Source of the DNA: an uncultured Solibacteraceae bacterium
Lineage (GTDB): Bacteria; Acidobacteriota; Terriglobia; 20CM-2-55-15
DNA: 64,000 bases
NCBI GenBank assembly: GCA_964633285.1
Contig: CAZWGA010000001.1
Location: forward strand, 60,950-124,949
Direction: 5' to 3'
This document shows, piece by piece, positions 1-64,000 of this stretch. Position numbers and translations under genes: made by a program. The notes below the pieces were generated by a model that worked only from the letters and a program-made list of their open reading frames with translations, had not been told where the DNA came from and did no database searches. Positions within the stretch are counted from its first letter, which is position 1. Every line of letters begins with the position of its first letter.

Positions 1-2
1 AT

Positions 3-188
3 CTGGATGTTTATCACTGCGGCGTCATCGTACGGAGCGGCGATCGAGTGCTCCTGCGTCACGCTTCGCGGAGCCGCGCAGCCGTCGTCGAACAGGAATT
101 GAGCGAGTTTTTGAAAGCCAACCGCATGGCGGGCGTGATCGTTGTTCGCCCGGCCGAGACAGCGCGCGGAACCAGGGCACGAAGTTGA
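3..188 (+). CDS. 3' end of an upstream CDS (5'-truncated by the window edge), unknown product
   Basis: Frame 3 is open from the window start to TGA at 186-188 and translates protein-like (..VIVRSGDRVLLRH..LSEFLKANRMAGVIVVRPAE..). The stop overlaps the TTG start of the next gene (TTGA). Confidence 0.3.
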   Translation: MDVYHCGVIVRSGDRVLLRHASRSRAAVVEQELSEFLKANRMAGVIVVRPAETARGTRARS

Positions 189-1471
189 AAATCGTTTTCC
201 CGAAGGATCATTCGTCCAGTGCGATTCGAGAACTGATCGGCAGCGCCGATGGCGAAGCGATTTTCATCGGCGATCCGCGCGTTCGCATCGAACCGGTTCC
301 GGACATGTTCGATCGCATGATGGAATCGATCCGGGAGGATGATGCGGGCTGGGTCTACTCGGATGCGGCAGACCGGCCCCGAGTGGATTATCAATCGGGC
401 AGTATTCGCGACACCTTCGACTTCGGTCCCGTTGTGGGGGTATCGGTGGCAGCGGCGCGGGCGGCCAATCTCGAGAGCGATTGGAAATGGGGCGGCCTTT
501 ACGATCTGCGTCTGAGGATTTCGGAAACGCATTCCATCATCAGAATTCCCGAACCACTTTACGCCGCTTCGTTGCATGATTCGCGTCCTACCGGTGAAAA
601 ACAATTCGATTACGTCGATCCGCGCAATCGCGATTATCAAATCGAAATGGAGCAAATTGCGACATCGCATTTGAAGCGAGCCGGCGCCTGGCTCGAGCCG
701 AAATTCAAGAATGTTCCACCTCCGAAGGAACAGTTTGCTGTGAAGGCGAGCGTTGTCATTCCTGTTCGAAATCGCGAACGAACGATTTGGGATGCCGTGC
801 ACAGCGCGCTCCGCCAGCGTGTGAATTTCGAATACAACGTTATTGTTGTTGATAACCATTCAACGGATAAGACCTCGGAGATTTTGCGAAGCGCCGGCGA
901 CGCGAGGTTGGTGCATCTTATTCCGGATCAGACCGGCCTCGGGATCGGCGGCTGCTGGAATGAAGCGGTGTATTCAATGCACTGCGGGCGTTACGCGGTT
1001 CAACTGGATTCCGATGATCTGTATTCCGATGACTCGGTCCTCGGCAGGCTTGTCGCTCAGCTTGAGGCCGGCCCTTACGCAATGGTTGTCGGCTCGTACA
1101 CGATGGTTGATTTTTCGCTGCAATCGATCCCGCCCGGTCTGATCGATCATCGGGAGTGGACCCGCGAAAACGGAAGGAACAATCTGCTGCGCGTTAACGG
1201 AATGGGGGCGCCGCGCGCGTTCGACACATCTATCTTGAGAGGGATCGGCTTTCCCGATGTGAGTTACGGAGAGGACTACGCAGTTGCGCTGCGCATCAGC
1301 CGCGAATATGAGATCGGCCGGATCTACGACTCGATCTATCTTTGCCGCCGCTGGGAAGGTAACACCGACAGCGCGTTACCGCATGAGACCGCGAATCGTT
1401 ACGATGCATACAAAGACTGGTTGCGAACCGTCGAGCTTCAAGCGCGAATTTCAACTTCTTATGCTGGATGA
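185..1471 (+). CDS. Family 2 glycosyltransferase (GT-A fold)
   Basis: Motifs VVIPVRNRERTIWDAVHSALRQ..YNVIVVDNHSTDKTSEIL and a downstream DSDD-type motif (QLDSDDLYS). The TTG start overlaps the previous stop. Its stop TGA at 1469-1471 overlaps the next ATG (ATGCTGGATGA). Confidence 0.65.
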   Translation: MKIVFPKDHSSSAIRELIGSADGEAIFIGDPRVRIEPVPDMFDRMMESIREDDAGWVYSDAADRPRVDYQSGSIRDTFDFGPVVGVSVAAARAANLESDWKWGGLYDLRLRISETHSIIRIPEPLYAASLHDSRPTGEKQFDYVDPRNRDYQIEMEQIATSHLKRAGAWLEPKFKNVPPPKEQFAVKASVVIPVRNRERTIWDAVHSALRQRVNFEYNVIVVDNHSTDKTSEILRSAGDARLVHLIPDQTGLGIGGCWNEAVYSMHCGRYAVQLDSDDLYSDDSVLGRLVAQLEAGPYAMVVGSYTMVDFSLQSIPPGLIDHREWTRENGRNNLLRVNGMGAPRAFDTSILRGIGFPDVSYGEDYAVALRISREYEIGRIYDSIYLCRRWEGNTDSALPHETANRYDAYKDWLRTVELQARISTSYAG

Positions 1472-2351
1472 AATTGAAAATCTATTTGCGCGGCAGGCTA
1501 AAGCCTGGCCACGACTGACGAAAGGCCTTGAAGGTCTTGCGCGCGCGCAGACCCGGCGTGTACGCGCGGGTTGGTTCGATGTGTTTGTGCGGCACATTCC
1601 GCATCGTGCCGGCAGTACAACGGCGGCGGTCGATCCGGAATCGATTTCGAAGCGGCCGTGTTTCCTGTGCGCAGGCAATCTTGATCCTGAGCAGGAGGGA
1701 ATTGCGTTCAGCCGGGACTCCACCATTTATTGCAATCCTTTTCCGATCGTCGATCGTCATCTCACAATTGTTCATCGCGATCACGGGCTTCAGCAGATTG
1801 CCGGACAATTCGACGGCATGCTCGATTTAGCGCGTGCGTTGCCTGGATATTTTGTGATCTACAACGGTCCTGAATGCGGGGCGTCTGCGCCCGATCACAT
1901 GCACTTTCAGGCAGGTTCGCGGCAATTGTTTCCGATTGAAAACGATATGACCCACCTCGACGGCATCACCATCCCGCATTACTCGAGGAATGTGTTTGTA
2001 TTTCGCGGCGGCGACAAAAAAAGCCTGGAGACTCGAGTCGGCTTCGCCATCAGTTTGTTGCCGGTGGCCGGCAAGCAGGCCGAGCCTTTGATCAACATCG
2101 TTACGTTTTATGATGCTGAACAATGGACCGTGTTTTTGTTTCCCCGCGGCAAGCACCGGCCGGAAGTTTTTCACACGGGTGAATTGACGGTGAGCCCGGC
2201 ATCCATTGATTTGTGCGGGATCTTCGTCGCGCCATTTGAAAGGGACTTTGAGCGTATCAGCGGGAACGATATCGATTCGATATTCCGTGAAGTCACACTG
2301 CCGGATGAAATGTTTGCCGAGATCGTCCAGAAACTGGAGGCGAGGCGATGA
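1461..2351 (+). CDS. HIT/GalT-like nucleotidyl-transferase/phosphorylase-fold protein (DUF4922-like)
   Basis: H-x-H-x-Q motif in ..APDHMHFQAG.. (GalT / Ap4A-phosphorylase / GDP-hexose phosphorylase branch of the HIT superfamily). ATG at 1461 was chosen because the longer TTG-1284 ORF would overlap the GT2 gene in another frame. The stop overlaps the next gene (ATGA at 2348-2351). Confidence 0.55.
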   Translation: MLDEIENLFARQAKAWPRLTKGLEGLARAQTRRVRAGWFDVFVRHIPHRAGSTTAAVDPESISKRPCFLCAGNLDPEQEGIAFSRDSTIYCNPFPIVDRHLTIVHRDHGLQQIAGQFDGMLDLARALPGYFVIYNGPECGASAPDHMHFQAGSRQLFPIENDMTHLDGITIPHYSRNVFVFRGGDKKSLETRVGFAISLLPVAGKQAEPLINIVTFYDAEQWTVFLFPRGKHRPEVFHTGELTVSPASIDLCGIFVAPFERDFERISGNDIDSIFREVTLPDEMFAEIVQKLEARR

Positions 2352-3589
2352 ATGTGGCCGTAGGTCTGGCCGAAGGCCTCAACGTCATCGAGACGGAACT
2401 GATTGGATCGTTCAGGGATGATGCCGGGAACACGTTCGGTCCGGGCCGGCAGACATTCATGCGCGAAACGGCTCTCTATCCGGTTGAGGTTTCATCGTGC
2501 GCGTTTGCCATCGACGACATCACGATTGGGATTGGGTTTCATTGGGAGCGAAAAGAGAGGCAGGTTTTTCGGGGCTCGCTGAGGATCGTAAGAACGGAAA
2601 GAGGACTCACCGCCATTAACGACGTTTCACTTGAGGAATATGTAGCGAGTGTCATTTCATCGGAGATGAGCGCGTCTTGTCCAATGGAGTTGCTGAAAGC
2701 GCATGCCGTGATTTCGCGAAGCTGGATGTGGTTTCCGAAGGAACAATCCCACGCTCTCCAGGAGAGAGCGGCGGGTCAGTCGCAGCTTGGCACGGCGGGT
2801 GAAAGCCGGGAAATCATTCGCTGGTACGGCCGCGAGGCGCATCCGGGCTTTGACGTCTGCGCCGACGATCACTGCCAGCGTTACCAGGGAATCACGAAAG
2901 CGTTTTCGCCGTCCGTCTCGGATGCCGTTCGGGCTACAGCCGGTGAGTTCCTCTTTTATGACGGATCCATCTGCGATGCGCGATTTTCGAAATCCTGTGG
3001 CGCAATGACGGAGGTGTACTCGACCGCATGGGATGATCAGGATATTCCCTATCTGACTTCGTTGTACGACGGCCCGGGCCCATCCCCTTCCCTTGATTCC
3101 GAAACACTCATTCGATCAAATGTCCGGGCGTACTGCAATACTCGGGATTCAAAGCTGCTCAGCATCATCCTTCCCGGTTTTGATCAGGAGACTCAGGATT
3201 TCTATCGATGGTGTGTGGAATACACTCCGGAAGAAACTCAGCGGTTGATCCAATCGAAGCTGAACGTGGATCTCGGCCCGATAACCGGATTGCAGCCGCT
3301 CTCCCGTGGTCCTTCGGGGCGAATTCACCGATTGAAAATTACCGGTGAACGCGGCGATCTCGTTATCGGAAAGGAACTGGAGATACGTCGCGCGTTATCG
3401 CCATCGCATCTTTACAGTTCGGCATTCGTGGTCGACAGAGAAGCCGGTAAGTTTATTCTTCGTGGCGCGGGTTGGGGACATGGAGTAGGTCTCTGCCAGA
3501 TCGGAGCGGCAGTCATGGCAACACAGGGAAAGAATTACAGAGAAATTCTCGGACACTACTATCGTGGTGCCGGTGTTGCTACCTTCTGA
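2348..3589 (+). CDS. SpoIID/LytB domain protein (putative peptidoglycan hydrolase or amidase enhancer)
   Basis: Long SpoIID-like central/C-terminal region (..HCQRYQG.., ..GAGWGHGVGLCQIGAAVMA..). Translationally coupled to the two upstream genes. Confidence 0.7.
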   Translation: MNVAVGLAEGLNVIETELIGSFRDDAGNTFGPGRQTFMRETALYPVEVSSCAFAIDDITIGIGFHWERKERQVFRGSLRIVRTERGLTAINDVSLEEYVASVISSEMSASCPMELLKAHAVISRSWMWFPKEQSHALQERAAGQSQLGTAGESREIIRWYGREAHPGFDVCADDHCQRYQGITKAFSPSVSDAVRATAGEFLFYDGSICDARFSKSCGAMTEVYSTAWDDQDIPYLTSLYDGPGPSPSLDSETLIRSNVRAYCNTRDSKLLSIILPGFDQETQDFYRWCVEYTPEETQRLIQSKLNVDLGPITGLQPLSRGPSGRIHRLKITGERGDLVIGKELEIRRALSPSHLYSSAFVVDREAGKFILRGAGWGHGVGLCQIGAAVMATQGKNYREILGHYYRGAGVATF

Positions 3590-4415
3590 CGTTGGTCGCG
3601 AGTCCGACGGCCTCCAGGCCTCGAATGACATACCATCCGATATCGACCTGCCACCAATGCCGGCTGAAGCGGGCGGATACTGGGCGCGAATGATGATTGC
3701 CGTGCCAGTTTTCGCCCCAGGCCGTCATTTGCAGAGGGCCAAGCCACCAGATGTTCTGGCTGGAGTCGACGCCTTCAGGCAAACCGGGCTTAAGGTGAAG
3801 CAGACTGTTCACGAAGCATTGCATGTGCAGGCAATAAAGAAGCCGTAGAGTTCCGAGCCAGAAGAAACCTGCCCATCCGAAAACGAAATATCCGAAGCAA
3901 AGGGAAATCGCGACGAGGGGAATTTGCAGTTTGGCCCAGAACATGTATCGAGGCTTCATCATGTCCGGGCACCACTTCGACATACTGGATGGTTCCCATT
4001 GATAGAGCCATCGGAGGTGTGCCCACCAGAAACCGCCATGACGTGGACTGGAGACATCGTCCACGGTATCCGAGTTGGCGTGATGGTTTCGGTGATTTGC
4101 GATCCACGTGCTTGGCGCCCCGGAGGCATTGAATACCGCGAAGAAAATCAGGATCTGCTCGACAACGGGATTCACTTTCACGGCCCGGTGCGCGAGGCCG
4201 CGATGATAAGCCAGCGTGGTTCCAAGACCGCCGGCTGACGCTATTGCAAGAGCAGAGAGAAAAATCCTCCAGCCGGGAAGCGGATAAAGAATTAAGCCGA
4301 TAACACCTAAAATATGGATTGAAACCAGGAAGATCATGACCCAGAAGTTTTCGCCGTCGGCTTTCCACCACGGGAGTGTCCAGGGATGTTTTTCGGCTAA
4401 TGCCGATCTACTCAT
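3579..4415 (-). CDS. Membrane fatty-acid desaturase (acyl-CoA/acyl-lipid delta9-type, three His-box)
   Basis: His boxes HRGLAH, HRNHH and HGNHH, plus several TM segments. ATG at 4415 is preceded by AGGAGG (4430..4425) with a 9-nt spacer. The longer ORF to 4622 was rejected. Confidence 0.8.
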   Translation of the reverse strand: MSRSALAEKHPWTLPWWKADGENFWVMIFLVSIHILGVIGLILYPLPGWRIFLSALAIASAGGLGTTLAYHRGLAHRAVKVNPVVEQILIFFAVFNASGAPSTWIANHRNHHANSDTVDDVSSPRHGGFWWAHLRWLYQWEPSSMSKWCPDMMKPRYMFWAKLQIPLVAISLCFGYFVFGWAGFFWLGTLRLLYCLHMQCFVNSLLHLKPGLPEGVDSSQNIWWLGPLQMTAWGENWHGNHHSRPVSARFSRHWWQVDIGWYVIRGLEAVGLATNVRR

Positions 4416-4525
4416 TCGCAGATTCCTCCTCAAGCACAAAGACGGAAATACTAGCATGTCCAAGGGTTTCTGCAGGGAGAAAACTTTTGTGATATGAACA
4501 GTTTTTGTGTTTGACTTACCCTGCC

Positions 4526-5320
4526 ATGCGCATCGACCCACAAAAATGTGTCGCCTGCGGCAACTGCGTGCCGGTCTGCCCGATGGGCGCCATTTCGATC
4601 GACCCGGAAAAGAACAGGGCATTCGTCAACGCCGATGAATGCGTTGAATGCTACTCGTGTTTTCGCGGTATGAGCATGGAGAAGCTCAATCCGACCCTGG
4701 TTCGCGGGATCCGGCGGGTTCTGAAGACGCTTCGATTGCGCTTTGATCCTGAGCCGGATGTCTGTCCCACGTCAGCCATCACGCCTGAAGAACTGGCCTG
4801 GCCGCGCATTGTGCGGCGCGCCTTCAGTGATCCGATCGTGACGCATGAAAGTACGGGTGTCCATGGACGCGGAACCGAAGAAGTGAAGACAAATGATGTC
4901 ACGAACCGGGTGGGAAGGGGGGAAGTCGGATACGTCGTCGAATTCGGCCGGCCGACTGTCGGAGTTCGCTTCCGGGATATCGAAAAAATGACGAAGGCGC
5001 TCGCGGCGCTGGGTATCGAATTCGAGCCGAAGAATCCGGTGACTCATATGATGACCGACAAAAGGATCGGCAAGCTGCGCGACGATATTCTCGACGAAAA
5101 GATTCTGTCGGCCATTGTCGAATTCAAAACGAAAATCGAAAACGTGCCGGCGGTTTTGAGGCGCGTTGATGAAGTTTCGAAGACGCTGAACACCGTTGTA
5201 TCCGTCGGTGTAGCGACGCGCTGCGATGAGCGCGGAGACAGCGCGCTGGACGCTGTTCTGGCTGAAGAAGGATTTTCGTTCTCCCGGGGTAAAACCAACC
5301 TGGGGCTGGGGCGCGCATGA
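4526..5320 (+). CDS. 4Fe-4S dicluster ferredoxin-domain protein with a C-terminal domain of unknown function
   Basis: N-terminal CxxCxxCxxxCP ... CxxCxxC (CVACGNCVPVCP, CVECYSC). Start ambiguous (TTG 4505 or ATG 4526). Its stop overlaps the next ATG (ATGA at 5317). Confidence 0.5.
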   Translation: MRIDPQKCVACGNCVPVCPMGAISIDPEKNRAFVNADECVECYSCFRGMSMEKLNPTLVRGIRRVLKTLRLRFDPEPDVCPTSAITPEELAWPRIVRRAFSDPIVTHESTGVHGRGTEEVKTNDVTNRVGRGEVGYVVEFGRPTVGVRFRDIEKMTKALAALGIEFEPKNPVTHMMTDKRIGKLRDDILDEKILSAIVEFKTKIENVPAVLRRVDEVSKTLNTVVSVGVATRCDERGDSALDAVLAEEGFSFSRGKTNLGLGRA

Positions 5321-5976
5321 CGAATACGCTTCACCGGTACGGAACGGCGGAAAGCTTTGACGACGACTTCATCGTATTCGCGATTCCGGCGCGAGGCATC
5401 AACGACGGAAATGCGGTCGAACAACAGCGCCGGTTTCTCGAAATCGCACGAAAGCACAAGCCCGTCAATATGGGCGATGCCAGTCATGGCGCGATCTTTC
5501 ATCCTTCAAAGGAATTAAATCCGCTTGTCCATTGGCAGCGCGAAACCGCGCCTGACATCGAGGGCGTAGTGCAGTGCGTATCATGCCCATCGACAGTCGC
5601 AGCCGTCTTTGATTCGCAGGAAAACGTTGTCGCCTTCATCAGGGAACTGCGACAGGCGGATCTGGGCCTGTCCATCAATATCAGCGCCGCACTCGACAAA
5701 GCTCAGGAGTGCGCCCGCCGCGCGGGTATTGAGCGGCACAGTGTGGAGTATTCGCTGGGATTTTTCGGTCAAACGGATCGTATGGCGGAACGGCAGACCC
5801 TGGAACTCGCCACAATGTGCGGTCACGGCATGCTGTCATTCAATTTTGTCCGGAAGCTGGTTGAATGGGTCAAACAGGGCCGCCGGACACCCGAAGAAGC
5901 TTCCGCCGCCATGGCCCGCTTCTGCAGTTGCGGAGTCTTCAATCCAGCCCGCGCCTGCCGCCTGCTGAGGAAGTAA
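5317..5976 (+). CDS. Hypothetical Cys-containing protein, co-operonic with the ferredoxin-domain protein
   Basis: 219-aa ORF with protein-like composition and coupled start/stop. Contains CVSC, CGHGM and CSCG..C motifs. No recognisable family. Confidence 0.45.
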   Translation: MTNTLHRYGTAESFDDDFIVFAIPARGINDGNAVEQQRRFLEIARKHKPVNMGDASHGAIFHPSKELNPLVHWQRETAPDIEGVVQCVSCPSTVAAVFDSQENVVAFIRELRQADLGLSINISAALDKAQECARRAGIERHSVEYSLGFFGQTDRMAERQTLELATMCGHGMLSFNFVRKLVEWVKQGRRTPEEASAAMARFCSCGVFNPARACRLLRK

Positions 5977-5991
5977 TTCAGTGCCCTCGAA

Positions 5992-6234
5992 TTATTTCTT
6001 CTTGGCGTATTTGTCGGGTTCTTTCTTGAATTTTTCCATGTCTGCTTTGGAGCAGAAGTAGTACGTCTCGCCCTTGTAGCTGGTGGAAAGATTCGGATCC
6101 TTATCAACCATGATTCCGCAGACGGGATCTTTGGCTTTTTCTGGAGCTTTCTTTCCCTGAGTTTGAGCCAGAACTGCCATGGATGTGGCCGCCAGAACCA
6201 CGATCAACGCTACGGCCAGAATATTTCGTCTCAT
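5992..6234 (-). CDS. Small secreted YHS/TRASH-domain (metal-binding) protein
   Basis: Signal peptide MRRNILAVALIVVLAATSMAVLAQ. YHS-like motif PVCGIMVDKD...ETYYFCS. Confidence 0.55.
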   Translation of the reverse strand: MRRNILAVALIVVLAATSMAVLAQTQGKKAPEKAKDPVCGIMVDKDPNLSTSYKGETYYFCSKADMEKFKKEPDKYAKKK

Positions 6235-6336
6235 TTACAACTACCTCCGGTTTATCAAGCCTAATGAAATAACTTTAAAAATGCTCATTCTTCAAGAAGA
6301 ATCTCTTCGTCCAGACCCAAAAGGAGGAGAGGGTTT

Positions 6337-7413
6337 ATGCGCATAGGGATATTGACGGGCGGTGGAGATTGCCCTGCCCTGAACGCCGTGATCCGTGCTG
6401 CGGTTAAAACCAGCGTGGGTTTCGGATGGGAGGTTCTCGGTATCGAGGAGGGCTTCGACGGACTCGTGCACTGCCGGACACGAACGATGACCACGTCGAG
6501 CGTTTCCGGAATTCTTCATCTGGGCGGCACCATCCTGGGGACAACGAATGCGGCAAATCCTTTTTCGTATCCCATGCCCGGCGAAGGGGGCAAGACCGTC
6601 GAGCGGGATATTTCGGATACGGTTGTCGCCAATTTCACGAAGCTTGGCCTGGATGCTTTGATTGTCATCGGTGGCGACGGAACGCTGGGGATCGCCGACA
6701 AATTCTACGAGAAGGGAATCCCTCTTGTTGGAGTTCCGAAGACGATCGACAACGATATCGGCGGCACGGTCATCACATTTGGTTTCGATACCGCGGTCAA
6801 TACCGCACGCGATGCTCTCGATAAACTTCATACGACCGCGGAGAGTCATCGCCGCGTAATGGTCGTCGAAGTGATGGGCCGGCATGCGGGATGGATTGCA
6901 ATGCATTCGGGAATTGCCGGCGGAGCCGACATAATTCTGATTCCCGAGATTCCTTATGATGCCGAGAAGGTTGCCGAGAGCATTATGCATCGTGAACGAT
7001 TGGGTAAACATTTCAGTATTGTTGTTGTCGCCGAAGGCGCATTTCCCCGCGGCGGATCGCTGACTCACGCCGAAGGAAAACACGCCGGCCGCGAACAGCG
7101 TCTTGGAGGCGTCGGTGACCGTGTGGGTTCCTTTATCACCGAATTGACGGGGAAAGAAACTCGGGTCGTTGTCCTCGGTCACCTTCAAAGAGGGGGACCG
7201 CCGACAACGTTCGATCGCGTCCTGGGTACTCGTTTCGGAGCTGCTGCCGCCCGATTGATTCGCAAAGGCGCTTTTGGCCGCATGGTCGCGCTGATGCCTC
7301 CGGATGTCGAATCGGTCCCCATCCGGGAAGCCATCGGAAAGATGAAAACCGTTCCAATCGATAACGACATCATTGAATCCGCGCGCGAAATCGGGATCTG
7401 CTTTGGCGACTGA
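6337..7413 (+). CDS. pfkA: 6-phosphofructokinase (ATP- or PPi-dependent)
   Basis: MRIGILTGGGDCPALNAVIRA.., IVIGGDGTLG, MGRHAGWIA. RBS AAGGAGGAG lies upstream. Confidence 0.9.
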   Translation: MRIGILTGGGDCPALNAVIRAAVKTSVGFGWEVLGIEEGFDGLVHCRTRTMTTSSVSGILHLGGTILGTTNAANPFSYPMPGEGGKTVERDISDTVVANFTKLGLDALIVIGGDGTLGIADKFYEKGIPLVGVPKTIDNDIGGTVITFGFDTAVNTARDALDKLHTTAESHRRVMVVEVMGRHAGWIAMHSGIAGGADIILIPEIPYDAEKVAESIMHRERLGKHFSIVVVAEGAFPRGGSLTHAEGKHAGREQRLGGVGDRVGSFITELTGKETRVVVLGHLQRGGPPTTFDRVLGTRFGAAAARLIRKGAFGRMVALMPPDVESVPIREAIGKMKTVPIDNDIIESAREIGICFGD

Positions 7414-7455
7414 ATCGCGGCTACCGGCTGCAGCTACACCTGTTTTGGACGGCGG

Positions 7456-8634
7456 TCAATGCCTGACGTTTCGATAAACAAAGGCAATCATCAGTAAATA
7501 GACCACAGCATTGAAGATAAAGATTGCCCGGATGCTGAGGCCCGCGATGGATCCTGCGATGATCGGTCCGGCTGCGCCTCCCAGCATGCTTGTTCCTGAC
7601 AGCATGGCGAACCCGGTTCCCCGGTGTTCTCCGGGAATCACATGATGTGCCGCGCTCAATGCCAATGTCAGCGTGCCTCCTGCCAGCAAAGCCAGAGCGA
7701 CCCGCAGAATCGAGAATTCCCCGGTTGACCGGACGGCGACCATCGGCACCAGAACCAGGATACTCAGCACAAGCCGGACTGTAATCAGCCGGCGCAGCGA
7801 TACGCGCGCAGCGAGTTTTCCCGACATCCATGACGAAAGCGCTTCGCCAAATGCGGCAATCGAAATTAGTGCGCCCGAGATCAGCTCAAGACGGAATCGC
7901 GGAGTACCCAGTTCCTCGAGGAACAGCGGAATAATCGGCCCGAACGTGCGATCCGCCATGTTCACGAAAAAGAGAATCATCAGCGTTGTGAAATATTCAG
8001 GGCGTTTCCAGAAGCCGGCTGTCGCTGCGTGCTGTTCGTCGCGTTCCGCCGAATGGGGCAACCGCTCATCGCGATAAAGAAGAAGGATGCTGAGAAACGA
8101 TCCGAAGTTGATGATCCCGGTAATCAGAAACGTATTCCGGATGCCGATGTAGTGTGCGAGATATCCGCCGAAAAAAGGTCCGAGAGCGGCGCTGAGAATC
8201 TGGACTGACTGCAGCGTTCCGATGATCGACGGAACCTTCTCCTTCGGCGCCAGTTGAGTGACAAGCGCGACCGCGACGTTGGTGAAACCGCCGAGCAGGC
8301 CAAGGAGAATCCGAAGAATAAAGAGCTGCCAGACATTGTGCACGAAGCCCATCAGAAACCAGAACACGCTGTTGGCGAGCGTCGCGCGCGTGGCGATGAT
8401 TTTCATGCCGCGGCGGTCGCCGATTCGTCCCCACAAGGGTCCCATCAGAGCGGCCATCAACGGACTGGCGCTCAGGATCAATCCGCTCCAGAAAGCGATC
8501 CCTCCGGTGGATTCAACGCCAAGCTCGCGAACGTAAATCGGGAGAAACGACATGACGAGCGTGTATCCGAAATTCATGAACGCGCCCGAAATCGTGACGG
8601 CGATTTGGTTTTTTCGCCACTGTGGCTGAGCCAT
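7456..8634 (-). CDS. MFS transporter
   Basis: About 12 predicted TM helices. MFS-like loop motif G..GDRRGMK. Confidence 0.8.
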   Translation of the reverse strand: MAQPQWRKNQIAVTISGAFMNFGYTLVMSFLPIYVRELGVESTGGIAFWSGLILSASPLMAALMGPLWGRIGDRRGMKIIATRATLANSVFWFLMGFVHNVWQLFILRILLGLLGGFTNVAVALVTQLAPKEKVPSIIGTLQSVQILSAALGPFFGGYLAHYIGIRNTFLITGIINFGSFLSILLLYRDERLPHSAERDEQHAATAGFWKRPEYFTTLMILFFVNMADRTFGPIIPLFLEELGTPRFRLELISGALISIAAFGEALSSWMSGKLAARVSLRRLITVRLVLSILVLVPMVAVRSTGEFSILRVALALLAGGTLTLALSAAHHVIPGEHRGTGFAMLSGTSMLGGAAGPIIAGSIAGLSIRAIFIFNAVVYLLMIAFVYRNVRH

Positions 8635-8637
8635 CAG

Positions 8638-9156
8638 CTATCGGAGGATTCGGAGGAGACCGAGAATAGACTTCGCATCCTGAATGCGGCCGTCGTCCAC
8701 CATTTGAAGCGCCTGCGAACGGCTGATGATGTCCACTTCGATGACTTCATCTTCGTCGGGATTGATCTGTGTTTTTGTAAGGCCGGAAGCCTCGTAAAGA
8801 TACATGAACTCGGAGGTGAATCCTGGGGTGGTCCAGAATTTTGAAATCTCGGTCATGGTTGAAGCGAGATATCCGGTTTCTTCTTCGAGTTCCCGGATGG
8901 CGCATTCCCGCGGATCTTCGCCTTTGTGCAGGGTGCCGGCGGGAATCTCAAGCAACTCGCGGCCGATGGCATGCCGATATTGCCGAATCAGGATGACCTG
9001 ATCCGGAGCCGGCCTTGCCACGATGCACACCGCGCCGGGGTGAACCACAAGTTCGCGCGACGTTTCGTGTCCGGCCGGTTCGATCACGCGATCTTTCCGC
9101 ACCTGAATGTAGCCGTTGTAAACAATCTCCTGCTGGAGGATCTTCGCCTCGCTCAT
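8638..9156 (-). CDS. NUDIX hydrolase (ADP-ribose pyrophosphatase-like)
   Basis: Nudix box GTLHKGEDPRECAIRELEEETGY. Overlaps argD by 4 nt. Confidence 0.85.
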   Translation of the reverse strand: MSEAKILQQEIVYNGYIQVRKDRVIEPAGHETSRELVVHPGAVCIVARPAPDQVILIRQYRHAIGRELLEIPAGTLHKGEDPRECAIRELEEETGYLASTMTEISKFWTTPGFTSEFMYLYEASGLTKTQINPDEDEVIEVDIISRSQALQMVDDGRIQDAKSILGLLRILR

Positions 9157-10349
9157 ACTTTCTGAGCTTCCAGGATCGGCTGCAGCGCGCGTATGAATTT
9201 ATCGATCTGTTTTTCGGTAATGATGAAGGGGGGCAGCATCCGCAGCACGGTTTCGTGAGTGCAGTTCAAAATGAACCCCTCGTGCAGAAGCTGTTTCACG
9301 ATTTCTTTTCCCGAAATCTTCAGCTCGACTGCAAGCATCAGGCCCTCGCCGCGAACGTCTTTGACGACAGGCAGGGACTTCAACTCTTCGAGCCGCTTTT
9401 TGAAATACGCGCCAAGCGCGCGTATGCGCGCGAGCATTTTTTCATCTTCGAGAATACTGAAGTATTCGAGACTGGCGCGGCAGGCCAAAGGTCCGCCGCC
9501 GAACGTCGTCCCGTGCTGGCCTGCCTGAATCGCAGCAGCTACTTTTTCATTCAGAACGATCGCACCAAGCGGAATTCCCAGCCCGAGAGGCTTTGCGAGC
9601 GCGACCATGTCGGGGAACAGTTCTTTTTTGGATGGTGGCGCAAAACGGTGAAATGCAAGCCACTGTCCGGTGCGGCCAAGGCCGCATTGAATCTCATCCG
9701 CAATCAAAAGAGCGCCTCGCTTCGCAGTCAATTCGCGGGCAGCGAGATAGAACTTTTCGGATATCGGATTGATGCCGCCTTCACCCTGAATCGTTTCGAC
9801 AAGGACGGCGCAGACGTCATCGGTCAACTTACGCTCGAGATCCGCGGTATCGTCGAACTTGACGAAATCAAAACCGGGAACGAGGGGTTCAAATTGTTCG
9901 CGGTATTGTTTCTGTCCGGTTGCCGAAAGAGCGCCGAATGTGCGTCCGTGAAAGGATTGATCGAGCGAGAGCACTCGAAACTTCGGTTTTGCAAACGCCC
10001 TGGCAAACTTCAGACATCCCTCAATCGATTCGGTTCCGCTGTTTGTAAAGAAAGCCCGATCCAGACCCGAGACCTGACACAGCTTTTGCGCAAGCCGCCC
10101 CTGATATTCGTGGTAAATCAGATTCGAAACGTGTATCGGCCGTTTGATTTGTTTGCGAAGAACCTGCTTCACGCGCGGATGGTTATAGCCGAGCGTATTG
10201 ACGCCAATACCTGCAAGCAAATCGAGATATCGCTTGTTTGATTTATCGATGAGATAAGCGCCGCTTCCGCGGTCTGCCAGAAGTTCGTAACGCGCGTACG
10301 CTCCAAGCAAATACTTCTTTTCCAATTCCTTGACGTTCGCAAGTTGCAT
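9153..10349 (-). CDS. argD: Acetylornithine/class-III aminotransferase
   Basis: Class III PLP aminotransferase motifs (..LLIADEIQCGLGRTG.., ..FTNSGTE..). Confidence 0.85.
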   Translation of the reverse strand: MQLANVKELEKKYLLGAYARYELLADRGSGAYLIDKSNKRYLDLLAGIGVNTLGYNHPRVKQVLRKQIKRPIHVSNLIYHEYQGRLAQKLCQVSGLDRAFFTNSGTESIEGCLKFARAFAKPKFRVLSLDQSFHGRTFGALSATGQKQYREQFEPLVPGFDFVKFDDTADLERKLTDDVCAVLVETIQGEGGINPISEKFYLAARELTAKRGALLIADEIQCGLGRTGQWLAFHRFAPPSKKELFPDMVALAKPLGLGIPLGAIVLNEKVAAAIQAGQHGTTFGGGPLACRASLEYFSILEDEKMLARIRALGAYFKKRLEELKSLPVVKDVRGEGLMLAVELKISGKEIVKQLLHEGFILNCTHETVLRMLPPFIITEKQIDKFIRALQPILEAQKV

Positions 10350-10417
10350 AAGGCGAAAAGCTTAGCATAAGATCGGCGTGCGCATTTGGTTTGAAAACCA
10401 TCAACGGGAGTACAGAA

Positions 10418-10969
10418 ATGAAGAAAACTTTGGTTTTGCTTCTCCCTCTGGCGGTGCTGTCGATCGCAATTTCGGGCTACGCTCAGCTTCAGGTTCCCGG
10501 CGCCGACAACACACCAAAACTGGGAGAAAAACCGCCGGATTTCGAGTTGCCGAAGGGCCTTGGGCCGCAGGCAGGCACACTCGGAATGAAGGATTTTGCC
10601 GGCAAGAAAAAGGTGCTTCTCGCCTTTTTCCCCGCGGCATTCACCGCCGGTTGAACGCGTGAATTTACCGAGTTCGGTAATAACCAACAAAAGTTCGATG
10701 AAATGAATATTGAAGTGATCGGCATCTCGAGAGACCTGGCCGCGTCACAACAGAAGTTCAAGGAGACCGTCAACGCGAAGAATACCTTCCTCAGCGATCC
10801 TGAAGCGAAAGTCATTGCCGCATACGGAGCGTTGAACGCCGCGAAAATCTCAAGCCGTTATTACTTCCTGATCGACGAAAACGGAAAACTCATCTGGAAG
10901 AGCGTTAACAATCAGCTCATCCCGGTCGAGAAGCTGGTTTCCGATCTGGCAGAGGTTGTGAAAAAATAG
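10418..10969 (+). CDS. Secreted peroxiredoxin (AhpC/TSA/Bcp-like) with an in-frame UGA at the peroxidatic Cys position; candidate selenoprotein (alternatively a pseudogene)
   Basis: ORFs 10391..10654 and 10703..10969 are in the same frame and separated only by TGA 10652-10654. The joined protein reads ..VLLAFFPAAFTAG[U]TREFTEF..IEVIGIS.., matching the Prx active-site motif FTxxCxTE with Sec in place of Cys. It has a signal peptide and GGGAG RBS with ATG at 10418. A hairpin lies 10 nt downstream of the UGA (10665-10680). Confidence 0.5.
10665..10680 (+). promoter_or_regulatory. Candidate bacterial SECIS-like hairpin downstream of UGA
   Basis: UUACCG-AGUU-CGGUAA: a 6-bp stem with a G/U-containing tetraloop, starting 10 nt after the UGA at 10652. 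Confidence 0.25.
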
Positions 10970-10983
10970 CGCGCTAACTCAGA

Positions 10984-11080
10984 GGTAATTCGGTGTCAGA
11001 GGCCTAAATCACCCAAATTATTTGTTAGCGGCCACGTGGTTCATAATTTGGGTGATTTAGGCCTCTGACACCGAATTACC
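10984..11080. repeat. Perfect 38-bp inverted repeat with a 21-nt spacer containing the palindrome CCACGTGG
   Basis: 10984-11021 GGTAATTCGGTGTCAGAGGCCTAAATCACCCAAATTAT is the exact reverse complement of 11043-11080. It is intergenic between the Prx stop (10969) and the nnr start (11096). No U-tract follows. Confidence 0.8.
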
Positions 11081-11095
11081 GGAATAGCACGTTTC

Positions 11096-12592
11096 ATGAA
11101 AATACTGACGCCGGAACAACTGCGGGAAGTCGATCGTCTTTCCACTGAAAAGTACGGGATACCGAGTCTCTTGTTGATGGAGAACGCGGGCATGCGTGTC
11201 GCGGAGGTTCTCGATAACCAGTTCGAGAATCTGGAAAGCCTCACGATCGCGATTCTGTGCGGCAAGGGAAACAACGGCGGCGACGGATTTGCCGTTGCGC
11301 GGCAGCTTATTCAGAAAGGCTGCTTCCCATTCGTGTTTCTCTTCGCCGCTGAGGACGACGTCAAAGGCGATGCTAAAACCAACCTCAATATCCTGAAAGC
11401 TCTCGGGTACCCGCCGACCGTGATTGACGACGAACACGATTGGAATGAAGAAAGACTCGAACTGATCGATGCGGATATTGTTGTCGACGCATTGCTGGGA
11501 ACCGGCGCCCGCAAGCCGATACAGGGCCTGTACCGGGCGGTCATTGAGAGTCTGGGGGAAGGTTTTCCCAGAGCCACCATCGTTGCCGTCGATGTTCCTT
11601 CGCCGGGTATTCAAGCCGGCATCACGGTGACATTTTCCGCGTTGAAGCCAGCGCTCGTTCTCTATCCTGAATGCGAGGACGCCGGCGATGTGATTCTCTC
11701 CGACATCGGTAATCCTGCCCAACTTTTCGAAAATGAGAACTATAAACTTCAACTCATTGAGCCTCAAGAGTTGCCGGCGCGGGTCGCGGACAGCAACAAA
11801 GGCAACTATGGCCGCGTTCTCATTCTGGGTGGTTCGCGCGGAAAGACGGGTGCTGCGGCGATGGCGGGTCAGGCCGCGCTCCGGGCGGGCGCCGGTCTTG
11901 TGACCGTCGCTACAGCAGGGAGCGTCTTGCCGCTTGTGGCTGTTTCCATGCCCGAGTTGATGACGGAGGCGCTGGCCGAAACATCAGATGGAACGATTGC
12001 GAATCAACCGATCGCACATTTGCTCAAGGACAAGGACGTTGTTGCGATCGGGCCCGGTTTGACGACGAACATTGAGACAAGCGCATTCGTCCGCCGTGTC
12101 GGCGCCGAATGCCGCTCCCAAATGGTGATCGATGCCGATGGCTTAAACGCGCTTGCCGGTTTCGACGGTGATCTCGGAGGTGCTGTGCTGACTCCTCATC
12201 CCGGCGAAATGTCGCGGCTGATCGGAAAGACAGTCGATGATGTGATCGCAAACCGGATCGGCGTTGCTGAGGAGTTTGCACGCACTCGGAACGCGTATGT
12301 CGTCCTGAAAGGTCATCGAACCGTGGTCGCGTGTCCGAATGGGATGGTCTATATCAACCCGACCGGCAATCCGGGGATGGCCACAGGAGGCACCGGAGAT
12401 ATTCTTACCGGCATCATCGCCGCTCTTCTTGCTCAGGAACATCTCGGCGCCTTCATCGATCGTCTTTGCCTCGCGGTATATCTCCACGGCCTTGCAGGTG
12501 ACCTGGCAGCCGAAGAACTCGGAGAAGAGAGTCTCGTAGCCACCGACCTGCTTCGATTCCTGCACAAGGCGTGGGAGAATCTCAGGGAGTAG
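11096..12592 (+). CDS. nnr: Bifunctional NAD(P)H-hydrate epimerase/ADP-dependent dehydratase (YjeF N+C)
   Basis: ..CGKGNNGGDGFAVARQL.. (YjeF-N) and ..GPGL../GTGDILTG.. carbohydrate-kinase-like C-terminal motifs. Confidence 0.9.
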   Translation: MKILTPEQLREVDRLSTEKYGIPSLLLMENAGMRVAEVLDNQFENLESLTIAILCGKGNNGGDGFAVARQLIQKGCFPFVFLFAAEDDVKGDAKTNLNILKALGYPPTVIDDEHDWNEERLELIDADIVVDALLGTGARKPIQGLYRAVIESLGEGFPRATIVAVDVPSPGIQAGITVTFSALKPALVLYPECEDAGDVILSDIGNPAQLFENENYKLQLIEPQELPARVADSNKGNYGRVLILGGSRGKTGAAAMAGQAALRAGAGLVTVATAGSVLPLVAVSMPELMTEALAETSDGTIANQPIAHLLKDKDVVAIGPGLTTNIETSAFVRRVGAECRSQMVIDADGLNALAGFDGDLGGAVLTPHPGEMSRLIGKTVDDVIANRIGVAEEFARTRNAYVVLKGHRTVVACPNGMVYINPTGNPGMATGGTGDILTGIIAALLAQEHLGAFIDRLCLAVYLHGLAGDLAAEELGEESLVATDLLRFLHKAWENLRE

Positions 12593-12601
12593 GTTTTCGT
12601 C

Positions 12602-13009
12602 ATGATTTCCACTTCCGAACAGCAGACCTTCGATTTCGCCAGGACTCTTGCCGAGGGACTCCAATTCCCGGCACACATTCTGCTTTATGGAGATCTGGGT
12701 GCAGGCAAGACCGTGTTTGCCAGGGGATTGGCGGATGGCTTCGGTGTCAACGATGTGGATGAAGTATCGAGCCCGACGTTTACCTTGATCAATCAATACG
12801 CCGGACAGAGCCGAATCTACCACATCGATCTGTACCGGATAGAGACCGGCGCGCTCGACGGGTTGGGTTTGGAAGAAGTATTCGATGATCCGGGCGCCGC
12901 GGTCATTGTGGAATGGGCCGAGCGGCTCGGACGATTTGAAACGCCCGGCGCCGTGCGGGTATTTCTGTCTTACGTCGATGATCATTCCCGTAAAATAGAC
13001 GTATGTTGA
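12602..13009 (+). CDS. tsaE: tRNA t6A biosynthesis protein TsaE (YjeE ATPase)
   Basis: LYGDLGAGKTVFARGLADGFGV.. SPTFTLINQY. Confidence 0.85.
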   Translation: MISTSEQQTFDFARTLAEGLQFPAHILLYGDLGAGKTVFARGLADGFGVNDVDEVSSPTFTLINQYAGQSRIYHIDLYRIETGALDGLGLEEVFDDPGAAVIVEWAERLGRFETPGAVRVFLSYVDDHSRKIDVC

Positions 13010-15687
13010 TGGCGTTAATTCTCTTCCTTCAGGTGAATCAAATCGTGGAACCGTACACTTTTCGAGAGGACCACGGACAGACGACGAAGGTCATTTTGAA
13101 AAATGGACTGACGGTGATTGTCCGGGAGCAACAGGCTGTACCGCTGGTAAGCATCAATACTTTTGTCAAAGCAGGATATTTCGACGAAGACGACAGGATT
13201 TCCGGCATTTCCCACGTCATCGAACACATGTTCTTCAAAGGAACGATGAAACGGCCTGTCGGCGCCATCGCCCGCGACACACAGGCGCTCGGCGGATACC
13301 TGAATGCGTATACCTATTACGATCGCACGGTGTATCACACGGAAGTTCCTTTTGAGAATTTCAAACAGGCACTCGAGATTCAGGCGGATGCGTTGTGGAA
13401 TTCTTCATTTGATGCGGCGGAGCTGAAGAAAGAAATCGAAGTTGTCCTACAGGAAAACAATCGGAAACTCGACAATCCGCCTGCTGTGGCTTCCGAAAAA
13501 CTCTATGCGACGGCATTCCAGCAGCATCGTATGCGGCGTTGGCGCATCGGCGCGCCCGAAGGGCTGCGTGCGCTGACCCGCGATGATGTAGTCGGGTACT
13601 TCAAGAAATACTATCGGCCGTCCAACATCATTCTTTCAATTGCAGGCCGCATCAACATTGAAGACACGATCTCGGAAGTTGCGAAAGTGTATGGCGCCGT
13701 TCCTGACGATGACGCACAGCCGCTGGAGAGAGACAAGGGAGCCGCTGAGCCTGCGCAGACCAGTGTCCGGTACGGTTCACAGCATGGACCGATCGAACAG
13801 AGTCACGTAGCGATCGGATTCCACACGCCGGGTGCGCTCGGCGAGGATGCACGCGCTTTGGAAGTTTTGGCCGCCATTCTCAGCGAGGGACGAGCGTCGG
13901 TTCTGAATCAGCGTGTGCGCGACGAGAAGGGTCTGATGACGTCGGGTTCGGCCGGTGTTCAGGAGTTTCGCGATCTCGGTTACTTCGAAATCGATATCGA
14001 AACCGCGAAGCCGATTGAAGCACAGATTGCGGTGATCGCCGAATTGGAAAACATCAAGAAATACGGAGTCACGAAAGAACAGCTTGCCCGCGCAAAAGCG
14101 CTGATGGCCCAGAATCGCTATCATCATCTCGAGACGGTGGACGGCCTTGCGCAGGAAGTGGCCTACTACGAGTCTCTCGGTGATTGGAAGAGATCGCTTT
14201 CCTATCTGAGCTCCGTGCAGAAAGTCACATCGGACGATATCGCCCGCGTCGCGAAGAAGTATCTGACATTCGAGAATCTCTCGTCGTTTGAATACTCGCC
14301 CGAATCCGTGGCGCGAAGCCTGAACGGCGCCGACTATCGTCAGGGAGTGCTCGAGAAGGTTGCTGCTGCGACAGAACAACGATCGGTTCAGGAACTGCCG
14401 GTCGTCGCGGAAATACCGCCCGGCGATGACGAAATTGCGCATGATCTTGTGAAGCCGATTGAGAAGAGATCGATCCTGCGCGGGCCTGACGTCTACATCC
14501 TGGAAGACAACCGGCTCCCGCTGGTTTCGTTCGGGATCTTTTATCCGGGCGGCCGCCTGTACGAATCCGCAAAGAATGCCGGCATCACCGAATTGATGTT
14601 GCGTTCCGCCATCAGGGGAACAAAGCGATTCAACTCGGAAGATATTTCGCGGCGCCTTGAAAACGCCGGCGCCCGGATCCACGTGGTGAACGAAGCCGAC
14701 TTCTTCGGTTACGTGCTGGACGGCCTGAGCGGAAAGATGGATCAGGCGCTCGAAGTTCTGATGGATGTCCTTCAACAGCCCGCGTTTCAGGACGACGATA
14801 TTCAGAAAGAAAAAGTCCTCCAACTGGCCCGCCTCAAGAAGCTGCGCGAAAACAATTATTCGTACCCGGTAAGTCTCTTCATGGGGATGCTGTTCGGCGA
14901 ACACTCCTACGCAAGGCCGTCAATCGGGGCGGACGCATCGTTGCAGGCGGTTACGAAAGAGGATCTTCAGGCCTGGTTCAAGACGAATGAGCGCCAGTTG
15001 ATTCCAACAATCGTCATCGCCGGTGACACTCATGGCACCGGCCTTATCGCTCCTCTTGCCGATGTCCTGACGAACGAGGACCTCCATGAACGTGAGATTG
15101 CATCGTTGCCTGCGCCGGCACTCAAGGCGGAAAGCAGGGAGACGATCGAGATTGTTTCGCGACAGCAGACGGCTTTGGTTTACGGATTTCCCGGTGTGAC
15201 TCGATCCGGCAACGATCGATACCCTTTGATTGTCCTGCGGAACATTGTTTCCGGCCTTGGTGGGCGTTTCTTCGATGCGATTCGCGAGAAGCAGGGACTT
15301 GCGTACACTGTTCGAACAACGAATACATTTCTATCCAAGGGGGGTGCGATTTTTACTTACGCCGCTTTCTCACCGGAGAACGAAACTCAAGTGAAGGAAT
15401 CGCTGGAGAAAGAGATGGACCGGCTCCGGAAAGATGGCGTCACCGCCGACGAAGTGAAGAAGGCCGTTGCCTATTCGATTGGTGAACACGAAATCGGTCT
15501 CCAGACCCGCACAGGTACTGTCCTTGAATATGCCCGGGCCGTGTACAGCGGTGAGGGCGTGAGCGGGGTTTCCAACTACAGCCGATTCATCCGCGGCGTG
15601 ACGCCGGATCAGGTCAGGAAAGCAGCGCAGACTTATCTGGATCCGAAGCTGCTCCGAATCGCGATTGTTCGTGGCGCGAAGAAGTAA
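13003..15687 (+). CDS. M16 family zinc peptidase with two tandem M16 units (PqqL/insulinase-like)
   Basis: Inverted zinc motif HVIEHMFFKGT in the first unit and a second inactive-type M16 repeat. 894 aa. Confidence 0.85.
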   Translation: MLMALILFLQVNQIVEPYTFREDHGQTTKVILKNGLTVIVREQQAVPLVSINTFVKAGYFDEDDRISGISHVIEHMFFKGTMKRPVGAIARDTQALGGYLNAYTYYDRTVYHTEVPFENFKQALEIQADALWNSSFDAAELKKEIEVVLQENNRKLDNPPAVASEKLYATAFQQHRMRRWRIGAPEGLRALTRDDVVGYFKKYYRPSNIILSIAGRINIEDTISEVAKVYGAVPDDDAQPLERDKGAAEPAQTSVRYGSQHGPIEQSHVAIGFHTPGALGEDARALEVLAAILSEGRASVLNQRVRDEKGLMTSGSAGVQEFRDLGYFEIDIETAKPIEAQIAVIAELENIKKYGVTKEQLARAKALMAQNRYHHLETVDGLAQEVAYYESLGDWKRSLSYLSSVQKVTSDDIARVAKKYLTFENLSSFEYSPESVARSLNGADYRQGVLEKVAAATEQRSVQELPVVAEIPPGDDEIAHDLVKPIEKRSILRGPDVYILEDNRLPLVSFGIFYPGGRLYESAKNAGITELMLRSAIRGTKRFNSEDISRRLENAGARIHVVNEADFFGYVLDGLSGKMDQALEVLMDVLQQPAFQDDDIQKEKVLQLARLKKLRENNYSYPVSLFMGMLFGEHSYARPSIGADASLQAVTKEDLQAWFKTNERQLIPTIVIAGDTHGTGLIAPLADVLTNEDLHEREIASLPAPALKAESRETIEIVSRQQTALVYGFPGVTRSGNDRYPLIVLRNIVSGLGGRFFDAIREKQGLAYTVRTTNTFLSKGGAIFTYAAFSPENETQVKESLEKEMDRLRKDGVTADEVKKAVAYSIGEHEIGLQTRTGTVLEYARAVYSGEGVSGVSNYSRFIRGVTPDQVRKAAQTYLDPKLLRIAIVRGAKK

Positions 15688-15706
15688 CGCGGGTATAAGA
15701 CCCGCG
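15688..15706. terminator. GC-rich hairpin between convergent genes (possible bidirectional terminator)
   Basis: CGCGGGT-ATAAG-ACCCGCG, 7-bp stem, immediately after the M16 stop (15687). The DUF4097 gene ends at 15767 on the other strand. No clear U-tract. Confidence 0.3.
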
Positions 15707-15766
15707 AGTACACACTCAGGATGACCCTTCCATCAATTATGCAGTTGTGGGTTTTATATCCGCGTT

Positions 15767-16897
15767 CTACTGTCTGCGGATGACGATCTTGCCTAATGAG
15801 GTGTGCAGCGTGATGCTGTTTCCGCCGCCGTTCAATAAAGATTGGGAGTGAGTCGGCGCATAGAACCGATTCGGTATGAGTCCTTGAGGGGGCCGGGCTA
15901 CCGCCGCGAGACCATTCATCGGAAAATCTGAAACGATTTGTTGCTGCAATGCCGGACGCTGAATACTGGCATCGATTGTTGCTTTCATGCGTTGAGGAAC
16001 ATAAACGGTAATGTCGCCGATGCCGGCCTGAAGATCCATGTGCAGGTCGCCATCAATGTTCTCCGGGACAAGATGAACAACAATTTTGCCGTTACCCGTC
16101 GATGCTTCGACCCAGGCGGCAGCGCTGTCGAGAAGGATATCGCCGGATTCGGTATGGCCCTGGAAGGGACCGCGTACCCGCCGGCTCGTGATATTACCGC
16201 CGGAGGTTTTGGCGTTGATCCGGGCAGCATCGCCGATTGAAATATCTCCGGCATTCGTTGTTGCCTGAACTTCGCCGGCCCTCGTGATCGTGATGGTTCG
16301 GCCTCCGACGGCTATGACTGAGCCGCCGACAATGCCTGCTCGAATCTGTCCGGCGGTCGTATGGAATTCCGCTTTGCCGCCGACATCGCCGACTTCGAGA
16401 GTTCCACCCTGACTGCGGAGTTCGGCGTTGCCGCCGATGTTTCCCGCCTTGATCACGCCGCCCTGTGTGCTGATCGAGGCATCGCCTTTGATCTGGCCGG
16501 TTGTGATCGATCCTCCTGCCGTCCGCGCGACAACAGTTCCATTGACGTCACCGGTTGTGATTCCGCCGGAAAGCGTTACCAGATCGAGATCCACGGTCTT
16601 CGGTGTCACGATTTTCCATACGATCGATCCGCGAATCTGAGCAGGATCCGGAGTATTGCTTGTGTATTCGGCATGATCCTTCAAGCAGGTTTCCTGAAGT
16701 TGAATCAGGTTGCTGTCGACCAGGACGTCGATGAATGACTCACGCGAAGTCGTATCCACCTGCAAATCACCGAGAGGAGCTCGAACGACAACCGTAGCTC
16801 CATCGGTTACGGGACACTTCGCAAAAGCACCGGGAATATTAAAAGAAAGAAGGACAACGGCCAGAGCGACGCAGATCCCGCGGGCGGCTGGAATCAT
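15767..16897 (-). CDS. DUF4097-type putative adhesin/beta-repeat protein, co-operonic with the anti-sigma factor
   Basis: Signal peptide. Repetitive G-rich beta-strand repeats (..GGSITTGQIKGDASISTQGGVIKAGNIGGNAELRSQGG..). Start overlaps the anti-sigma stop (ATGA). Confidence 0.65.
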   Translation of the reverse strand: MIPAARGICVALAVVLLSFNIPGAFAKCPVTDGATVVVRAPLGDLQVDTTSRESFIDVLVDSNLIQLQETCLKDHAEYTSNTPDPAQIRGSIVWKIVTPKTVDLDLVTLSGGITTGDVNGTVVARTAGGSITTGQIKGDASISTQGGVIKAGNIGGNAELRSQGGTLEVGDVGGKAEFHTTAGQIRAGIVGGSVIAVGGRTITITRAGEVQATTNAGDISIGDAARINAKTSGGNITSRRVRGPFQGHTESGDILLDSAAAWVEASTGNGKIVVHLVPENIDGDLHMDLQAGIGDITVYVPQRMKATIDASIQRPALQQQIVSDFPMNGLAAVARPPQGLIPNRFYAPTHSQSLLNGGGNSITLHTSLGKIVIRRQ

Positions 16898-17823
16898 TTT
16901 GCGTTCCCCACAAACTGCAGAACCTTCGTTCTAATGTATGGATTGTCGTCTTTCTTTGTCGCTTCCTGAAGGCCTTTGGCCAGTTCGCGATCGTTTGCAT
17001 TGTGCTGCATCAGCGCATTGATCGCTTCGATCCGGATTCCGGAATTCTCATCATTTTCGAGAGTGTTCATGAAGGCTGCGCGAACATGCTGCTCATCTGC
17101 AAATTTCTTCAATGCTTCGAGAGCGCGCATGCGAACACCGGCATCGGGATCGTAGATCAGCGCATTAATCAAAGCTTCCTCGAATGATTCGTCCCTCGGT
17201 TTCTGGGACAAAACCTCGACGGCTTTCAGCCTCGAACCGGGATTATCCGCATCGCGAAGGGCATTGAACAAAACGCTGCGAACCATATCGTCGTCGATTT
17301 TTCCCTGGAACCGCATGGGCCGGGAAACTTCAGCAGCCAATTCAACCTGGCCTGTTGCGGCGTCTGCTTGTACCACTTGCAGATTGGAAATTGTTCCATC
17401 GCGCGGAATCGCCGAAAGCGCGCTCTCGGCGCCGGCATTGCTTGCAACTCTTGCCGTTAACTGATGCTGGTTACTGACATACACGCCCAGGGCCAGTCCC
17501 ATCGCGATCAGTGCAGCCGACTCCAGCAAGCGCATGGGCGTAAAGACAACCGAAAAGGCGGGGACTCGCCACCAGGACCGTTTCTTCTCGATGCGGTCCA
17601 GTTCATCAGCCAATGCTTTGCGGGATTCAACAAGCAGGTCGGCCGGTGTATCCCAGTGTGACGCATCTTCCGCCAGGACACCGTGCATGGTCTTTTCCGA
17701 CTCATAAGCGTCGTGGCAGTTCGCGCATTCGCGAAGGTGCGTTTCCAGTTCGACGCGTGTGTCCTCGGCCAACTCTTCGTAAAGCAACAGAGTAATTTGA
17801 TGTTGATAATCTCGACAGTTCAT
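16894..17823 (-). CDS. Anti-sigma factor (zf-HC2 N-terminus, TM, C-terminal HEAT-like repeats)
   Basis: ..HLRECANCHDAYE.. zf-HC2 motif. One TM helix. C-terminal HEAT-like repeats. Start overlaps the sigma stop (ATGA). Confidence 0.7.
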   Translation of the reverse strand: MNCRDYQHQITLLLYEELAEDTRVELETHLRECANCHDAYESEKTMHGVLAEDASHWDTPADLLVESRKALADELDRIEKKRSWWRVPAFSVVFTPMRLLESAALIAMGLALGVYVSNQHQLTARVASNAGAESALSAIPRDGTISNLQVVQADAATGQVELAAEVSRPMRFQGKIDDDMVRSVLFNALRDADNPGSRLKAVEVLSQKPRDESFEEALINALIYDPDAGVRMRALEALKKFADEQHVRAAFMNTLENDENSGIRIEAINALMQHNANDRELAKGLQEATKKDDNPYIRTKVLQFVGNAK

Positions 17824-18440
17824 ACGTTCGTTAAATACGCTCTCAGTTTTTGAGTTGCTCGAAAGAGATAGTTCTTGGCAGTTTCTTCGGTACTGCCCAT
17901 GATCTCGCCTATCATCTTGAGCCGTAGTCCCTGATAGTGCCTTAATTCAAATACAAGACGCTCTTTTTCGGAAAGGGTTTTTAGAGCCTCTTTGATCTTT
18001 TCGCCGACTTCTCTTCCGTAAAGCCGCCGTTCGGGATTGCTGTAGTAGGTTGTTGCCGCCAGCGTATCTTTCAGTGCCGGGCGGTCGGGATGACTCTCGG
18101 TATCGGATTCGTAAGAGATCTCCTCTTTCAACGTCTGGCGTTTGCGGAGGTGATCGAGGCTGACATTCGTGGCGATTCTATAAATCCAGGTGTAAAAGCT
18201 GGACTCGAAGCGAAATCGCCCCAGTGAACGGTAAGCTTTGAGGAAAGTCTCCTGGAAAACTTCTCGCGCCTCTTCGCGATTTCCCAGCATGTGGAACGCT
18301 AAACGGAGAATGTCCCGGTCATGCCTTCGGACCAACTGCTCAAATGCTTCACGATCACCACTTTGAGCTTGCTCAATCAGAAGCTTCTCATCTTCTGATT
18401 CATGAACTCGTTGTGCGGTCCTTTTCAATACTGTTTCCAT
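17820..18440 (-). CDS. ECF (sigma-70 family group IV) RNA polymerase sigma factor
   Basis: Region 2 ..LVRRHDRDILRLAFHMLGNREEAREVFQETFLKAYRSL.. and a region 4 HTH. ATG 18440 was chosen (METVLK..) because it avoids overlap with the upstream MltD gene. Confidence 0.85.
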   Translation of the reverse strand: METVLKRTAQRVHESEDEKLLIEQAQSGDREAFEQLVRRHDRDILRLAFHMLGNREEAREVFQETFLKAYRSLGRFRFESSFYTWIYRIATNVSLDHLRKRQTLKEEISYESDTESHPDRPALKDTLAATTYYSNPERRLYGREVGEKIKEALKTLSEKERLVFELRHYQGLRLKMIGEIMGSTEETAKNYLFRATQKLRAYLTNV

Positions 18441-18486
18441 GGTCACGAGCAATTTAGACGCCCGTAAACCCAAAAGGTCTTGGAGG

Positions 18487-20358
18487 TTAATTCTCGTCGC
18501 CCAGGAATATGGTGATGCGGTCTCCCGGGTGGATGACGGAGAGATCTTCGGTGTCGTTCCAGGAGAGTATAGCATTCACACTTGTCTTATAGGCCGTCGC
18601 GATCTTGTCCAGAGTTTCACCGGGCTGGACCTTGTGGACGACTTTGCGGGCCTGAGGCAGCTCCGCAACCACCAGTCTCTTGCCGACCGCAAGGCGGGTC
18701 GAAGACAGGTGATTCCACGTCTTGAGCTTGTCGACTGTCGTATTAAAGCGGGCGGCAATTTTGGAAAGGGTGTCGCCCGATCTCACCGTGTAGGACGTGG
18801 TTGTTGCCCGTGGGGTCGCACCCGCCGAAGTGCTGCCGGACACCCGTCGAACCGGAGCCGAATTCCGCGCGGTGAGCTGCGGAGGCGGGGTCACACCGCT
18901 CATCGGTATGATCAGCGATCGTCCTGTTTGAAGGACCGGGTTTTTGCCCAGATTGTTCGCCTGCGTCAACTGAGAGACCGTCGTTCCGTATTTCTTCGCG
19001 ATAGCCCCCAACGTGTCGCCCTTACGTACGACATGTTCTCTGAAAAGGACGCGCTTGCTCTCCGGCAATGAAGCGATTTGCTCGTTGAATTTTTCAGCGT
19101 AGCCCCTGGGCAGCACCAGTTGAAATTCAGGATCGTCGGGAGGCGTTGTCCACCGCAGGACTTGTGCATTGAGATCCCGAAGCTCTTCGACCGGCACATT
19201 GATCGCTTCCGCAATCACCCGGAGGTCCGTCGCTTTTTCAACAGGCACACGTTCAGTTTCGACGGGCTTCGCAGCAACGACGGTGAAGCCGTATTTTTCA
19301 GGATTTTTCCCGATGATCGTCAGGGCGAGGATATTCGGAACGTAGTTGATCGTTTCCTTCGGGAGGGCTTTCTTTTCGGCCAGCGTCCAGAAGTTATCGG
19401 CGCCCGTTTTGGCCAGAGCGCGCTCGACGCGGAACGGGCCGCTGTTGTATGCCGCCATCGCCAGATACCAATCCCCAAACTGCTGGTAAAGATCTTTGAG
19501 ATGGCGAGCTGCGGCACGCGTCGATTTTTCGGGATCGGACCGTTCATCAATCCACCAGGTCTGGCGAAGTCCGTACTCCTTGCCGCGCGACGAGATGAAT
19601 TGCCACATTCCCTTAGCCTGCGCTCGCGACAGGGCCTTCGGTTCAAACGCGCTTTCCGCCTGGCAAAGGAAGATCAGATCCAGCGGCACACCTTCTTCCT
19701 TGAGGATTCGCTCAATCATGGGTTGGTAGCGCCCGGCACGCTCCAGTCCTGTTTCCATGGCGCCTCGGCCGCGGCCATTCTGGTAATAATCCAGAAATCC
19801 GAGGACACGATCATTGATTTCGATGGGAAGGTCATGAGCCAGTTCTTTGACTTCCTCTTCCACAGCCTTCTTGAGTTTGGGATCGATCAGAGCCGGAAAA
19901 GTTTCAACGTGCTCCAGATCATCGATGGCGGCGTGTTCCTGGCCGGGGTCGTCGGTAAAGCCATCACCTTCCCGAAGCGCGGCCAGTTCCAGCGCATGGA
20001 CCTTGACGACCAGATCGTTCAGTTCCCGCTGAAGACGGGCTTCTTTCGTATAAGTGCCGGATGTTTCCAAAAGGAGATCGATGGCGCCGTCGAATTCCTG
20101 TTTGGATTGTTTCAGGTAACCCTGCTTATAAAGATCTTCGCCGTGCTCAAACCGCATTTGGGCTTCGACGATCGCCAGTTCCACGGGATCATTCCAGTTG
20201 ACCTGCTGAAGTTGCGTCGGAAGTGGCATCGGCAGAGGCTCGGGATGGGCTTCGATTCGGGGCAGCGGTGGGGGAGCAACTTTCACCAGTTTGGGTGGTG
20301 GCGCTGTGCACCCAGCCAGAAGACCGAGGACGGCCAGACCCTTAAATAAAGGTTTCAA
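18487..20358 (-). CDS. mltD: Membrane-bound lytic murein transglycosylase D-like lipoprotein (SLT domain + 3 LysM)
   Basis: Lipobox LLAGC. SLT motif ..ESAFEPKALSRAQAKGMWQF..AYNSGP... Three LysM repeats (..HVVRKGDTLGAIAKKYG.., ..YTVRSGDTLSKIAARF.., ..HKVQPGETLDKIATAY..). Confidence 0.85.
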   Translation of the reverse strand: MKPLFKGLAVLGLLAGCTAPPPKLVKVAPPPLPRIEAHPEPLPMPLPTQLQQVNWNDPVELAIVEAQMRFEHGEDLYKQGYLKQSKQEFDGAIDLLLETSGTYTKEARLQRELNDLVVKVHALELAALREGDGFTDDPGQEHAAIDDLEHVETFPALIDPKLKKAVEEEVKELAHDLPIEINDRVLGFLDYYQNGRGRGAMETGLERAGRYQPMIERILKEEGVPLDLIFLCQAESAFEPKALSRAQAKGMWQFISSRGKEYGLRQTWWIDERSDPEKSTRAAARHLKDLYQQFGDWYLAMAAYNSGPFRVERALAKTGADNFWTLAEKKALPKETINYVPNILALTIIGKNPEKYGFTVVAAKPVETERVPVEKATDLRVIAEAINVPVEELRDLNAQVLRWTTPPDDPEFQLVLPRGYAEKFNEQIASLPESKRVLFREHVVRKGDTLGAIAKKYGTTVSQLTQANNLGKNPVLQTGRSLIIPMSGVTPPPQLTARNSAPVRRVSGSTSAGATPRATTTSYTVRSGDTLSKIAARFNTTVDKLKTWNHLSSTRLAVGKRLVVAELPQARKVVHKVQPGETLDKIATAYKTSVNAILSWNDTEDLSVIHPGDRITIFLGDEN

Positions 20359-20400
20359 TAAACCCCCCTATAAAATCAAAAGCCACTAATCCGCAGATTT

Positions 20401-22842
20401 TTAAGGTCTTTGTGAATAGTGGCTCTCGAAAAGAAGTGCCAGCTTACACGAGCAGCGCGAATCCGTCAACGTTGACGCTACCTGTGGCTGCCGGCCGGTT
20501 AACGTTACGGTAATGGCCCCCAATTGATCCGTCCGCAAGGCCGGCAGGGCCGACTCATTCGGGTGGCCGAACGGGTTATTGGCTCCGACGGAGATAACCC
20601 GCACGGCAGCCTGAGGGCGGATCCGGACGCCTTTGCTGCCGTGATGGGGAACCTTCAGGACATCGACCTGATCCGGAACGGCGATCCTTCGTTCGATATC
20701 TCCAGTCAGCAACGCCGTTTTTCCTCCCGAATTCAGCAACAGAACCACGGAATCGTCATTCTGATCGTTCCTTCGAGGGATCCAATCCGCCGGTGGATGG
20801 AGAACCGTGAAGGGACCGATGGTGTCGCCGGCAGCAACCCATCGGATGGGGATCTGCTTCTCCTGGATTTGTTCGATGAATTCCCTGTATCTCGGAATCA
20901 TTGGATTACGTCCCAGCCAGAATTCGCCTACTTTGAAATTCTCGATCACGCTGAATAACCCATCCATGTGATCGTGATGCGCGTGAGTCAGGACCACCGC
21001 GTCGAGCCGCCGGATTCCGCGCGAAAACAAGTAAGGAGAGAGGACACTTTCGCCAATGGAGAACGTGCTCTCGTCGCGGAGATCGAGAAATCGTCCGGAG
21101 GCGACTCCTCCGCCATCGATCAGCATTCGATAGCCGCTCGGAAATTCGATCAACGCCGAATCGCCCTGGCCGACATCCAGAAACGTCAGAGTTGTCGCGT
21201 CCGGCGGCTTCGGTGACCAGTCTTTCAAAGCAATCGCGCTCTGGATCGCCAGCAGAGTTCCAACGCTTCCAAGGCAGACACCCGTCCACCTTTTTCGGAT
21301 GGCCAGAATGAAGACAATCATCACCGCCGCATAAAAGAACCAAATCCATGCAGGCGGCGACGGAACACGCAACGTTGAGCCCGGCAAAGCCAGCGCCGTA
21401 TCCAGAATCTTCAGCAGCCCTGCAAGGAGGCTTTCGATGATCCACGCTGTCGCACGCGCCGGCATTCCCGGCAGGATGATGAGCAGCAAACCGAGTGGAG
21501 TGACCAGGCCGGCGATGATTCCAGCGGGGACGTTGATCAGCGGCGAGACCGGTGAAATTCGATGGAAGGACTCCACCATGAAAATCACCAGAACCAGTTC
21601 GACGACGATCGACACCATAAGCGCTTCGCACGTGACAAGCGCAATTCGCCAGGGAATCGTGACCATCCAGCTCGGGAATCGGCGATGTTCGCACCAGATC
21701 CGCCGTGAGACACGCCAGTCCGATGCGCGGACGCTGAGCCTGCCGTCTTTGGCCGCATCGTTGAAGTCGGTCAAAGCTTCCCGCAGCCAGCCGAACGCCC
21801 ACAGGCTTGCGGGCATCCCGATTCCGATCACTGCGAGGACGGCTGCAAACGTCATTTGAAAACTGGGATCTTCGAGCGAGGTAGGATCGATCAGCAGAAT
21901 GATGAATGCTGAACCGGCAACGGCGTTCAAGGCGGAGTATCCGCGGTCCAGCAACCGTCCAATGACCATGAACGCGGTCATGAGCACTGCCCGATAAACC
22001 GGTGTTTGGCCGTCGATCATGGCCGTGTACGCCAGAGCGGATGCCAGAACGGCAATCAGTCGCGTCCTTCTTTTCCATGGAAGAAATCCACAAATCCAAA
22101 ACGCCGCGCCTGCTACGACAGCCAGATTGAATCCGGAAACAACGACGAGGTGATAAAGCCCGCCTGCCTGAAACCGGTGTTCGACGGAGGCGCTCAATCC
22201 ATACTTCCGGCCAAGCACCATTCCCATGACGATCCCTTGAATTTCGGGAGCGTTCGCAAATGGTGCTTCCACTCGTCGTTGAATCCAGGTCTTGATGCGA
22301 TCGTGTCCGTGCCACCCTCGGTCCAGAACCGTGATGAGGCGGGGGTTCCGGATCGTGCCGGTCCAATAGATACCTTGTCGCTCCAGGTGGCGCCGGTAAT
22401 CAAACACGCCGGGGTCTTGATAGACCACCGGCCGGTGCAATTTCGCCACGATCTCCAGCCGATCTCCGGATCCAAGAGCCAGCGCGTCAAACAAGCGCCG
22501 CTGTTCCGGATCGTCCAGAAACTCCGTGAGACGTGCCCGTCCGCGGTAGGGCTGCGCATCCATCATTTGCAATTCCACATCCAAATACGTTCCCAATCCA
22601 CGCCACTCGGGAGCGCGGGCAAGCCGGCCGATGAGCCGAACGGTGGCATCCGGCGGATCCGTAGGGGGAAGAGCTTGAAAGGATGCGACGGCGGCGCCGC
22701 CTAGAAAGACGGCAAGAAGTCCGCACCAACGGCGCGCGAAGGACAGGAGAATTGAGAAAGGCAGACACAGCCACACGTATCCCGCATCGAGACATGGAGA
22801 CAGCAGAATTCCAGCGAGTAGTGCAATAAGGGGAAGAAACAC
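20401..22842 (-). CDS. comEC: DNA internalization competence protein ComEC/Rec2 (with metallo-beta-lactamase domain)
   Basis: Polytopic competence domain plus C-terminal MBL motif VLTHAHHDHMDGL. Confidence 0.85.
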   Translation of the reverse strand: MFLPLIALLAGILLSPCLDAGYVWLCLPFSILLSFARRWCGLLAVFLGGAAVASFQALPPTDPPDATVRLIGRLARAPEWRGLGTYLDVELQMMDAQPYRGRARLTEFLDDPEQRRLFDALALGSGDRLEIVAKLHRPVVYQDPGVFDYRRHLERQGIYWTGTIRNPRLITVLDRGWHGHDRIKTWIQRRVEAPFANAPEIQGIVMGMVLGRKYGLSASVEHRFQAGGLYHLVVVSGFNLAVVAGAAFWICGFLPWKRRTRLIAVLASALAYTAMIDGQTPVYRAVLMTAFMVIGRLLDRGYSALNAVAGSAFIILLIDPTSLEDPSFQMTFAAVLAVIGIGMPASLWAFGWLREALTDFNDAAKDGRLSVRASDWRVSRRIWCEHRRFPSWMVTIPWRIALVTCEALMVSIVVELVLVIFMVESFHRISPVSPLINVPAGIIAGLVTPLGLLLIILPGMPARATAWIIESLLAGLLKILDTALALPGSTLRVPSPPAWIWFFYAAVMIVFILAIRKRWTGVCLGSVGTLLAIQSAIALKDWSPKPPDATTLTFLDVGQGDSALIEFPSGYRMLIDGGGVASGRFLDLRDESTFSIGESVLSPYLFSRGIRRLDAVVLTHAHHDHMDGLFSVIENFKVGEFWLGRNPMIPRYREFIEQIQEKQIPIRWVAAGDTIGPFTVLHPPADWIPRRNDQNDDSVVLLLNSGGKTALLTGDIERRIAVPDQVDVLKVPHHGSKGVRIRPQAAVRVISVGANNPFGHPNESALPALRTDQLGAITVTLTGRQPQVASTLTDSRCSCKLALLFESHYSQRP

Positions 22843-22873
22843 GCTGCAGTCCGATCGACTGCAAAGGGCGTCC

Positions 22874-24004
22874 TTATCTTACCTCAAACAGAGCAACCAA
22901 CTCGATGTGATACGTGTTGGGAAACTGATCAATGAGCGTGAGCCGCCGTAACGAATAATTCCTGCTCGAAAGAACCGCCGCCTCACGGGCGAACGTGGCC
23001 GGATTGCAGGAAACGTAAACGATACGATTCGGACCCGCCGCCGCAATCTCGGCAGCCGTCCTGGCGCCGCAGCCGGTACGGGGAGGATCCAGGACCACCA
23101 CGTCGGGTTTCAACTCCGAGTTACGCAAAGTGGTATCCACCTGCCCTTCCACGGACCTCAGTTGCCAGGTCTCGTTCAGGCGGGCGTTTTCCTGAGCCAG
23201 TCGAACGGCGGTCCGGTTGGATTCGACGGCGATGACCTCGCGGGCTGCTTTCGCCAGGGGAATCGAAAAGAAACCCGTGCCCGAATAGAGTTCCAGGACG
23301 TTCGCGCCTGAGGTACGAGCCTGATCGAGAACCTCATTGATGAATGGCGCGAGCAGAAATCGATTAGCCTGGAAAAACGCATCCGCCGTAACCCGGTATC
23401 GAAAGCCGGCGGCTTGAATCATCGCGCGCGCTGTTCGCTTGACGCTGCCGTCCGGCAAAACAAAAGTTGCTGCGACTTCCGGCGTGCTGATCGCATGAAC
23501 CTCACGCGCGCCCGTCGCGTCCGTGGATTCGATAAATTGATTCAGCTCGGGCACCAGCGATGCGCATTCGCGAACAGGCACGACGATGTGCGTGTCTTCA
23601 CGCATGAAACCCAGGCGGCCGTTCGTCACGTGGAATGTTGCGCGAAGCCGATAGTTTCGATCCGGGCTTGTGATGCGTTGAATGGGCCCGTCCCATTCGA
23701 GATGTCCCAAACGCTTCAGGCTTTCGCGTGTGATGGTTTCCTTATGATCGAGCTGGCGTTCATAGCGGATGTGTTGCCAGTGGCAGCATCCCGCAGATTC
23801 GTAATTCGGACAATAGGGTTGCTGGCGATCGGTTGACGGCTCGAAGATCTGAATGACGCGCCCCACGGCGTAGTCTTTTCTTTGTTGAACAATTTCCGCT
23901 TCGATGACGTCGCCGGGCGCTGTCCTCGGCACAAAGACGACACCCTGATCCGTCCGCGCGAGACCTGCGCCTCCATAAACGAGTTTTTCAATGGTGAGCC
24001 GCAT
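22874..24004 (-). CDS. rlmD: 23S rRNA (uracil-C5)-methyltransferase RlmD/RumA family (TRAM + SAM MTase)
   Basis: N-terminal TRAM (..GGAGLARTDQGVVFVPRTAPGDVIEAEI..) and a 4-Cys cluster. ATG at 24004 overlaps the upstream stop (ATGA). Confidence 0.8.
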   Translation of the reverse strand: MRLTIEKLVYGGAGLARTDQGVVFVPRTAPGDVIEAEIVQQRKDYAVGRVIQIFEPSTDRQQPYCPNYESAGCCHWQHIRYERQLDHKETITRESLKRLGHLEWDGPIQRITSPDRNYRLRATFHVTNGRLGFMREDTHIVVPVRECASLVPELNQFIESTDATGAREVHAISTPEVAATFVLPDGSVKRTARAMIQAAGFRYRVTADAFFQANRFLLAPFINEVLDQARTSGANVLELYSGTGFFSIPLAKAAREVIAVESNRTAVRLAQENARLNETWQLRSVEGQVDTTLRNSELKPDVVVLDPPRTGCGARTAAEIAAAGPNRIVYVSCNPATFAREAAVLSSRNYSLRRLTLIDQFPNTYHIELVALFEVR

Positions 24005-24633
24005 CAAATCAGATAAAAGAAACTCAAGCGGGGGATTCCAAATCGCTCGAGCAATTTTCTGCGCCACATCTGCTGCTCGAACATGGAGAGCTGGGCAGCG
24101 GTCATGGTGGATCGGAATGGATTCAATTCGCCATCGACTTCCTTTTTCACTTCGATCATCGTCTTGTCATCGGCTGTGAATTTCAGCTTTGCGATCAGTT
24201 TCTCTTCGAGCGCGCCGAGAGTCTGCTCGGCGCTGCGAAGTTCCGTCAAATCCGCAGCTCGAATCGATGCGGCGATTCCCGCATCCAGTTTCTCAACATG
24301 AGCTGCGAGCTTCTGAACATAAGCCGCCACCTCGTCCTGCTGGAAATCCGGCATCGGCGCCTGTCCCGCCGGTTCCTTTTGTTCCTCGCAAACTTCCTCA
24401 ACTGCCTTGACGCAATAAGCAAGGTGCGTGATATCGCGCTTTGCGCGAGAGAATGCGCGGTCAATGCCCTTGAGAACGAGTTCGAGGGGTACACCACGCT
24501 CCTGCCAGTTTTCAATAAGGATCCAATCCAGGCAGGTGATCAGCGTCCAGCTTTTGCGCTTTGTCTGGTAGAAGCTTTCGATTTCCGTGAAGTAGTTCGA
24601 ATAGTGTTCCATGCCGGCATTTACATGATCCAT
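24004..24633 (-). CDS. Hypothetical protein (helical, acidic) inserted between rlmD and mnmA
   Basis: 209-aa ORF, protein-like, coupled to rlmD by an ATGA overlap. No confident family. Faint DnaD-like feel only. Confidence 0.45.
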
Positions 24634-25655
24634 CCGCCGCCGATCACGACGTCACTCCAATAAAACACTGCGGCCTGTCCGGGAGTGATGGCTCTCTGTG
24701 GTTCGTCGAATTCCACCATGATTTGATCGTCGATGGAGGAAACAGTAGCCGGCTTTGGCTCGAAACGATTTCGAATTTGAACTTCGCAGCGGACGGGTTG
24801 GGTGATGTTTTCGATGGCAATCCAATTGTGATCGCGAATCGCGAATGAAGTCCGCCTGGGATCTTCGCCGATAACGATGCGATTGAGCTGTGGCTCGATG
24901 CGAACCACATATTGGGGCTTGCCTGCTGCAACCAGGCCCTTTCGCTGGCCTACTGTGTACTTGTGAATGCCGGAATGAGTGCCCACAACCTCGCCGCTTT
25001 CATTGACGATTTCGCCTGCGCTTGGGGTCAGGCTGCCTGCATATCGTTCCACGAAGTCCGCGTACGAATGGCCTTCCACAAAACAGATTTCCTGTGATTC
25101 GGCCTTCTCCGATGTCGGCAAACCGTAGCGCCGGGCGATCTCGCGAACTTCAGGCTTCGTCAAATCTCCAAGAGGGAATACCGTTTTCGAGAGCTGTTCC
25201 TGAGTCAGGCCGAAAAGAAAATAAGACTGGTCCTTGTTTCGGTCCTTGCCGCGAAGGAGAACCCATCGGCCGAGCGCATCATCGTACTTGACGCGCGCGT
25301 AATGTCCCGTCGCGACACGATCCGCGCCAATGCCAGCGGCTTTCTCGACCAGGTGATGAAACTTGACGTAGTTGTTGCACAGGATGCATGGACTGGGAGT
25401 TTCGCCTCGAAGATACGTCTCAACGAACGGCGCCACGACCGTATTTTCAAAGTCCTTCTCGAGATTCAGAACGTAGTAGGGAATCGCGAGCTGCGTTGCA
25501 ACGCGGCGTGCATCCAAGAGATCGTCAAGCGAACAACATCGTCCGTTGTCTCTCCAGAGTTGCATCGAGAGACCAACGATTTCTTCGCCCGACTCCTTTA
25601 ATAAAACGGCGGCAGCCGATGAATCAACGCCACCGCTCATGGCAACAGCTATCAT
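24621..25655 (-). CDS. mnmA: tRNA-specific 2-thiouridylase
   Basis: PP-loop [13 protein letters not shown]. Catalytic Cys-containing C-terminus. ATG 25655 preferred over upstream GTG 25697. Confidence 0.88.
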
Positions 25656-25746
25656 TTCTTTAACGCCGGGCCCACCGGCCAGCCGTAGTTGGTACACCCG
25701 CTGCGCGGGCCTTCTTGAGAGGCAATGGCCGGTTCCCCCACGTCTC

Positions 25747-26103
25747 CTAAAATCCTTTCAAAACTTTCTTAATGGCGTCCGATGCCAGAACACTGCAATG
25801 GATCTTCGATGCCGGCAGTCCGCCGAGCGCTTCCGCAATCTGTTCCTTCTGAATTTGACGCGCATCATTGACGCTCATGCCAATCAGCAGTTCGGTTGCG
25901 TATGAACTGTTGGCAATCGCGGCGCTGCAGCCCTGCGCCTTGAACTTCGCGTCGAGAATGCGTCCCTCACCGACTTTGACCCAGAGTTTCATGACGTCGC
26001 CGCACACCGGGTTCGAGACTTCTGCCACGGCATCCGCGTCCGGAAGTTCGCCAACGCATCTCGGGTTCTGGAAGTAATCGAGCAGCTTTTCGGAATATGC
26101 CAT
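25747..26103 (-). CDS. iscU: Fe-S cluster assembly scaffold (IscU/NifU N-terminal type)
   Basis: ..[10 protein letters not shown].. ..[10 protein letters not shown].. ..HCSVLA.. with the conserved three Cys. ATG 26103 lies 7 nt after the nifS stop. Confidence 0.85.
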
Positions 26104-26110
26104 GCGCCGG

Positions 26111-27274
26111 TCAAACTTTCTTGTAGTGCGGAGAGATCTCACGCAAACGTTCCACGATTCCCGGCAACACACTCAACACATAATCCACGTCTGCGTCGGT
26201 TGTCATTGAACTCAGGCTGAATCGCAAGCTGCCGTGCGCTTCGTCCGGAGTTTTTCCAATGGCGGTCAATACGTGAGAAGGTTCAAGCGATCCGGAGGAA
26301 CAAGCCGAACCGGTGGATACGGCGACGCCCTTCAGATCGAGCGAGATCACGAGGCCTTCGCCTTCCGCGAAATCCACCATGACGTTCGATGTGTTGGGCA
26401 ATCGTGGCGCGTTTTCCGAATTGACATGAATCCGTTCGATTCGAGATTTCAAGCCGGACTCCAGCCTGTCGCGCAACTCACGCACTCGGGGCATTTCAGC
26501 CGCTAAACCTTCGCGTGCCAACCGGGCCGCTTCGCCGAAACCCACAATGCCGGCCACATTCTCGGTGCCCGATCGGCGGTTCCTCTCGTGGCCGCCTCCA
26601 GTCATCAGGGGTTTCAGCATTGTTCCTTTCCTGACGAACAAAGCCCCAACGCCCTTCGGGCCATGAATTTTGTGCGCCGAAATCGAATAGAGATCCACTC
26701 CCAGAGCTTTGACATCGACAGGGATCTTTCCGGTTGCCTGGACGCCATCGGAATGGAAATACACATCCGCCTCCGCGGCGATCCTGCCGATTTCCTCAAC
26801 AGGCTGCACGGTTCCGATCTCGTTGTTCGCATGCATGATTGAAATCAGAATCGTGCCTGGCCGCAGCGCGTTGCGCACTTGTTCGGGATCGACGAGGCCT
26901 TCGCGCGATACCGGGAGCCACGTGATTTCAAATCCCTGTTTCTCGAGGTCCCTGCAGGTGTGCATGACAGCATGATGTTCGATTCGAGATGTGATGATGT
27001 GCCGGCCCTTTTCCTTTTGAGATTCGGCAATGCCTCGAACCGCAAAGTTGTCCGCTTCCGTTCCCCCGCTCAGAAACACAATTTCGGAAGTTTCTGCGTT
27101 GATCAGCCCGGCGACGTGCTTTCGGGCGTCATCAATCAATGTTTTCGCATGTTGCCCAAACCAGTGAATGGACGAAGCATTTCCGAAATGATCCGTAAAC
27201 ACCGGTATCATCGCGGCCACAACCTCTGGCCGCATCGGAGTCGTTGCGTTACTATCGAGATACACACGCTGCAT
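26111..27274 (-). CDS. nifS: Cysteine desulfurase (NifS/IscS class V aminotransferase)
   Basis: ..MQRVYLDSNATTPM.., ..SISAHKIHGPKGVGALFV.., ..STGSACSS... Confidence 0.9.
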   Translation of the reverse strand: MQRVYLDSNATTPMRPEVVAAMIPVFTDHFGNASSIHWFGQHAKTLIDDARKHVAGLINAETSEIVFLSGGTEADNFAVRGIAESQKEKGRHIITSRIEHHAVMHTCRDLEKQGFEITWLPVSREGLVDPEQVRNALRPGTILISIMHANNEIGTVQPVEEIGRIAAEADVYFHSDGVQATGKIPVDVKALGVDLYSISAHKIHGPKGVGALFVRKGTMLKPLMTGGGHERNRRSGTENVAGIVGFGEAARLAREGLAAEMPRVRELRDRLESGLKSRIERIHVNSENAPRLPNTSNVMVDFAEGEGLVISLDLKGVAVSTGSACSSGSLEPSHVLTAIGKTPDEAHGSLRFSLSSMTTDADVDYVLSVLPGIVERLREISPHYKKV

Positions 27275-27300
27275 ATGCTTATGGTCGCCGCGCGAACGGA

Positions 27301-28089
27301 ATGATTATAACGCTCACCACAGACTTTGGCCTTGAAGATCCCTTCGTTGGAATCATGAAAGGAGTGATTCTCGGCATCGCTCCCGAAGCTCAACTCGTAG
27401 ACATCACGCATGAAATCCATTCATACGACATTCTTGAAGCGGCCTTCGTGGTGGATTCTATCTATCGGTACTTTCCGCCAGGGACCGTACACGTCGTGGT
27501 GGTCGATCCTGGGGTGGGATCGGCGCGGCGTCCCATGGCTGCAGCCGCAGAGGGACAGTTCTTTGTCGCGCCCGACAATGGGGTTCTCTCTCCTGTTTTG
27601 CATACAGATCGGTCCGCGGCCGTTCCCCAGGTTTATCGCATCACGAACGAAAGCCTTTTTCTGGATTCGGTCAGCCGCACATTTCATGGGCGTGACATAT
27701 TTGCGCCTGTCGCCGCGCACCTGGCAAGAGGTACTCCCATCGAATCTGTCGGGCCGCGCATTCTTGATTTCGCAATCAGAGCTTTCCCGAGACCTCGGCC
27801 ACAAGGGGACAAACTCGTTGGAATCGTTCTCCGAATCGACAAATTCGGCAACATCATTACGAACTTCAGGCGCGAGCACCTTCGAAAGGATTTCACGATC
27901 CGCATTGCCGGTCTCTCCATAACGCGGCTCTGTGACAGTTTTTCCGAAGCAGAACCGGGTGAGTTCTTCGCGATCGAGGGAAGCGCGGGCTACATTGAGC
28001 TTGCTTTAAATCAGGGATCGGCGGCAGAGCGCTTGAATGTCGGTCTTGGCAACGAAATCGAGGTAGAAAGTGATTCCGCAAATCAATAA
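27301..28089 (+). CDS. SAM hydroxide adenosyltransferase / SAM hydrolase family (DUF62)
   Basis: MIITLTTDFG..DPFVG..., VVVVDPGVG. ATG at 27301. Confidence 0.75.
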   Translation: MIITLTTDFGLEDPFVGIMKGVILGIAPEAQLVDITHEIHSYDILEAAFVVDSIYRYFPPGTVHVVVVDPGVGSARRPMAAAAEGQFFVAPDNGVLSPVLHTDRSAAVPQVYRITNESLFLDSVSRTFHGRDIFAPVAAHLARGTPIESVGPRILDFAIRAFPRPRPQGDKLVGIVLRIDKFGNIITNFRREHLRKDFTIRIAGLSITRLCDSFSEAEPGEFFAIEGSAGYIELALNQGSAAERLNVGLGNEIEVESDSANQ

Positions 28090-28100
28090 AATGCGCATTT
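28089..28100. promoter_or_regulatory. 12-bp perfect palindrome AAATGCGCATTT upstream of citrate synthase
   Basis: Seen directly. It lies in the 52-bp gap between the DUF62 stop and the gltA ATG (28142). Could be an operator or a small hairpin. Confidence 0.2.
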
Positions 28101-28141
28101 GCGTTTCACAAAGCTACGGAAGACGAGGATAACGACAAAGA

Positions 28142-29257
28142 ATGAAAGCGGGACTGGAAGACGTTATAGCAGGCGAATCTGGAATTTGTTACATCGATGG
28201 TGACAAAGGAATCCTCGCCTATCGCGGATACAGCATTCACGAGCTTGCCACGAACTGTACATTCGAAGAAACCTGTCATCTTTTATGGTTCGGAAGGTTG
28301 CCTAAACAGGCAGAGCTTGACGATACATTGAAGAAACTGGTTGCGGCGCGAACGATCCCTCACCAGGTCATCGATGCGTTGAAGGCATTGCCGAAGAAAG
28401 CGTTGCCGATGGAGGCATTGCGCACGGCCCTGTCCATGTTGTCCATGTACGATGCAGAGGCGGAGGACATGTCTCCGGAAGCCAACCTCAGAAAGGCAAT
28501 CCGGCTGACCGCTCAGATTCCGGTCATTGTGACGGCTTTCGATCGGATTCGGAACGGAAAGGAGCCCGTGTCACCGCGAGCCGACCTCAGTCATGCGGCA
28601 AATTATTCATACATGCTGAATGGCACAGAGCCGAACGACACCATGATCCGCGCTTTGGATATCGCCTTGATCCTTCATGCCGACCACGAACTCAACGCTT
28701 CCACATTTGCGGGACGCGTTACTGCGGCTACGCTCTCCGATATCTATTCCGCGGTCACGTCCGCCATCGGCGCGTTGAAAGGCCCGCTCCATGGCGGCGC
28801 AAACGAAGCTGTGATGAGAATGCTTCAGCAGATCGGCGATGTATCCAAAGTCGACACCTACGTGCACGACGTGTTCGCCGCCAAGAAAAAGATTCCCGGT
28901 TTCGGACATCGCGTTTATCACACGGAAGACCCGCGGGCCACTCACCTGCGCCGTATGTCGAAGGAAGCCTGCGAGCGCGCCGGCCAATCGAAGTGGTACG
29001 AAATGTCGATACGGATTGAAGAACTCGTGAAGGCAGAGAAGAAACTGAACCCCAATGTCGATTTCTATTCGGCGAGCACATATCACGTGATCGGGATGCC
29101 CATCGATTTGTTTACACCGTTCTTTGCCATCAGCCGTATGTCGGGCTGGACCGCCCATATTCTGGAACAATATTCCAATAATCGCCTGATACGTCCGCGC
29201 GCCGAATACATTGGTCCCGAGCCAAACTTGAAATGGGTACCGATTCAGCAAAGGTAA
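28142..29257 (+). CDS. gltA: Citrate synthase
   Basis: ..GYSIHELA.., ..GFGHRVYHTEDPRA.., ..LHGGANEA... GAGGA RBS. Confidence 0.9.
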   Translation: MKAGLEDVIAGESGICYIDGDKGILAYRGYSIHELATNCTFEETCHLLWFGRLPKQAELDDTLKKLVAARTIPHQVIDALKALPKKALPMEALRTALSMLSMYDAEAEDMSPEANLRKAIRLTAQIPVIVTAFDRIRNGKEPVSPRADLSHAANYSYMLNGTEPNDTMIRALDIALILHADHELNASTFAGRVTAATLSDIYSAVTSAIGALKGPLHGGANEAVMRMLQQIGDVSKVDTYVHDVFAAKKKIPGFGHRVYHTEDPRATHLRRMSKEACERAGQSKWYEMSIRIEELVKAEKKLNPNVDFYSASTYHVIGMPIDLFTPFFAISRMSGWTAHILEQYSNNRLIRPRAEYIGPEPNLKWVPIQQR

Positions 29258-30570
29258 GGAATTTTTCTTTGGTCAAGGGCGAACGGCCCACCGTGCAGGA
29301 TTCCCCCAACCCCGAAACCCGCCGGTGGGAAATTCGCGTCGATACCTGGGCCCGAAAACTGATTGTGATCCTGATTGTGCTGTCGGCGTCGGGAGTATTG
29401 GTCTACAGGACGTGGTGGTTGTTCATGGGGGCCTGGATCACTCGCAATCCACCTATTACCAATCCGGCCATCTATGAACAGGCGATCAAATACGATCCTC
29501 AGAACGCCGACTACCATTTCGCACTGGCTCAAATTTACAACTACTCGACTCAGTATTTGAACATCCCGCGCGCCGGGGAAGAATACAACGCCGCCGTGCG
29601 CTTGAATCCCGACCGTTCGCAGCATTGGCTGGAGTTGTCGAAGTATTACGAACAATTAAGGGATGTGGAAGGCAGCAAGAATGCCATGAGGACGGCGCTG
29701 GAGAAGGATCCGAATTTTGCCCAGACGCATTGGGCAGCCGCGAATCTTTATATCCGGCTGAACGATCTCAAGGCTGCAGATTTTGAATTGCGGCGAACTG
29801 CCGACCTGGACATTAACTATGTGGCTGAGGTTCTGGATCTGGTCTGGCGTTTTTATGAAGATCCGGATCGCATCATGTCCACTCATGTTCCGAATACAAA
29901 GGACTGCGACCTGGCGGCGCTGGATTATTTTGTCGGAAGAAAGAGCGAGCGTGGAACCGCTCTCGCGTGGGCGAAGCTTAAAACATTTGAAACAAAGCGG
30001 CTCGAGCGTTTCAATTACACGGATTATCTGGTTGAGATTGGAAAACCTCACGAAGCGTGGAGCGTTTTCTCACATCCCGCGATCGGGGACGCCAGTCCTG
30101 CCGGCGTAGCCGCGGACAACCTTATTTATAACCCGAGCTTTGAAACAGAGCCCTCCAATGGGGGCTTCGACTGGCGTATCACGCCAAACGATCACGCGGA
30201 ACTTCACCGCGATGTCTCAACGGCGAAAGACGGGCTGGCCTCTTTTCTTGTGACCTTCGACGGCAAGGAGAATCTCAATTACGCCGATTTCTGGCATTGG
30301 ATACCCGTGACGAAGGGGCAAAGTTACGAACTCAGTTTCTGGATGAAAACAGAGGCCATCTCCAGCACTGAAGGAGTATTTATCGATGTCGATGGCCAGT
30401 CTTCCGAAAAGCAGATCGGCAGTACGTATTGGCAACAATTGAAAATCCGGTTTAAGGCAGCATCCGATCTGGCGACCATCCGTCTCAAACGCATTCCCTC
30501 GAAAAAGTTCGACAACCTGCTGAAGGGGAAAGTCTGGCTGGACGGGTTCAACGTCACTGCTGTACGCTAA
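29233..30570 (+). CDS. Membrane-anchored TPR-repeat protein with a C-terminal carbohydrate-binding (CBM4/9 / galactose-binding-like) domain
   Basis: TM helix LIVILIVLSASGVLVY. TPR-like helical repeats. C-terminal ..NLIYNPSFE..GGFDWRI..WLDGF.. Start uncertain (ATG 29233 overlaps gltA by 25 nt; TTG 29269 is an alternative). Confidence 0.5.
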   Translation: MGTDSAKVRNFSLVKGERPTVQDSPNPETRRWEIRVDTWARKLIVILIVLSASGVLVYRTWWLFMGAWITRNPPITNPAIYEQAIKYDPQNADYHFALAQIYNYSTQYLNIPRAGEEYNAAVRLNPDRSQHWLELSKYYEQLRDVEGSKNAMRTALEKDPNFAQTHWAAANLYIRLNDLKAADFELRRTADLDINYVAEVLDLVWRFYEDPDRIMSTHVPNTKDCDLAALDYFVGRKSERGTALAWAKLKTFETKRLERFNYTDYLVEIGKPHEAWSVFSHPAIGDASPAGVAADNLIYNPSFETEPSNGGFDWRITPNDHAELHRDVSTAKDGLASFLVTFDGKENLNYADFWHWIPVTKGQSYELSFWMKTEAISSTEGVFIDVDGQSSEKQIGSTYWQQLKIRFKAASDLATIRLKRIPSKKFDNLLKGKVWLDGFNVTAVR

Positions 30571-30581
30571 AAGCCGGCTGG

Positions 30582-31084
30582 ATGCCACGAAGTTATATGT
30601 CGGATTGGTACGCTCTGTACACACGCCCGCGCCACGAAAGACAGGTTTTTCACGAACTGTCGAGCAAAAGCATTTCGGCATTTCTCCCGACATACAAGGT
30701 CCGCCGCCGGTGGAGCGACCGGTACAAGGTGATCGAAGAGCCCCTCTTCAAAAACTACATCTTTGTCAACGTCGACTACGACGGCCGTTATCGCGATACG
30801 CTTCGTCCTTATGGCGCTGTGGCTTTTGTAATGTTCGACGGCAAGCCCGCACAGATTCCCGAACACGAGATCGATTCGATCCGGCGATTGATTACATCGG
30901 AGTTGCCCTACAATCCGCATCCGTACCTGAAAATTGGACGGCGCGTTCGCGTTCGTTCAGGGCCTCTTGCCGGATGCGAAGGCATCCTGACTCGAAAGAA
31001 AGGACTGGCGCGCCTCGTGCTGAGTGTCAATCTTCTTCAACAATCGGTCAGCGCTGAAGTCGACGCAGATTGCATTGAACCCGC

Positions 31085-31088
<4 letters not shown>
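30582..31088 (+). CDS. NusG-family specialised paralog (UpxY/RfaH-like transcription antiterminator; NGN + KOW)
   Basis: ..WYALYTRPRHERQV..FLPTYKV..EPLFKNYIFV.. NGN domain and a KOW (KIGRRVRVRSGPLAGCEGIL). Immediately upstream of cpsB. Confidence 0.7.
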
Positions 31089-33783
<2,695 letters not shown>

Positions 33784-33784
33784 C

Positions 33785-34717
33785 CTACCTGTATCTTGTC
33801 GTGAAACTGGTGTTCACAACATTATCGGGATAGATGTTTGCCGGCCCCGGATTGATGTTGCCCTGGTTCTCGACGCCGGTGCGCCCGGATAGAGGCTCCG
33901 CGTAAACCGTGTACGCGCCTGCATCCAATCCTTCAATCGTGTACGCTCCGCTCGGATCAGTTATCACGCTTGCGACCGGCACGCCACTCGCATTCACCGC
34001 TACAACGATGGCGCCAAACACGCCGGCGTTGGCTGTTGTGCGCACGGTTCCTGAGATTTTTCCTTTCGCCGCAAAAGATGCCGCAGGATACACCGTGGAG
34101 ATTCCGGCGATGTCATCCGCGGACAAGGTTCGCGGATACGTGAAACCGCGATCCACAACCCAGAACATGGTTGATGACATGTTTGTGGCGTGATCCATTC
34201 CCAGGAAATGCCCGGCTTCATGAGTAGCGACCGATTGAAGATCCGCGTTGTTCCCAATACCCGTGGCATTCGTACTGAATTGTTCCGTGGGGTTAAAGAA
34301 CATGTCCGCTTCCGTGATCGTGCCGTTGTCGAGGAAGCTCACAAACGTTTTTGCAAGAACGCCGGTGGGCAACGTTTGAAGCGCCGAGTTGCCGGGTACG
34401 GTGGTTATCACATTGAATCCATCGATTTTGACACCGAGCGATTTGTCGACGTCGGCGCCCTGAGTCAGGGAAACCGACGCTGTACTTGCCGATTGCCAAG
34501 CCTGAAAGCTCTGAACGATGATTTCGGCCTGCGTTCTCGATCCCGTTACGTTCGATCCCTGGGATGGATTCAGTTGCCATGTCACCGGAAACGATTTCCA
34601 CTTCACTGTCAGAATCTGTCCATTTGTAAGCGTCTTGAAAGTGTCATAAGCGCGAATCGGGATTGAGACCAGAATGGCGCACACCATAAGAACTGCTGAA
34701 ACACAAATCTTCTTCAT
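33785..34717 (-). CDS. Secreted matrixin-family (M10) zinc metalloprotease with a C-terminal CarbopepD_reg-like domain
   Basis: Signal peptide. [11 protein letters not shown] zinc motif. C-terminal ..[19 protein letters not shown].. beta-sandwich. Confidence 0.75.
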
Positions 34718-35244
34718 TTCGCTAGCTCCCTGATTCTTGCTTTAAATGCATCGAGCGGTACCTTCTGAACGCTCGGCGTCTCGGACATGCGTCCCGTTTT
34801 CGGATCGACGATGGTCGCTCCCGCTGAATTCGAGATCGCAAGGTTGTCGACGAGATCGTACTTTCCCTGGCCGAGGCCCACGATATCGAACGTTCCGTTT
34901 GATTGATTCTGGAGGAAGACAATGACGCGGTCGCCCGCCTTGAACTGTGGCGTTCCGGAGACAGTCAAATTCAGCGCGCCTAGTTTCCCGCCAGGCTGTC
35001 TGATGAGCAGCGCCCGCCGTGGCGCTCCCTTGAAAGATTCATCCACGCGAATCGACGCATAAGTAAAGATGAGGTCACTCTCCCAGCGCGCTTCGACGGA
35101 CTCGACAGTGCCTTGCACTACCGAGTCTGACTTGGAGACCATCTCAGGCAATTCCATCTTTCTCACGCTCGATGCGAGCGCCGGCACGGCAAGGACAAGC
35201 GCCGTCAGAATCATGAAGCTTCGATTACGTATTAGTGTGCTCAT
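34714..35244 (-). CDS. Hypothetical secreted protein
   Basis: Signal peptide (MILTALVLAVPALASS). Coupled by ATGA overlaps to both neighbours. Confidence 0.5.
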   Translation of the reverse strand: MSTLIRNRSFMILTALVLAVPALASSVRKMELPEMVSKSDSVVQGTVESVEARWESDLIFTYASIRVDESFKGAPRRALLIRQPGGKLGALNLTVSGTPQFKAGDRVIVFLQNQSNGTFDIVGLGQGKYDLVDNLAISNSAGATIVDPKTGRMSETPSVQKVPLDAFKARIRELAK

Positions 35245-37349
35245 CGGATGAATACTCCTCCCGTCAATATGGACGTATCCAGATTGGAATTCGTCACGAT
35301 GACATTTCTTGGCCCGAGCGCCGCAGTTGCGTCCACGGTGACTTTCACAAGAACGAAGTTGTCCTGGAAGACGTAGTTACTCACCGTTACGCCGCCGCCG
35401 CTCACGGAAACCGTCGTCCCGGCTGCTGAGCCCAAACCCGTACCGACAATTCCCATTAATTTGGATGTTCCTCGCGGAAGATCACCGCTGGAAACGTTAA
35501 ACGCAATTTCCGTTGCGGCCAGCTCGACAATTCCGATTCTCGTCACGCTCAATCCCGCAACGGCTGGTGCAACGTAGATGTCGGCGTTGGCCGTCGTTGC
35601 TCCGCCGGTCACCGTTACCGTGCTCTGTACGAGCGCGCCGGTTGACGTCACCTGAAGAATCTTCGAACTTGAACTTTGTCCTCCGGTCTGCACGAACACG
35701 GGTCCGGAAATTGCGGCGGAAGGAACAGTAACGGTCAATGATGTTGACGATCCGGCGGATGGTGTTGCGTTTACTGTGCCGTTGGCGCTGGTAAAGACCA
35801 CGGTGTTGTTCGCGAAAGTCGAATCGAACCCCGAGCCCGCCAGCGTGATCGCGGAACCACGGTTCTGGCTTGACGGCGAAACGGAAGTCAACACCAGCGG
35901 CTGAACCGCGACATTCGACGTCAACGTCAGCGACAGCGTGCTTGCATTCTGTTTGAAGAATCGCAGACTGCCGCTTGCGCTCTGTCCCGAACTGCCGCTG
36001 TAAAGCACGAACTGCGTTGTATAACCGCCGCCGTTGACAATGTGGGGAAAATCGAACTCCGCGGTTGACGCTGCCGTCGCTTCATTGGACGGCGGTGTGG
36101 TGGTAATCAGAAAATCACCGCGTTCGTTCGTGCGCGTGCGCAATCCGACAACGGAAATGCCGGAAGACGTGGTCGTAATTCGAACCAGCCCCGTGAAAGG
36201 CAGAGTCAGGTTCGGAAACAACTCATTCAGAAACTTTGCCGTCTGGCCCTGGCCTGCAACGGTGATGGAGTTCGTGAGTCCCGTTGAAGCTCCACTGGCA
36301 TTGAACGCTTCGAACGTGACCGTCGCCTGCGAACTCGATCCATTCGCCACGGCGATTCCGGTTTGAATGGATGACGAACCCTCCGCATAAACGCGGAAAG
36401 CCGTTCCGAGATTCGTGGGCACGCCCGCCTGCGTTACAGTGACGCTCCCCGGCTTGTAGGAAAACACAACGAGCGGTACGGGAGTGCTGCTCCCGGATGA
36501 GGGAGCGATGGAAACGGATCCGCTGCTTGTGTTCGCGCCCGCGCCGCTGGTCGTGAGTTTGAACGATCCTCTTCGCGGGAGCGAATAACTGAAACTGGCG
36601 CTGCTTTGTCCGTTCGCAGTGAGTGGGGATGCCGCGCCGGCGCCATTGCGGAACTGGATGGTTCCCGTCATTGCCGTGTCGGTCGGATTCACAAGAATCA
36701 CCGAAGTCGTCCATCCGCCCCCGTCGGCAAAATGCGGCAGGAGAACTGAAGAAGTGCCTGCGGCAACGGACGTGTCGATGACCGGCAGCGTTGTGATCAG
36801 GAAATCGCCGCGTTCGTTAGTGAAGCCCTGCAGCGCCACCACCGAAATCGGTACATTGCTGCTGAACGAAAACGTGCCCTGAATGCCCGTTCCACCGTTG
36901 TATGGAGCCTGGTCCAGAAACTCTGCTACCTGGCCTCCAGCGGGGATCGTACGCGACCCCGACCCGAAATCGGTTCCATCGAATTTCGTAAACGAAAACG
37001 TCACGGTTGCCGCCGTGGAATTGGGGTTGGCGATCGCCAGGCCGATATCCAGCCCGCCGTTGACTTCCGCATAAATGCGGCCCGTGCGCAACAGCGGCGA
37101 GGCAGGAACACCCGCTTCCGCGACAAGCACATTGTTCGTTCGAAAACCGAAAATGGCGACCCCCGAAGGAGTGGTGGACCCGCTGTCGGCGACAATCCTC
37201 GCATATCCCACATTCAAATCGCCCGCGCCATCCGTAGACAGGGAATTCGCGCTGCGATCGGTGAGGGAATAGGAGCGAGTTGCCGCCTGGCTCCACGCCA
37301 GCCTGGGTAATGCCAGGACAAGCATGAAAAACGCAATTCTTACTTTCAT
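35241..37349 (-). CDS. Large secreted protein with internal about-100-aa repeats and C-terminal IPT/TIG-like beta-sandwich domains
   Basis: Signal peptide MKVRIAFFMLVLALPRLAWSQ. Motif ..TNERGDFLITT.. repeated, ..FP/LPHFADGGGWTT.. repeated. Ser/Thr/Gly-rich C-terminal Ig-like segments. Confidence 0.6.
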   Translation of the reverse strand: MKVRIAFFMLVLALPRLAWSQAATRSYSLTDRSANSLSTDGAGDLNVGYARIVADSGSTTPSGVAIFGFRTNNVLVAEAGVPASPLLRTGRIYAEVNGGLDIGLAIANPNSTAATVTFSFTKFDGTDFGSGSRTIPAGGQVAEFLDQAPYNGGTGIQGTFSFSSNVPISVVALQGFTNERGDFLITTLPVIDTSVAAGTSSVLLPHFADGGGWTTSVILVNPTDTAMTGTIQFRNGAGAASPLTANGQSSASFSYSLPRRGSFKLTTSGAGANTSSGSVSIAPSSGSSTPVPLVVFSYKPGSVTVTQAGVPTNLGTAFRVYAEGSSSIQTGIAVANGSSSQATVTFEAFNASGASTGLTNSITVAGQGQTAKFLNELFPNLTLPFTGLVRITTTSSGISVVGLRTRTNERGDFLITTTPPSNEATAASTAEFDFPHIVNGGGYTTQFVLYSGSSGQSASGSLRFFKQNASTLSLTLTSNVAVQPLVLTSVSPSSQNRGSAITLAGSGFDSTFANNTVVFTSANGTVNATPSAGSSTSLTVTVPSAAISGPVFVQTGGQSSSSKILQVTSTGALVQSTVTVTGGATTANADIYVAPAVAGLSVTRIGIVELAATEIAFNVSSGDLPRGTSKLMGIVGTGLGSAAGTTVSVSGGGVTVSNYVFQDNFVLVKVTVDATAALGPRNVIVTNSNLDTSILTGGVFIR

Positions 37350-37573
37350 GAATTACTCCGGCGAAAAAATCGCGCTACATCGTACCCAGAAGGCGTCCAG
37401 CCCGCAAGGGCAGTGATTATCAGGCTGGTTGGAATCGGGAATTCATTGGCAGTCGGGCCGTACAGGCGCCAAGATTCCCAACGTCAGTTGCCTTCCGGCT
37501 ACGTATCGGCAGGAATCCGGCGAATGTGTATACGCGTCTGCCGGCCGGGCGGACTCTATGTCTTTCCTAATTG

Positions 37574-39172
37574 TTATTTAGGCGCCATGACAATCCACGT
37601 TACGGTGTCATTTGCTTTGATTCCTGTGATTGTGAAGGAGTTTTGTGTAACGGAAGTCGCTCTGGTGGCGATACTGTTCGTTTGGTCCTGGATGATGACG
37701 TGGGGGACTTGTGAAAACGTCGTTGCGAATCTGACGATGCAGTCATCATTTTCACCGTGGATTTGACCTGAGAAATCTGTGGACCCGGTCTCAACGACGG
37801 CCTTATCACCACAGCTCGAGGCATCAGGAGTCGGAGTCAACTGCGGGTCTTTCTTACCGCCATAATGCACGAACTGGCCTCGAAGCGGATCGAGTACGGT
37901 TGCGGCCGCGGTGCCGCCAATCTCAGTAGGCGAAACGGGAACGGTGTTCGTGATAAACGCGCCGCCCAGAACCGTCAATTGCGCAGCGTTTGCGTCACTG
38001 ATCTTGAAATTTGTTGTATTGCCTTCCATATGAGGGAAAAGGAAGTCATAGCCGCCGGAGCTTTGCGGATTCGGATCTATATAGACTCCCACGTCGCACG
38101 ATTCGATTGTAGGTTTCACGAAAACGTTGCTGGAAATGGCTCCGTTCCAGCCTGCCGAGCTGATGCTGATTCCCACACGGCCCGCGCGCGGACCGTCACA
38201 AATCGCTTCAAGGTTGTCAAACTCATTCGACGTAACAAATGAACCGGTTCCATTCACAGCTATCGCCAGCGGCGTTTTGGCTATTGGAATATTGAACGCG
38301 AATCGGCATAAGGTAATCGGACTGGAGCCGGAAGTGGAAATCAGCTTGATTCCCGATGCGAAACCGTTCGCCGCGATTTCCATCGTTGACCTGGTGCATG
38401 CTTCGATTTGCACTCCCGTCGAGGGCTCCGACAAGAGGGTGCCACTTTTCACCAGACTCATTCCCCGGATGACGTTTGCCTGCGACCGGTAAATGCGAAT
38501 CGCTGTGCCTGAACCGGTGTATTTCAGTACTGCGTTTCCGCCGCAGAAGTCATAGACGGCACCCCCGTTGAGGTCAAGTTGCGATGCGAAGTAATAAGTA
38601 TGGCCACATGGCCATGCGACGGAATGTCTGGTGTTGATGGCGGCTTGCATTGAGGAGGTATTGTCGGTCGTTGGATCGTCTGCGGTGATCCCCCACCATT
38701 GGGGATACACCCAGCCGCTGAACTCGCGTCCCAATGTGGCTATGCCGGAGCCTGTGAATAACTGTTGAGTAGGTAACGCGATCGGTTCTGATCTTGAAGT
38801 GAATGTCAGTCCGGAGTTAATCGACAGGCGGGCTCCTCCACTGAAATCCAGCTTGACGTTCGAGGGTACGGTGGCATCAGCCGAGAAAACATAAGTCGTG
38901 GCGCCCAGCAAGACCGTCACCGATTTTGTGACTTCCTTAAAAGGATCGGACGCGATGGCCTCCGATTCCCTGAAGCCTCTGGCGTCCGCGATTCCGCCGG
39001 AGGGGGGCAAAGCCGCAATGCAGGCAACGATTTTCGCTCCCGCATCCGTTCCCGCAAATTCGTCGCAACGCCCCACCATGTCGTTCTGTTGAGCTTGAGT
39101 TCGTATGGGAGATAGCAACTCGGTAAGGGTGATCAGTACGGCCAGAGTTCGTCCCCAATGTGCTTTTTTCAT
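37574..39172 (-). CDS. Secreted right-handed beta-helix protein of the pectate-lyase superfamily (putative glycoside hydrolase / polysaccharide depolymerase)
   Basis: Signal peptide. ..WWGITADDPTTDNTSSMQAAIN.. matches the Pectate_lyase_3 N-terminal motif. ATG 39172 with GAGAGG RBS. Confidence 0.55.
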   Translation of the reverse strand: MKKAHWGRTLAVLITLTELLSPIRTQAQQNDMVGRCDEFAGTDAGAKIVACIAALPPSGGIADARGFRESEAIASDPFKEVTKSVTVLLGATTYVFSADATVPSNVKLDFSGGARLSINSGLTFTSRSEPIALPTQQLFTGSGIATLGREFSGWVYPQWWGITADDPTTDNTSSMQAAINTRHSVAWPCGHTYYFASQLDLNGGAVYDFCGGNAVLKYTGSGTAIRIYRSQANVIRGMSLVKSGTLLSEPSTGVQIEACTRSTMEIAANGFASGIKLISTSGSSPITLCRFAFNIPIAKTPLAIAVNGTGSFVTSNEFDNLEAICDGPRAGRVGISISSAGWNGAISSNVFVKPTIESCDVGVYIDPNPQSSGGYDFLFPHMEGNTTNFKISDANAAQLTVLGGAFITNTVPVSPTEIGGTAAATVLDPLRGQFVHYGGKKDPQLTPTPDASSCGDKAVVETGSTDFSGQIHGENDDCIVRFATTFSQVPHVIIQDQTNSIATRATSVTQNSFTITGIKANDTVTWIVMAPK

Positions 39173-39446
39173 TTTCAGCAAACCTCTCGGTCCTGATTTC
39201 AACAGACCTTCCACGAATTCTACCCCCCTGAGACGTGCCTAAACGAAACGTAATCCGATGATGTTGCGAGCATTTATGGCCATCGGAAGGGAGTTTCTTC
39301 ATTGACACCATATCGGCTCCCTTCGTAATCTTCTTGGGTTCTCTTGTCTGCAAACAGCCAGTTGTGCGAAATGACGTAATTCTCTCCTTTTTTCTTTGTC
39401 GCATTCCGATTGTGGAGCATTATTTCGTGCAGTGGATTCTAATAAC

Positions 39447-39464
39447 TCGCTGATTTATCAGCGA
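39447..39464. promoter_or_regulatory. Palindrome TCGCTGAT-TT-ATCAGCGA about 40 bp upstream of the first gene of the polysaccharide locus
   Basis: 8-bp arms with a 2-nt spacer, seen directly in the 330-bp divergent intergenic region 39173-39502. Confidence 0.2.
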
Positions 39465-39502
39465 AATACGCAGTTTCGTCTTGTGAGTATGAGGGCATTC
39501 GT

Positions 39503-40483
39503 GTGAAAACTTTTGATCAGTTCAAGATCGGCTTTGATACGAGAGACCGTCAAACGGTCCAGCGTTATTGGGACGAGATCTTTTCAACACAGAAATGGAC
39601 GGAAGGTAAGTTCACCAGGCTGTTTGAAGAAAAGTGGTCGGAATGGAACGGGGCTCCTGGAGTTGCGATGTCCAGTTGGGCCGGTGGTGCATTGACCGCC
39701 CTCGAATTCTTCAACCTTCGTGGAAAGAAAGTTTTGTGTCCTACGAATACGTTCATGGCCACACCATTTTCAGTTCTAAAAGTGGGTGGGGAGGTCGTTT
39801 TCGGCGACTGCAACAAAGAAGATTTGTGCCTCAGTTTGGACTCCGTAAGAAGGGCGGTTGAGGATCAAGGCGTGGCGGCGGTCTGGCTGGTTCATATCGG
39901 CGGCCACATCGCGTTCGATACTCCGAAGATCGCCGATTTCTGCCGGCAAAAAGGAGTGATCCTCCTGGAGGATTGCGCCCACGCGCATGGCGCGAAATGG
40001 CAGGGACGAAAAGCAGGAACCTGGGGTGACTGCGGCGTGTACTCGTTCTACGCCACGAAATCCATTTCGACCGGCGAGGGTGGAATGCTGGTATCCAACA
40101 ATCCTGCCCTGATTGAGTACGCTCAGCGATACAGGAACTACGGGAAGATGGATTACAAAGTCGAAGGGCTGAACTATCGGATGTCGGAATTCACTGCCGC
40201 CCTCGGTGTTGTTCAGATTGACCGGATGGAAGAAATTACAGCCTGGAAAAACATGATTGCCCGGGAATACCTGGATCCGAAATACAAACGCAGAGTCATT
40301 CTTCCGGACGGCATGACTTCAGGTTTCTACAAGTACATTGTCTTTGAACCCATTGAAAAATCCACGGGCAAGGTTTACGACACCCTGTGTCATTCGATTC
40401 TCGGCGCCCCCGGATCGTTCCCCAACTCGGAATGGGTCGCGCAAAATCACTGGTGTGTTCCTTTGTATTACAACCCGTCATAA
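39503..40483 (+). CDS. DegT/DnrJ/EryC1/StrS-family PLP-dependent sugar aminotransferase/dehydratase
   Basis: GTG start with GAGGG RBS. ..CAHAHGA.., ..SFYATKSISTGEGGML.. (PLP-Lys region). Confidence 0.8.
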   Translation: MKTFDQFKIGFDTRDRQTVQRYWDEIFSTQKWTEGKFTRLFEEKWSEWNGAPGVAMSSWAGGALTALEFFNLRGKKVLCPTNTFMATPFSVLKVGGEVVFGDCNKEDLCLSLDSVRRAVEDQGVAAVWLVHIGGHIAFDTPKIADFCRQKGVILLEDCAHAHGAKWQGRKAGTWGDCGVYSFYATKSISTGEGGMLVSNNPALIEYAQRYRNYGKMDYKVEGLNYRMSEFTAALGVVQIDRMEEITAWKNMIAREYLDPKYKRRVILPDGMTSGFYKYIVFEPIEKSTGKVYDTLCHSILGAPGSFPNSEWVAQNHWCVPLYYNPS

Positions 40484-40522
40484 GTTTTCATTCCAGCTAA
40501 CTAAAAAGGAGATTTCGATATC

Positions 40523-41503
40523 ATGAAAGCCCTCGTAACAGGAGGTTCCGGCTTTATCGGATCACACGTCGTCGACAAACTTCGCGACCGAGGTGTTCAA
40601 GTCCGAGTGTTCGACATGGTCATGCCGACATTCCGCACCGATATTGAGTTCTATCAAGGCAGTTTGCTCAGCCTGGAGCATCTGAGGATGGCGTTGAGCG
40701 GCATCGATATCATTTATCATCTCGCCGCCGTAGCAGACGTTAAGGATGTTTTTGAAGATCCACACTATGCCGAAAGCATCAATGTGCGGGGAACAATCAA
40801 TGTTCTTGAAGCTGCTCGAAAAGCCAAGATTCAGCGGTTGGTCTACGGAAGCACAACCTGGGTCTACAGCGAATGTACGGAAGAACTGGTGAACGAGACC
40901 ACAGCGCTTCGACCGCCGTCTCATCTCTACACGGCAACAAAGGTGGCTTCGGAATACTACTGTCTTTCTTACAGCAAACTCTATTCGCTGCCGGTGACGA
41001 TTCTTCGCTACGGCATTCCATACGGTCCCCGGGCTCGAGACGGCGCCGTGGTTCCCATTTTTATTCGAAAAGCGCTAAACGGTGAACCTCTCACGATTGC
41101 CGGCGATGGCTCGCAGTTTCGCAAGTTCGTCTATGTGGAAGATCTTGCGGAAGGCAACGTTCTGGCACTGAAACAAATCGCCGCGAACAAGACTTATAAC
41201 CTCGACGGAAGTGAAAAAGTCACGATTCGGCAAATTGCGGAGACCATCAAAGAGATCGTCGGAAACGTCGAGATTCAATATGTGGTCGGGCGGCCGGGTG
41301 ATTTTTCAGGTAAGGAGATATCGAGCGATTTGGCGCGGCGAGAGTTGGAGTGGCAGCCCAAAGTGAGTTTCAAAGACGGCGTACGAAAATATCTGAAGTG
41401 GTACAAAGATCGCGAAGATCGGAGAACTGCGGAATGGGAGCAACTGGATCAGAATCTGCGCGGCAATCGCGAGACGGACGGTAAAGCCCGGTCGGCCGGT
41501 TAA
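40523..41503 (+). CDS. NAD-dependent nucleotide-sugar epimerase/dehydratase (SDR extended family)
   Basis: MKALVTGGSGFIGSHVV.., YxxxK (YTATK). Confidence 0.85.
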   Translation: MKALVTGGSGFIGSHVVDKLRDRGVQVRVFDMVMPTFRTDIEFYQGSLLSLEHLRMALSGIDIIYHLAAVADVKDVFEDPHYAESINVRGTINVLEAARKAKIQRLVYGSTTWVYSECTEELVNETTALRPPSHLYTATKVASEYYCLSYSKLYSLPVTILRYGIPYGPRARDGAVVPIFIRKALNGEPLTIAGDGSQFRKFVYVEDLAEGNVLALKQIAANKTYNLDGSEKVTIRQIAETIKEIVGNVEIQYVVGRPGDFSGKEISSDLARRELEWQPKVSFKDGVRKYLKWYKDREDRRTAEWEQLDQNLRGNRETDGKARSAG

Positions 41504-41521
41504 GTCCCGTTTCCGCGATTA

Positions 41522-42241
41522 ATGAGAGTCACCATCCACCAACCGGAGCATTGGCCATGGTTGGGGTTTTTTGACAAGGCTCAGCGGGCGGACGTTCTGG
41601 TCATTCTGGACAACGTCCCATTTCGCAAGAACTACTTTCAGAATCGAAATCGAATTCGTTCGGCCGCCGGCGCTCAGTGGCTCACCGTCCCAGTCCTCAT
41701 CAGCGGTCACACGGGGCAGTTGATCAACGAGGTTGTCATCAACAATGCCGGGGAGCCGCATTGGCGGAAGAAACACTTCGTTGCACTACGACAAAACTAC
41801 GGTCGGGCGGAGTTCTGGAGAAGCCACGAGGACTTTATAGCGCAGCTCTATGAGCGTGAGTGGGCGCTCTTATCCGAACTGAACGTTCACATCGTTTCCT
41901 ATCTCTTGAAGTGCCTGAGCATCGAGACGGCTGTTGTCAGATCTTCGGAACTCGCGGTCAGCGGGACCAAATCCGAATTGCTGCTGGATGTATGCAAAAA
42001 GCTGGACGCGACGGAATATCTGTCGGGGATTTCCGGGCAGGAATACTTGAATCTGAAAGCGTTTGAAAATGCCGGTGTCGGAATCCAGTTTCAGGAGTTT
42101 CATCATCCCATCTATAAGCAATGCTATTCGCCCTTCGTTCCGTGCTTGTCTGTTCTTGACCTGCTTCTGAACCACGGTCCTGCATCGGGCGACATCATTA
42201 ATGGAATCGGTGTTGAAACCATCGACGAGGTGTTCAAATGA
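41522..42241 (+). CDS. WbqC-like family protein
   Basis: ..IHQPEHWPWLGFFDK.. characteristic WbqC N-terminus. Confidence 0.65.
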   Translation: MRVTIHQPEHWPWLGFFDKAQRADVLVILDNVPFRKNYFQNRNRIRSAAGAQWLTVPVLISGHTGQLINEVVINNAGEPHWRKKHFVALRQNYGRAEFWRSHEDFIAQLYEREWALLSELNVHIVSYLLKCLSIETAVVRSSELAVSGTKSELLLDVCKKLDATEYLSGISGQEYLNLKAFENAGVGIQFQEFHHPIYKQCYSPFVPCLSVLDLLLNHGPASGDIINGIGVETIDEVFK

Positions 42242-43119
42242 CGGCTGAACACGTGGTGGTCATCGCCGAAGTCGGCGAATGCTGGAATGGCGACTTTTCA
42301 TCGGCCGAAAGGTTGATAGATGTGGCCGCTTCAGCCGGTTGCGATTATGTGAAGTTTCAGACACTCGACAGGGAAGGTATAGCTGAAGACGATCCGGAGC
42401 GTGAATGGTTCCTGAAGATCGCTCTGGACGAACCGCAACTCCAGCGTCTGCGCCGGCGCGCCGCTGATGCAGGCATTCAGTTTCTGGCGACGCCGGAAAA
42501 GGCGCACAACGCGGATATCTTGAAAGCCATCGGTTGTGATGAAATCAAAATCGCTTCGTCCTGCCTCATCGATCGCGAATTGATCGAACGCGCGACCCTG
42601 TTCTCAACGGTCTTTTTATCGACAGGGCTCGCCACGCTTGATGAAGTGGATGCGGCTGTGGCAGGGCTTTCCCGCGTTGCCAATCTGTTTTTGCTGCATT
42701 GCATTGCGGAGTACCCGACAGGTCCTCTGTTGGAAGAACGCGGATTGGTTGCCCTGGATGACGAGGAAGTTCACATTTCTATGATGCGCGTTCTGGCCGA
42801 ACGCTACCCGCATGCCAGGGTGGGATATTCGGATCACACCTCCGGTCTCACAGCGCCCCTGGTCGCGGTTGCCGCCGGCGCAAAAGTGATCGAGAAGCAC
42901 ATCACTCTTGACCGCCGCACTCCCGTACAGAATTTCAAAAACGGCGGAGCTTATATGGGCACGGATCATGTGCTTTCCCTGGAACCGGATGAGCTTAAAG
43001 AAATGGTCCGTTCGATCCGCAAAGTCGAGAGAATGCTCGGCAACAAAGTCTGGGAACGATCGGCGGGCGAAAAAAAATTGCGCACCTTCCTGCGCGAACG
43101 TTTTCATCAGGCAAGCTGA
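42238..43119 (+). CDS. N-acylneuraminate-type (NeuB/PseI-like) nonulosonic acid synthase
   Basis: ..VIAEVGECWNGDFSSAERLIDVAASAGCDYVKFQT.. NeuB TIM-barrel. 293 aa (apparently no SAF domain). Confidence 0.75.
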   Translation: MTAEHVVVIAEVGECWNGDFSSAERLIDVAASAGCDYVKFQTLDREGIAEDDPEREWFLKIALDEPQLQRLRRRAADAGIQFLATPEKAHNADILKAIGCDEIKIASSCLIDRELIERATLFSTVFLSTGLATLDEVDAAVAGLSRVANLFLLHCIAEYPTGPLLEERGLVALDDEEVHISMMRVLAERYPHARVGYSDHTSGLTAPLVAVAAGAKVIEKHITLDRRTPVQNFKNGGAYMGTDHVLSLEPDELKEMVRSIRKVERMLGNKVWERSAGEKKLRTFLRERFHQAS

Positions 43120-43125
43120 TTTTAC

Positions 43126-44106
43126 ATGCGAACGATTCTTCTTTTTGCCGAGGCAGATTCAGAAATCGGATTTGGCCACCTCGGCGAGATTCGCGCCATC
43201 AGCCGGGCGCTGACCGCGCGAGACGATATTCGGACGCGCGTTTTCGCCGTTGGAACTCCGTGCGACACCGGCAGCGATATGGCTTGCGACTGGCTTACGG
43301 ATTCCACGGGCGTCATCCAGGTCATGAACTCGATCGAAGCTGACGCCACAGTGTGGAGCTTTCGGCGGCCACTGGCTCCGGGTGTATGGGAGGCCCTCGA
43401 GACTTCGTGCGCATTCAAGGTGTGGCTGGCGGACATGCCCGAACGGATTCCCCATGTGGATTTGTTCATCATGCCCACTCTGGTGAAGGAATGGCAGCGG
43501 CATCCGCATGAAGCAAAGAGTGCCTTGCTGGGTCCCAGCTATATGACGCTCGATCCGGTTTTTGAAGCCGAGCCTGAGCCAATCCATGGCCGTACCCGCG
43601 ATGTGTTACTCAGTCTGGGAGGAGCGGACCGATCGCACGCAACGCTTCGCGTCCTTCGTGCGTTGGAGGGACTCTCCGCAACAGTGGTCATCGGTCCGGG
43701 TTTCAATCACGATCAGGAAGTCAGGCGGCTTGCGAGTGCATTAAGAATCAATGTGGAGGAAAAGCCTTCGGGGTTGAGGCCGCTTCTGATCTGCCATCGA
43801 ATTGTGATTTCGGCCGGCGGAAACACGCTCTGTGAAGCCGCGGCTTCCGGCACTCCGGCACTTGTCGCATGGGAAGATCCTCACGAACGCGCCGCCGGCA
43901 CCGCTCTTGAAGAAGCAGGCGGGGCCCTTGTTCTCGGGCAAGGGATCGCTTTGCAGCCTGATAAAGTCAGAGAGGAAATCGATCGCGCGCTCCGGACGCC
44001 GGGCCTGTTGGATTCCATGGCTCGTGCTGGGCGAAGATTGATCGACGGCAAGGGAGCGCATCGAGTTGTCGATGCCATTCGTGAACGAATGATGGCGGCC
44101 GTTTGA
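43126..44106 (+). CDS. PseG-like UDP-sugar hydrolase (GT28 C-terminal-like; pseudaminic acid pathway)
   Basis: ..ADSEIGFGHLGEIRAISRAL.. N-terminus typical of PseG. C-terminal GT-B-like half. Confidence 0.6.
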   Translation: MRTILLFAEADSEIGFGHLGEIRAISRALTARDDIRTRVFAVGTPCDTGSDMACDWLTDSTGVIQVMNSIEADATVWSFRRPLAPGVWEALETSCAFKVWLADMPERIPHVDLFIMPTLVKEWQRHPHEAKSALLGPSYMTLDPVFEAEPEPIHGRTRDVLLSLGGADRSHATLRVLRALEGLSATVVIGPGFNHDQEVRRLASALRINVEEKPSGLRPLLICHRIVISAGGNTLCEAAASGTPALVAWEDPHERAAGTALEEAGGALVLGQGIALQPDKVREEIDRALRTPGLLDSMARAGRRLIDGKGAHRVVDAIRERMMAAV

Positions 44107-45161
44107 TTCCGCACTCCAAACCCAACATCCTCGAAGCGGACGTAGAGAAAGTTGCGTCCGTGGTGCGTTCACTTCACATCGCACAAGGGCAAGTCACCGA
44201 ACGGCTGGAACAGGAATGGTGCCGGCATACGGCTTCCACGGCAGCGGTCTGTGTCGGTTCCGGAGTTGCTGCCCTCCGTTTATCGTTGCTTGCGCTTGGA
44301 GTTGGGAAGGGCGATGAAGTCGTCGTTCCGGCGTATAGCTGCGTTGCGCTGCTCAACGCCGTTCTGGCTGTGGGGGCACAGCCTGTGCTTGCCGACGTTG
44401 AACTGGATACATGGGTCCTTTCCCGCGAGACCGTAGCCGCTGTTTCTACCATGCGCACGAAGGCCGTCATTGCCGTTCATCTCTTCGGATATCCGGCTCC
44501 GGTTCCCGGGATCACGGAACTGGGCGTTCCGGTCATCGAGGATTGTGCCCACGGTATCGGTGGAATGTATGACAAGCGTCCGTTTGGAAGCGCAGCCACG
44601 CTGAATGTGGCATCGTTTTACGCAACAAAAATGCTGGGTGGTGGCGAAGGCGGTATCGTCGGTTCCAGAGATCCCGGCCTGATCGCTTTTGTTAGAAACG
44701 CCCGCGGCTATGCGGATCAACTTCCGGATGGCCGGTATCTCAACGACAAGATGACGGACATGGAGGCATCTCTGGTTGAAAGCCAGTTAGCAAGATTGCC
44801 TGAGATTCTCCGCCGCCGTGATCAAACCGCTCAACGATACGCGGTATTCCTGGAGCCTCTTGAGAAACAAGGACTGATCAAATTGCCGCGCAATATCACC
44901 GGCCGAATCTGGTACCGATACGCAGTTCGGCTGGTTCATCATCAGTCGCATTTGCTTTCTTGCAGAATGCACGAATACGAAGTGTTTGCGGACCAACCGG
45001 TGTGGGATCTGAGATCCTCGCATTTCTGGTCAGACCGGCTCGTAAACTCCTCCACGGCATTTGAGCGGGTCATTTCCCTGCCGTTGTTTCCGGATCTCAG
45101 TGAAGCCGAACAGAAATTCGTATGCCATACTTTTGCGAACCTCCTTAACGCGACAAACTGA
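44103..45161 (+). CDS. DegT-family aminotransferase (PseC-like)
   Basis: ..KPNILEADVEKV..; ..DCAHGIG..; ..SFYATKMLGGGEGGIV... Confidence 0.75.
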   Translation: MIPHSKPNILEADVEKVASVVRSLHIAQGQVTERLEQEWCRHTASTAAVCVGSGVAALRLSLLALGVGKGDEVVVPAYSCVALLNAVLAVGAQPVLADVELDTWVLSRETVAAVSTMRTKAVIAVHLFGYPAPVPGITELGVPVIEDCAHGIGGMYDKRPFGSAATLNVASFYATKMLGGGEGGIVGSRDPGLIAFVRNARGYADQLPDGRYLNDKMTDMEASLVESQLARLPEILRRRDQTAQRYAVFLEPLEKQGLIKLPRNITGRIWYRYAVRLVHHQSHLLSCRMHEYEVFADQPVWDLRSSHFWSDRLVNSSTAFERVISLPLFPDLSEAEQKFVCHTFANLLNATN

Positions 45162-46297
45162 TGACACGCTTTCTAAAAGCAATGATGGATCGCCGCGAGC
45201 GCATCCTCCTTATGGATGCGATGAAACAGCACTGGATGTCGTTTGAGCACGACTACTTTTCGCTGAACCAGACGTTCGAGCAGATTCGATATTTCGTCAG
45301 GCGCGGCCACTTCTTTCGTCATTTGAAGGACCGTTTGTATTTTCGGATTTTCCCGAAGGTCAAAATCGTTCCGCCCTTTCCGACTCACGTCGAAGTCGAG
45401 ACTGCCAGCGCCTGCCAGATGCGTTGCCCCATGTGCTACACCACCTACATGGATGACGGGCTCAAGGGCGTCATGAAATGGGACCTTTACACCAGGGTCG
45501 TGGACGAATGCGCTGCGCGCGGTGTTTATTCCATCAAACTTTCCTGGCGTGGCGAGGCTTTGCTGAACAAGAACATCGTTCGAATGGTGAAGTATGCGAA
45601 GGACAAAGGCATTCCGGATGTCGCATTTCTTTCGAACGGCGAGCGCCTTACTCCGGAATTGTCCGATGAATTGATCGATGCCGGCCTGGACTGGATCAGC
45701 TTCAGCTTCGATGGTTTCAAGGAAACCTACGATGCGATTCGCGCACCTGCCAAGTTCGAGGAAACGATCGAACGCATCCGCGTGTTGCGCGAAAAACGTG
45801 ATGCGCGCGGATTGAGCAAGCCTTTGATTCGGGTGCAGTCGATATTCAGCGTGATCAAGCATGACCCGGATGGTTTTCGAAAGCTGTTCCACGGAGTTTC
45901 CGACAGCACGAACTTCATTACCGATCAGATTCGATCGTTCGAAGAAGGCCAGATCAACCACAATCCTTTTTATCAATGTCCAACTCCGTGGCAACGGATC
46001 GCTGTCGCTCATGATGGAAAGGTCCATCAGTGCATTTCGGATTACGCGGGGATGAACATTCTGGGAGATGTGAATCAGAAGTCCCTTTACAAAATCTGGC
46101 ACGATAAGCCTTTCCGCGAACTGAGAAAGTCCTTCAATCAATTCCGATATCTCGAGAATGCCGCATGCCGGATCTGTTCCGACGGAGCCGTGACGGAAAA
46201 AGTGAAGTTGCAAATCGACGGGCACGAGAGGGAAATATCCGCCTACAAGGGTATTCAAGCGAAGATCACTCCAGTGGGAAAACGGCCGCGCAAATAG
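45161..46297 (+). CDS. Radical SAM enzyme with C-terminal SPASM-like Cys cluster
   Basis: CxxxCxxC: ..ETASACQMRCPMCYT... C-terminal ..YQCPTPW..HQCISD..AACRICS... Paralog of 52203..53354. Confidence 0.75.
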   Translation: MTRFLKAMMDRRERILLMDAMKQHWMSFEHDYFSLNQTFEQIRYFVRRGHFFRHLKDRLYFRIFPKVKIVPPFPTHVEVETASACQMRCPMCYTTYMDDGLKGVMKWDLYTRVVDECAARGVYSIKLSWRGEALLNKNIVRMVKYAKDKGIPDVAFLSNGERLTPELSDELIDAGLDWISFSFDGFKETYDAIRAPAKFEETIERIRVLREKRDARGLSKPLIRVQSIFSVIKHDPDGFRKLFHGVSDSTNFITDQIRSFEEGQINHNPFYQCPTPWQRIAVAHDGKVHQCISDYAGMNILGDVNQKSLYKIWHDKPFRELRKSFNQFRYLENAACRICSDGAVTEKVKLQIDGHEREISAYKGIQAKITPVGKRPRK

Positions 46298-46963
46298 ATG
46301 AAGGTTCTCGTCATCTCAGCGCATATGGACGACGAGATTCTCGGCATGGGCGGCACCATTGCCAAGCACGTTGCCTCCGGAGACTCCGTCACCGTTTGTG
46401 TTGTGTGCAAGCGAGCGTACAACCACCAGTTCAATCCTGTAGTCGTTCAGGAGGAAAAAGACGCCTGCATTCGGGCATCGGAAGTGATCGGCTACAGCGA
46501 TGTGCGTTTTCTTGATTTGCGGGACGAACTCCTCGATGAGCGGTTGCTCGATGTGATTGTTCCTGTCGAAGAATGCGTCCAGGATGTCCGGCCGGACGTT
46601 GTGTATACACACCATCGAGGAGATTCAAATCAGGATCACCGCGCTGTTTTTCAGGCTTCGATGGTTGCGTGCCGCAGTCTTGCCGAACCCAAAGTCCCGC
46701 GTATTCTCGCGTATGAAGTTCCGTCTTCCACCGACATTGCACCTCCTTTTCCGGAGTACTCATTTCAACCCAACTATTATGTGAATGTTGCTCCCTATCT
46801 CGACCTGAAAGTGAAAGCGATGACTGCTTACATGCGCGAGTTGAAAAAGTTTCCCCATCCACGTTCGGCCAAAGGAATTCAAACGCTCGCCTGGAAACGC
46901 GGCATGGAAATCTCCTTTGAAGCGGCGGAAGCGTTTGTGGTCGTCCGCGACCAATGGGAATAG
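46298..46963 (+). CDS. PIG-L/LmbE-family N-acetyl-sugar deacetylase
   Basis: MKVLVISAHMDDEILGMGGTI.. ..HHRGDSNQDH... Confidence 0.8.
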   Translation: MKVLVISAHMDDEILGMGGTIAKHVASGDSVTVCVVCKRAYNHQFNPVVVQEEKDACIRASEVIGYSDVRFLDLRDELLDERLLDVIVPVEECVQDVRPDVVYTHHRGDSNQDHRAVFQASMVACRSLAEPKVPRILAYEVPSSTDIAPPFPEYSFQPNYYVNVAPYLDLKVKAMTAYMRELKKFPHPRSAKGIQTLAWKRGMEISFEAAEAFVVVRDQWE

Positions 46964-47667
46964 GAATGCCGGCAAAGGCAAAAACGGCAAAATCGAAAGA
47001 GCAATTTTCAGCCGACTATCACGATTATGTGATCAAGGACGGCAGGTTGATCGGCGATTTCGACAACATGTACAGGTACTCAGCGGAGGTACCCTGGCAT
47101 CAGGACGAGCGCTGCAAACACTGGTACACCACCGTAGGACTCGCGATGATCAAGGAGCGCGCGCCTTACGACAGCATTCTCGAGGCCGGATGCGGTCTTG
47201 GATACATCTCAGCGCGTCTCAAGAAGATGACATCGCGGATTGACGCGTTCGACGTCAGCAAAGAGGCCATTCGCGTCGCTCGCGCGACTCACGAAGGAAT
47301 TCATTTCTATACGGCAGATATACGCCGCGAGACATTTGAGCCGAAGCGAAAATACGCGCTGGTCGTGATCCGGGATGTGTTCTGGTATGTGTTTCCCGAG
47401 ATGAAGACGGTGACTGAAAATATTTCCAAATGTATCCGTCCGGGCGGCTTCCTTTATATCGGTCAGTCCTTTCCGGCGCTGGAAAGCAACTTCACGGGGA
47501 AGGATGTGATTCCCGATCCCGATGCGTTGTTATCGTTTTTCCCCGAGTACCGTCCTGTTTTCAGCGCCCGGCTTCGCAATCACGAATTTGCCGGCGATGG
47601 GCCCACTTTACATTTTCTCGGAGAACGTTCGGTTGATTCTCGGAATCACACCCGCACGCGGCGGTAG
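46954..47667 (+). CDS. Class I SAM-dependent methyltransferase
   Basis: ..ILEAGCGLGYISARL.. motif I. Confidence 0.7.
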   Translation: MGIGMPAKAKTAKSKEQFSADYHDYVIKDGRLIGDFDNMYRYSAEVPWHQDERCKHWYTTVGLAMIKERAPYDSILEAGCGLGYISARLKKMTSRIDAFDVSKEAIRVARATHEGIHFYTADIRRETFEPKRKYALVVIRDVFWYVFPEMKTVTENISKCIRPGGFLYIGQSFPALESNFTGKDVIPDPDALLSFFPEYRPVFSARLRNHEFAGDGPTLHFLGERSVDSRNHTRTRR

Positions 47668-48283
47668 CAAAGGTGTGCCGCGGAAAAATCTCCGATTGGT
47701 TGCGGGCCTTCCTCTGCTCGCGTGGACGATCCGGGCCGCAAAAGAATCCCGGCTTGTCGATCGTTACGTTGTTTCGACCGAAGACGATGAAATCGCATCG
47801 GTTGCGAAAGCCCACGGGGCCGAGGTTGTGAAGCGTCCAGCAGAATTGGCGACGGATGATGCGACGACACTGAGCGTCCTTCAGCATGTTTTATCCGAAG
47901 TGCCGGCCGACACCGTCGTCGTTCTGCAGGCCACATCTCCGGTTCGCGATAAGGGCTTGATCGATTCCTGCATCGAAAGATTTCAGAAGACGCGCGCGGA
48001 TTCCCTCGCGACTGGCTGGCACTGTACGTATACCGAGTACGGAACGAATGACCTGCGCCGCCAGGACATTAAAGGCTTCTTCTACGATGACGGCAACGTC
48101 TATGTGATCCGGGCGGACCTGATCGCCAAAGGCGACGCGTACGGAAAGAAAATCGAACGCGTGATGATCGACAAAGAACAAAACATCGACATCGATGATG
48201 AATTCGATTTTTGGCTGGCCGAACAAGTCCTTGAAAAAAGGTTACGCGATAGTAAAACGGGCAGTAGGGAGAGGGTTTCGTGA
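47633..48283 (+). CDS. CMP-nonulosonic acid synthetase (acylneuraminate cytidylyltransferase family; NeuA/PseF-like)
   Basis: ..[19 protein letters not shown].. TTG 47633 with GGAG RBS preferred over ATG 47522, which would overlap the methyltransferase by 146 nt. Confidence 0.65.
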
Positions 48284-48849
48284 ACGCCAAGCCGCCATTA
48301 GCCGACAAAGCAAGCGTAACTCACGCCACTTTAAGAGACCGGTTCAGACTGTGGCAGGCTCGGCGACATCCGGGTGTCACTATTGGACAAGGCGTCATTA
48401 TCAAGCCGCACGTTGAATTGCGTTTGACCGACAACGCCAGGCTGATTGTGGGAGATCACGTCACGATTGATTCCTACGCCTATTTGCAACTGACCAAGCC
48501 TGAACCTACAGTCATTCTTGGCAACTACGTCGGAATTGGTCGGCATTCGGTGATCGCCGCGAAGCGAAGCATTGTCATCGGAGACTACACACAGATGGGT
48601 CCATATTGTCAGATCAACGATCAGGATCATGGCGCTTCCAGAGACGATCTGATCATGAATCAGAGAGCGATCATCGAGCCCGTTACCATTGGCCGCGATT
48701 GCTGGTTTGGTTCCGGCGTCCGGGTGCTCAAGGGTGTGACGATCGGCGACGGGGCAATTATCGGAGCAGGCTCGATTGTCACGAAAGATGTTCCCCCTTA
48801 TGAAATCTGGGGCGGCGTTCCAGCACGGCGCCTGAAAGTTCGCGAATAA
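48280..48849 (+). CDS. Hexapeptide-repeat (LbH) sugar N-/O-acetyltransferase (PseH/WbbJ-like)
   Basis: Repeated [LIV]GxxxxI hexapeptides. ..[28 protein letters not shown]... Confidence 0.75.
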
Positions 48850-48859
48850 AAGCTTTCCC

Positions 48860-50665
48860 GTGTTTCTTGCAACAACAGCCCTTACCGACTTCTGGGATAA
48901 AGAGAGCAGCGGAGTTTTTCTTGGGGAATGGTGTAAGCGCCGGGACCGACGCGCCGATTGGGACGGGTTGAACTATACGACGTTGCAATGCATCTGGAAC
49001 GATCGTGTTCGTTACTATGAAGCAGCAGCTTACGTCACAAGTTGTTGCGAGCGAATACTGGAACGGCTCGCCAGATATCTCAACGTTGTCCACGGTCTCG
49101 ATAACAATATCCGATACTGGAATATTCTGATTGGCGCGTGGCTGATTCATTACGTGCACTGCATCTACGATCGATACGTCCACCTGTCGCAGGCCTTTTC
49201 ACTCTTTCCTGAACTCGAAACGATCGTTCTGGACAAACGCGATTTCAAGACCCCTGCAAAAACTCATGAAGCAATACTCTCTTTGTGCGAAGACCCTTAT
49301 AACCTTCAAGTCTGTTCACAACTCATAGAAGAAATGGGGTATCGCTTTCCCACAAAACGGTTCTCGGCGAAACTCGCTGAGCCAAACGCGGAAACTCAAC
49401 AGCCGACATTACGAGCGCATCTTCGCAACGCTGTTAGGGCTGCGAATTCGACGCTCACAAGAAGCCTTTCCTGGAAAAAGCGGGGAGTCGTTTGCGATTT
49501 GGATTGGCCAACACGAGATGTCGGCGAACTGGTTCGTCAGAGCCGTTTCAATATTCTCTCGCTGGAGAAACGCACGGCCCAATGGAAGATTCCCGCTGCA
49601 ACTTTCGACAACAAACGTGAGGGACTCCGAAACTTGAGCGCCGAGACCACTCTGGAGCGTCTGTGCGTTAACCTGCTTCCCCAGAATTTTCCTACGCTCT
49701 ATCTGGAGGGGTTCAAAGAAGGCCGGGAGCAAGGCATGCAGGCGTATTCCCAGCAATTTCCAAAATTCGCGATGTCGGCCGTGGGCTGGTCCTACAACGA
49801 GGAATTCAAGTTTTGGGCAGCAGAGGCGTCACAACATGGGACGCAGCTTATCGGTGTGCAGCACGGCGGCGGCTATGGCGTGTTTCGTTTTGCTCCGTAC
49901 GAAATTCACGAGAACAAATTGACGGACTTCTATGCCACGTGGGGATGGGGTGTTGACGGTTCTTCCAAATACGTGCCGCTTCCAAATCCGAAGCTTGCGA
50001 TCGTTCGCCGGGCACGAACGGACGCCGCGTCGAGTGGCAAGATTCTCTTTGCGGCACACGATGAGCCTCGTTATCTGTTCCGGTTTCACTCCGCGCCGGT
50101 TGGGCCCCAGGCCTCCGAACTTGCGGATCTGGAAATCCGGTTTCTGAAATCCATGCCCGCCACAGTCCTTTCGCGTATTGTTTTCAGGAAGTATCCCGGT
50201 GATTTTGGAAATGCTGTTCGTGAATACATCGGAAACAAATTTCCTGATTTGAAATGGGACCAGCAGTCCTCGTTCTATGCGAGCGTTGCGAATTGCGAAC
50301 TGGTCGTGTTCGATCACTGCGGAACAGGGTTCCTGGAGTCCCTGGCCGCGAATGTTCCCACTCTGATTTTTTGGGATCCCGAGCGATGGGAACTTCGGGG
50401 TGAGGCCGTGCCTTATTTTGAACTGCTCCATCAGGCAGGCATCCTCCACTTTACGCCGGAATCGGCAGCCTCCGCGCTCGCAGAGATCTCCTCGAATATC
50501 GGTTCTTGGTGGCTGACCCCGGCGGTTCAGGAAGCCCGGCGCCGGTTCGTGAAACAGTACGCGCTTGAAAGCGACGGTTGGGCCGGTCTTTGGCTTCAGA
50601 GTATTCGCGGCTGCGTTTCTGACCAACCTCCGGCAACAGCCAAATACAGGCGGGAATCGATATGA
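48860..50665 (+). CDS. Large hypothetical protein (about 600 aa), possibly a LIC12162-type putative transferase of nonulosonic-acid loci
   Basis: 601-aa ORF with good coding composition in the middle of the sugar locus. Family assignment is from memory only. Confidence 0.5.
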   Translation: MFLATTALTDFWDKESSGVFLGEWCKRRDRRADWDGLNYTTLQCIWNDRVRYYEAAAYVTSCCERILERLARYLNVVHGLDNNIRYWNILIGAWLIHYVHCIYDRYVHLSQAFSLFPELETIVLDKRDFKTPAKTHEAILSLCEDPYNLQVCSQLIEEMGYRFPTKRFSAKLAEPNAETQQPTLRAHLRNAVRAANSTLTRSLSWKKRGVVCDLDWPTRDVGELVRQSRFNILSLEKRTAQWKIPAATFDNKREGLRNLSAETTLERLCVNLLPQNFPTLYLEGFKEGREQGMQAYSQQFPKFAMSAVGWSYNEEFKFWAAEASQHGTQLIGVQHGGGYGVFRFAPYEIHENKLTDFYATWGWGVDGSSKYVPLPNPKLAIVRRARTDAASSGKILFAAHDEPRYLFRFHSAPVGPQASELADLEIRFLKSMPATVLSRIVFRKYPGDFGNAVREYIGNKFPDLKWDQQSSFYASVANCELVVFDHCGTGFLESLAANVPTLIFWDPERWELRGEAVPYFELLHQAGILHFTPESAASALAEISSNIGSWWLTPAVQEARRRFVKQYALESDGWAGLWLQSIRGCVSDQPPATAKYRRESI

Positions 50666-52197
50666 GGAATGGCGTCATCCATCGGTTCCTCGCGAGTTTT
50701 GTTGCCAACTTCTGCCGGATGGGAATATCCGTTTTCACGGGACTCGTCGTCGCACGAGGTCTGGGAGTCGAGCGTTTCGGCGACCTGAATTTTCTTCTGG
50801 CGAGCTTTGCGGCGATCTCTCAATTGGTTGAAATGGGAAGTGCGTCGGCCTTTTATACGCTGATTTCCCGAAGACCGCGGGAGCGCACCTTCTTCGGCGT
50901 TTATGTCGTGTGGGTTTCAATACAGTTCGTGATCATTGCGGCTCTAGTGCTTTTTCTCCCTTCGCAACTGTTCGGCCGGGTGTGGTTCGATCATCAGAGA
51001 GGTATTGTTTTGATGGCCCTGGCTGCAACGTTCTTTTCAACACAGATATGGGCCTTGATCAGCCAGCTTAGTGAAGCGTTGCGAAAAACGGTGCTGATCC
51101 AGACGGTGTCTGTCGTTCAGGCCGCTGCACACCTGTTGCTTATTGCCGCCCTCATTTACCTCAAAGCGTTGTCGGTCTGGACCGTACTGTTGCTTCTTGT
51201 TCTGGAATACGCGGTTATCGCATTAATTCTGGGGCCACGGCTGATTCTCGGAAACATCAATCCGTCGGCGATTCGCCAGGACAGTACAGCGATTTTGAAA
51301 GAATTTGTTACTTATTGCACGCCATTGGTTGTTTATGCAGGCGCAGGTTTTCTCTACGCGTTTGCGGATCGCTGGTTTCTCCAGTTGTACGGTGGTTCAC
51401 AGCAGCAGGGATTCTTTTCGCTCTCTCAACAAATATCGAGTGTGAGTCTCATTGCCACCACTTCGATGTCCAGAGTCTTCTGGAAAGAAGTTGCGGAGGC
51501 GCGCCATTTGGAGAATCACTCGCGAGTGACGGCATTGTATGACAACGTTTTGAGGGGCCTTTACTTTGCATCCGCATGGTTGAGTTGCCTGCTTATTCCC
51601 TACAGCAGAGAACTCCTGCGTACGTTTTTGGGACCTTCGTTCGAGCCCGCCTGGCTGGCATTCAGCATCATGCTGATTTACCCGATTCATCAGTCGATTG
51701 GGCAAGTGACCGGTTCATTTCTTTGGGCCAGCGCGGATACCGGCATGTACGCCCGCGTTGGAATTGCAACAATGCTGGTTGGTGTACCCGTCACATACTT
51801 TCTGTTGGCGCCTCCGAACGCTCGCATTCCGGGATTCTCGCTCGGGGCGACCGGCCTTGCCCTGAAGCTGGTTGTGCTTCAGCTTCTGGCGGTCAATGTA
51901 CAAATGTTCTTTATCGCAAGAAAAGACCGGACGCAGTCGCACATTTCCTATCAGTTCTTTGTGCTCCTGCTCTTGCTCGGTCTGAGCGCTTTGTGCAAGG
52001 CCGGAGTGGATTTCCTCTTCAAGCTTGTTTGGCCCGGAGCGCCGACATTGGGAATCGCGGCTGCCGGCGGTCTCGCGTACATCGCCATTTCATTGTCGGG
52101 CATCGCGGTGGCCCCGGGTCTTCTGGGAATGAGCCGTGATCAGCTACGAATCGCGATCAGCCGGGTTGGGAGCGCCCTCATGCCGTCGCAGGCCTGA
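50662..52197 (+). CDS. wzx: Wzx-type oligosaccharide flippase (MOP superfamily)
   Basis: About 12-14 TM helices. Polysaccharide-biosynthesis-protein N-terminal pattern. Confidence 0.7.
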   Translation: MRNGVIHRFLASFVANFCRMGISVFTGLVVARGLGVERFGDLNFLLASFAAISQLVEMGSASAFYTLISRRPRERTFFGVYVVWVSIQFVIIAALVLFLPSQLFGRVWFDHQRGIVLMALAATFFSTQIWALISQLSEALRKTVLIQTVSVVQAAAHLLLIAALIYLKALSVWTVLLLLVLEYAVIALILGPRLILGNINPSAIRQDSTAILKEFVTYCTPLVVYAGAGFLYAFADRWFLQLYGGSQQQGFFSLSQQISSVSLIATTSMSRVFWKEVAEARHLENHSRVTALYDNVLRGLYFASAWLSCLLIPYSRELLRTFLGPSFEPAWLAFSIMLIYPIHQSIGQVTGSFLWASADTGMYARVGIATMLVGVPVTYFLLAPPNARIPGFSLGATGLALKLVVLQLLAVNVQMFFIARKDRTQSHISYQFFVLLLLLGLSALCKAGVDFLFKLVWPGAPTLGIAAAGGLAYIAISLSGIAVAPGLLGMSRDQLRIAISRVGSALMPSQA

Positions 52198-52202
52198 AAA
52201 AC

Positions 52203-53354
52203 ATGTCTCAACAGAAAACAACGTTCGACAAGGCCAACAGTTTTGTAGCGATTCGGCATCACGACTCGGAGGCCGCCGACTGCTACGAACGAATACGCCG
52301 GTTGCGCGAGAGGATTCCGGCGGACGCCTCCGATTACCGATCGAGCGTCATTCTTCGCGCTTGCCGTGAAGCGCTGGGCGAGGAAACCGGCAGCGCCGGG
52401 ACGGCCTTCACACTTCGCGAACATGTCATCGAAGAACTGAAGCGTCTCGATGAGGAACAACTGCCGCGATACCTTTTTTATCGCTATCGCTATGACGTCT
52501 ATCCGGTGACGAAACAATTGGACACTTTCCCGCCGTGTCTTCAGGTGGAGCCGACGTCGATCTGCAATTATCGATGCGTATTCTGTTATCAAACCGACAC
52601 GGAGTTCACCGACCGCAAGAATGGGTTCATGGGCTCGATGACGCTTGACATGTTCAAGAGCATCGTCGATCAGGCCCAGGGAAATTGCGAAGCCCTCACC
52701 CTGGCATCGCGCGGCGAGCCGCTGCTGTGCCGCGATATCAAGAAGATGCTGAGCTATGCCGCCGGGAAATTCCTCGCGCTCAAAATCAATACCAATGCTT
52801 GGTACCTCGATGAGGCCAATGCGCACGCCATTCTTCAGGCAGATCCGAATACGGTCGTCTTCTCGGCGGATGCTGCGGCCGAACCCCTTTACAGCCAGTT
52901 GCGGGTTCGAGGTAATTTGAAGCGCGTTCTAACGAACATCGAAGCGTTTCATAACCTTCGGGAACGGGAATATCCGAAAACGAAGTTGATTACACGAGTT
53001 TCGGGCGTGCGATACACGGAGTCGCAGAATATCGATGAAATGGAAGGCTTCTGGGCCGGCTTTGTCGATCAGGTTGCGTTTGTCGATTACAACCCCTGGG
53101 AGAATACCTATATCAGTCCTGTGAATGAGATCGCCAAACCGTGCTCGGATCTCTGGAGACGCACGTTTGTCTGGTTCGACGGCACGGTGAATCCCTGCGA
53201 TGTGGATTACAAGTCGACTTTGAAAGTCGGCAATGTAGCTACGGAATCTCTTCAGGATATGTGGACGGGCGGGAAATACTCTGAATTGAGAAACGCTCAC
53301 CTGGAGCAGCGGCGCCAAGCGTCGTCGCCATGCAATCGCTGTACGGTCATTTGA
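52203..53354 (+). CDS. Radical SAM enzyme with SPASM-like C-terminal Cys cluster (paralog of 45161..46297)
   Basis: ..EPTSICNYRCVFCYQTD.. and C-terminal ..CSDLW..NPCDVD..SSPCNRC... Confidence 0.75.
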   Translation: MSQQKTTFDKANSFVAIRHHDSEAADCYERIRRLRERIPADASDYRSSVILRACREALGEETGSAGTAFTLREHVIEELKRLDEEQLPRYLFYRYRYDVYPVTKQLDTFPPCLQVEPTSICNYRCVFCYQTDTEFTDRKNGFMGSMTLDMFKSIVDQAQGNCEALTLASRGEPLLCRDIKKMLSYAAGKFLALKINTNAWYLDEANAHAILQADPNTVVFSADAAAEPLYSQLRVRGNLKRVLTNIEAFHNLREREYPKTKLITRVSGVRYTESQNIDEMEGFWAGFVDQVAFVDYNPWENTYISPVNEIAKPCSDLWRRTFVWFDGTVNPCDVDYKSTLKVGNVATESLQDMWTGGKYSELRNAHLEQRRQASSPCNRCTVI

Positions 53355-53363
53355 TCTGAAGCC

Positions 53364-54122
53364 ATGATTTGCTCACTCCTGCTTGGACGTGAAGGAAGCG
53401 CCGGATTTCCGGGCAAGAATGTTCTGCCTGTCCTCGGTCGGCCGCTGATGACGTACCCGTTGCTTGCGGCACTGCACACGAAAAAAATCGACCGCGTCTA
53501 CGTTTCAACGGATTCGGCGCGCATCAAAGAGATTTCGCGCGCGCACAATGCAATCGTCATCGATCGTCCGGCGTATCTGGCAACGAAGGAAGCGTTGGGC
53601 GAAGACGCTTACGTTCACGGATATCAGGTCATTCGCGATGAATTGCGCAAGGAAGGCCAGACCGTCGAGTTGATGGTCCTGCTTTTTTGTAATGCTCCGA
53701 CGATCGATCCCGCGCTGCTGGGACAGGGTATCGACGCCCTCCGCTCGAATCCTGATGCGGATTCCGCCGTTACCGTTTCCGTTTACAACATGTGGAGTCC
53801 GCTCCGCGCGAGAAAACTCGACAATGCCGGTTACCTCCAGCCATTCGTTCCGTTCGAAGTGTTTGGAGATCCCAAGACACTGAACTGCGACCGCGATTCG
53901 CAGGGGGACGTATTCTTTGCCGATATGAGTACATCCATCGTGCGTCCGCATTGTTTGGAGAAGTTGAAAGCGGGTCTCCTGCCTCAGCGATGGATGGGAC
54001 AAAAGATACTGCCCATCAAACAGTGGGGCGGCCTGGACATCGACTATGAGTGGCAGCTTCCTCAAGCGGAATTCTGGCTGCGCGCTCACGGTTTCACCGA
54101 AACCTCAACGCCGTATGACTGA
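53364..54122 (+). CDS. Second cytidylyltransferase (CMP-sugar synthetase, CTP_transf_3 family)
   Basis: ..LLGREGSAGFPGKNVLPVLGRPLMTYPL... Confidence 0.65.
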   Translation: MICSLLLGREGSAGFPGKNVLPVLGRPLMTYPLLAALHTKKIDRVYVSTDSARIKEISRAHNAIVIDRPAYLATKEALGEDAYVHGYQVIRDELRKEGQTVELMVLLFCNAPTIDPALLGQGIDALRSNPDADSAVTVSVYNMWSPLRARKLDNAGYLQPFVPFEVFGDPKTLNCDRDSQGDVFFADMSTSIVRPHCLEKLKAGLLPQRWMGQKILPIKQWGGLDIDYEWQLPQAEFWLRAHGFTETSTPYD

Positions 54123-54867
54123 CAGGGTGCCGCACACGGACAAACGGGTCCTGATCACCGGCGGCAGTTCCGGCATCGGCGCAGCCACCGCGCGATTGCT
54201 GGCATGCGGCGGCGCCCACGTCGCCGTTCACTACAACCGGCGAAAGAAAGAAGCCGAGCAGATCTGCAATGAAATGGAGCGAAGCGGAAGGCGAGCGATC
54301 CCGCTGCAGGCGGATCTAACCGATCCCGCATCAGCCCGAATTCTCATCGATGAGGCGATTCGACAACTGGGCGGTCTCGACAGTCTCGTCAACAATGCGG
54401 GTGGTATGAAGGTACGGCCCGTGATGGAATTGACTCACATGGAATGGCACGACGCGTTTGCCTTGAACGTTGAAGCGCCCTTTTTCCTTTCCCAGCGGGC
54501 CATCGAACACATGCGTGCTAACGGCGGTGGAAGGATTGTGAACATCAGTTCGATCGGCGTGAAATATGGAGGCTCGCCGACAAGCCTTCACTATTCGGCG
54601 GCCAAGGCGGCGTTGGAAGCGATTACAGGGAGCCTGGCAAAGTTCGGCGCTCCTTTCGGTATTCTGGTGAATGCGATTCGACCCGGAATCATCGATACCG
54701 CGTTTCATAGTGAAACCTCAGCCGAGCAGATGGAAAAACGAGTTGCGATGATTCCGTTGAAACGCGCAGGCCAGCCTGAAGAGGTAGCCGAGATGATTAA
54801 ATACCTGCTCTCGCCTGCCGGTGACTTCATCACCGGCCAGATTTTTGCAGTGAGCGGAGGCGATTGA
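54115..54867 (+). CDS. SDR-family NAD(P)-dependent oxidoreductase
   Basis: ..KRVLITGGSSGIGAA.. ..NNAG.. ..YSAAKAA... ATG 54115 overlaps the upstream stop. Confidence 0.8.
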   Translation: MTDRVPHTDKRVLITGGSSGIGAATARLLACGGAHVAVHYNRRKKEAEQICNEMERSGRRAIPLQADLTDPASARILIDEAIRQLGGLDSLVNNAGGMKVRPVMELTHMEWHDAFALNVEAPFFLSQRAIEHMRANGGGRIVNISSIGVKYGGSPTSLHYSAAKAALEAITGSLAKFGAPFGILVNAIRPGIIDTAFHSETSAEQMEKRVAMIPLKRAGQPEEVAEMIKYLLSPAGDFITGQIFAVSGGD

Positions 54868-55850
54868 ACACCCGGACTTTCATTTCAACCGTTCCATTCG
54901 GCAATCCGTACCGGGAGCCGCTGGATCTCCTGGAAACTGCCGGGATTGAGTATCGAATCAATCCCCTGGGCCGGCGGCTGAAGGAACATGAACTCGCGGA
55001 GATGCTGGCCGGATGCGGAGTTCTCATTGCGGGTACGGAGCCCATCACGGAACGCGTTTTTGAAGCAGCCCCGGATTTGCAATTGGTTGCCAGAGTGGGA
55101 ATCGGACTCGACAATGTCGATTTGATTTCCGCGCGAAAGAAGGGCATTACGGTTTCGTACACTCCGGATGCTCCATCTCCAGCGGTAGCCGAACTCACCG
55201 TTGGATTGATGTTGAGTCTCGTGCGGTCGATCCCGCTTGCGGACCGCCACATCCGCCGCGCGGATTGGCAACGCCTCATGGGCAGGCGGCTCGACGGCCT
55301 CACCGTGGGCCTCATCGGACTCGGCCGCGTCGGAAAGCGTGTGGCGCGCATCCTCAGAGGGGGATTTCCCAATACGGTATTGCTCGGCAACGATCTCTGT
55401 CCCGATCAGGAATTCGGTCAATCGTGCGGTATCGAGTGGGTTTCAAAGGTGAAACTGTTTGAGGAATCGGACATAATTTCATTCCACGTGCCCCTTACAC
55501 ATGAAACGCACCGCATGATCACGGCTCGCGAAATCGAACACATGAAGCGCGAAGTGTTTCTGATCAACACGTCGCGCGGCAACGTGATCGATGAAATGGA
55601 TCTGTTGCGCGCGCTTCGTTCCGAGCGCATTGCCGGCGCGGCATTGGATGTATTCGACTGTGAGCCTTATTCGGGCGAACTGGCGGCCGTCGAGCGATGC
55701 ATTTTGACCGCCCACATGGGTTCGATGTCGCTGGATTGCCGGGCGCGCATGGAACTCGAGGCCACACAGGAAGTCGTTCGTTTTTTGACTGCAGGCAGCG
55801 TGCAATGCCCCGTGCCGGATTGCGAATATGCAATGCGCGCCGGTAACTAG
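54864..55850 (+). CDS. D-isomer-specific 2-hydroxyacid dehydrogenase family (NAD-binding)
   Basis: ..GLIGLGRVGKRVARIL.. ..NTSRGNVIDE.. ..AALDVF... Confidence 0.8.
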   Translation: MNTRTFISTVPFGNPYREPLDLLETAGIEYRINPLGRRLKEHELAEMLAGCGVLIAGTEPITERVFEAAPDLQLVARVGIGLDNVDLISARKKGITVSYTPDAPSPAVAELTVGLMLSLVRSIPLADRHIRRADWQRLMGRRLDGLTVGLIGLGRVGKRVARILRGGFPNTVLLGNDLCPDQEFGQSCGIEWVSKVKLFEESDIISFHVPLTHETHRMITAREIEHMKREVFLINTSRGNVIDEMDLLRALRSERIAGAALDVFDCEPYSGELAAVERCILTAHMGSMSLDCRARMELEATQEVVRFLTAGSVQCPVPDCEYAMRAGN

Positions 55851-55868
55851 AATTTAGCGGAGGTTTTG

Positions 55869-57530
55869 ATGATCGATGCGAATCGAGACACAACGTTCTT
55901 CGAAGTAACCACAAAAGCGGTTCTGCCGCCTTTGCCGAAGGACCCCACTCCGAAGAATTTCAAGGTGCTTCTGGTTTACCCGAATTACTCGATGGTGAAC
56001 CTGCTGCCCACCAACATCGGCATTCTTACCGCCTGTTTGAAGCAGAACGGTTTTACGGTGGATTTATTTGACACGACGTTTTATCGAACATCCGAGCGAA
56101 CGCTCGATGAGATTCGCGTCGAGAATCTCCAGGTCCGCAAGTTCAATCTTGAAGAAGCCGGCGTACGATTCAAGACGACCAACTACGTCGACGATTTCAA
56201 AAAGAAAGTCGCAGCCTTCAAGCCCGATCTCATCGGTGTGACGACCGTCGAAGACACGTGGCCGCAAGGAAAAAAACTTATCGAAGCCGTCCGCGATTAT
56301 CCCGCGCCGGTGATCGTCGGCGGAGTGTTTCCGTCGCTGGCTCCCGAGTGCGTCATTGAACATCCCGATGTCGACATGATCTGTGTCGGCGAAGGCGAGT
56401 ATGCCCTCATCGAAGTCGCAACACGCCTGATGAATAACGAAGACTGCTCGACGATCCAGAATCTCTGGGTCAAGAAAGACGGCGAGATCCGCAAGAATCC
56501 GATGCGGCCGCCCATCAGCATGGACGAAGTACCGTTCGGCGATTTCGATCTTTTCGAAGTCGAACGCTTTTATCGTCCGATGCAGGGAAAGGTCGTTCGA
56601 ATGGCTCCCATCGAAACCGATCGCGGCTGTCCCTACAAATGCCGGTTCTGTGAAGCTCCGTCGCTGGTGGGCCTGTATCGGGAACAAACGGGTCAATATT
56701 ATTTCCGGCGGAAGAGCTGGACGAAGGTCCGGGAGGAAATCGATTTGTACCGGCGGAAATACAATGCGGAGTACATCTATTTCAATGCCGAAACTTTCCT
56801 GGCGATGAGCGAGGAAGAGTTCAAGGAATTCATTCGTGTGTATGAGAATGTCCGCCTTCCTTTCTGGATGCAGACTCGTATCGAGACGATCACGGAATCC
56901 AGAGTGAAGGAATTGGAACGGGTGAATTGCAATCGCATTTCATTCGGCCTGGAACACGGCAATGAAGAATTCCGGAAGAAGATCGTCGGGAAAGGTTTTG
57001 CAAACAGTCAGATCGTTTCCGTGTTTCAGATCATGGACCAGTATTCGATTCCGATCACGATCAACAACATTCTTGGATTTCCGGGCGAGACTCGAGATCT
57101 TGTCTTCGACACGATCGAGCTGAACCGGCAGCTCGGCACCGACAGCGTCAATGCATACGTATTCACGCCGTATCGGGGGACCGCCATGTACAACGACGCG
57201 GTGACGAAAGGTTATGTTGATCCGGACGCCGAGACGAATTCCATTATCACGGGATCGATTCTCGACATGCCGACCATCAGCAAAGACGAAATTCTGGGTC
57301 TTGTTCGCACATTCAGCCTTTATGTGAAGTTTCCGAAGGAAGAATGGCCCGACATTCGCAAGGCCGAAAAATTTACTCCCGAAGGAAACCGCAAGTTCGA
57401 AGAACTCTCAGCGCGTTATTACGAGAGGTTCTTCGATCACGATTTTAAATGGACCAAAAAGGCGTGCATTTCGACGCGCGTCTATGATGGTCCGGTGCGC
57501 AAACAAGTTACCGAAGACATCACGAATTAA
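55869..57530 (+). CDS. Cobalamin(B12)-binding-domain radical SAM enzyme (class B; putative C-methyltransferase or rearrangement enzyme)
   Basis: N-terminal B12-binding fold (..LLVYPNYSMVNLLPTNIGILTACLKQNGF.. ..DLIGVTT..). ..ETDRGCPYKCRFCEAP.. CxxxCxxC. GGAGG RBS before ATG 55869. Confidence 0.8.
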   Translation: MIDANRDTTFFEVTTKAVLPPLPKDPTPKNFKVLLVYPNYSMVNLLPTNIGILTACLKQNGFTVDLFDTTFYRTSERTLDEIRVENLQVRKFNLEEAGVRFKTTNYVDDFKKKVAAFKPDLIGVTTVEDTWPQGKKLIEAVRDYPAPVIVGGVFPSLAPECVIEHPDVDMICVGEGEYALIEVATRLMNNEDCSTIQNLWVKKDGEIRKNPMRPPISMDEVPFGDFDLFEVERFYRPMQGKVVRMAPIETDRGCPYKCRFCEAPSLVGLYREQTGQYYFRRKSWTKVREEIDLYRRKYNAEYIYFNAETFLAMSEEEFKEFIRVYENVRLPFWMQTRIETITESRVKELERVNCNRISFGLEHGNEEFRKKIVGKGFANSQIVSVFQIMDQYSIPITINNILGFPGETRDLVFDTIELNRQLGTDSVNAYVFTPYRGTAMYNDAVTKGYVDPDAETNSIITGSILDMPTISKDEILGLVRTFSLYVKFPKEEWPDIRKAEKFTPEGNRKFEELSARYYERFFDHDFKWTKKACISTRVYDGPVRKQVTEDITN

Positions 57531-57539
57531 ATCCAGCGT

Positions 57540-58460
57540 ATGAAGGTAATCGTTTTTGGCGGAGCGGGCTTCCTGGGCAGCTTTGTCGCGGATGCTCTCA
57601 CGGAGCAAGGCCACGAAGTCATTATTTTCGACAAGCGGCCGTCGCCGTACCTGAAGGACGGCCAGACCGGTGTGATTGGTGATGTCCTGAACAAGCAGGA
57701 CGTTCTGAATGTGCTCGATGGGTGCGATGTTGTCTACAACTTTGCGGGTGTGGCGGACATTGCCACGGCATCTGAAAATCCCGCCGATACGCTGTACGTC
57801 AATGTCATGGGTAACACGGTGCTCCTGGAGAGCGCGCGTCAGAGAAATGTGAAGCGGTTTGTATTCGCGAGCACGCTTTATGTTTACAGTGAATCCGGTT
57901 CGTTCTACCGCGTCAGTAAGCAATCGTGCGAACTGGTCATTGAGGAATACTGGCGAGCGTTTAGTCTGCCCTATACGATTCTTCGCTACGGATCCTTATA
58001 CGGGCCGCGCGCCGACGATTCGAACTGGATACACCGCACTTTGAAGCAGGCTTTGATCGAAGGAAAGATTGTGAGATACGGCGACGGAGAAGAGATCCGC
58101 GAGTATATCCATGTTTCGGATGCGGCACGAAGCAGCGTCGAAGTTCTTGCCGATGAATACAAGAACTCCCACATCATCATCAGCGGCCAGCAATCGCTGA
58201 GGATTCGCGACATGCTCACCATGATCAGCGAGATGCTTGGGCACCGGGTCTCGGTGGAGTATCGTGTGCCCGAAAATGAGAATTGTTCGGGAGGCGGCAG
58301 TTTGCATTATCAAATTACGCCATATTCATTCCGCCCGAATATCGCCAGGAAACTCGTGCGCAGTTCTTATCTCGATCTGGGACAGGGCATGCTCAGCCTG
58401 ATTAACGAGATTTACCGCGAGAACGCCGATAAGATTCACTCGATGAGCGCCAACTCGTAA
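57540..58460 (+). CDS. NAD-dependent epimerase/dehydratase (SDR extended)
   Basis: [17 protein letters not shown].. YxxxK (YRVSK). Confidence 0.8.
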   Translation: MKVIVFGGAGFLGSFVADALTEQGHEVIIFDKRPSPYLKDGQTGVIGDVLNKQDVLNVLDGCDVVYNFAGVADIATASENPADTLYVNVMGNTVLLESARQRNVKRFVFASTLYVYSESGSFYRVSKQSCELVIEEYWRAFSLPYTILRYGSLYGPRADDSNWIHRTLKQALIEGKIVRYGDGEEIREYIHVSDAARSSVEVLADEYKNSHIIISGQQSLRIRDMLTMISEMLGHRVSVEYRVPENENCSGGGSLHYQITPYSFRPNIARKLVRSSYLDLGQGMLSLINEIYRENADKIHSMSANS

Positions 58461-58487
58461 CTCTGCCTGTCTTTCGTTTCAACAGCC

Positions 58488-59111
58488 TTGTTCCGATTTT
58501 TTTCACGAATCCGAAAAGAATTCTATTTGTGGATCGATGGAATCGCCGCACAACTGCCGGGCAATGCCGGAATTATCCTGCGGCGAATCTGGGTAGCGAA
58601 ACGCGTCGCGAAACTCGGCGCCGGAGCGACGATCGAAACCGGAACGTTTTTTCGATGCGGTAACAATATTTCGCTTGGCGAGTCCTTCACGTTGTTACGC
58701 GGATCGATTCTGGGCGCGTGTGATGGAAAATTGACGATCGGCGATCGCGTCTCCATCAATTCGGGCAGTGTTGTTGACGCATCGGCCGGGGGAAATATCA
58801 CCATTCACAACGATGCCTTGATTGGACCCAACGTTGTGATTCGCGCGAGCAATCATGCTTTCGATGCCGTGAACGTTCCCATGAATCGGCAAGGCCATAC
58901 CGGCGGCCGGATCATCATCGAAGAAGATGTGTGGATTGGCGCAAACGCCACTATTGTTCCCGGCGTGACCATTGGCGCGCACGCCGTTGTGGGCGCCGGT
59001 GCGGTTGTTACTCAAAATGTAGAACCGTGGACCATTGTAGGCGGTGTTCCCGCGAGGTTGATAAGAAACCGCCGGCCCGCCGCTTCCATCGTTGGTAATT
59101 CCGCTCTATGA
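58488..59111 (+). CDS. Hexapeptide-repeat acetyltransferase
   Basis: LbH repeats ..IGANATIVPGVTIGAHAVVGAGAVV... Confidence 0.7.
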   Translation: MFRFFSRIRKEFYLWIDGIAAQLPGNAGIILRRIWVAKRVAKLGAGATIETGTFFRCGNNISLGESFTLLRGSILGACDGKLTIGDRVSINSGSVVDASAGGNITIHNDALIGPNVVIRASNHAFDAVNVPMNRQGHTGGRIIIEEDVWIGANATIVPGVTIGAHAVVGAGAVVTQNVEPWTIVGGVPARLIRNRRPAASIVGNSAL

Positions 59112-61009
59112 GTTCCATCAGCATCGTTTCGCGTTCCCGGTGCGGCCGTCTCAATCCTGATTCAAAGGACACCGTGTGGATTTACGCGGGGACCGATTGC
59201 CTTTTCTATTGGAAAGTTTCGAATGGCGTGTTCAGGAACGTGAAGTGTGCGATCGAGCCGGGAGATTTCCAGACGTTCGTCACAAGGCAGCGCGCCGATT
59301 TTGTTCGCTGGTCCAACCGGCACGTATCGGCCTTCTCTGCACAGAACTGGCTTAGTGATCCCTTCGATAGAAATCCCGAGAACAATCTCTTTCTTTATTT
59401 CTGCTGGCTGGCATGGATTCAGGAATGGTTGGCGAATCATTCCAGCCGCCTCATTGTTGTCGTCGACGATTGCGCGATGGCGGCGGCTGTGGCCAGGCTT
59501 TCTCGAAGGAATCAAATCGATCTCGTAACCGATTACGGTGATCTTGTTTTCGATTGTGTGAAACGGCTGATGAGGGTCCTCGCTGTTTCGGGTTTTCGGC
59601 TCGTCGAATGGATTTACCGAAGTGTTCTTGCAAAAACAATACTGCGAGCGCCAACGCTATCTTCAAAGCCTGCGATTCTGATTACGACATATTTTCTGGG
59701 TAACGGTTGCATTGATTCCAACGGTGTCTTCAGGGATCGTTACCTGCCGGGGTTGCTGGAACTTTACGAACGCAATGGATTCGATGTCATCGTAGCGCCC
59801 ACGTTTTATGACATTCCGTTGAAGCATTTTCCACGAATCTACACCTTCATGGCACGTTCGAAAACGAAGTTTATCGTTGCCGAACAATTCGTTCCGGTCC
59901 GAGGCCAGATCGCCGCTCTGCTGTCGTGGTTGGCTCTGGTATGGCGAACGTTGATTCCCGGCGGTCCTTCGAGATTTATCCGGAATGAGGATCTGTACGG
60001 GACTGTTCGGGATCTGGCGCTCAGGAATACGCTCATCGCCTTTCCATTTCTCGTCAGTGGCCAGGTTCCCCGGTTCGCTGCAAAACGGGGCATGAAGCTG
60101 GAAGCGATGATTCAATGGTACGAGAATCAGCCGAAGGACAAGTATGTGCTGCTGAATTTTCGCCGGTGTTACCCAAACGCTATCAGCATCGCAGCGCAGA
60201 GTTACTGCATTTGCGGCAATTACCTCAGTTTGCCGATTACACGGGAAGAGCGAGCTGCCGGCATCGCGCCCGATCAGATTTGGATTCCCGGCGCTGCGAC
60301 GATGAAGATTCACGCCGCTTATGATGGAGAAGCGATTTCGAAGTATCGTCCGATGCCGGCACTGCGCTATCAACAGATATTTGAAACCGCGAGAAAGCGG
60401 CAGCATCAGAACAGCGGAGGAAAATTCACAATGACGATTTTGCTTCCGCATTCTGTGCCGGATTCGATTTACATGCTGTGGTGCGCCGCCGCCGCTATAA
60501 CTCACGTGCAGGAGCACGGCGGTGAAGTCCGAATCAAAACGCATCCTATTGTCACGATGCATGACATTCAACAAAGTGCGAATTCGAACGGAGTGAGGCT
60601 TGATGGGGCGATGAAGTGGGTGGATCTGCCGGTCGAGCAACTCCTCGTCGATACGGATTTGGTTCTGACCGGCGGGAGTTCCGCTGCGCTGGAAGCCGTT
60701 GCATGCGGTGTCCCGGCGCTGGTCGTCGGGTTCGTCGCCGGGTTGGATCTGAATCCTCTGGAAGCTGCGGACAAGAGGCTTTGGAGTCTCGTCTACGATC
60801 AGGAGCAAGCAGTCCGGGCAGTGCAGAGGTGGATGTCGGCAGATGCCATGCCGTCCAAAGAAAGGCTTGAGGTAGCGCGGGAGATTTTGAAAACTCACTT
60901 TGTCGAGTTACGCAACGAAGATGAAAAACTGTTTTGCCGCATGCTCGGGAATCATGCGATGACGGATGCCGGGAGTTCCAGTGTGAATCTGGTTCACGCG
61001 GCTAACTGA
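59108..61009 (+). CDS. Large hypothetical protein (633 aa), possible GT-B-like glycosyltransferase / capsule-polysaccharide synthesis protein
   Basis: C-terminal ..LVLTGGSSAALEAVACGVPALVV.. resembles a GT-B nucleotide-sugar-binding half. No confident family. Confidence 0.5.
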   Translation: MSSISIVSRSRCGRLNPDSKDTVWIYAGTDCLFYWKVSNGVFRNVKCAIEPGDFQTFVTRQRADFVRWSNRHVSAFSAQNWLSDPFDRNPENNLFLYFCWLAWIQEWLANHSSRLIVVVDDCAMAAAVARLSRRNQIDLVTDYGDLVFDCVKRLMRVLAVSGFRLVEWIYRSVLAKTILRAPTLSSKPAILITTYFLGNGCIDSNGVFRDRYLPGLLELYERNGFDVIVAPTFYDIPLKHFPRIYTFMARSKTKFIVAEQFVPVRGQIAALLSWLALVWRTLIPGGPSRFIRNEDLYGTVRDLALRNTLIAFPFLVSGQVPRFAAKRGMKLEAMIQWYENQPKDKYVLLNFRRCYPNAISIAAQSYCICGNYLSLPITREERAAGIAPDQIWIPGAATMKIHAAYDGEAISKYRPMPALRYQQIFETARKRQHQNSGGKFTMTILLPHSVPDSIYMLWCAAAAITHVQEHGGEVRIKTHPIVTMHDIQQSANSNGVRLDGAMKWVDLPVEQLLVDTDLVLTGGSSAALEAVACGVPALVVGFVAGLDLNPLEAADKRLWSLVYDQEQAVRAVQRWMSADAMPSKERLEVAREILKTHFVELRNEDEKLFCRMLGNHAMTDAGSSSVNLVHAAN

Positions 61010-61022
61010 GGAAAGATCGACA

Positions 61023-62429
61023 ATGGGTAAATGGGCTTCTCCTTTCAAGACAGTAGGCGGCATCGGCTCCGCCGGCGGTGGTGTGCCGCACATCCTGAAC
61101 GCGACTCAACGTGTGCACGCCGTCATCGCGGGTGCATTGTTCTACGCGGTCGGCAATTTCGGATTCTTGAACATTTTCGGAATTCGCCGCGAAGCGCAAG
61201 CGGTGTTGTTTGTGCTGTTGATCCTGCTGCTTCCGAGGTTGTCCGGTGTTGGCAGAGTCCGACGCGAGCCGTTGTTGTACCTGACTCTTGTTTTCTTTAT
61301 GGCGCGGCTATTTTTGCGGGACTGGACGATTATCGATATTTTCGATTCGCTGACATCCATAGGGATCATTATCGTGATTTTCGGAATCGACATGAGAAAG
61401 AGCGAGGCCATCTTAAGGATGGTCATCTTGTTCTCGGCCGTATTCTCCACGATGGTGATTGTTCAGGCGGTCATTATCTGGTTCAATCCTTCGTTGATTG
61501 CGTTTGTCAACTACCGTCCGTACTCCTCGATGTCTTCCGACGATCTCATTCAACTCCAGCACCCCATTGAGTATCTGGGATTTACGACAGGAGACTACAT
61601 ACGTGTGCTCGGGCGAGACTTCGTCCGTTTCAATAGCTTTGCTTCCGAACCCTCGGTTCTCATTTATTCATTCCTTGTGCCTGGCATACTTGCTCTGACT
61701 TTCAAAAACCATCTCGTCCGGCTCCTGAGTATTCCGATTCTGTTCTTTGCCGTCGTTCTCGCTGCAGCCGGCACGGCCTGGTTGTCCCTCGCGGTAGGGA
61801 TGGCGGTGTTTCCGTTCTTCTATCTCTTCAAAAACAGACCCCGCTTTCTTCATTTCCTTCCGTACATTGCTATTGCGCTGTTTCTCTTTTTTGTGATTAA
61901 CGTGGACAGCCGGCAATTCATGGCCGACTTTGATACATTTTTCCAGTCCTTTTCGGAGATTCACTCGGACCCGTCGGAAAAATATAGTTCGGGGATCATA
62001 CGTATTGGCTCGATCAGGGATACTCTGGATCTCGTCCTCGAGTATCCGCTCGGAGTCCCATTCAGCATCGGGCGAATCGGCGGCTTGCTCCTGACAGCCG
62101 GATTTGACGGCGGTTTTCTGGGAGTCATTGTCTGTCTCATCCTGTCCTACAGAATGTTTCGTGTATTGACGGCAGCGGTTCTCGGGAGTTCCGGAATCAC
62201 TCGAATCGCCATGTCGCTCGTGTACGGAATCATGATTCAGGTACTCTGCTTTTCCGACTATGGCTGGACAACTTTCAGCGGAATCATGATGCTGGCTCTG
62301 CTTTTGACGCGAGCCGAATACCTCGTCGCGCGGAATGAGTGGGAAATGTCTCGCGGGCCTGTCTTCCGTCCAGTGCCTGTGCCGGTTGCAGTCTCTGCCG
62401 ATCCGGCTTATTTGATCGAGCAACGATGA
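61023..62429 (+). CDS. Polytopic membrane protein, Wzy/O-antigen-ligase-like candidate polymerase
   Basis: More than 10 TM helices and a large loop. Lower GC than its neighbours. Placed with the flippase and sugar genes. Confidence 0.5.
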   Translation: MGKWASPFKTVGGIGSAGGGVPHILNATQRVHAVIAGALFYAVGNFGFLNIFGIRREAQAVLFVLLILLLPRLSGVGRVRREPLLYLTLVFFMARLFLRDWTIIDIFDSLTSIGIIIVIFGIDMRKSEAILRMVILFSAVFSTMVIVQAVIIWFNPSLIAFVNYRPYSSMSSDDLIQLQHPIEYLGFTTGDYIRVLGRDFVRFNSFASEPSVLIYSFLVPGILALTFKNHLVRLLSIPILFFAVVLAAAGTAWLSLAVGMAVFPFFYLFKNRPRFLHFLPYIAIALFLFFVINVDSRQFMADFDTFFQSFSEIHSDPSEKYSSGIIRIGSIRDTLDLVLEYPLGVPFSIGRIGGLLLTAGFDGGFLGVIVCLILSYRMFRVLTAAVLGSSGITRIAMSLVYGIMIQVLCFSDYGWTTFSGIMMLALLLTRAEYLVARNEWEMSRGPVFRPVPVPVAVSADPAYLIEQR

Positions 62430-63202
62430 AAGTCGTCATCCTGTGCGGCGGAATGGGCACGCGGCTTCGCGAAGAGACCGAATTGCGGCCGAAGCCGATG
62501 CTCGAAATCGGCGGCATGCCGATCCTCTGGCACATCATGAAAACGTACAGCCGGCATGGCTTCAGAGAGTTTGTGCTGTGTCTCGGTTACAAAGGCGAGG
62601 TGATCAAGGATTTTTTTTATCACTATGAAATGCTCGCCAACGATTTCACAATCGAGCTGGGACCCCGCAACATCGAAATCATTCCTCGTCACACGGAATC
62701 CGGTTGGAAAATCACTTTGGCAGATACGGGCCCGAACTCCATGACGGGCGCGCGCGTGAAGCGGATCGAAAAATACATTAACGATGAAACGTTTCTCCTG
62801 ACGTACGGGGACGGCGTCACGGATCTCGATGTCTCGCGAGTGCTCGACTTTCACCGTGAACATGGAAAGATCGGCACCGTCACCGGCGTTCGGCCCCCAT
62901 CACGATACGGAGAGCTCTCTATTCACGGGGATGAGGTCACAGCGTTCGATGAAAAGCCCGTGAACCCTCATGACAACGTGATCAGTGGAGGTTACTTCAT
63001 CTTCAATCGCAACATTTTCGGGTATCTGAGTGACGATGACGATTGTGTTCTTGAAAAAGAGCCGCTCGAACGGCTGGCTGCCGATAACGAACTGAAGGTC
63101 TACCACCACGATGGTTTTTGGCAGTGCATGGATACTTACCGCGATTACCGCTACCTGAACGAGCTCTGGGACAAGAACAAAGCTCCCTGGAAAACTTGGT
63201 AA
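62426..63202 (+). CDS. rfbF: Glucose-1-phosphate cytidylyltransferase
   Basis: [38 protein letters not shown].. ATG 62426 overlaps the upstream stop (ATGA). Confidence 0.85.
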
Positions 63203-64000
63203 CCGACAGTCCCTGGCAAAATAAAAACGTTTTCATTACCGGCTGTACAGGTCTGCTTGGATCGCATCTGACGCGCCGCTTGTGTGATGCCGGAGCCAAC
63301 GTTGTCGGGTTGATCCGCGACTGGCTGCCGGAAGCCGAGTTGATTCGCGCCGGAACGCTATCGAAGATGCGAGTCGTTCGTGGAGCTGTTGAAGACTACA
63401 GTCTTCTGGAAAGAGTCGTCAACGAATACGAAGTCGGACACGTTTTTCATCTGGCTGCGCAGACGATTGTGGGGATCGCCAACAACAATCCGCTTTCAAC
63501 TTTTGAAACGAATGTCAAGGGCACATGGAATCTGCTGGAGGCGTGCAGGCGGAATGGAGTGAAAGGCGTCATTGTTGCGTCGAGCGATAAGGCGTATGGC
63601 GCTCACGAGCAATTGCCGTATATGGAGAACGCCCCGCTCAAAGGAACGCACCCCTACGATGTTTCGAAGAGTTGCGCCGACCTCATTTCGCAGGCGTATC
63701 ACGAGACCTATGGCCTTCCGGTGTGCGTAAGCCGCTGCGGAAATTTGTTTGGAGGCGGCGATCTCAATTTCAACAGGCTGATTCCCGGTACTATCCGGTC
63801 CGTTATCTTCAACGAGCGGCCGGTGATTCGCAGCGACGGCAAATTTATTCGCGACTACATCTACGTTGAAGACGCCGTGAATGCGCTTTTGCTTCTTTCT
63901 GAACGCATGACCGATTCGAAATTCCACGGAGAGGCATTCAATTTCAGCAATGAGATTCAACTTACTGCGATTGAGCTGGTCGATCGCATTCTGAAAATCA
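63196..64000 (+). CDS. rfbG: CDP-glucose 4,6-dehydratase (3'-truncated by the window end)
   Basis: (M)[24 protein letters not shown].. ..SSDKAYG.. (YxxxK). Open to the window end. TTG 63196 overlaps the rfbF stop. Confidence 0.65.

Follow-up and report, generated by a model that had tools for sequence, protein, structure and literature searches.

A four-gene block encoding AmiA-like, GT2, DUF4922 and SpoIID-like proteins as a candidate cytoplasmic module for peptidoglycan salvage

Gene content of the block

The window analysed here (a 64,000-nucleotide stretch of DNA from an uncultured Solibacteraceae bacterium) opens with a block of four genes (Table 1), in which the gene for an AmiA-like amidase, cut by the window start, stands first and is followed by genes for a GT2 glycosyltransferase, a DUF4922 (HIT/GalT-like) protein and a SpoIID/LytB-like protein. 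Sequence and open reading frames place an overlap at every junction. The initial annotation had described an overlapping trio; its overlaps are correct, but the TTGA it listed is the junction with the amidase gene, making the unit one of four genes rather than three. The DUF4922 start was set at the homologous Met of relatives, at 1461; the mechanical ORF list has 1284. No promoter-like or terminator-like site inside the block rose above shuffle expectation.

Table 1. Features of the block, in window coordinates
Feature	Position	Strand	Details and basis
AmiA-like amidase, 3' end	3..188	+	61 codons and stop; PF07313, translation, tblastn
TTGA, GT2 start TTG over AmiA-like stop TGA	185..188	+	sequence, translation
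GT2 glycosyltransferase	185..1471	+	TTG start, 428 aa; PF00535
GT-A DxD motif D275-S-D-D278, metal/nucleotide-binding	1007..1018	+	sequence, alignment
ATGCTGGATGA, DUF4922 start over GT2 stop, 11 nt	1461..1471	+	sequence
DUF4922 / GDPGP1_C protein	1461..2351	+	ATG start, 296 aa; PF16269
HxHxQ active-site motif H146-M-H148-F-Q150	1896..1910	+	alignment
ATGA, SpoIID-like start over DUF4922 stop	2348..2351	+	sequence
SpoIID/LytB-domain protein	2348..3589	+	ATG start, 413 aa; TIGR02669, PF08486
Glu106 codon in 'SSEM'	2663..2665	+	alignment with SpoIID structure 4rwr
H165...C171-x3-H175-C176 motif (HPGFDVCADDHC)	2840..2875	+	alignment

The truncated first product matched PF07313 (formerly DUF1460) in the Pfam profile search at 27.3 bits, just above the cut-off of 27, and is 64-80% identical (tblastn) to full-length AmiA-like genes at the equivalent position in relatives, one of which (L001:8008-8730) matches the Bacteroides uniformis DUF1460 structures 4h4j and 4q5k with an E-value of 5e-16. 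It retains the catalytic His region ('LDVYHCGVI') and, judged by its sequence, is the C-terminus of an AmiA-like, NlpC/P60-type N-acetylmuramoyl-L-alanine amidase.

Profile searches bore out the earlier family calls for the other three proteins, including Glycos_transf_2 (PF00535) at 72.5 bits for the GT2 protein. This protein has two domains, an N-terminal one (aa 1-185), for which no Pfam family was found, and a C-terminal GT-A domain (aa 189-319 and beyond). The DSDD motif is invariant in all 57 module GT2 sequences aligned, as is an ED motif. The protein is soluble, with no transmembrane segment and a maximum KD19 hydrophobicity of 1.08. Its best match in both the PDB profile search and Foldseek was the chondroitin polymerase K4CP, which has two GT-A domains, and it weakly resembles GpgS and other soluble GT-A enzymes that act on small molecules.

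The third protein matched DUF4922 (PF16269) at 168 bits and carries PF26216 in precomputed annotation. Its AF2 model (pLDDT 96.4) retrieved the Ap4A phosphorylase Apa2 first in Foldseek (E 1e-11), followed by GalT and ADP-glucose phosphorylase, in agreement with the HIT/GalT-like assignment proposed initially. H146, H148 and Q150 are invariant in a 77-sequence alignment, and this HxHxQ motif corresponds to H164-P-H166-G-Q168 of E. coli GalT. The protein is predicted to be a nucleotidyl-transferring sugar-phosphate or NDP-sugar enzyme of the GalT/Apa2 branch of the HIT superfamily, with His148 as the predicted nucleotidyl-accepting residue.

The last protein matched TIGR02669 (SpoIID/LytB) at 174 bits and SpoIID (PF08486) at 86 bits, and scored 139 against the true-SpoIID equivalog, under its cut-off of 234.75. 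Its N-terminal ~85 aa are subfamily-specific ('VGL...GFHWER'). The 'SSEM' motif aligns to 'ASEM' of the SpoIID structure 4rwr, and its Glu106, invariant in 60/60 module sequences, is the predicted catalytic acid/base of a lytic-transglycosylase fold. H165, C171, H175 and C176 are each likewise invariant in all 60 and form what we take to be a Zn site, after the C. difficile SpoIID structure.

Conservation and genomic context

The block was found again in Binatota, Acidobacteriota, Bacteroidota and Ignavibacteriota. The neighbourhood is conserved across phyla and the middle protein has HIT-fold similarity; on these two points the initial annotation could have failed, and it did not. Among Binatota, Acidobacteriota and Bacteroidota, GT2 lies no more than two genes upstream of DUF4922 in 12/12, 10/12 and 41/45 loci, respectively, and the SpoIID-like gene no more than two genes downstream in 12/12, 9/12 and 36/45. 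The AmiA-like gene is upstream of the other three in 10 of 12 Binatota and 6 of 12 Acidobacteriota loci, and within the block in three Bacteroidota loci.

Close relatives keep the order and overlaps of the block although the flanks differ. A TTGA-type 4-nt overlap of the AmiA-like and GT2 genes is also present in the gene calls of L001-L004, the GT2/DUF4922 overlap is 4 nt in relatives versus 11 nt here, and of 49 loci from four phyla at which the DUF4922-to-SpoIID junction could be evaluated, 28 show a 4-nt overlap. Some partners are also fused into single proteins (GT2-DUF4922, DUF4922-SpoIID and GNAT-DUF4922), encoded in surroundings that include AmpG together with Ddl, an AmgK-like anomeric kinase, Peptidase_M15_4 and AmiA-like genes. 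The retention of order and overlaps amid other flanks, the 28/49 junctions and the fusions together indicate an arrangement beyond chance, and uphold the view of the trio as a functional unit; the block is probably a co-translated module whose members form a complex.

In Bacteroidota, the muropeptide permease gene ampG is directly downstream of the trio, with NamZ, MurK-like and MurQ genes alongside, and across Bacteroidota and Ignavibacteriota the module is linked to these genes and to those for D-lactate dehydrogenase and NagB. AmpG (identified via TIGR00901; NamZ, the MurQ-type SIS protein and an FAD/Fe-S dehydrogenase via Pfam) is found at most four genes downstream, at 32 of 45 Bacteroidota loci and 3 of 8 Ignavibacteriota loci, and independent gene calls in Dysgonomonas gadei give the order GT2-DUF4922-SpoIID-MFS-NamZ. 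Searches of the window and of the Binatota and Acidobacteriota loci brought up no homologue of AmpG, NamZ, MurQ or MurK, and in the window lineage the link to peptidoglycan is carried only by the AmiA-like and SpoIID-like families. In one relative (L005), Wzy_C and Poly_export genes are present a few kb upstream; they are not conserved at other loci.

Cellular location and proposed function

Neither a signal peptide nor a transmembrane segment was found in about 70 module SpoIID-like proteins, in which the conserved domain motif stands at the very start. The window protein (maximum KD19 1.29) has no room for a signal peptide, since its longest possible ORF begins at this motif. Export signals on GT2, DUF4922 and SpoIID-like proteins were absent in every phylum sampled, and the DUF4922-SpoIID fusions have neither a hydrophobic or membrane-spanning linker nor an N-terminal signal. 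As signal and anchor are lacking and the fusions do not span the membrane, the SpoIID-like protein of the module is predicted to be cytoplasmic; its description as an extracytoplasmic peptidoglycan-remodelling protein had to be given up, given also its fusion to cytoplasmic DUF4922 in some lineages. Signal peptides are also absent from Binatota AmiA-like proteins; the in-module Bacteroidota copies have lipoprotein signals.

We consider the block, with a probability of roughly 0.6, to be a cytoplasmic salvage module for peptidoglycan turnover products, the substrate of which is best read as imported, peptide-free GlcNAc-(1,6-anhydro)MurNAc. Of the earlier proposal of wall-glycan modification or recycling, recycling or salvage is favoured by AmpG, NamZ and MurQ in Bacteroidota and by the AmiA-like protein in Binatota and Acidobacteriota, and modification is disfavoured. 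Periplasmic lytic transglycosylases, such as the SLT/LysM protein encoded at 18490-20358 of the window as a source of substrate, would free GlcNAc-1,6-anhydroMurNAc-peptides, which a permease would take in. The stem peptide would then be cut off by the AmiA-like amidase, which is cytoplasmic in the window lineage and in Bacteroidota is exported as a lipoprotein. AmiA specificity, in 2014 work by Xu and colleagues, is said to be for GlcNAc-anhMurNAc-peptide, and a lytic-transglycosylase fold of the SpoIID type classically requires peptide-free glycan.

The chemistry of the remaining steps is proposed tentatively and is doubtful in its specifics. The cytoplasmic SpoIID-like enzyme would bind the denuded disaccharide and apply transglycosylase chemistry at its 1,6-anhydro end, where the ring would be opened with water or a sugar acceptor, a step otherwise taken by AnmK. 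Hydrolytic opening needs one enzyme alone and so gives no compelling reason for GT2 and DUF4922 to be obligatory partners. These two could share an NDP-HexNAc intermediate, with GT2 acting in reverse and DUF4922 following with a phosphorolysis or a nucleotidyl exchange; a pair running forward from HexNAc-1-P is the less likely alternative. Glycosidic or anomeric bond energy would thereby be kept as HexNAc-1-phosphate or NDP-HexNAc, feeding the UDP-GlcNAc and UDP-MurNAc pools. The reverse GT2 reaction is thermodynamically uphill, and we know of no precedent for it on peptidoglycan sugars.

The normal, forward direction of GT2 would be respected by a biosynthetic route, in which an AmgK-like kinase or GlmU-like GNAT provides HexNAc-1-phosphate for DUF4922 to convert to NDP-HexNAc, GT2 builds a cytoplasmic HexNAc/MurNAc glycoside or short glycan and the SpoIID-like enzyme cuts this to an anhydro-sugar that might serve, for instance, as a signal or re-export intermediate. 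The GNAT-DUF4922 fusions, which recall the acetyltransferase-plus-uridylyltransferase logic of GlmU, the AmgK-like kinases adjoining or neighbouring DUF4922 genes and the likeness of GT2 to a processive two-GT-A-domain polymerase agree with this route. It is nevertheless unlikely: ATP would be spent on making anhydro-sugars, compounds that cells otherwise take up and break down; the block has no conserved association with a flippase, lipid-carrier enzyme or exporter; and the links to the importer AmpG and to catabolic MurQ, NagB and D-lactate dehydrogenase favour breakdown or salvage.

To our knowledge, every characterised SpoIID/LytB protein works outside the membrane, which, together with the polysaccharide genes near L005, would suit an enzyme remodelling the sacculus (as amidase enhancer or lytic transglycosylase) with GT2 and DUF4922 as modifiers of a wall glycan or polysaccharide; the missing signals, anchors and fusion linkers, the soluble GT2, the lack of conservation of those polysaccharide genes at other loci and the sub-threshold equivalog score make this very improbable. 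Nucleotide-sugar housekeeping outside peptidoglycan metabolism, in which GT2 and DUF4922 produce or proof-read a small molecule derived from an NDP-hexose (compare GDPGP1 quality control and glucosylglycerate-type solutes) and the SpoIID-like protein is a repurposed binding module, draws on the eukaryotic DUF4922 proteins, which are GDP-hexose phosphorylases in the literature, and on the GpgS similarity, but is hardly credible given a catalytic Glu and Zn motif invariant in 60/60 sequences, which mark an enzyme rather than a dead domain, and recurrent neighbours that are all peptidoglycan-related (AmpG, NamZ, MurQ, AmiA-like, Peptidase_M15_4, Ddl, AmgK-like).

Comparison with known systems

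E. coli K4 chondroitin polymerase K4CP, which has two tandem GT-A domains, aligns with the module GT2 over both domains, but identity is just 18-19%, the TM-score about 0.35-0.38 and the GT2 N-terminal domain, which may be non-catalytic, has no DxD-containing Pfam match; beyond this likeness nothing appears to point to polymerase activity. DUF4922 shares its fold with the GalT branch of the HIT superfamily (GalT of the Leloir pathway, ADP-glucose phosphorylase, GDP-L-galactose phosphorylase VTC2/GDPGP1 and Apa2), along with the DUF4922/GDPGP1_C Pfam domains and an invariant HxHxQ with CxxC and His upstream. It is, however, only 12-16% identical to any solved member, and the links of the bacterial family are with peptidoglycan genes, not with the metabolism of galactose or ascorbate.

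Bacteroides uniformis AmiA (PDB 4h4j, 4q5k) belongs to the same PF07313 family, and its catalytic Cys and His align in the full-length relative, although the window holds just 61 residues of its own gene. The SpoIID of Bacillus and Clostridioides, which works with SpoIIP, and the chlamydial homologue share the SpoIID/LytB domain, the 'SEM' catalytic Glu and the His/Cys motif, and in the SpoIID/SpoIIP system a partner amidase strips the peptides first, as AmiA-like would here. Classical SpoIID is membrane-anchored and works on the sacculus outside the cytoplasm, whereas the module subfamily has no anchor or signal, has the additional N-terminal region, falls below the equivalog cut-off and is joined to cytoplasmic DUF4922 in some lineages.

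The Bacteroidota loci (secreted 1013-aa protein, GT2, DUF4922, SpoIID-like, AmpG, NamZ, membrane protein, MurK-like and MurQ) resemble Tannerella forsythia Tanf_08345-08385, which comprises a putative lyase, gtf, gtf, a SpoIID-type lytB, ampG, namZ1, murT, murK and murQ (PMC5388701). That ampG/murTKQ operon is a single GppX-regulated transcript required for muropeptide use (PMC5388701); the functions of its gtf genes are given as 'functions unknown' (bioRxiv 10.1101/2021.12.02.470905) and its LytB is described as a putative lytic transglycosylase. From the order and annotation of the genes alone, we infer that the two are the same operon and that the gtf genes are GT2 and DUF4922; a sequence search for the counterparts returned no named T. 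forsythia protein. The window version is the core (AmiA-like and trio), without AmpG, NamZ or MurKQ nearby. Most bacteria with NamZ have NagZ as well (PMC8054146), so the trio is not required merely for splitting GlcNAc-MurNAc.

Canonical Gram-negative recycling (AmpG, AmpD, NagZ, AnmK and MurQ, or MupP, AmgK and MurU) shares with the module its presumed substrate, AmpG-imported GlcNAc-anhMurNAc-peptides, and an amidase that strips the stem peptide as the first cytoplasmic step. Here, however, the amidase is of NlpC/P60 type (AmiA-like) rather than AmpD, and in place of NagZ or AnmK the block has GT2, HIT/GalT-like and SpoIID-like proteins, all foreign to the canonical pathway. T. forsythia uses GlcNAc-anhMurNAc via AmpG, yet has no predicted AnmK (PMC7670621). 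If the salvage reading is true, the module may explain the reuse of anhydro-muramic acid in bacteria that lack this usual kinase.

Gene organisation and encoded proteins

The genes for a GT2 glycosyltransferase, a DUF4922 protein and a SpoIID-like protein belong to a translationally coupled four-gene unit, the three complete members of which have intact catalytic motifs. The initial annotation described these three genes as an overlapping trio, and the overlaps of DUF4922 with GT2 and with SpoIID-like are both present, but the TTGA overlap it also listed, although likewise present, places the GT2 start over the stop codon of an upstream AmiA-like ORF and is not internal to the trio. This junction and the AmiA-like fragment upstream of it therefore define the unit as four genes. 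The fragment scored 27.3 bits for PF07313 (formerly DUF1460), where the cut-off is 27, with the His region alone visible in it. It shares 64-80% identity with full-length AmiA-like genes at the same position in relatives, which match both PF07313 and 4h4j with Cys and His aligned. Inside the block no promoter-like or terminator-like site rose above shuffle expectation. The 3' end of the block overlaps a convergent fatty-acid-desaturase gene by 11 nt, and no terminator-like site was found between that gene and the SpoIID-like gene.

Coordinates of features in the window and, where prefixed by a locus handle (L), in module-bearing loci of relatives
Feature	Position	Strand	Description
AmiA-like 3' fragment	3-188	+	ORF running off window start
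AmiA-like/GT2 overlap	185-188		TTGA, from sequence and translation
GT2	185-1471	+	ORF, TTG start, 428 aa
GT2/DUF4922 overlap	1461-1471		ATGCTGGATGA, read from sequence
DUF4922	1461-2351	+	ORF, ATG start, 296 aa
DUF4922/SpoIID-like overlap	2348-2351		ATGA, read from sequence
SpoIID-like	2348-3589	+	ORF, ATG start, 413 aa
Convergent overlap	3579-3589		SpoIID-like and desaturase genes
Fatty-acid-desaturase family	3579-4622	-	PF00487
MltD-like protein	18490-20358	-	SLT and three LysM domains, 623 aa
Large ORF	35244-37349	-	702 aa, no Pfam match at E <= 1e-5
ORF, then Polysacc_synt gene	48860-52197	+	601-aa ORF with no Pfam match, then Wzx-like flippase gene
Strongly negative AT skew (-0.22)	50001-52000		From composition; probably T-rich membrane-protein coding sequence in polysaccharide locus
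Large ORF	59108-61006	+	633 aa, no Pfam match at E <= 1e-5
AmiA-like, lipoprotein-type, Bacteroidota	L052:7158-8048, L062:3565-4425, L085:8941-9819		Between GT2 and DUF4922
AmiA-like, lipoprotein-type, Acidobacteriota	L075:7507-8382
Gene of ~217 aa	L001:7323-7976		Also L006, L010, L011
Secreted protein of ~1013 aa, Bacteroidota	L045:4989-8030		Golvesin_C and fn3; also L025, L060
Secreted GH9-CE4 fusion, Bacteroidota	L041:6662-9127		CE4, polysaccharide deacetylase

Profile searches confirmed the three families named in the initial annotation (Glycos_transf_2, DUF4922 and SpoIID). The GT2 protein matched PF00535 (Glycos_transf_2) over residues 189-319 (72.5 bits; cut-off 23.3), and its N-terminal ~185 residues matched no Pfam family. 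Across 57 aligned module sequences the DxD metal/nucleotide motif D275-S-D-D278 and the acidic catalytic residues E363-D364 downstream of it are invariant, and mean column identity across phyla is unusually high at 60%. The chondroitin polymerase K4CP, which has two GT-A domains, ranked first over both halves of the protein in profile and fold searches alike. An AlphaFold2 model from database homologues (pLDDT 73.6, moderate) matched the GT-A folds of K4CP, SpsA, TarS and GpgS (E 1e-11 to 1e-6) and is read no further than a two-GT-A-like architecture. No equivalog model scored above its cut-off for GT2. A hydrophobicity scan detected no hydrophobic segment, as in a soluble protein.

The DUF4922 protein matched PF16269 at 168 bits (cut-off 23.6). 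Its family is small, comprising ~1,520 clusters at 50% identity among 1.8 billion representatives, and published work on the eukaryotic GDP-L-galactose and GDP-D-glucose phosphorylases makes it the bacterial counterpart of their N-terminal domain. An exact look-up of the window protein returned no record, and relatives 72% and 67% identical to it were used for locus comparison. Proteins encoded in the window have their closest named relatives (67-77% identity) in Candidatus Binatus / Binataceae MAGs, which makes a Binatota genome the most probable source. A GDPGP1_C match (PF26216) is precomputed for an identical protein, yet our own Pfam sub-region scan of the C-terminal half gave nothing. 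In an alignment of 77 diverse representatives, H146, H148 and Q150 of the nucleotidyl-histidine motif HxHxQ are invariant, as is H100, and C67 and C70 are nearly so. Since a sequence search against the PDB gave no match at E <= 1, a fold search was needed, using a very confident AlphaFold2 model from the same alignment (pLDDT 96.4). The best Foldseek match was the yeast Ap4A phosphorylase Apa2 (E 1.2e-11, TM ~0.6), followed by E. coli and human GalT (5e-4 for 1hxq), Arabidopsis ADP-glucose phosphorylase (2h39, 1.7e-3) and then small HIT proteins, placing the model in the double-HIT (GalT/Apa2-type) fold and bearing out the GalT-like character earlier ascribed to the middle protein. NCBIfam GalT equivalogs scored 16-19 bits against cut-offs above 765. 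The DUF4922 protein is thus a predicted HIT-superfamily enzyme of the GalT branch, with putative NDP-sugar phosphorylase or nucleotidyltransferase activity.

Predicted cellular location of the SpoIID-like protein and the amidase

The SpoIID-like protein matched TIGR02669 (SpoIID/LytB; 174.2 bits against 83.3) and PF08486 (86.2 bits against 23). Its predicted catalytic Glu of the lytic-transglycosylase type, E106 within 'SSEM', lines up with the Glu of 'SEM' in structure 4rwr and is invariant in 60/60 module homologues, all of which also share the H165/C171/H175/C176 motif. Against the model of sporulation SpoIID proper (TIGR02870) it scored 139.2 bits, below the equivalog cut-off of 234.75, and, unlike SpoIID proper, it has no N-terminal anchor or signal. 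A Pfam sub-region scan of its N-terminal 91 residues gave nothing. The ORF is not extendable upstream, and its start coincides with a conserved '(E)PxhxVGh' motif, as does that of ~70 SpoIID-like homologues from every phylum sampled, cultured Bacteroides included. No signal peptide or membrane anchor was found in these homologues, and no hydrophobic segment in the window protein (KD19 maximum 1.29) or in the linker or N-terminus of DUF4922-SpoIID fusions. The positive controls for hydrophobicity, AmpG helices and the signal peptide of a 1013-aa secreted protein, scored higher; the signal peptide of NamZ is evident in its N-terminal sequence, but its KD19 of 1.43 lies within the range of the fusion proteins. 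The absence of signal or anchor from homologues and fusions alike leads to the prediction that this SpoIID-like subfamily is cytoplasmic, alongside a nucleotide-dependent enzyme, a departure from all characterised SpoIID/LytB proteins, which to our knowledge are extracytoplasmic. All three members of the trio are cytoplasmic by sequence criteria.

The AmiA-like protein has no signal in Binatota and most Acidobacteriota; three Bacteroidota copies and one Acidobacteriota copy carry a lipoprotein signal, and the amidase step therefore appears to change compartment between lineages. The DUF1460/AmiA amidase was reportedly found by Xu et al. in 2014 to be specific for GlcNAc-1,6-anhydroMurNAc-peptides. 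In 4 of the 12 distinct Binatota loci the AmiA-like gene is immediately preceded, in the same orientation, by a gene of ~217 aa with no Pfam or NCBIfam match, which may be a fifth module member; its position would fall just outside the window.

Conservation of the module across phyla

When one genome of each species was scanned for the DUF4922 protein, 579 relatives were confirmed. Eighty of these loci, each with 10-kb flanks, were examined after we had called their ORFs ourselves, clustered them all against all and labelled them by homology. The maps rest on a crude longest-ORF caller and on taxon labels as in the sequence records, and a few misses (e.g. L015, L016 and L018) are probably calling artefacts. 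The same block recurs in four phyla, as would be expected of the functional unit first proposed.

Loci with each gene near DUF4922, by phylum
Gene and position relative to DUF4922	Binatota	Acidobacteriota	Bacteroidota	Ignavibacteriota
GT2, <=2 genes upstream	12/12	10/12	41/45	3/8
SpoIID-like, <=2 genes downstream	12/12	9/12	36/45	3/8
AmiA-like, <=3 genes upstream	10/12	6/12	3/45 (between GT2 and DUF4922)	0/8
AmpG (by TIGR00901), <=4 genes downstream	0/12	0/12	32/45	3/8

The junction from DUF4922 to SpoIID-like is an overlap in 33/49 evaluable loci, and one of 4 nt in 28 of them. Independent gene calls in the cultured Dysgonomonas gadei gave the order GT2-DUF4922-SpoIID-MFS-NamZ. Three Ignavibacteriota loci (L058, L076 and L046) have the order SpoIID-like, GT4-family (GT-B) glycosyltransferase, DUF4922, the GT4 gene occupying the place of GT2 in other lineages.

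Bacteroidota loci also encode NamZ (GH171 exo-muramidase), a MurQ-type SIS etherase and a NagK/MurK-like kinase, with further neighbours including a FAD/Fe-S D-lactate-dehydrogenase-like protein, NagB, a NagX/MurT-like membrane protein and several secreted enzymes. Among the latter, the ~1013-aa protein occurs in 30/45 loci, heading the operon in most of them; it has no NCBIfam match and is a candidate for a periplasmic peptidoglycan-processing activity. A GH9-CE4 fusion lies between SpoIID-like and AmpG in 12 Bacteroidota loci and, like the GNAT fusions described below, suggests that de-N-acetylated glycan may be handled. In Binatota and Acidobacteriota the flanks beyond the block vary from locus to locus, and the AmpG HMM found nothing there or in the window, where tblastn searches for AmpG, NamZ, MurQ, MurK and NagB also returned nothing relevant.

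The DUF4922 representatives include DUF4922-SpoIID, GT2-DUF4922 and GNAT-DUF4922 fusions, and the genes near fusions are again peptidoglycan-related. The DUF4922-SpoIID fusions neighbour AmpG and a D-Ala-D-Ala ligase (Ddl) in locus L087 and an AmgK-like anomeric MurNAc/GlcNAc kinase in L088; GNAT-DUF4922 fusions are accompanied by Peptidase_M15_4 and, 6 kb away, an AmgK-like kinase (L086), or by a convergent AmiA-like gene (L089). No GT2 gene lies near the fusions of L087 and L088, so GT2 is not always adjacent.

Proposed role in peptidoglycan recycling and relation to known systems

Across four phyla the trio is linked to a muramoyl-L-alanine amidase or to a muropeptide importer and MurNAc catabolic genes. 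These linkages to amidase, AmpG and MurNAc catabolism support and sharpen the initial suggestion of a cell-wall glycan modification or recycling module: the system is best classed as peptidoglycan recycling with non-canonical enzymes, in which a cytoplasmic module would handle peptide-free GlcNAc-(anh)MurNAc (probability about 0.6). The pairing of amidase and SpoIID-like protein mirrors the logic of SpoIIP and SpoIID, in which the transglycosylase needs a denuded glycan. The stem peptide would be stripped before or after import, depending on whether the amidase is exported or cytoplasmic, and the observed variation in amidase location fits stripping on either side. The window's MltD-like protein is a plausible periplasmic source of anhydromuropeptides for the module.

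The specific chemistry that can be proposed is tentative, with the odds against it. The SpoIID-like protein would act at the 1,6-anhydro end, opening the ring to water or to an acceptor, a role that seems the most economical one for a transglycosylase-fold enzyme in the cytoplasm and that would make up for the missing AnmK. GT2 and DUF4922 must, on this scheme, share an NDP-sugar, as the GT2-DUF4922 fusions support, and in the salvage direction glycoside would be converted to NDP-HexNAc and then to HexNAc-1-P, or exchanged into a UDP-sugar. The main rival runs the same steps backwards, from HexNAc-1-P through NDP-HexNAc to glycoside, and the GNAT fusions and AmgK-like neighbours fit it equally well; salvage is favoured over it because of the linkage to importer and catabolic genes. 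Salvage itself has to contend with the window and the Binatota and Acidobacteriota loci, where AmpG, NamZ and MurQ are not nearby, with reverse GT2 catalysis, which is uphill, and with the point that three enzymes are more than plain hydrolysis of the anhydro ring would call for.

Less likely still, the trio could be an undescribed ATP-sparing complex that takes the place of AnmK, and perhaps of NagZ/AmgK, in all four phyla. The SpoIID-like protein would act on imported GlcNAc-anhMurNAc, opening its 1,6-anhydro ring by transglycosylation, GT2 would hand the sugar to NDP against its usual direction, and the HIT/GalT-type enzyme would turn NDP-HexNAc into HexNAc-1-phosphate or exchange it into UDP-MurNAc. 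If true, this would amount to 'phosphorolysis by proxy', in which the energy of the bonds in cell-wall fragments is not lost. That the trio merely substitutes for NagZ was down-weighted, since NamZ-containing bacteria mostly have NagZ too (PMC8054146) and the trio is thus not needed just to split the disaccharide. An exopolysaccharide role, raised by Wzy and Poly_export genes near locus L005, was rejected because those genes are not conserved.

Peptidoglycan recycling is well worked out in only a few Proteobacteria and Firmicutes. The component families are already known, and the gene cluster is drawn in papers on T. forsythia. No characterisation of bacterial DUF4922 or of the trio turned up in the literature reached. 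Three things appear to be undescribed there: that GT2, DUF4922 and SpoIID-like, together with AmiA-like, make up a cytoplasmic module conserved across phyla; that members of it occur as fusions; and that SpoIID has a signal-less subfamily. If confirmed, the model would add a new branch of cell-wall recycling, a first function for bacterial DUF4922 and a SpoIID-fold enzyme able to work in the cytoplasm; it is also relevant to how Bacteroidota of the gut and mouth release muropeptides and signal to the host immune system.

In T. forsythia, AmpG imports GlcNAc-MurNAc and GlcNAc-anhMurNAc, the latter sustaining growth, although "no AnmK ortholog ... is predicted" and the downstream route "remains to be explored" (PMC7670621). 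The operon Tanf_08345-08385, in the order 'xanthan lyase', gtf, gtf, lytB, ampG, ybbC/namZ1, murT, murK, murQ, is one transcript, activated directly by GppX and tied to muropeptide growth (PMC5388701). As of 2021 the functions of its two gtf genes and of Tanf_08345 were unknown, and Tanf_08360 was a putative lytic transglycosylase (bioRxiv 10.1101/2021.12.02.470905). In no fewer than four phyla, among them the Bacteroidota that abound in the gut and the Acidobacteriota and Binatota of soil, genes of these types are tightly coupled as a cytoplasmic module, which brings the stated open question within reach of an experiment on one substrate with three purified proteins. Our homologue search returned Tannerellaceae and Dysgonomonas proteins, with no named T. 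forsythia protein among them; the ~1013-aa secreted protein is probably the 'xanthan lyase' Tanf_08345, and by gene order and annotation the T. forsythia operon corresponds to the Bacteroidota module loci.

Follow-up and report, generated by a model that had tools for sequence, protein, structure and literature searches.

Comparative analysis of positions 10418–10969 of the window (the whole 64,000-nucleotide stretch of DNA analyzed here) indicates that this region is very probably one functional gene that encodes an exported BCP/PrxQ-like peroxiredoxin, in which the UGA codon at 10652–10654 would specify selenocysteine (Sec) at the peroxidatic residue. This reading draws its support from a continuous and conserved frame, the location of the UGA in the column of the catalytic Cys, purifying selection, a covarying hairpin characteristic of TGA-type sequences, and the presence of selD in the lineage.

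The mechanical ORF list divides the region into two entries, 10391–10654 (TTG start, same frame) and 10703–10969 (ATG start). Re-translation agreed with an earlier note on this DNA, which had described two same-frame ORFs split by a single TGA: one 183-codon frame runs on the + strand from ATG 10418 to TAG 10967–10969, the TGA at 10652–10654 is its sole internal stop, and the 16 codons from that TGA to the ATG at 10703 are all open. The frame translates as MKKTLVLLLPLAVLSIAISGYAQLQVPG...VLLAFFPAAFTAG, followed by the stop and TREFTEFGNNQ..., and around the stop it reads LLAFFPAAFTAG-stop-TREFTEFG, the same read-through sequence as had been given before. The ribosome-binding site proposed in the earlier note is likewise present, with GGGAG at 10406–10410 preceding the ATG at 10418. 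The gene and its features are:

10406–10410, + strand: Shine-Dalgarno-like GGGAG, 7 nt 5' of ATG 10418, from direct reading of the sequence.
10418–10969, + strand: predicted complete selenoprotein peroxiredoxin CDS, 183 codons including Sec79, with a Pfam match across the TGA.
10418–10483, + strand: predicted Sec-type signal peptide, MKKTLVLLLPLAVLSIAISGYA, from sequence pattern, with cleavage before QLQVPG.
10631–10654, + strand: active-site motif P72-A-A-F-T76-A-G-U79 (PxxxTxxU), from alignment.
10652–10654, + strand: UGA predicted to be read as Sec, peroxidatic residue 79, from conservation of the TGA column and dN/dS.
10661–10693, + strand: stretch with reduced synonymous variation, covering codons +3 to +13 counted from the UGA.
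10665–10680, + strand: SECIS-like hairpin, stem 10665–10670/10675–10680 (UUACCG/CGGUAA), apical loop AGUU at 10671–10674.
10856–10858, + strand: codon of the catalytic Arg147, motif SSR-YYFLID, invariant in alignment A2.

With Cys placed at the stop, the read-through product matched the Pfam family AhpC-TSA (PF00578) at 95.3 bits against a cut-off of 26 (E 3e-27), over residues 36–160 and profile positions 2–123 of 124. Because this domain crosses the TGA, neither ORF alone is a complete thioredoxin-like fold. The best matches among solved structures were the archaeal BCP-type peroxiredoxins 2ywn, 3hjp and 3drn (E 1e-17 to 5e-16), with the motif in the window aligning to AFYPAAFTQVC of 2ywn. 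The stop had originally been placed at the catalytic Cys/Sec position of the peroxiredoxin motif, and the alignments bear this out: residue 79, the TGA, pairs with the peroxidatic Cys of both 2ywn and 3hjp and with the TGC or TGT codon of homologues. Alignment A2 shows no variation at residues F75, T76, G78 and C/U79; R147 is invariant in alignments A2 and A3 and pairs with the Arg of lakRavFvID in 2ywn. Scores against the NCBIfam equivalogs for Bcp (NF006960; 63.3 against a cut-off of 140) and PrxU (NF040737; 45.1 bits against a cut-off of 270) were both below threshold. The window protein is BCP-like, yet it is an equivalog of neither.

The read-through product contains no Cys residues and is thus without a resolving Cys. 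The same holds for all 15 complete Sec-type products, the window's included, which are Cys-free beyond the signal-peptide region; a conserved C-terminal Cys is present in the sister soil clade. In the N-terminus, a basic n-region (MKK) is followed by a hydrophobic core (about 15 residues) and then by a small-x-A c-region (GYA before QL). The earlier note had also recognized this signal peptide, and its architecture, judged from sequence pattern, is kept across orthologues and sister clades though the sequence itself drifts. Because of this conservation, the selenoprotein peroxiredoxin is probably periplasmic.

Searches of a collection of 5.8 billion proteins returned as closest matches proteins 77–86% identical to the window product, all of them 104-residue fragments starting one codon after the equivalent stop; one further protein-database match terminates directly before it. 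Full-length relatives at 52–54% identity have Cys at the column of residue 79. On the contigs of the relatives, an ORF of 76–81 aa (mostly 78 aa) abuts a second ORF, usually of 104 aa, and the prediction that annotation pipelines would report two fragments is thus matched by the orthologue records, which are split ORFs or 104-aa fragments. Orthologues are colinear with the CDS at 10418–10969 along its full length. Synteny is also shared, with a class-III aminotransferase and a NUDIX protein upstream and Nnr/YjeF, TsaE and M16 peptidases downstream.

In the nucleotide sequences, related loci L001–L006 and L009–L013 have TGA at this codon; L007, which is syntenic, and L008 have TGC. Across 96 related loci, a set that includes 80 from a metagenome scan and draws on independent JGI, ENA and NCBI assemblies, this one codon is TGA in 62 (the window and 61 others), TGC in 27 and TGT in seven. 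Its recurrence at one position in so many independently assembled loci shows that the TGA at 10652–10654 is not a chance occurrence. Alignment to the Cys homologues placed TGC and TGT in the TGA column, as the earlier note had anticipated, including in the syntenic orthologue L007. Every close orthologue found (syntenic and 77–86% identical, from Acidobacteria "gp5" MAGs and soil metagenomes) shares the TGA. A scan of one genome per species recovered the TGA form in four Acidobacteria gp5 MAGs (AA68, AA66, AA64 and 13_1_20CM_2_55_15), along with a TGA homologue of 36% identity from a Terriglobia MAG (L013). In a neighbour-joining tree the window falls inside a TGA clade, which is monophyletic and has a Cys clade as its sister, and in a second large soil clade TGA and Cys forms are mixed. 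Parsimony on the family tree requires at least eight Sec/Cys switches; frequent Sec/Cys interchange is the usual pattern for selenoprotein peroxiredoxins (PMC1794560).

Downstream of the TGA, the earlier note had pointed out a small hairpin, and its stem does begin 10 nt after the UGA. This hairpin, UUACCG-AGUU-CGGUAA, has its loop 16 nt after the UGA. Published criteria for bacterial SECIS elements (bSECIS) call for an apical loop of 3–9 nt, a stem of 4–16 bp, a UGA-to-loop distance of 16–37 nt and a minimum free energy (MFE) of −7.5 kcal/mol or lower, with a G as first or second loop nucleotide and, in most cases, G or U next (PMC13188914). In geometry the window hairpin falls within these ranges (6-bp stem, 4-nt AGUU loop with G at position 2 followed by U, 16-nt spacing), and its energy of −5.5 to −6.3 kcal/mol when folded alone compares with the limit of −7.5 kcal/mol. 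A 45-nt stretch taken from the UGA onward reaches −8.0 kcal/mol by way of a lower stem that is not conserved, and the 81-nt fold was not better than shuffled sequences (z −0.61). The SECIS assignment suggested in the earlier note is thus upheld for loop, G position, spacing and covariation, and is borderline in energy, with no excess stability over 81 nt. Single-sequence thermodynamics of the hairpin region are not significant; the comparative signal is far stronger, and the case rests on it.

In an alignment of 10 sequences, 93% of cells were paired, compensatory changes occurred at three of the six pairs, and no slid register came close. The Terriglobia homologue L013 (36% identical) matches the window hairpin in spacer, stem length and loop size, but its stem sequence differs (UCUCUG-GGUU-CAGAGA). 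In the second soil clade a different hairpin, (N)UACC-AGGCU-GGUA(N), also covaries; it is located about 22 nt past the UGA. Counting hairpins by the geometric bSECIS criteria plus ΔG ≤ −3, SECIS-like hairpins were found in 51 of 58 distinct TGA-type sequences vs. three of 33 Cys-type sequences. The fraction of synonymous differences was 0.07–0.17 over codons +3 to +13, compared with 0.4–0.6 elsewhere in the gene, and this trough over the hairpin marks an RNA-level constraint overlapping the coding sequence. Rfam gave no hits for the whole window at gathering thresholds, and at E ≤ 10 on positions 10600–10760 the lone match was a chance one to DsrA; neither search returned a SECIS or tRNA-Sec family. 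The stem portion ACCG/CGGU is dictated by the coding sequence for T-E-F-G.

Genes for Sec synthesis and insertion were sought in the window and in the related loci. Pfam scanning of about 57 window ORFs detected no SelA, SelB or SelD, and ARAGORN detected no tRNA genes in the window and no tRNA-Sec in the window, L001–L013 or L016–L095. A 633-aa and 468-aa pair at 59108–62429, selB/selA-like by size, proved by Pfam to be a glycosyltransferase-like protein and an O-antigen ligase. A tblastn search of the window plus L001–L095 (∼0.76 Mb) with the E. coli SelA, SelB and SelD proteins found neither selA nor selB; its sole selD was in L025, directly downstream of a Cys-type peroxiredoxin. The L025 SelD, used in turn as a query, retrieved many soil SelDs, a large share of them 314–322 aa long and without an N-terminus. 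One SelD cluster, PYS07173.1, is encoded on contig QHXC01000028.1 of MAG GCA_003222815.1 (gp5 AA64), which also carries a TGA-type peroxiredoxin orthologue on contig QHXC01000043.1; this link is to a related MAG (peroxiredoxin 77% identical), not the window's own genome, and depends on MAG binning. A second SelD cluster member mapped to bulk metagenome assemblies only, not to gp5 MAGs.

Ahead of the called selD start on QHXC01000028.1, and in the same frame, we found MRLTELAKSAG-TGA-AGKLGPADLEFALKK (AGKLGP next to the TGA). The TGA aligns with the catalytic Cys of the E. coli and L025 SelDs, and a GGUCC-GGC-GGACC hairpin lies downstream of it, its loop beginning 17 nt from the UGA. The gp5 lineage thus has a predicted selenophosphate synthetase, which is a second family with the signature of UGA at the catalytic Cys followed by a hairpin. 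A selD with UGA at its own catalytic Cys makes sense only if the lineage uses selenium, and some Acidobacteriota are known to use Sec (PMC12013277; PMC1794560). In a related complete 6.4-Mb genome, selD is flanked by parB and the ATP synthase operon and neither selA nor selB is nearby, and sel genes were absent from the flanks of the Terriglobia TGA homologue L013. TGA-joined ORF pairs across the window were too noisy to show further selenoproteins.

Across seven gp5-clade sequences, dN/dS was 0.02–0.09 upstream of the TGA (mature N-terminal part) and 0.04–0.12 downstream, in a comparison in which synonymous differences are near saturation (pS 0.4–0.8), and the gp5-clade TGA orthologues have no frameshifts and no additional stops. 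Selection is purifying both before and after the TGA, and this argues against a pseudogene. The earlier note had named TGC in close relatives, combined with other lesions, as evidence that would count against Sec; the relatives instead keep TGA, with both sides intact. Its judgment that Sec recoding is likelier than a random nonsense mutation also holds, given the low dN/dS and the TGA retained in 62 of 96 loci. Decay of a Cys-peroxiredoxin after a nonsense mutation, leaving the two ORFs as remnants, would fit the splitting of the gene into two fragments by standard gene callers and a window without sel genes. We nevertheless consider it extremely improbable: an identical TGA is kept in at least 13 distinct gp5-clade sequences, the near-saturated synonymous sites accompany low dN/dS on both sides with the frame intact, and synonymous sites directly after the TGA are under extra constraint. 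Orthologues from independent JGI, ENA and NCBI assemblies speak against one recent assembly artefact as the source of such a pseudogene. It is also very unlikely that translation stops at the UGA to give a 78-residue secreted peptide while the C-terminal part is translated separately. The codon after the TGA is GTG in L001–L006, where gene callers take it as a start, but it is ACG, which is no start, in the window, L009–L012 and L016–L020, and the window's next downstream ATG is not conserved, being a Leu codon in L002 and L003; the lack of a conserved start codon after the TGA argues against two independently translated products. Moreover, the Pfam and PDB alignments cross the junction, neither half being a complete thioredoxin fold, and a separate C-terminal piece would have neither signal peptide nor catalytic residue. 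A genetic code in which UGA is a sense codon throughout the genome (code 4 and code 25 are examples) has nothing in its favour beyond the in-frame TGA itself, and is next to inconceivable because TGA is the ordinary stop for 23 of the 45 Pfam-supported genes in the window, which end there with full-length domain matches; the table-11 ORFs are also long and intact.

Recoding of the UGA to a residue other than Sec deserves separate weighing. A suppressor tRNA, either a selC*-type tRNA-Cys or an acidobacterial allo-tRNA, might insert Cys or another residue, possibly with the aid of the hairpin and a SelB-like factor. Allo-tRNAs of Acidobacteria may act as nonsense suppressors, and tRNA-Cys species that mimic tRNA-Sec may be opal suppressors inserting Cys (Mukai et al., PMC5389517). 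Neither tRNA-Sec nor SelA was seen in the window or the related loci scanned, and one contig with a TGA-type peroxiredoxin, L052, gave an odd 84-nt tRNA call. Against this, the selC* tRNA-Cys has been reported from other phyla, not from Acidobacteria (PMC5389517), Sec is used by some Acidobacteriota (PMC12013277), and the repeated Sec/Cys interchange in the tree is the usual selenoprotein pattern (PMC1794560). Because the lineage retains a Sec-type selD, itself with UGA at the catalytic Cys, we rate such suppression as unlikely. It is similarly doubtful that the UGA here and in the lineage's selD is only sometimes read as Sec, with a SelB-dependent or suppressor tRNA inserting Cys or another residue on other occasions; if such alternative decoding occurred, for instance under selenium shortage, a single gene could yield either a Sec or a Cys enzyme.

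Read as a selenoprotein, the window gene belongs to an already known family, its particulars being the signal peptide, the lack of a resolving Cys, the gp5 host and the mis-annotation. Sec-peroxiredoxins with a TxxU motif are well established (PMC1088965; PMC1794560; PMC5029168): in 2006 they were known from 12 genomes with five Cys-to-Sec events (PMC1794560), in 2016 from 78 organisms (PMC5029168), and a 2026 review lists a Sec-peroxiredoxin as experimentally verified (PMC13188914). With the TxxU family (COG1225/PF00578; surveys of Zhang and Gladyshev) the window gene shares the AhpC/TSA fold, UGA in place of the peroxidatic Cys of PxxxTxxC, a SECIS hairpin directly downstream in the coding region, widespread Cys homologues and repeated Cys/Sec switches. 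It differs in that the protein is not a PrxU equivalog, has a signal peptide and is without a resolving Cys; PrxU of Eubacterium acidaminophilum is, we presume, the verified enzyme of the review. The host belongs to Acidobacteria subgroup 5, a lineage unnamed in the surveys compared, and the Sec clade of the window is separate from, and sister to, the Cys clade.

Compared with BCP/PrxQ proteins (Sulfolobus Bcp 2ywn/4g2e, 3hjp, 3drn; E. coli Bcp NF006960), the window protein has AF(Y/F)PAAFT..C, GIS.D and the catalytic Arg in alignment, and departs from them in Sec for Cys, the N-terminal signal peptide and the sub-cut-off Bcp score; 2-Cys BCPs have a second Cys five residues downstream, which the window protein does not. 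The Prx-like thiol:disulfide oxidoreductase selenoproteins (UxxC) also have a thioredoxin fold and PF00578 matches and are often extracytoplasmic, but they carry UxxC or UxxU as in thioredoxin, whereas in the window protein the motif is TxxU, the next residues are T-R-E and position +3 is not Cys. Being neither a PrxU or Bcp equivalog nor a UxxC "Prx-like" protein, the product is placed with the TxxU Sec-peroxiredoxins. The prototype bacterial SECIS is that of fdhF. Like other bacterial SECIS elements, the window hairpin is a stem-loop directly 3' of the UGA within the ORF, with a small loop and G then U at positions 2–3; unlike them it is short (6 bp) and weak (∼−6 kcal/mol), with spacing at the lower limit, no conserved lower stem and no match to an Rfam SECIS model.

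A sequence of events consistent with these features can be proposed. During translation, the hairpin at 10665–10680 would be bound by SelB carrying Sec-tRNA(Sec), and Sec would be inserted at the UGA at 10652–10654 in place of termination. The resulting 183-residue precursor would be exported via its N-terminal signal peptide, and in the periplasm the U79 selenolate, activated by T76 and R147, would reduce peroxides and be converted to a selenenic acid. Because the product has no other Cys, the U79 enzyme would work as a "1-Sec" peroxiredoxin recycled by an external thiol partner.

Peroxiredoxins containing Sec have been on record for some two decades, so the finding is no conceptual advance. 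It corrects a systematic mis-annotation, in which these genes appear in JGI and ENA records as fragments of 78 aa and 104 aa and the lineage's selD is likewise recorded as an N-terminally truncated 314-aa protein. It would also add Acidobacteria subgroup 5, an abundant, uncultured and poorly studied soil lineage, to the bacteria that decode Sec. Signal-peptide-bearing Sec-peroxiredoxins appear to be common in soil metagenomes, with TGA-type genes at 62 of the 96 related loci. A more speculative reading is that these proteins constitute an undescribed subfamily of exported, resolving-Cys-free "1-Sec" peroxiredoxins with their own periplasmic reductant, abundant in soils. The finding also bears on how selenium availability in soil may shape defence against oxidative stress.

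The gap between the stop codon of the predicted selenocysteine peroxiredoxin gene and the start of the downstream nnr/yjeF gene contains a perfect inverted repeat with 38-nt arms and a 21-nt spacer:

Window 10984-11021 / 11043-11080: arms of the inverted repeat

The 130 nt 3′ of the peroxiredoxin stop fold at -78 kcal/mol, and no other inverted repeat of comparable quality occurs in the 64-kb window. A near-perfect hairpin of equal length was present at the same position in all seven named orthologous loci (L001, L002, L003, L009, L010, L016, and L017), although the hairpin sequences mostly differ between loci, with AATTCGGGG.C and CCTAAATCACC motifs common to some. The hairpin keeps its position and varies in sequence; possible identities are a terminator, an insulator, and a palindromic mobile element.

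Elsewhere in the window, a large polysaccharide or nonulosonic-acid-type biosynthesis cluster lies on one strand (39503-63202). Among its products are DegT aminotransferases, epimerases/dehydratases, WbqC, NeuB, cytidylyltransferases, a PIG-L deacetylase, a methyltransferase, a flippase, a Wzy-like ligase, and three radical-SAM proteins, of which two carry SPASM domains and one is B12-binding. Five long ORFs of the window had no Pfam match at E ≤ 1e-4:

15767-16897 (-): ORF of 376 aa
35241-37349 (-): ORF of 702 aa
37574-39214 (-): ORF of 546 aa
43126-44106 (+): ORF of 326 aa
48860-50665 (+): ORF of 601 aa

Among the related loci fetched from MAGs and soil metagenomes, a second soil peroxiredoxin clade, larger and signal-peptide-bearing, accounts for many of L037-L095 (e.g., L038:10208 and L077:6727). 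This clade (35-42% identical), with the motif FFPAAFTGG-U-TKExxAYQ(A/S)G, likewise has TGA at the catalytic codon, and a C-terminal Cys (..AACSRL) is conserved. The TGA genes carry their own covarying hairpin, UACC-AGGCU-GGUA; Cys-type members are scattered among them and are without it. One contig with a TGA-type peroxiredoxin, L052, also yielded an unusual ARAGORN call:

L052:1078-1161: 84-nt "tRNA-Gly(ccc)," anticodon at position 38

In GC-rich sequence such a call is possibly a false positive; alternatively, it could mark an allo-tRNA, a class reported in Acidobacteria (PMC5389517).

In-frame TGA at a catalytic Cys codon was also found in selD, both in gp5 Acidobacteria and in one complete 6.4-Mb genome:

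L100:1208-2233 (QHXC01000028.1, gp5 Acidobacteria): selD with in-frame TGA at the catalytic Cys; also in L098, L103, L108, and L109

The context is …KSAG-U-AGKLGP…, followed by a hairpin. In public records of these genes just the part downstream of the TGA is called (314-327 aa), and the same kind of truncation affects many soil SelD entries of the protein collection.

Finally, one locus, L025, places a peroxiredoxin orthologue beside selD, on the same strand:

L025:10-555: Cys-type peroxiredoxin, 51% identical to that of the window
L025:624-1661: Cys-type selD

Here selD directly follows the peroxiredoxin gene, an adjacency that hints at a functional or regulatory tie of this peroxiredoxin clade to selenium metabolism.

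Follow-up and report, generated by a model that had tools for sequence, protein, structure and literature searches.

The diversity of nonulosonic acids known so far is largely epimeric. Amine groups can be introduced by oxidation followed by amination, as in Shewanella, where KdnB and KdnA make Kdo8N. Among radical SAM (rSAM) enzymes that act on sugars, AprD4, with AprD3, carries out a deoxygenation in apramycin biosynthesis, and its substrate is an aminosugar. BtrN is a two-electron alcohol oxidase whose auxiliary cluster is held by four cysteine ligands (PMC9012708). In Kuenenia, a legionaminic acid (Leg)-like cluster (legB, legF, legC and a deacetylase) correlates with free-amine CMP-nonulosonic acids, and Magnetospirillum has a CMP-ulosonic acid that is one carbon longer, with no gene assigned (preprint 10.64898/2026.04.20.719630). 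In our literature search, no paper connected rSAM enzymes to pseudaminic acid (Pse), Leg or nonulosonic-acid loci, in agreement with the preliminary description, which had held that such radical chemistry is not established for characterised Pse/Leg loci.

Two sugar-activation cassettes in one glycan locus

The locus spans positions 39503–64000 of the window, the 64,000-nucleotide stretch of DNA that was analysed. It holds 24 tightly packed plus-strand genes (g1–g24) in an operon-like block of ~24 kb, with many overlaps and a maximum of 39 nt between neighbours. Within the block there is no enrichment of sites resembling promoters or terminators. ORF calls, Pfam and NCBIfam equivalog cutoffs identify it as a genuine bacterial surface-polysaccharide cluster. 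The gene families named in the preliminary description are all present on the plus strand where it had placed them, and it was right to describe a polysaccharide locus in which three rSAM genes accompany a CDP-hexose arm and a nonulosonic-acid arm of NeuB type. Profile annotation did not reassign the NeuB, PseG and DegT homologs to unrelated pathways.

The locus comprises two separable cassettes rather than a single Pse pathway. Both are widespread yet unstudied, and each has its own rSAM enzyme(s): g7 in cassette A (g1–g12), and g14 and the B12-domain enzyme g18 in cassette B (g14–g24). All three rSAM genes are intact and retain the CX3CX2C motif. Two further genes encode membrane proteins:

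50662–52197, plus strand: g13, Wzx-like flippase between cassettes A and B (Pfam Polysacc_synt, 38.5 bits; cutoff 28.2)
61023–62429, plus strand: g22, Wzy/O-antigen-ligase-like membrane protein (Pfam Wzy_C, 31.1 bits, slightly under the cutoff of 31.7)

The position of g13 is matched in L168/L169, and one related contig carries both cassettes flanking a Wzx gene as here, with four rSAM genes. As a whole, we give roughly even chances to an explanation in which this single co-oriented locus, with its flippase and Wzy-like protein, combines a CDP-glucose arm with two nucleotide-sugar cassettes that are each self-contained, the twitch-type rSAM enzymes acting as oxidases and g18 as a methylase.

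Cassette A, a nonulosonic-acid-type pathway

39503–40483, plus strand: g1, short DegT-family aminotransferase, 326 aa (Pfam DegT, 210.6 bits)
40523–41503, plus strand: g2, extended SDR, nucleotide-sugar 4,6-dehydratase/epimerase type (Pfam Epimerase, 191.7 bits)
41522–42241, plus strand: g3, WbqC-family protein (Pfam WbqC, 243.6 bits)
42238–43119, plus strand: g4, NeuB-family ulosonic acid synthase, short form (Pfam NeuB, 186.6 bits)
43126–44106, plus strand: g5, weakly PseG-like putative nucleotide-sugar hydrolase (NCBIfam PseG, E 9e-19, 68.1 bits; cutoff 153.55)
44103–45161, plus strand: g6, full-length DegT-family aminotransferase (Pfam DegT, 222.4 bits)
45161–46297, plus strand: g7, BtrN-like twitch-type rSAM enzyme (Pfam Radical_SAM and SPASM)
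46298–46963, plus strand: g8, PIG-L/LmbE-family N-deacetylase (Pfam PIG-L, 78.9 bits)
46954–47667, plus strand: g9, class I SAM methyltransferase (Pfam Methyltransf_25/12/11)
47522–48283, plus strand: g10, CTP_transf_3 cytidylyltransferase, CMP-sugar synthetase type (Pfam CTP_transf_3, 94.1 bits)
48280–48849, plus strand: g11, left-handed beta-helix (hexapeptide) acyltransferase (Pfam Hexapep, 69.8 bits)
48860–50665, plus strand: g12, LIC12162-family transferase, putative glycosyltransferase for the cassette A sugar (NCBIfam TIGR04331, 457.6 bits; cutoff 225)

Cassette A encodes a pathway of nonulosonic-acid type that includes an rSAM enzyme of its own. Its predicted product is a CMP-activated 5,7-diamino-type nonulosonic acid, made by a route related to those of Leg and Pse. 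The dehydratase g2, the aminotransferases g1 and g6, the acyltransferase g11 and the PseG-like hydrolase g5 would be followed by the short NeuB g4 and then by the cytidylyltransferase g10. N-deacetylation by g8, WbqC (g3), methylation by g9 and the rSAM enzyme g7 may remodel the sugar, and g12 would transfer it.

The Pse-type calls made earlier hold at the family level, but all Pse/Leg equivalog scores lie far under the curated NCBIfam cutoffs. Against PseC (cutoff 423.5), g1 scores 139 and g6 185.1; g6 also scores 150 against LegC (420). The synthase g4 reaches 199.3 for the NeuB equivalog (399.65) and 144 for PseI (340.25), g10 reaches 116.3 for PseF (205.7), and g11 reaches 63.6 for the NeuD/PglB family (160.8). 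The top matches of g2 are dTDP-glucose 4,6-dehydratase (163.7) and LegB (137.6), both below cutoff, with PseB at 48.5. No gene of the locus attains the cutoff for PseB, PseC, PseG, PseI, PseF, LegB, LegC or LegI; neither a PseH-type GNAT nor a LegG-type epimerase was found in the locus; and Pfam detected no SAF domain in g4 and gave no match for g5. The proposed "near-complete Pse pathway" is therefore not upheld. Truncation of g1 was ruled out, as homologs of 64–67% identity are equally ~318 aa long. The real start of g10 is probably later than called, given that its domain begins at residue 41.

Among 31 metagenomic loci of at least 9 kb with a g7 homolog, NeuB occurs in 28, PIG-L and a g10-type cytidylyltransferase (median identity 62%) in 21 each, and WbqC in 12, while cassette B genes are essentially missing. 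Homologs of g2 with ~70% identity are also present in g7-type loci. L003 is syntenic with g2–g13 (g7 identity 77%). The short NeuB recurs in L002, L003 and L168, and g12-type genes adjoin NeuB and CTP_transf_3 genes in L001–L003 and L168. PIG-L is the commonest identified family directly 3′ of g7 homologs (17 of 81; 32 unlabelled ORFs, 12 contig ends).

Cassette B and its B12-domain radical SAM enzyme

52203–53354, plus strand: g14, BtrN-like twitch-type rSAM enzyme (Pfam Radical_SAM and SPASM)
53364–54122, plus strand: g15, divergent CTP_transf_3 cytidylyltransferase (Pfam CTP_transf_3, 44.3 bits)
54046–54867, plus strand: g16, classical SDR, FabG-like ketoreductase (Pfam adh_short_C2, 187.9 bits)
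54864–55850, plus strand: g17, D-2-hydroxyacid dehydrogenase, PGDH/glyoxylate reductase-like (Pfam 2-Hacid_dh_C, 168.9 bits)
55866–57530, plus strand: g18, class B rSAM enzyme with a B12-binding domain (Pfam B12-binding, PF02310, 50.4 bits, above the cutoff of 32.1; Radical_SAM, 67.9 bits)
57540–58460, plus strand: g19, extended SDR, epimerase/dehydratase/reductase type (Pfam Epimerase, 153.9 bits)
58488–59111, plus strand: g20, hexapeptide acyltransferase (Pfam Hexapep, 59.4 bits)
59108–61009, plus strand: g21, putative transferase for the sugar of cassette B, 633 aa (NCBIfam TIGR04326, 47.7 bits; cutoff 250)
62339–63202, plus strand: g23, glucose-1-phosphate cytidylyltransferase (NCBIfam TIGR02623, 354.4 bits, passing the equivalog cutoff of 300.25)
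63196–64000, plus strand: g24, CDP-glucose 4,6-dehydratase-like SDR, partial, cut at the window end (best NCBIfam match TIGR02622)

Cassette B carries g14, g18 and the CDP-glucose arm. Together, g14–g21 and g23/g24 would produce a second sugar or sugar acid linked to a cytidine nucleotide, with g15 as its own cytidylyltransferase and g21 as its own large transferase. The partial g24 scores 171 bits over 268 aa, where the TIGR02622 cutoff of 278 refers to the full length. The real start of g16 is probably later than called, and that of g23 probably lies around residue 30. The g21 protein is distantly related to the LIC13510 and LIC12162 families and to g12; profile comparison aligns it with the LIC12162 family over ~210 C-terminal columns (hhalign probability 84%, E 7.8e-6). 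These identities of g12 and g21 correct the earlier description. Proteins of similar size (~610–650 aa) occur in the same cassette elsewhere, adjoining the rSAM gene or a few genes off.

The g14 family is found in at least 165 GTDB species genomes across many phyla, and cassette B gene order is stereotyped. In 48 g14-type loci of at least 15 kb, homologs were counted for g15 (45), g19 (43), g17 (33), g16 (27), g18 (23) and g23 (17); the median identity of g15-type homologs is 63%. In g14-type loci, g23 accompanies g24-type genes in 10 of 11 cases (Fisher p 2e-8). NeuB is present in just 9 of the 48. Cassettes A and B are separate conserved units; of the three rSAM enzymes, only g7 is specifically tied to NeuB-type genes, and g14 and g18 sit in the mostly NeuB-free cassette B. 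Three rSAM genes are indeed present here, but this richness is not peculiar to the genome: each cassette occurs widely among environmental bacteria, and the related contig mentioned above has four. The suggested dideoxyhexose is not demonstrated: the window contains no RfbH-type gene, and the next genes of the CDP arm in related loci encode a cupin and an SDR.

No ulosonic-acid synthase is recognisable among the cassette B genes, and 39 of the 48 loci lack NeuB. It is possible, though rather unlikely, that the cassette makes no second ulosonic acid de novo. It could instead tailor a housekeeping Kdo/Kdn-type acid by oxidation and then amination or reduction, in the manner of KdnB/KdnA, or build a small CDP-activated substituent (a glycerate- or serinol-type phospho-acid or amino-alcohol) that g21 transfers as a phosphodiester. 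The PGDH-like 2-hydroxyacid dehydrogenase, HAD phosphatase and HisC/CobD-like PLP enzyme among the cassette's conserved partners typically use phospho-substrates, and a small phospho-acid substituent would likewise be compatible with the PGDH-like dehydrogenase and with the HAD phosphatases and HisC-like enzymes of other loci. Fusions of CTP_transf_3 with a g17-type 2-Hacid_dh domain exist in L004, L005 and L169, and one related locus encodes a Glyphos_transf-like protein. However, g15 is nearer PseF (65.9 bits; cutoff 205.7) than the KdsB models (41), g19 and the CDP-glucose genes point to hexose-level chemistry, and the LIC12162 family, to which g21 is distantly related, is a companion of NeuB and CMP-transferase genes. 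Neither option accounts for the need for two rSAM enzymes.

For g18 (motif at C255/C259/C262), a cobalamin-type rSAM enzyme, the most likely role would be C-methylation of an unactivated sugar carbon, as by GenK and Fom3. Its top PDB sequence matches are QCMT (9ccb, E 3e-15), AprD4 (E 2.6e-11), TokK, OxsB and TsrM, and its AF2 model (pLDDT 83.1) best matches TsrM, MgmA/QCMT, CysS and AprD4 in Foldseek. The second rank of AprD4 by sequence, its fold similarity (TM 0.70, about equal to the 0.72 of the methylases), its aminosugar substrate and the recurrent adjacency of g18 and g19 (L005, L054, L055, L072 and L169) would suit a cobalamin-independent diol dehydratase that deoxygenates a sugar carbon with SDR g19 as reductase. 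This role is improbable, since the AprD4 match is confined to the rSAM core (residues 248–454), whereas TokK, OxsB and TsrM align to the N-terminal domain with their cobalamin domains, and PF02310 exceeds its cutoff; the NCBIfam AprD4 model gives 53.5 against a cutoff of 500, below several B12-enzyme models.

The twitch-type enzymes g7 and g14

The g7 and g14 enzymes form sister families (hhalign probability 99.9%, E 2.6e-36), with BtrN as their nearest solved relative. The CX3CX2C cysteines are C85/C89/C92 in g7 and C121/C125/C128 in g14, and the invariant C-terminal cysteines, C273/C291/C336/C339 and C314/C332/C377/C380, share the spacing x17/x44/x2. BtrN is the best PDB profile match of both (E 1.4e-15 for g7, 3.1e-13 for g14), over core and auxiliary domain. 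All four C-terminal cysteines of g7 align with BtrN C169/C187/C232/C235; for g14, three of four line up in the printed alignment. The g7 AF2 model (pLDDT 85.9) has BtrN (4m7t) as its top Foldseek match (E 3e-13, TM 0.78), with only 17–18% identity in that alignment, which covers the g7 model alone; further matches are the sugar rSAM enzymes DesII and SpeY and the rSAM epimerase EpeE. A database protein identical to g7 has its start 7 codons downstream.

Each enzyme is predicted to hold one auxiliary [4Fe-4S] cluster, ligated entirely by cysteine, and may abstract hydrogen from a sugar C–H, turning a secondary, unactivated alcohol into a ketone. A DegT enzyme would then transaminate this ketone in cassette A, where the stop of the DegT gene g6 overlaps with the beginning of g7. 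In cassette B of this genome, where g15 directly follows g14 and g16 comes after, re-reduction by SDR g16 would result in net epimerisation, and in other genomes a HisC-like enzyme would transaminate the ketone. The SDR and HisC-like genes are the two commonest labelled families directly 3′ of g14-type genes (one with 16 cases, the other with 11). Among 80 g14-type loci, 21 have only the HisC-like gene, 29 only the g16-type SDR and one both; the other 29, many of them short contigs, have neither. This mutual exclusivity (Fisher p 9e-5, counting phylogenetically related loci as independent) fits a keto intermediate.

Twitch and SPASM rSAM enzymes also carry out epimerisation, decarboxylation and C–C bond formation. 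Like NeoN, HygY and AviX12 of antibiotic pathways, g7 and g14 could directly invert one stereocentre of a (CMP-)sugar, releasing no ketone, with g16 and the aminotransferases working elsewhere in the pathway. We consider this unlikely. Dehydrogenases and epimerases have this fold class and a single auxiliary cluster in common, EpeE is among the g7 matches, the g14 family offers an extra invariant cysteine (C112) and the near-invariant C162 as potential hydrogen-atom donors, and the largely epimeric diversity of nonulosonic acids would agree. Yet the g7 family has no invariant cysteine beyond its seven cluster ligands, the closest sugar-acting structures, BtrN and SpeY, are dehydrogenases, and a released ketone, as in the oxidase reading, more readily explains why the reductase and aminotransferase partners directly 3′ of g14 homologs exclude each other.

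The rSAM enzymes of the locus most likely remodel sugars, not peptides, and their earlier placement in sugar pathways is supported by the sugar enzymes around them and by the tight gene spacing. That they form a unit for maturing a peptide (RiPP) or a cofactor and merely lie inside the locus is highly improbable. Pfam does assign Radical_SAM and SPASM to g7 and g14, and many partial NCBIfam matches are peptide or metalloenzyme maturases, but all of these fall far below cutoff and a Pfam search of the locus proteins detected no PqqD/RRE domain. Gaps of 39 nt or less leave no space for a peptide precursor gene, and no separate peptide unit with such a gene appeared in the locus; sugar enzymes surround the g7 and g14 homologs of about 160 related loci. 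The C-terminal cysteines point the same way: unlike SPASM proteins, which have seven, g7 and g14 have four invariant ones, and they resemble BtrN, a twitch-domain rSAM aminocyclitol dehydrogenase, in having a four-cysteine auxiliary cluster with the same spacing.

Gene content, setting and pathway assignment

Positions 39503-64000 hold 24 consecutive plus-strand open reading frames, g1 to g24, the last of which runs beyond the window end. The genes are tightly packed, with a largest intergenic gap of 39 nt and frequent overlaps of stop and start codons. Profile annotation with Pfam and NCBIfam bears out every gene family named in the preliminary description, and two large proteins missing from its gene list, g12 and g21, are added here. 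The block comprises two cassettes, A (g1-g12) and B (g14-g24), on either side of the flippase gene g13.

Flanking features, and block genes (39503-64000, plus strand) as assigned by Pfam and NCBIfam
31085-33783: CpsB/CapC-type phosphatase (plus strand), GDP-fucose-synthase-like SDR (minus strand), GDP-mannose 4,6-dehydratase (minus strand)
35241-37349, minus strand: large open reading frame, 702 aa
37574-39214, minus strand: large open reading frame, 546 aa
g1 (39503-40483) and g6: DegT aminotransferases
g2 and g19: extended SDRs, with the partial g24 as an additional one
g3: WbqC
g4 (42238-43119): NeuB-family synthase
g5: weakly PseG-like protein
g7, g14 and g18: radical SAM genes
g8: PIG-L deacetylase
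g9: methyltransferase
g10 and g15: CTP_transf_3 cytidylyltransferases
g11 and g20: hexapeptide acyltransferases
g13: Wzx-like flippase
g16: FabG-like SDR
g17: 2-hydroxyacid dehydrogenase
g22: Wzy_C-like protein

Glycan genes thus begin about 8 kb upstream of the block, with the gmd- and fcl-like genes and the CpsB-like phosphatase (31-34 kb). Housekeeping genes lie beyond these, placing the glycan region in an ordinary chromosomal context. The two large minus-strand open reading frames between the gmd/fcl-like genes and the block have no Pfam or NCBIfam match; these are possible export or chain-length proteins that escape recognition, if they belong with the locus at all. No tRNA genes are present in the 64-kb window, and a scan for promoter-like sites (5 against 11 expected) and terminator-like sites (24 against 23 expected) is uninformative.

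The Wzx-like g13 scores 38.5 bits against a cutoff of 28.2, and g22 falls just under the Wzy_C cutoff (31.1 against 31.7). Pfam detects no initiating phosphoglycosyltransferase gene of the Bac_transf or Glycos_transf_4 type between 39.5 and 64 kb. The large protein g12 is a member of the LIC12162 family (TIGR04331, 457.6 bits against a cutoff of 225, profile positions 1-583 of 585), and g21 is distantly related to the LIC13510 (TIGR04326) and LIC12162 families. Profile searches of both against the PDB give nothing significant (E 0.1 or worse), and the sole paper found to name LIC12162 is a genome description. The DegT protein g1 is 326 aa long, and its Pfam match extends only to position 251 in a profile of 360. 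Its homologs (64-67% identity) are equally short, which rules out a truncated pseudogene and, judged by this shared length, assigns g1 to a distinct short DegT subfamily.

The block had been described as a near-complete Pse-type pathway, a reading that stands as family-level homology but not as a pathway assignment, since no Pse or Leg equivalog cutoff is reached and a PseH-type GNAT is missing. On the PseB model the top score, that of g2, is 48.5 bits where the cutoff is 407.75, and g2 scores better on the RmlB and LegB models. The remaining NCBIfam scores are 185.1 and 139.3 for PseC (cutoff 423.5), 68.1 for PseG (153.55), 144 for PseI (340.25), 116.3 and 65.9 for PseF (205.7), 137.6 for LegB (475), 150 for LegC (420), and 199.3 for NeuB (399.65). 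With every equivalog score far under its curated cutoff, a canonical Pse or Leg operon is rejected. Pfam finds no GNAT domain in g1-g24, whose sole acyltransferases are the hexapeptide-repeat proteins g11 and g20. The 24 genes also give no Epimerase_2 or NeuC match for a LegG/NeuC-type hydrolysing 2-epimerase, and contain the weakly PseG-like g5 instead. Because the Pse/Leg homology is real at the family level, a nonulosonic-acid-type pathway remains the best reading of cassette A on sequence grounds, one that extends to the type of pathway and not to its stereochemical series.

The NeuB-family protein g4 scores 186.6 bits on the Pfam NeuB domain, lacks a SAF domain, and is only 293 aa long. 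This short form of about 293 aa is conserved in the closest relatives (locus L003, 1858-2736; L002, 1932-2822; L168, 6674-7558); NeuB proteins are mostly about 350 aa in more distant g7-type loci, that is, loci with a homolog of the radical SAM gene g7.

The preliminary description had also listed a CDP-hexose arm and predicted a nonulosonic acid and/or dideoxyhexose glycan. The arm itself is supported: g23 passes the glucose-1-phosphate cytidylyltransferase equivalog (TIGR02623, 354.4 against a cutoff of 300.25), and the best model for g24 is that of CDP-glucose 4,6-dehydratase (TIGR02622, 171 bits over a 268-aa fragment). NCBIfam scores for the RfbH (E1) C-3 dehydrase of a dideoxyhexose pathway are 84.5 and 90.2 within the window, against a cutoff of 423. 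In related loci the genes that follow the CDP arm encode a cupin and an SDR (reductase) instead of RfbH.

Three radical SAM enzymes

The radical SAM proteins of cassettes A and B, g7 and g14, share a common architecture. The CX3CX2C motif is invariant in both (C85/C89/C92 in 24 sequences for g7; C121/C125/C128 in 21 for g14), and their C-terminal regions contain exactly four invariant cysteines, spaced x17/x44/x2. The four cysteines of g7 align with C169/C187/C232/C235 of BtrN, and for g14 the alignment spans the last three of these. PDB profile searches return BtrN as the best match of each (E 1.4e-15 for g7 and 3.1e-13 for g14), with both the core and the auxiliary domain covered, and g7 and g14 are homologous to one another (hhalign E 2.6e-36 across 291 columns). 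The AlphaFold model built for g7 (pLDDT 85.9) has BtrN as its top Foldseek PDB match (4m7t, E 3e-13, target-normalised TM 0.78), and the next matches have TM of at most 0.54. The sugar-acting radical SAM enzymes DesII and SpeY are also among the matches listed. BtrN is a twitch-domain radical SAM enzyme that oxidises 2-deoxy-scyllo-inosamine and has an auxiliary cluster with four cysteine ligands (PMC9012708). The four-cysteine pattern, the BtrN sequence match, and the fold of the g7 model indicate that g7 and g14 are twitch-type small-molecule enzymes with a single auxiliary [4Fe-4S] site, not seven-cysteine SPASM peptide maturases.

One alternative raised in the preliminary description was that the radical SAM genes form a separate peptide-modification unit with its own precursor. 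Such a RiPP maturase unit was sought and is rejected: gaps of 39 nt or less leave no room for a precursor gene, Pfam detects no PqqD/RRE domain at the g7/g14 locus, and in about 160 related loci the surrounding genes encode sugar enzymes. The small-molecule reading of g7 and g14 fits these results. The earlier observation is real, and its general reading, predicted sugar tailoring by radical enzymes, is upheld. None of g7, g14, and g18 reaches a curated NCBIfam cutoff.

The third enzyme, g18 of cassette B, combines a B12-binding domain (PF02310, 50.4 bits against 32.1) with a radical SAM core (PF04055, 67.9 bits) and invariant C255/C259/C262. TokK, OxsB, and TsrM match g18 through their cobalamin domains, which align with its N-terminal domain; AprD4 matches the core only. 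The best overall PDB sequence match is 9CCB, the B12-dependent methylase QCMT/MgmA (PMC12931638). By Foldseek, the fold of g18 is nearest to TsrM, MgmA/QCMT, CysS, TokK, and OxsB, and equally close, or nearly so, is AprD4, which has a similar fold and binds no cobalamin (PMC12931638). The class prior and the N-terminal likeness to cobalamin domains make g18 a probable C-methyltransferase. A weak PhpK-type match of g18 prompted consideration of a phosphonate pathway, which is rejected as no PEP mutase occurs among the 24 genes.

Distribution and gene order of the two cassettes

Cassette A was surveyed by a g7-family profile scan of metagenome contigs and by tblastn with all window proteins, counting loci of at least 9 kb. 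The soil-metagenome contig L003 contains a g7 homolog at 77% identity and is syntenic across g2-g13. The 31 g7-type loci of this size include a NeuB-family gene in 28 cases, PIG-L in 21, WbqC in 12, a g10-type cytidylyltransferase in 21 (median 62% identity), and a g2-type SDR in 16, often at about 70% identity. Homologs of g14-g24 are essentially absent from them. The prevalence of NeuB and the near absence of cassette B genes indicate that g7 is a radical SAM enzyme specific to the nonulosonic-acid cassette.

Relatives of g14 were identified by a family profile in 165 GTDB species genomes, the best match being 63% identical. Carriers include Terriglobia, Vicinamibacterales, Omnitrophota, Nitrospirae, Nitrospinae, and Elusimicrobia, as well as Planctomycetes, cyanobacteria, Pelagibacteraceae, Rhodospirillales, Betaproteobacteria, Actinobacteria, and Bacteroidota. 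Single-cell genomes of Pelagibacteraceae (SAR11), as well as Phormidium sp. CCY1219 and Spirulina sp. CCNP1310 among cyanobacterial isolates, carry both the g14-family radical SAM gene and its cytidylyltransferase gene (loci L053, L061, L080, L081, L086, L087; L026, L031). In 48 g14-type loci of at least 15 kb, the most frequent partners are homologs of g15 (45/48, median 63% identity), g19 (43/48), and g17 (33/48), followed by those of g16 (27/48), g18 (23/48), and g23 (17/48); just 9 of the 48 have NeuB, and 2 have g7-like genes. Unbiased clustering also reveals cassette B partners that are missing from the window, namely a HAD phosphatase (26 loci), a HisC/CobD-like aminotransferase (22), a PseC-type DegT protein (17), an FkbM methyltransferase (17), and a cupin (11).

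The gene order of cassette B is stereotyped. A typical locus runs from a 2-hydroxyacid dehydrogenase through a g19-type SDR, FkbM, a CMP-transferase, HisC, the B12-domain radical SAM enzyme, and the twitch radical SAM enzyme to a transferase of about 610-650 aa, a GT2, a glucose-1-phosphate cytidylyltransferase, a CDP-4,6-dehydratase, a cupin, and an SDR. This order indicates that the CDP-glucose arm (g23/g24) travels with cassette B. Some cassette B relatives possess fusions of CTP_transf_3 to the 2-hydroxyacid dehydrogenase (L004, 8211-9965; L005, 12971-14842; L169, 8242-10008), which implies that the cytidylyltransferase and dehydrogenase steps are coupled.

A JGI contig (L168/L169) shows cassette A, Wzx, and cassette B in the same order as the window, which shows their juxtaposition to be conserved within this lineage. 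Close relatives of cassette A contain an extra B12-domain radical SAM protein of about 700 aa that does not occur in the window (L168, 12284-14386; L002, 12613-14715), bringing the JGI contig to four radical SAM genes. A NusG-like gene lies just upstream of the cluster in L168. Overall, the earlier framing of a single Pse pathway with three radical SAM enzymes gives way to a pair of CMP/CDP-sugar cassettes that are both conserved and widespread. Each has a BtrN-like radical SAM enzyme of its own, and a B12-domain one comes in addition.

Proposed chemistry and closest known systems

BtrS is the butirosin aminotransferase paired with BtrN, and BtrD is a PIG-L deacetylase in a butirosin-type pathway. 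By BtrN/BtrS logic, g7 and g14 would act as two-electron oxidases, converting a secondary alcohol of a carbohydrate or cyclitol. The ketone made by a g14-type enzyme would then be either reduced, with net epimerisation, or transaminated, with replacement of OH by NH2. The families commonest directly downstream of the g14-type radical SAM gene, unlabelled open reading frames aside, are the g16-type SDR and the HisC-like aminotransferase. Across 80 g14-type loci (L008-L087), both occur together once, HisC alone in 21, the SDR alone in 29, and neither in 29, a near-perfect mutual exclusivity (Fisher p 9e-5, with the 80 loci treated as independent). Such exclusivity is expected if the radical SAM enzyme yields a ketone that meets one fate or the other. 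The stop codon of the DegT gene g6 in cassette A overlaps the start of g7, and the PIG-L gene g8 comes directly after g7. A CTP_transf_3 gene directly adjoins the radical SAM gene in 30 of the 80 g14-type loci and 16 of 81 g7-type loci, and this frequent adjacency in both subfamilies hints that the substrates of g7 and g14 are CMP-linked.

A literature search returned no paper joining 'radical SAM' and 'nonulosonic', and none of the top-ranked papers combined radical SAM or SPASM with legionaminic or pseudaminic acid, or 'radical SAM' with O-antigen or capsular polysaccharide. The earlier claim that radical-mediated chemistry is not established for characterised Pse/Leg loci agrees with the literature searched, in which no paper makes the link for nonulosonic-acid loci. 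To our knowledge, carbohydrate radical SAM chemistry has been established almost entirely in antibiotic pathways (BtrN, DesII, AprD4, GenK, and SpeY). Here, three radical SAM families are fixed parts of cell-surface glycan cassettes. Counted by the g14 family, these cassettes occur in 165 species or more, and counted by the g7 family, in dozens of metagenomic loci.

It is possible, though doubtful, that g7 and g14 represent a large, previously unrecognised clade of BtrN-like radical SAM oxidoreductases acting on CMP-linked sugars of primary cell-surface glycans, carried by Acidobacteria, Nitrospirae/Nitrospinae, Omnitrophota, Elusimicrobia, cyanobacteria, SAR11, Rhodospirillales, and others, and leading with g18 to undescribed sugar types. 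Under this same tentative proposal, the products might include ulosonic acids that are epimerised or carry extra amino groups, and 'higher-carbon', C-methylated CMP-ulosonic acids of the kind detected, with no gene assigned, in Magnetospirillum. If the proposed roles are true, environmental bacteria would commonly diversify their surface sugars by radical oxidation and methylation that need no oxygen, and the cassettes would supply candidate genes for orphan CMP-sugars now appearing in mass spectrometry. If they are false, the locus is an ordinary variable glycan island, correctly annotated. The finding is broad and directly testable, with defined gene sets and cultured carriers (Polynucleobacter sp. 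AP-Ainpum-60-G11, Terasakiella sp. A23, Phormidium sp. CCY1219, and Spirulina sp. CCNP1310), and its interest would be high only on confirmation of the predicted chemistry.

The closest known systems for cassette A are the LegBCHGIF/PseBCHGIF loci of Campylobacter, Helicobacter, and Legionella, with which it shares an SDR dehydratase, a DegT aminotransferase, an N-acyltransferase, a nucleotide-sugar hydrolase, a NeuB-family synthase, and a CTP_transf_3 CMP-transferase. Unlike those loci, this block has no equivalog-level Pse or Leg members, no PseB- or PseH-type enzymes, no LegG-type epimerase, and a NeuB without SAF, and has in addition radical SAM, PIG-L, WbqC, methyltransferase, and LIC12162 transferase genes. 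We know of no characterised Leg or Pse pathway that uses a radical SAM enzyme. The 'surface carbohydrate' families LIC12162 and LIC13510 of Leptospira O-antigen regions, to which g12 belongs and g21 is distantly related, are themselves uncharacterised.

Mass spectrometry ties a Leg-like cluster of Ca. Kuenenia stuttgartiensis, in which legB, legF, and legC homologs and a deacetylase gene are followed by neuB, to CMP-nonulosonic acids that bear a free amine, a formyl group, or a +14 Da modification (preprint 10.64898/2026.04.20.719630). By its described gene content this cluster parallels the set g2, g10, g1, g8, and g4, but differs from cassette A in that a formyltransferase is reported and radical SAM is not mentioned. 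The same 2026 preprint describes a Magnetospirillum CMP-ulosonic acid one carbon longer, with no gene assigned, and CMP-linked HexNAc-like ions without the keto acid (10.64898/2026.04.20.719630). By analogy, the Kuenenia and Magnetospirillum CMP-sugars are the kinds of product that such cassettes could make.

For g18, the closest known system is the class B radical SAM methylases. GenK, GenD1, and Fom3, cobalamin-dependent C-methyltransferases acting on sugars or cytidylylated substrates, share with it the B12-binding domain and radical SAM core, as well as a context of sugar genes and a cytidylyltransferase. In contrast to these enzymes, g18 has no close sequence relative, since none of its NCBIfam matches exceeds 104 bits and their cutoffs start at 251, and its chemistry is predicted.

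The closest known system for g7 and g14 is BtrN/BtrS. The two proteins differ from BtrN in about 75-105 extra N-terminal residues, in an identity of only about 17-18%, and in their location in primary cell-surface glycan loci with CMP-transferases instead of aminoglycoside clusters, their activity being predicted. They share with it the twitch architecture, the four-cysteine auxiliary spacing, the best sequence match and, for the g7 model, the best fold match. The resemblance extends to the pairing of a radical SAM oxidase with an aminotransferase, and to a PIG-L deacetylase in the same type of pathway.

Follow-up and report, generated by a model that had tools for sequence, protein, structure and literature searches.

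Two anciently diverged BtrN-like Twitch radical SAM enzymes, probably directed at sugars, in a surface-polysaccharide operon of a Solibacteraceae bacterium

rSAM-A and rSAM-B are Twitch-type radical SAM enzymes encoded in one operon of an uncultured Solibacteraceae bacterium. With a probability of roughly 0.55, they are anciently diverged members of one very large, uncharacterised BtrN-like clade that tailors carbohydrate intermediates of CMP-activated acidic sugars, not peptides. All coordinates refer to the window, the whole 64,000-nt stretch of DNA that was analysed, and all genes named here lie on its + strand. The entire stretch is a single Wzx/Wzy-type operon for surface polysaccharide, and it makes sialic-acid-like sugars.

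rSAM-A (45161..46297, 378 aa) and rSAM-B (52203..53354, 383 aa) occupy the reading frames first proposed for them and are, as the initial annotation had stated, of similar length. The NCBI gene call for rSAM-A (P0001) starts 7 codons later, at 45182, and yields 371 aa. Both proteins match the PF04055 Radical_SAM domain (64.3 bits for rSAM-A and 53.8 for rSAM-B, cut-off 29.5) and the PF13186 SPASM domain of Pfam (45.8 and 49.3 bits, cut-off 21.5). The shared N-terminal CxxxCxxC motif is a CX3CX2C motif at C85, C89, and C92 in rSAM-A (45413..45436) and at C121, C125, and C128 in rSAM-B (52563..52586). It is invariant among 120 sequences of either family, and in rSAM-A the three residues presumably coordinate the 4Fe-4S cluster that binds SAM. 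The C-terminal cysteine cluster consists of exactly four residues in each protein: C273, C291, C336, and C339 in rSAM-A (45977..46177), which are 99-100% conserved, and C314, C332, C377, and C380 in rSAM-B (53142..53342), which are invariant. The rSAM-A translation contains no further cysteine downstream of its CxxC. AF2 models have a pLDDT of 92.4 for rSAM-A and 78.8 for rSAM-B.

The full SPASM motif contains seven cysteines, CX9-15GX4C ... CX2CX5CX3C ... C, and binds two auxiliary 4Fe-4S clusters. Both proteins and their families contain only C-X17-C (with GX4C) and CX2C of this motif, with no later cysteine. TIGR04085 scores 22.5 bits for rSAM-A and 26.0 for rSAM-B against a cut-off of 27, matching only model positions 1-66 of 93. 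The label "SPASM-type" given to the pair at the outset therefore does not hold, as the second-cluster cysteines are absent. On sequence grounds, the C-terminal domain of both enzymes is instead a Twitch domain with four invariant cysteines and one predicted auxiliary cluster. C273, C291, C336, and C339 of rSAM-A align with BtrN Cys169, 188, 232, and 235, and C332, C377, and C380 of rSAM-B align with auxiliary-cluster cysteines of BtrN. For both proteins, BtrN (4M7T/4M7S) is the top PDB match by sequence and by profile, with profile E-values of 4e-19 for rSAM-A and 2.6e-14 for rSAM-B and next matches of 1e-6 or weaker. It is also the top Foldseek match (E 2.4e-13 and 2.9e-9; target-normalised TM 0.73 and 0.69), so that four BtrN-equivalent cysteines and a BtrN-like fold, the marks of the Twitch subclass, are found in both.

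Pairwise alignment of rSAM-A with rSAM-B gives 26% identity over 299 residues (E 3e-26), and their family profiles align in hhalign with a probability of 100 (E 1.4e-38). Across 120 sequences of either family, each of the seven cysteines is retained in 99-100%, and alignments A1 and A2 show no variation at these positions. An identity of 26% places the duplication far back, with divergence into two separate families that each have a gene cassette of their own, and does not fit the recent, local event implied by the earlier term "duplicated pair". No curated family matched rSAM-A or rSAM-B above its cut-off.

Cassette 1 surrounds rSAM-A. Its upstream part consists of a DegT aminotransferase (39503..40483), the GalE-like SDR1 (40523..41503), a WbqC-family protein (41522..42241), a NeuB-like synthase (42238..43119), a PseG-like hydrolase (43126..44106), and a second DegT aminotransferase, DegT2 (44103..45161), whose stop overlaps the rSAM-A start. 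Downstream are a PIG-L deacetylase (46298..46963), a SAM methyltransferase (46954..47667), cytidylyltransferase 1 (about 47672..48283), a hexapeptide acetyltransferase (48280..48849), a LIC12162-family transferase (48860..50665; TIGR04331 457.6 bits, above cut-off), and a Wzx-like flippase (50662..52197). These six genes separate rSAM-A from rSAM-B, in agreement with the initial annotation, which placed the pair on either side of the cytidylyltransferase and flippase genes. rSAM-B is followed by cassette 2, which contains cytidylyltransferase 2 (53364..54122), a FabG-like SDR (about 54115..54867), a D-2-hydroxyacid dehydrogenase (54864..55850), a B12-binding radical SAM enzyme (55866..57530), the GalE-like SDR2 (57540..58460), an acetyltransferase (58488..59111), and a TIGR04326-like putative transferase (59108..61009). 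The B12-binding enzyme is the third radical SAM gene of the operon. A triad of radical SAM enzyme, SDR, and cytidylyltransferase is present twice, once per cassette.

The same gene sets recur in other genomes, where context was counted at 28 rSAM-A loci with enough flanking sequence and at 35 rSAM-B loci. The rSAM-A cassette is a nonulosonic-acid (Pse/Leg-like) core of DegT, GalE-like SDR, WbqC, NeuB, PseG-like, PIG-L, and CMP-transferase genes. NeuB lies within 11 kb of rSAM-A at 24/28 loci, accompanied by SDR1 (18), cytidylyltransferase (18), DegT (17), PIG-L (15), and PseG-like genes (15). In Bacteria and likewise in Archaea, including Hadarchaeum, Altiarchaeota, Micrarchaeota, and Methanomicrobiales, rSAM-A homologues lie among cassette 1 genes. 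rSAM-B, in turn, marks a second cassette with the other cytidylyltransferase, the 2-hydroxyacid dehydrogenase, two SDRs, and the B12-radical SAM enzyme, a set that also accompanies its homologues in metagenome loci. Cytidylyltransferase 2 is found at 30/35 rSAM-B loci, directly adjoining at 15, together with SDR2 (24), the FabG-like SDR (22), the B12-radical SAM enzyme (20), and the 2-hydroxyacid dehydrogenase (16); NeuB is present at only 9/35. The link to nonulosonic-acid and CMP-sugar genes thus repeats across phyla and in Archaea.

Gene fusions tie the clade to the same chemistry. The radical SAM/Twitch domain is fused, each time separately, to NeuB+SAF, 2-Hacid_dh (in two clusters), Epimerase SDR, CTP_transf_3, Methyltransf_23, and FkbM domains, and a continuous ORF was confirmed for both of the two fusions that were checked. 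This context, and the lack of any sign of a peptide substrate, support the sugar-directed role first suggested for the pair, and a carbohydrate-directed, non-RiPP function is very probable. No precursor peptide gene was seen, and gene gaps of -146 to +39 nt across 39503..61009 leave no room for one. Every short ORF around rSAM-A (44900..46500) falls inside a larger gene. The N-terminal extensions of both proteins are mainly helical in the models, and no PqqD/RRE-like domain was detected in them, even at E <= 10.

It is accordingly very improbable that these enzymes mature peptides or proteins (as RiPP, anSME-like, or metalloenzyme maturases) and sit in a sugar locus by chance, a reading already largely refuted. 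The PF13186 matches of both proteins are consistent with it, as are the best NCBIfam matches, which are to TIGR04317 and TIGR04311, two "maturase" families (78-93 bits), but these matches fall well short of the cut-offs of 380-400 and extend over the radical SAM core alone. The absent precursor space and RRE-like domain, the conserved sugar context, and the fusions to sugar enzymes all argue against it. The anaerobic sulfatase maturase family (TIGR03942) scores 31.7 bits against 349.45 for rSAM-B and is absent from the best 25 matches for rSAM-A. The spiro-SPASM family (TIGR04321) was likewise rejected, with 76.3 bits against 250 for rSAM-B and only model positions 225-502 of 510 aligned.

Twitch enzymes include both dehydrogenases (BtrN, SpeY) and epimerases (NeoN, HygY); the Twitch fold therefore does not predict the reaction type, and sequence does not decide between epimerisation, dehydration, and C-C bond formation. 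The most likely reaction is a BtrN-type dehydrogenation whose product would pass to an aminotransferase or reductase, although the assignment as a dehydrogenase is tentative and stands below even odds. SAM would be reductively cleaved to a 5'-deoxyadenosyl radical, which would attack a nucleotide-linked amino sugar or ulosonic acid and remove hydrogen from one of its carbinol carbons. The fully ligated auxiliary cluster would then accept one electron from the substrate radical, and a keto sugar would form in the manner of BtrN and SpeY dehydrogenation. An adjoining aminotransferase, which for rSAM-A would be the translationally coupled DegT2, could convert the ketone to an amine; alternatively, an SDR could reduce it from the other face, for a net epimerisation. 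DegT2 is present at 10/28 rSAM-A loci and directly adjoining at only 5/28, so an obligatory oxidase/aminotransferase couple is not universal.

The SDRs of the operon bear on a second, unlikely reading, in which rSAM-A and rSAM-B would work as radical lyases or deoxygenases, like DesII and AprD4. They would abstract hydrogen and eliminate OH or NH3 at the beta position, yielding a keto-deoxy sugar for reduction by the GalE-like SDR or amination by DegT, and would stand in for missing 4,6-dehydratase chemistry. SDR1 ([AG]ST[TIV]WVY[SE]) and SDR2 (AS[ST][ILV]YVYS) lack the acid/base D/S-E pair of 4,6-dehydratases (STDEVYG, STSEVYG), and the operon has no LegB/PseB-type dehydratase, so the radical enzyme might instead dehydrate or deoxygenate. 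The triad in both cassettes and an existing SDR-rSAM fusion are consistent with this, and DesII ranks with the next-best matches to rSAM-B by structure and by profile. However, the motif argument is based on motifs that we take to be those of RmlB, DesIV, and LegB and on LegB-like SDRs at two loci (L002 and L007). DesII and AprD4, to our knowledge, lack the BtrN-type four-Cys Twitch cluster. For the DesII family TIGR04426, the score is 25.9 bits where 450 are required, and BtrN is the better profile match by at least five orders of magnitude (for rSAM-B, 2.6e-14 versus 2.8e-5); DesII is not among the rSAM-A profile matches at E <= 0.001.

Cysteines outside the clusters matter for a less probable reading still, that of NeoN/HygY-type radical epimerases inverting an unactivated stereocentre of a diamino sugar or nonulosonic acid to give a Pse/Leg stereoisomer. 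NeoN and HygY are Twitch enzymes that act on amino sugars, nonulosonic acids comprise many stereoisomers, and the Foldseek matches include the peptide epimerase EpeE. Among 120 sequences, the rSAM-B family conserves C112 (97%), C162 (92%), and C54 (88%). C112 and C162, however, lie at the N-terminal ends of strands beta1 and beta2 in the AF2 model, which are predicted to be on the barrel face opposite the SAM cluster, and the rSAM-B family alignment has no conserved cysteine at residues 177-313. The 120 rSAM-A sequences conserve no cysteine beyond the seven ligands, with C117 kept in only 23%, and a Cys-dependent epimerase would thus be disfavoured at least for rSAM-A.

Cassette 2 is the setting for a further reading, in which one or both enzymes would act with the B12-radical SAM enzyme on the carbon skeleton of a CMP-linked ulosonic acid and form C-C bonds in it, branch it, or lengthen its chain; this is improbable to a greater degree than epimerisation. 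A NeuB-type synthase is missing from most cassette 2 loci, but a cytidylyltransferase is there almost always and the B12-radical SAM enzyme often, and a cytidylyltransferase/2-hydroxyacid dehydrogenase fusion occurs at 9 loci. CMP-linked C10 alpha-keto acids, as yet unassigned, are known from Magnetospirillum gryphiswaldense (doi 10.64898/2026.04.20.719630), and rSAM-A homologues are found in Rhodospirillales MAGs, but the C10 acids have no direct link to the radical SAM genes. A one-carbon chain extension is also more simply assigned to the B12-radical SAM enzyme alone, acting as a methyltransferase.

Dehydrogenation is the reaction of BtrN itself, the 2-deoxy-scyllo-inosamine dehydrogenase of butirosin biosynthesis (4M7T), which shares with rSAM-A and rSAM-B a radical SAM core in the form of a partial TIM barrel, with a Twitch domain after it. 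BtrN acts on an amino-carbohydrate, is partnered by a DegT-family aminotransferase, and belongs to a pathway that also has a PIG-L-family deacetylase, BtrD. In the models, rSAM-A and rSAM-B differ from it by an N-terminal addition of 75-110 residues, largely helical, and by an insertion ahead of the Twitch domain. Their surroundings are nonulosonic-acid and CMP-sugar genes for a cell-surface glycan, without 2-deoxystreptamine genes, and not an antibiotic cluster. An orthologue of BtrN (DOIA dehydrogenase) was rejected as an identity for either protein, given 17-18% identity and NeuB, CTP_transf_3, and PseG-like neighbours in place of aminoglycoside genes.

SpeY, HygY, and NeoN share the Twitch architecture and sugar substrates, and SpeY (7WZX) is among the Foldseek matches. 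They are far weaker matches than BtrN and belong to another pathway, that of aminoglycosides; the catalytic cysteine of the epimerases HygY and NeoN has no counterpart in rSAM-A. DesII, a TDP-4-amino-4,6-dideoxyglucose deaminase/dehydrogenase, is a radical SAM enzyme whose substrate, a nucleotide-linked amino sugar, is the product of an SDR and a DegT aminotransferase; it matches both proteins in structure but not at its family cut-off. The SPASM maturases anSME, PqqE, SuiB, and CteB share the radical SAM core and the first SPASM half (CX17C with GX4C, CX2C), whereas rSAM-A and rSAM-B lack the second auxiliary-cluster cysteines, and neither a peptide substrate nor an RRE-like domain was detected for them.

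At the pathway level, cassette 1 resembles the canonical PseBCHGIF/LegBCHGIF sets through its DegT (PseC/LegC-like), PseG-like, NeuB-like, and PseF-like genes. We know of no radical SAM step in the canonical pseudaminic and legionaminic acid pathways as described, and a full-text literature search returned no paper containing both "radical SAM" and "nonulosonic". The operon differs from these sets in that the cassette 1 counterparts all score below the equivalog cut-offs and in having no PseB/LegB-type dehydratase motif and no PseH; to the canonical complement, cassette 1 adds rSAM-A, PIG-L, WbqC, and a methyltransferase.

rSAM-A (45161..46297, + strand, 378 aa) and rSAM-B (52203..53354, + strand, 383 aa) are related radical SAM proteins with a C-terminal iron-sulfur domain. 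Both pass the Pfam cut-offs for the Radical_SAM and SPASM iron-sulfur domains. As the initial annotation proposed, their relationship is real and far beyond chance: pairwise alignment gives 26% identity over 299 residues (E 3e-26), and hhalign of the two family profiles gives a probability of 100 (E 1.4e-38), with an alignment that takes in a common segment immediately before the cluster-binding loop. The paralogy holds, but the two are not a simple duplicated pair; they represent two families, each with its own gene cassette. Seven cysteines are essentially invariant in each family (99–100%, n = 120 relatives each): the three of the CX3CX2C motif and four at the C-terminus (C273, C291, C336, and C339 in rSAM-A; C314, C332, C377, and C380 in rSAM-B). 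The C-terminal pattern of both proteins is C-X17-C (with GX4C), a gap, and CX2C, after which no cysteine follows. The CX5CX3C...C half of the SPASM motif is missing from both sequences, and the NCBIfam SPASM domain model TIGR04085 covers only model positions 1–66 of 93, with 22.5 bits (rSAM-A) and 26.0 bits (rSAM-B) against a cut-off of 27. The earlier label "SPASM-type" is therefore replaced by Twitch, a C-terminal domain with one auxiliary cluster.

The best solved relative of both proteins is BtrN (PDB 4M7T), the 2-deoxy-scyllo-inosamine dehydrogenase of the butirosin pathway, as found in three independent ways: single-sequence search, profile search, and structure comparison. Profile searches match BtrN at E 4e-19 (rSAM-A) and 2.6e-14 (rSAM-B), with all others at 1e-6 or weaker, and the AlphaFold models (pLDDT 92.4 and 78.8, respectively) match it by Foldseek at E 2.4e-13 and 2.9e-9. 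In both proteins, the four C-terminal cysteines match the four positions at which BtrN ligates its auxiliary cluster, which, together with the top rank of BtrN, predicts that both are Twitch enzymes like BtrN, each with a single auxiliary cluster fully ligated by Cys. The role of this fully ligated cluster in BtrN is to transfer electrons, not to bind substrate. Neither protein reaches the cut-off of any NCBIfam model (June 2026 release); the highest scores, to TIGR04317 and TIGR04311, are 78–93 bits against cut-offs of 380–400. By each family's own tests, both proteins fall outside the SPASM, RiPP maturase, anSME, DesII, and spiro-SPASM groups. rSAM-A and rSAM-B would work like BtrN-type Twitch enzymes and lie outside any named family.

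Both genes lie in a tightly packed + strand array that runs from 39503 to at least 62429, with inter-gene gaps of -146 to +39 nt. A consensus scan finds promoter- and terminator-like sites within this operon no more often than chance, and the window contains no tRNA genes. Upstream of the operon, on the opposite strand, are genes for a GDP-mannose 4,6-dehydratase and a fucose-synthase-like SDR (31850..33783, -). At its downstream end (61023..64000, +) are a Wzy_C-like polymerase/ligase, an NTP_transferase, and an SDR with the motif ASSDKAYG that is cut by the window end; the latter two may belong to a CDP-glucose-type pathway. The locus resembles a surface polysaccharide cluster of the Wzx/Wzy type. 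Two large ORFs directly upstream of the operon, 35241..37349 (-, 702 aa) and 37574..39214 (-, 546 aa), have no Pfam match. As listed, ORFs 47522..48283 and 54046..54867 run 146 and 77 nt into the genes before them, and both starts are probably placed too far upstream; in the former, the cytidylyltransferase domain begins near 47672, and the SDR of the latter probably starts near 54115. An antisense ORF (45173..46258, -, 361 aa) covers nearly all of rSAM-A and is most likely a shadow ORF because the + strand protein is strongly conserved.

None of the intergenic gaps in the operon could accommodate a precursor gene, and every short ORF close to rSAM-A falls inside a larger gene, in agreement with the original remark that no precursor peptide is seen. 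The N-terminal extensions of about 75 (rSAM-A) and 110 (rSAM-B) residues are modeled as mostly helical, and no match to PqqD/RRE appears even when hits up to E 10 are admitted. Neither protein comes close to the cut-offs of the anSME, PqqE, sactipeptide, or other maturase families. Peptide maturation by rSAM-A and rSAM-B is very improbable.

An indexed search detects 367 relatives of rSAM-A, the closest genome matches being Acidobacteriota MAGs at 77–78% identity, and 2,645 relatives of rSAM-B, the best at 66%. Where the source names them, these relatives carry generic radical SAM annotations only. A plasmid collection holds only distant relatives (23–35% identity), one of which, from Azospirillum, sits in a glycan locus. 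An uncharacterised radical SAM gene of Brachyspira hyodysenteriae lies with a glycosyltransferase in a virulence-associated four-gene plasmid block (PMC4267127).

Neighbourhoods were scored by comparing every ORF in 34 rSAM-A loci from genomes and 80 rSAM-B loci from metagenomes with the window's own proteins; counts refer to 28 rSAM-A loci flanked by 8 kb or more, taking genes within 11 kb, and to 35 rSAM-B loci. In cassette 1, the genes around rSAM-A (39503..52197), the most frequent partner is a NeuB-type synthase (24/28), followed by SDR1 and the cytidylyltransferase (18/28 each), DegT (17/28), PIG-L and PseG-like proteins (15/28 each), a B12-radical SAM homologue (11/28), and WbqC (9/28). 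The block of DegT, SDR1, cytidylyltransferase, rSAM-A, PIG-L, PseG-like, WbqC, and NeuB recurs in Lentisphaera, Hadarchaeum, Altiarchaeota, Micrarchaeota, and Methanomicrobiales. The window's NeuB-like synthase (42238..43119, +) is short at 293 aa and has the NeuB domain only, whereas many NeuB homologues carry a C-terminal SAF domain. Recurrent neighbours of rSAM-A homologues in other, mostly proteobacterial loci (L001, L002, L123) are an AMP-binding ligase, a small carrier-like protein, an Antibiotic_NAT (AAC(3)-like) acyltransferase, and DUF4910/DUF2172; this set hints at an unusual N-acyl substituent. A shorter rSAM/SPASM-domain subfamily of 337 aa, scoring about 95–108 bits to rSAM-A, adjoins an LIC12162-family transferase in L002 (6457-7470), L009, L010, and L014, and these nonulosonic-acid loci host several distinct radical SAM subfamilies.

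Cassette 2 comprises rSAM-B and the genes at 53364..61009. Cytidylyltransferase 2 accompanies rSAM-B in 30 of the 35 loci (15 directly adjacent), with SDR2 in 24, a FabG-like SDR in 22, the B12-radical SAM protein in 20, a 2-hydroxyacid dehydrogenase in 16, a TIGR04326-like protein in 12, and NeuB in nine. De novo neighbour clustering adds a HAD phosphatase, an FkbM methyltransferase, a class I/II aminotransferase, a 6-phosphogluconolactonase-like protein, and a 627-aa protein without Pfam match. The B12-binding radical SAM protein (55866..57530, +, 554 aa) is the third radical SAM gene of the operon; no equivalog reaches its cut-off, and the best matches are HpnJ, a lipid B12-rSAM, BchE, and PhpK/Sden_1168-type P-methyltransferases. 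Precomputed annotations of independent contigs are consistent with both cassette compositions, and the cassettes lie side by side in the window and in L040, L045, L049, L050, and L088. Sugar-directed radical chemistry, suggested at the outset, is thus well supported by comparative genomics.

Fusion proteins point the same way. An exhaustive profile search yields 2,128 representative clusters at E ≤ 1e-30, and the best 150 of these include the rSAM/Twitch unit fused to NeuB+SAF (P0260), a 2-hydroxyacid dehydrogenase (P0275, P0332), an Epimerase-family SDR (P0282), CTP_transf_3 (P0286/P0391), Methyltransf_23 (P0250), and an FkbM methyltransferase (P0305). Continuous ORFs in sugar context encode the NeuB+SAF fusion (703 aa, L123:906-3017) and the CTP_transf_3 fusion (584 aa, L124:10001-11755), whose radical SAM domains are 31–38% identical to rSAM-A and keep the four-Cys pattern. 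A carrier protein, an AMP-binding ligase, and an AAC(3)-like N-acyltransferase lie 3' of the former, and a B12-radical SAM gene lies 3' of the latter. A cytidylyltransferase fusion was also considered for spiro-SPASM, and the CTP_transf_3 fusion is an equivalent that emerged independently. All fusion partners come from families that neighbour rSAM-A or rSAM-B in the window, with no peptide-related family among them. At the 90% clustering level, most of the fusions were observed once only, so each is weak alone; taken together, they give strong independent support for a role of the rSAM/Twitch clade in nonulosonic-acid/CMP-sugar biosynthesis. A further fusion, of a CTP_transf_3 cytidylyltransferase to a D-2-hydroxyacid dehydrogenase (588 aa, L055:4302-6065; nine rSAM-B loci in all), links two cassette-2 enzymes functionally.

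From sequence comparison, we infer a radical SAM step in a nonulosonic-acid-type pathway. Dehydrogenation is the simplest model because the fold is BtrN-like and the auxiliary cluster is fully ligated. A carbinol carbon would lose hydrogen to radical abstraction, the auxiliary cluster would take one electron, and a keto sugar would be released. In the window, the start of rSAM-A overlaps the stop codon of the PseC-like aminotransferase gene DegT2 (44103..45161), which echoes the oxidation-transamination logic of BtrN and BtrS; around rSAM-B relatives lie ketoreductase-type SDRs and, in many cases, an aminotransferase. DegT2 occurs in only 10 of the 28 rSAM-A loci, which weakens the dehydrogenation model and rejects an obligatory oxidase-aminotransferase pair as a universal rule. 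An epimerase of the NeoN/HygY type is a further reading, against which stands the lack of any conserved non-cluster cysteine in rSAM-A; the extra conserved cysteines of rSAM-B are modeled at the N-terminal ends of strands β1 and β2.

The two cassettes have three paralogous pairs in common: the Twitch radical SAM proteins, the GalE-like SDRs, and the CTP_transf_3 cytidylyltransferases. SDR1 (40523..41503) and SDR2 (57540..58460) share 32% identity (E 6e-42), and the cytidylyltransferases (47672..48283 and 53364..54122) share 25% (E 2e-14), which suggests that a three-enzyme functional unit was duplicated. Neither SDR1 (GSTTWVYS) nor SDR2 (ASTLYVYS) has the 4,6-dehydratase acid/base pair, and both, like their orthologues in other loci, carry an aromatic residue at the position of the catalytic Glu. 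SDR1 is ruled out on motif as a LegB/RmlB-type 4,6-dehydratase, and the operon encodes no LegB/PseB-type enzyme. Because this dehydratase chemistry is missing, radical dehydration or deoxygenation by rSAM-A and rSAM-B is a serious rival to dehydrogenation.

A more speculative proposal, which we consider improbable, is that cassette 2 encodes a way to make a CMP-activated ulosonic acid without NeuB, through keto-acid formation, CMP activation, and radical remodelling. The route would employ rSAM-B, cytidylyltransferase 2, the 2-hydroxyacid dehydrogenase, two SDRs, the B12-radical SAM protein, and the TIGR04326-like transferase. The dehydrogenase, cytidylyltransferase-fused in some loci, would convert an aldonic acid to a 2-keto acid; this would be CMP-activated, and both radical SAM enzymes would then act on the nucleotide sugar to rework its functional groups and carbon skeleton. 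If true, the route would define a new class of sialic-acid-like surface sugars and might account for the unassigned CMP-linked C10 alpha-keto acids detected by mass spectrometry in Magnetospirillum (2026 preprint, doi 10.64898/2026.04.20.719630). The same preprint describes a Leg-like cluster in Kuenenia with a deacetylase that leads to free-amine nonulosonic acids. The sps legionaminic acid pathway of B. subtilis uses UDP-linked precursors and places the CMP step last, with no early cytidylyltransferase step.

Full-text literature searches returned no paper linking radical SAM enzymes with nonulosonic acids, and none joining radical SAM with pseudaminic, legionaminic, or sialic acid or NeuB among the matches listed. 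Searches found nothing on "spiro-SPASM", gave uninformative results for WbqC and LIC12162, and returned an irrelevant match only for radical SAM with O-antigen and SPASM.

Nonulosonic acids include sialic, pseudaminic, and legionaminic acids and many derivatives; they cap flagella, LPS, capsules, and S-layers and govern immune recognition, phage binding, and motility. To our knowledge, the described canonical pathways use NAD, PLP, acetyl-CoA, and PEP chemistry only. A radical SAM step would bring radical chemistry into this pathway class, and the radical SAM gene is conserved in lineages as far apart as Acidobacteria and Pelagibacteraceae on one side and DPANN and methanogenic archaea on the other. 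It would also supply gene markers to predict unknown sugar structures, among them those that untargeted mass spectrometry of nucleotide sugars is beginning to reveal. Carbohydrate enzymes of the Twitch radical SAM type, so far known from antibiotic pathways, appear here to belong to a widespread cell-surface sugar pathway, which would extend Twitch-domain enzymology to primary cell-surface glycan synthesis.
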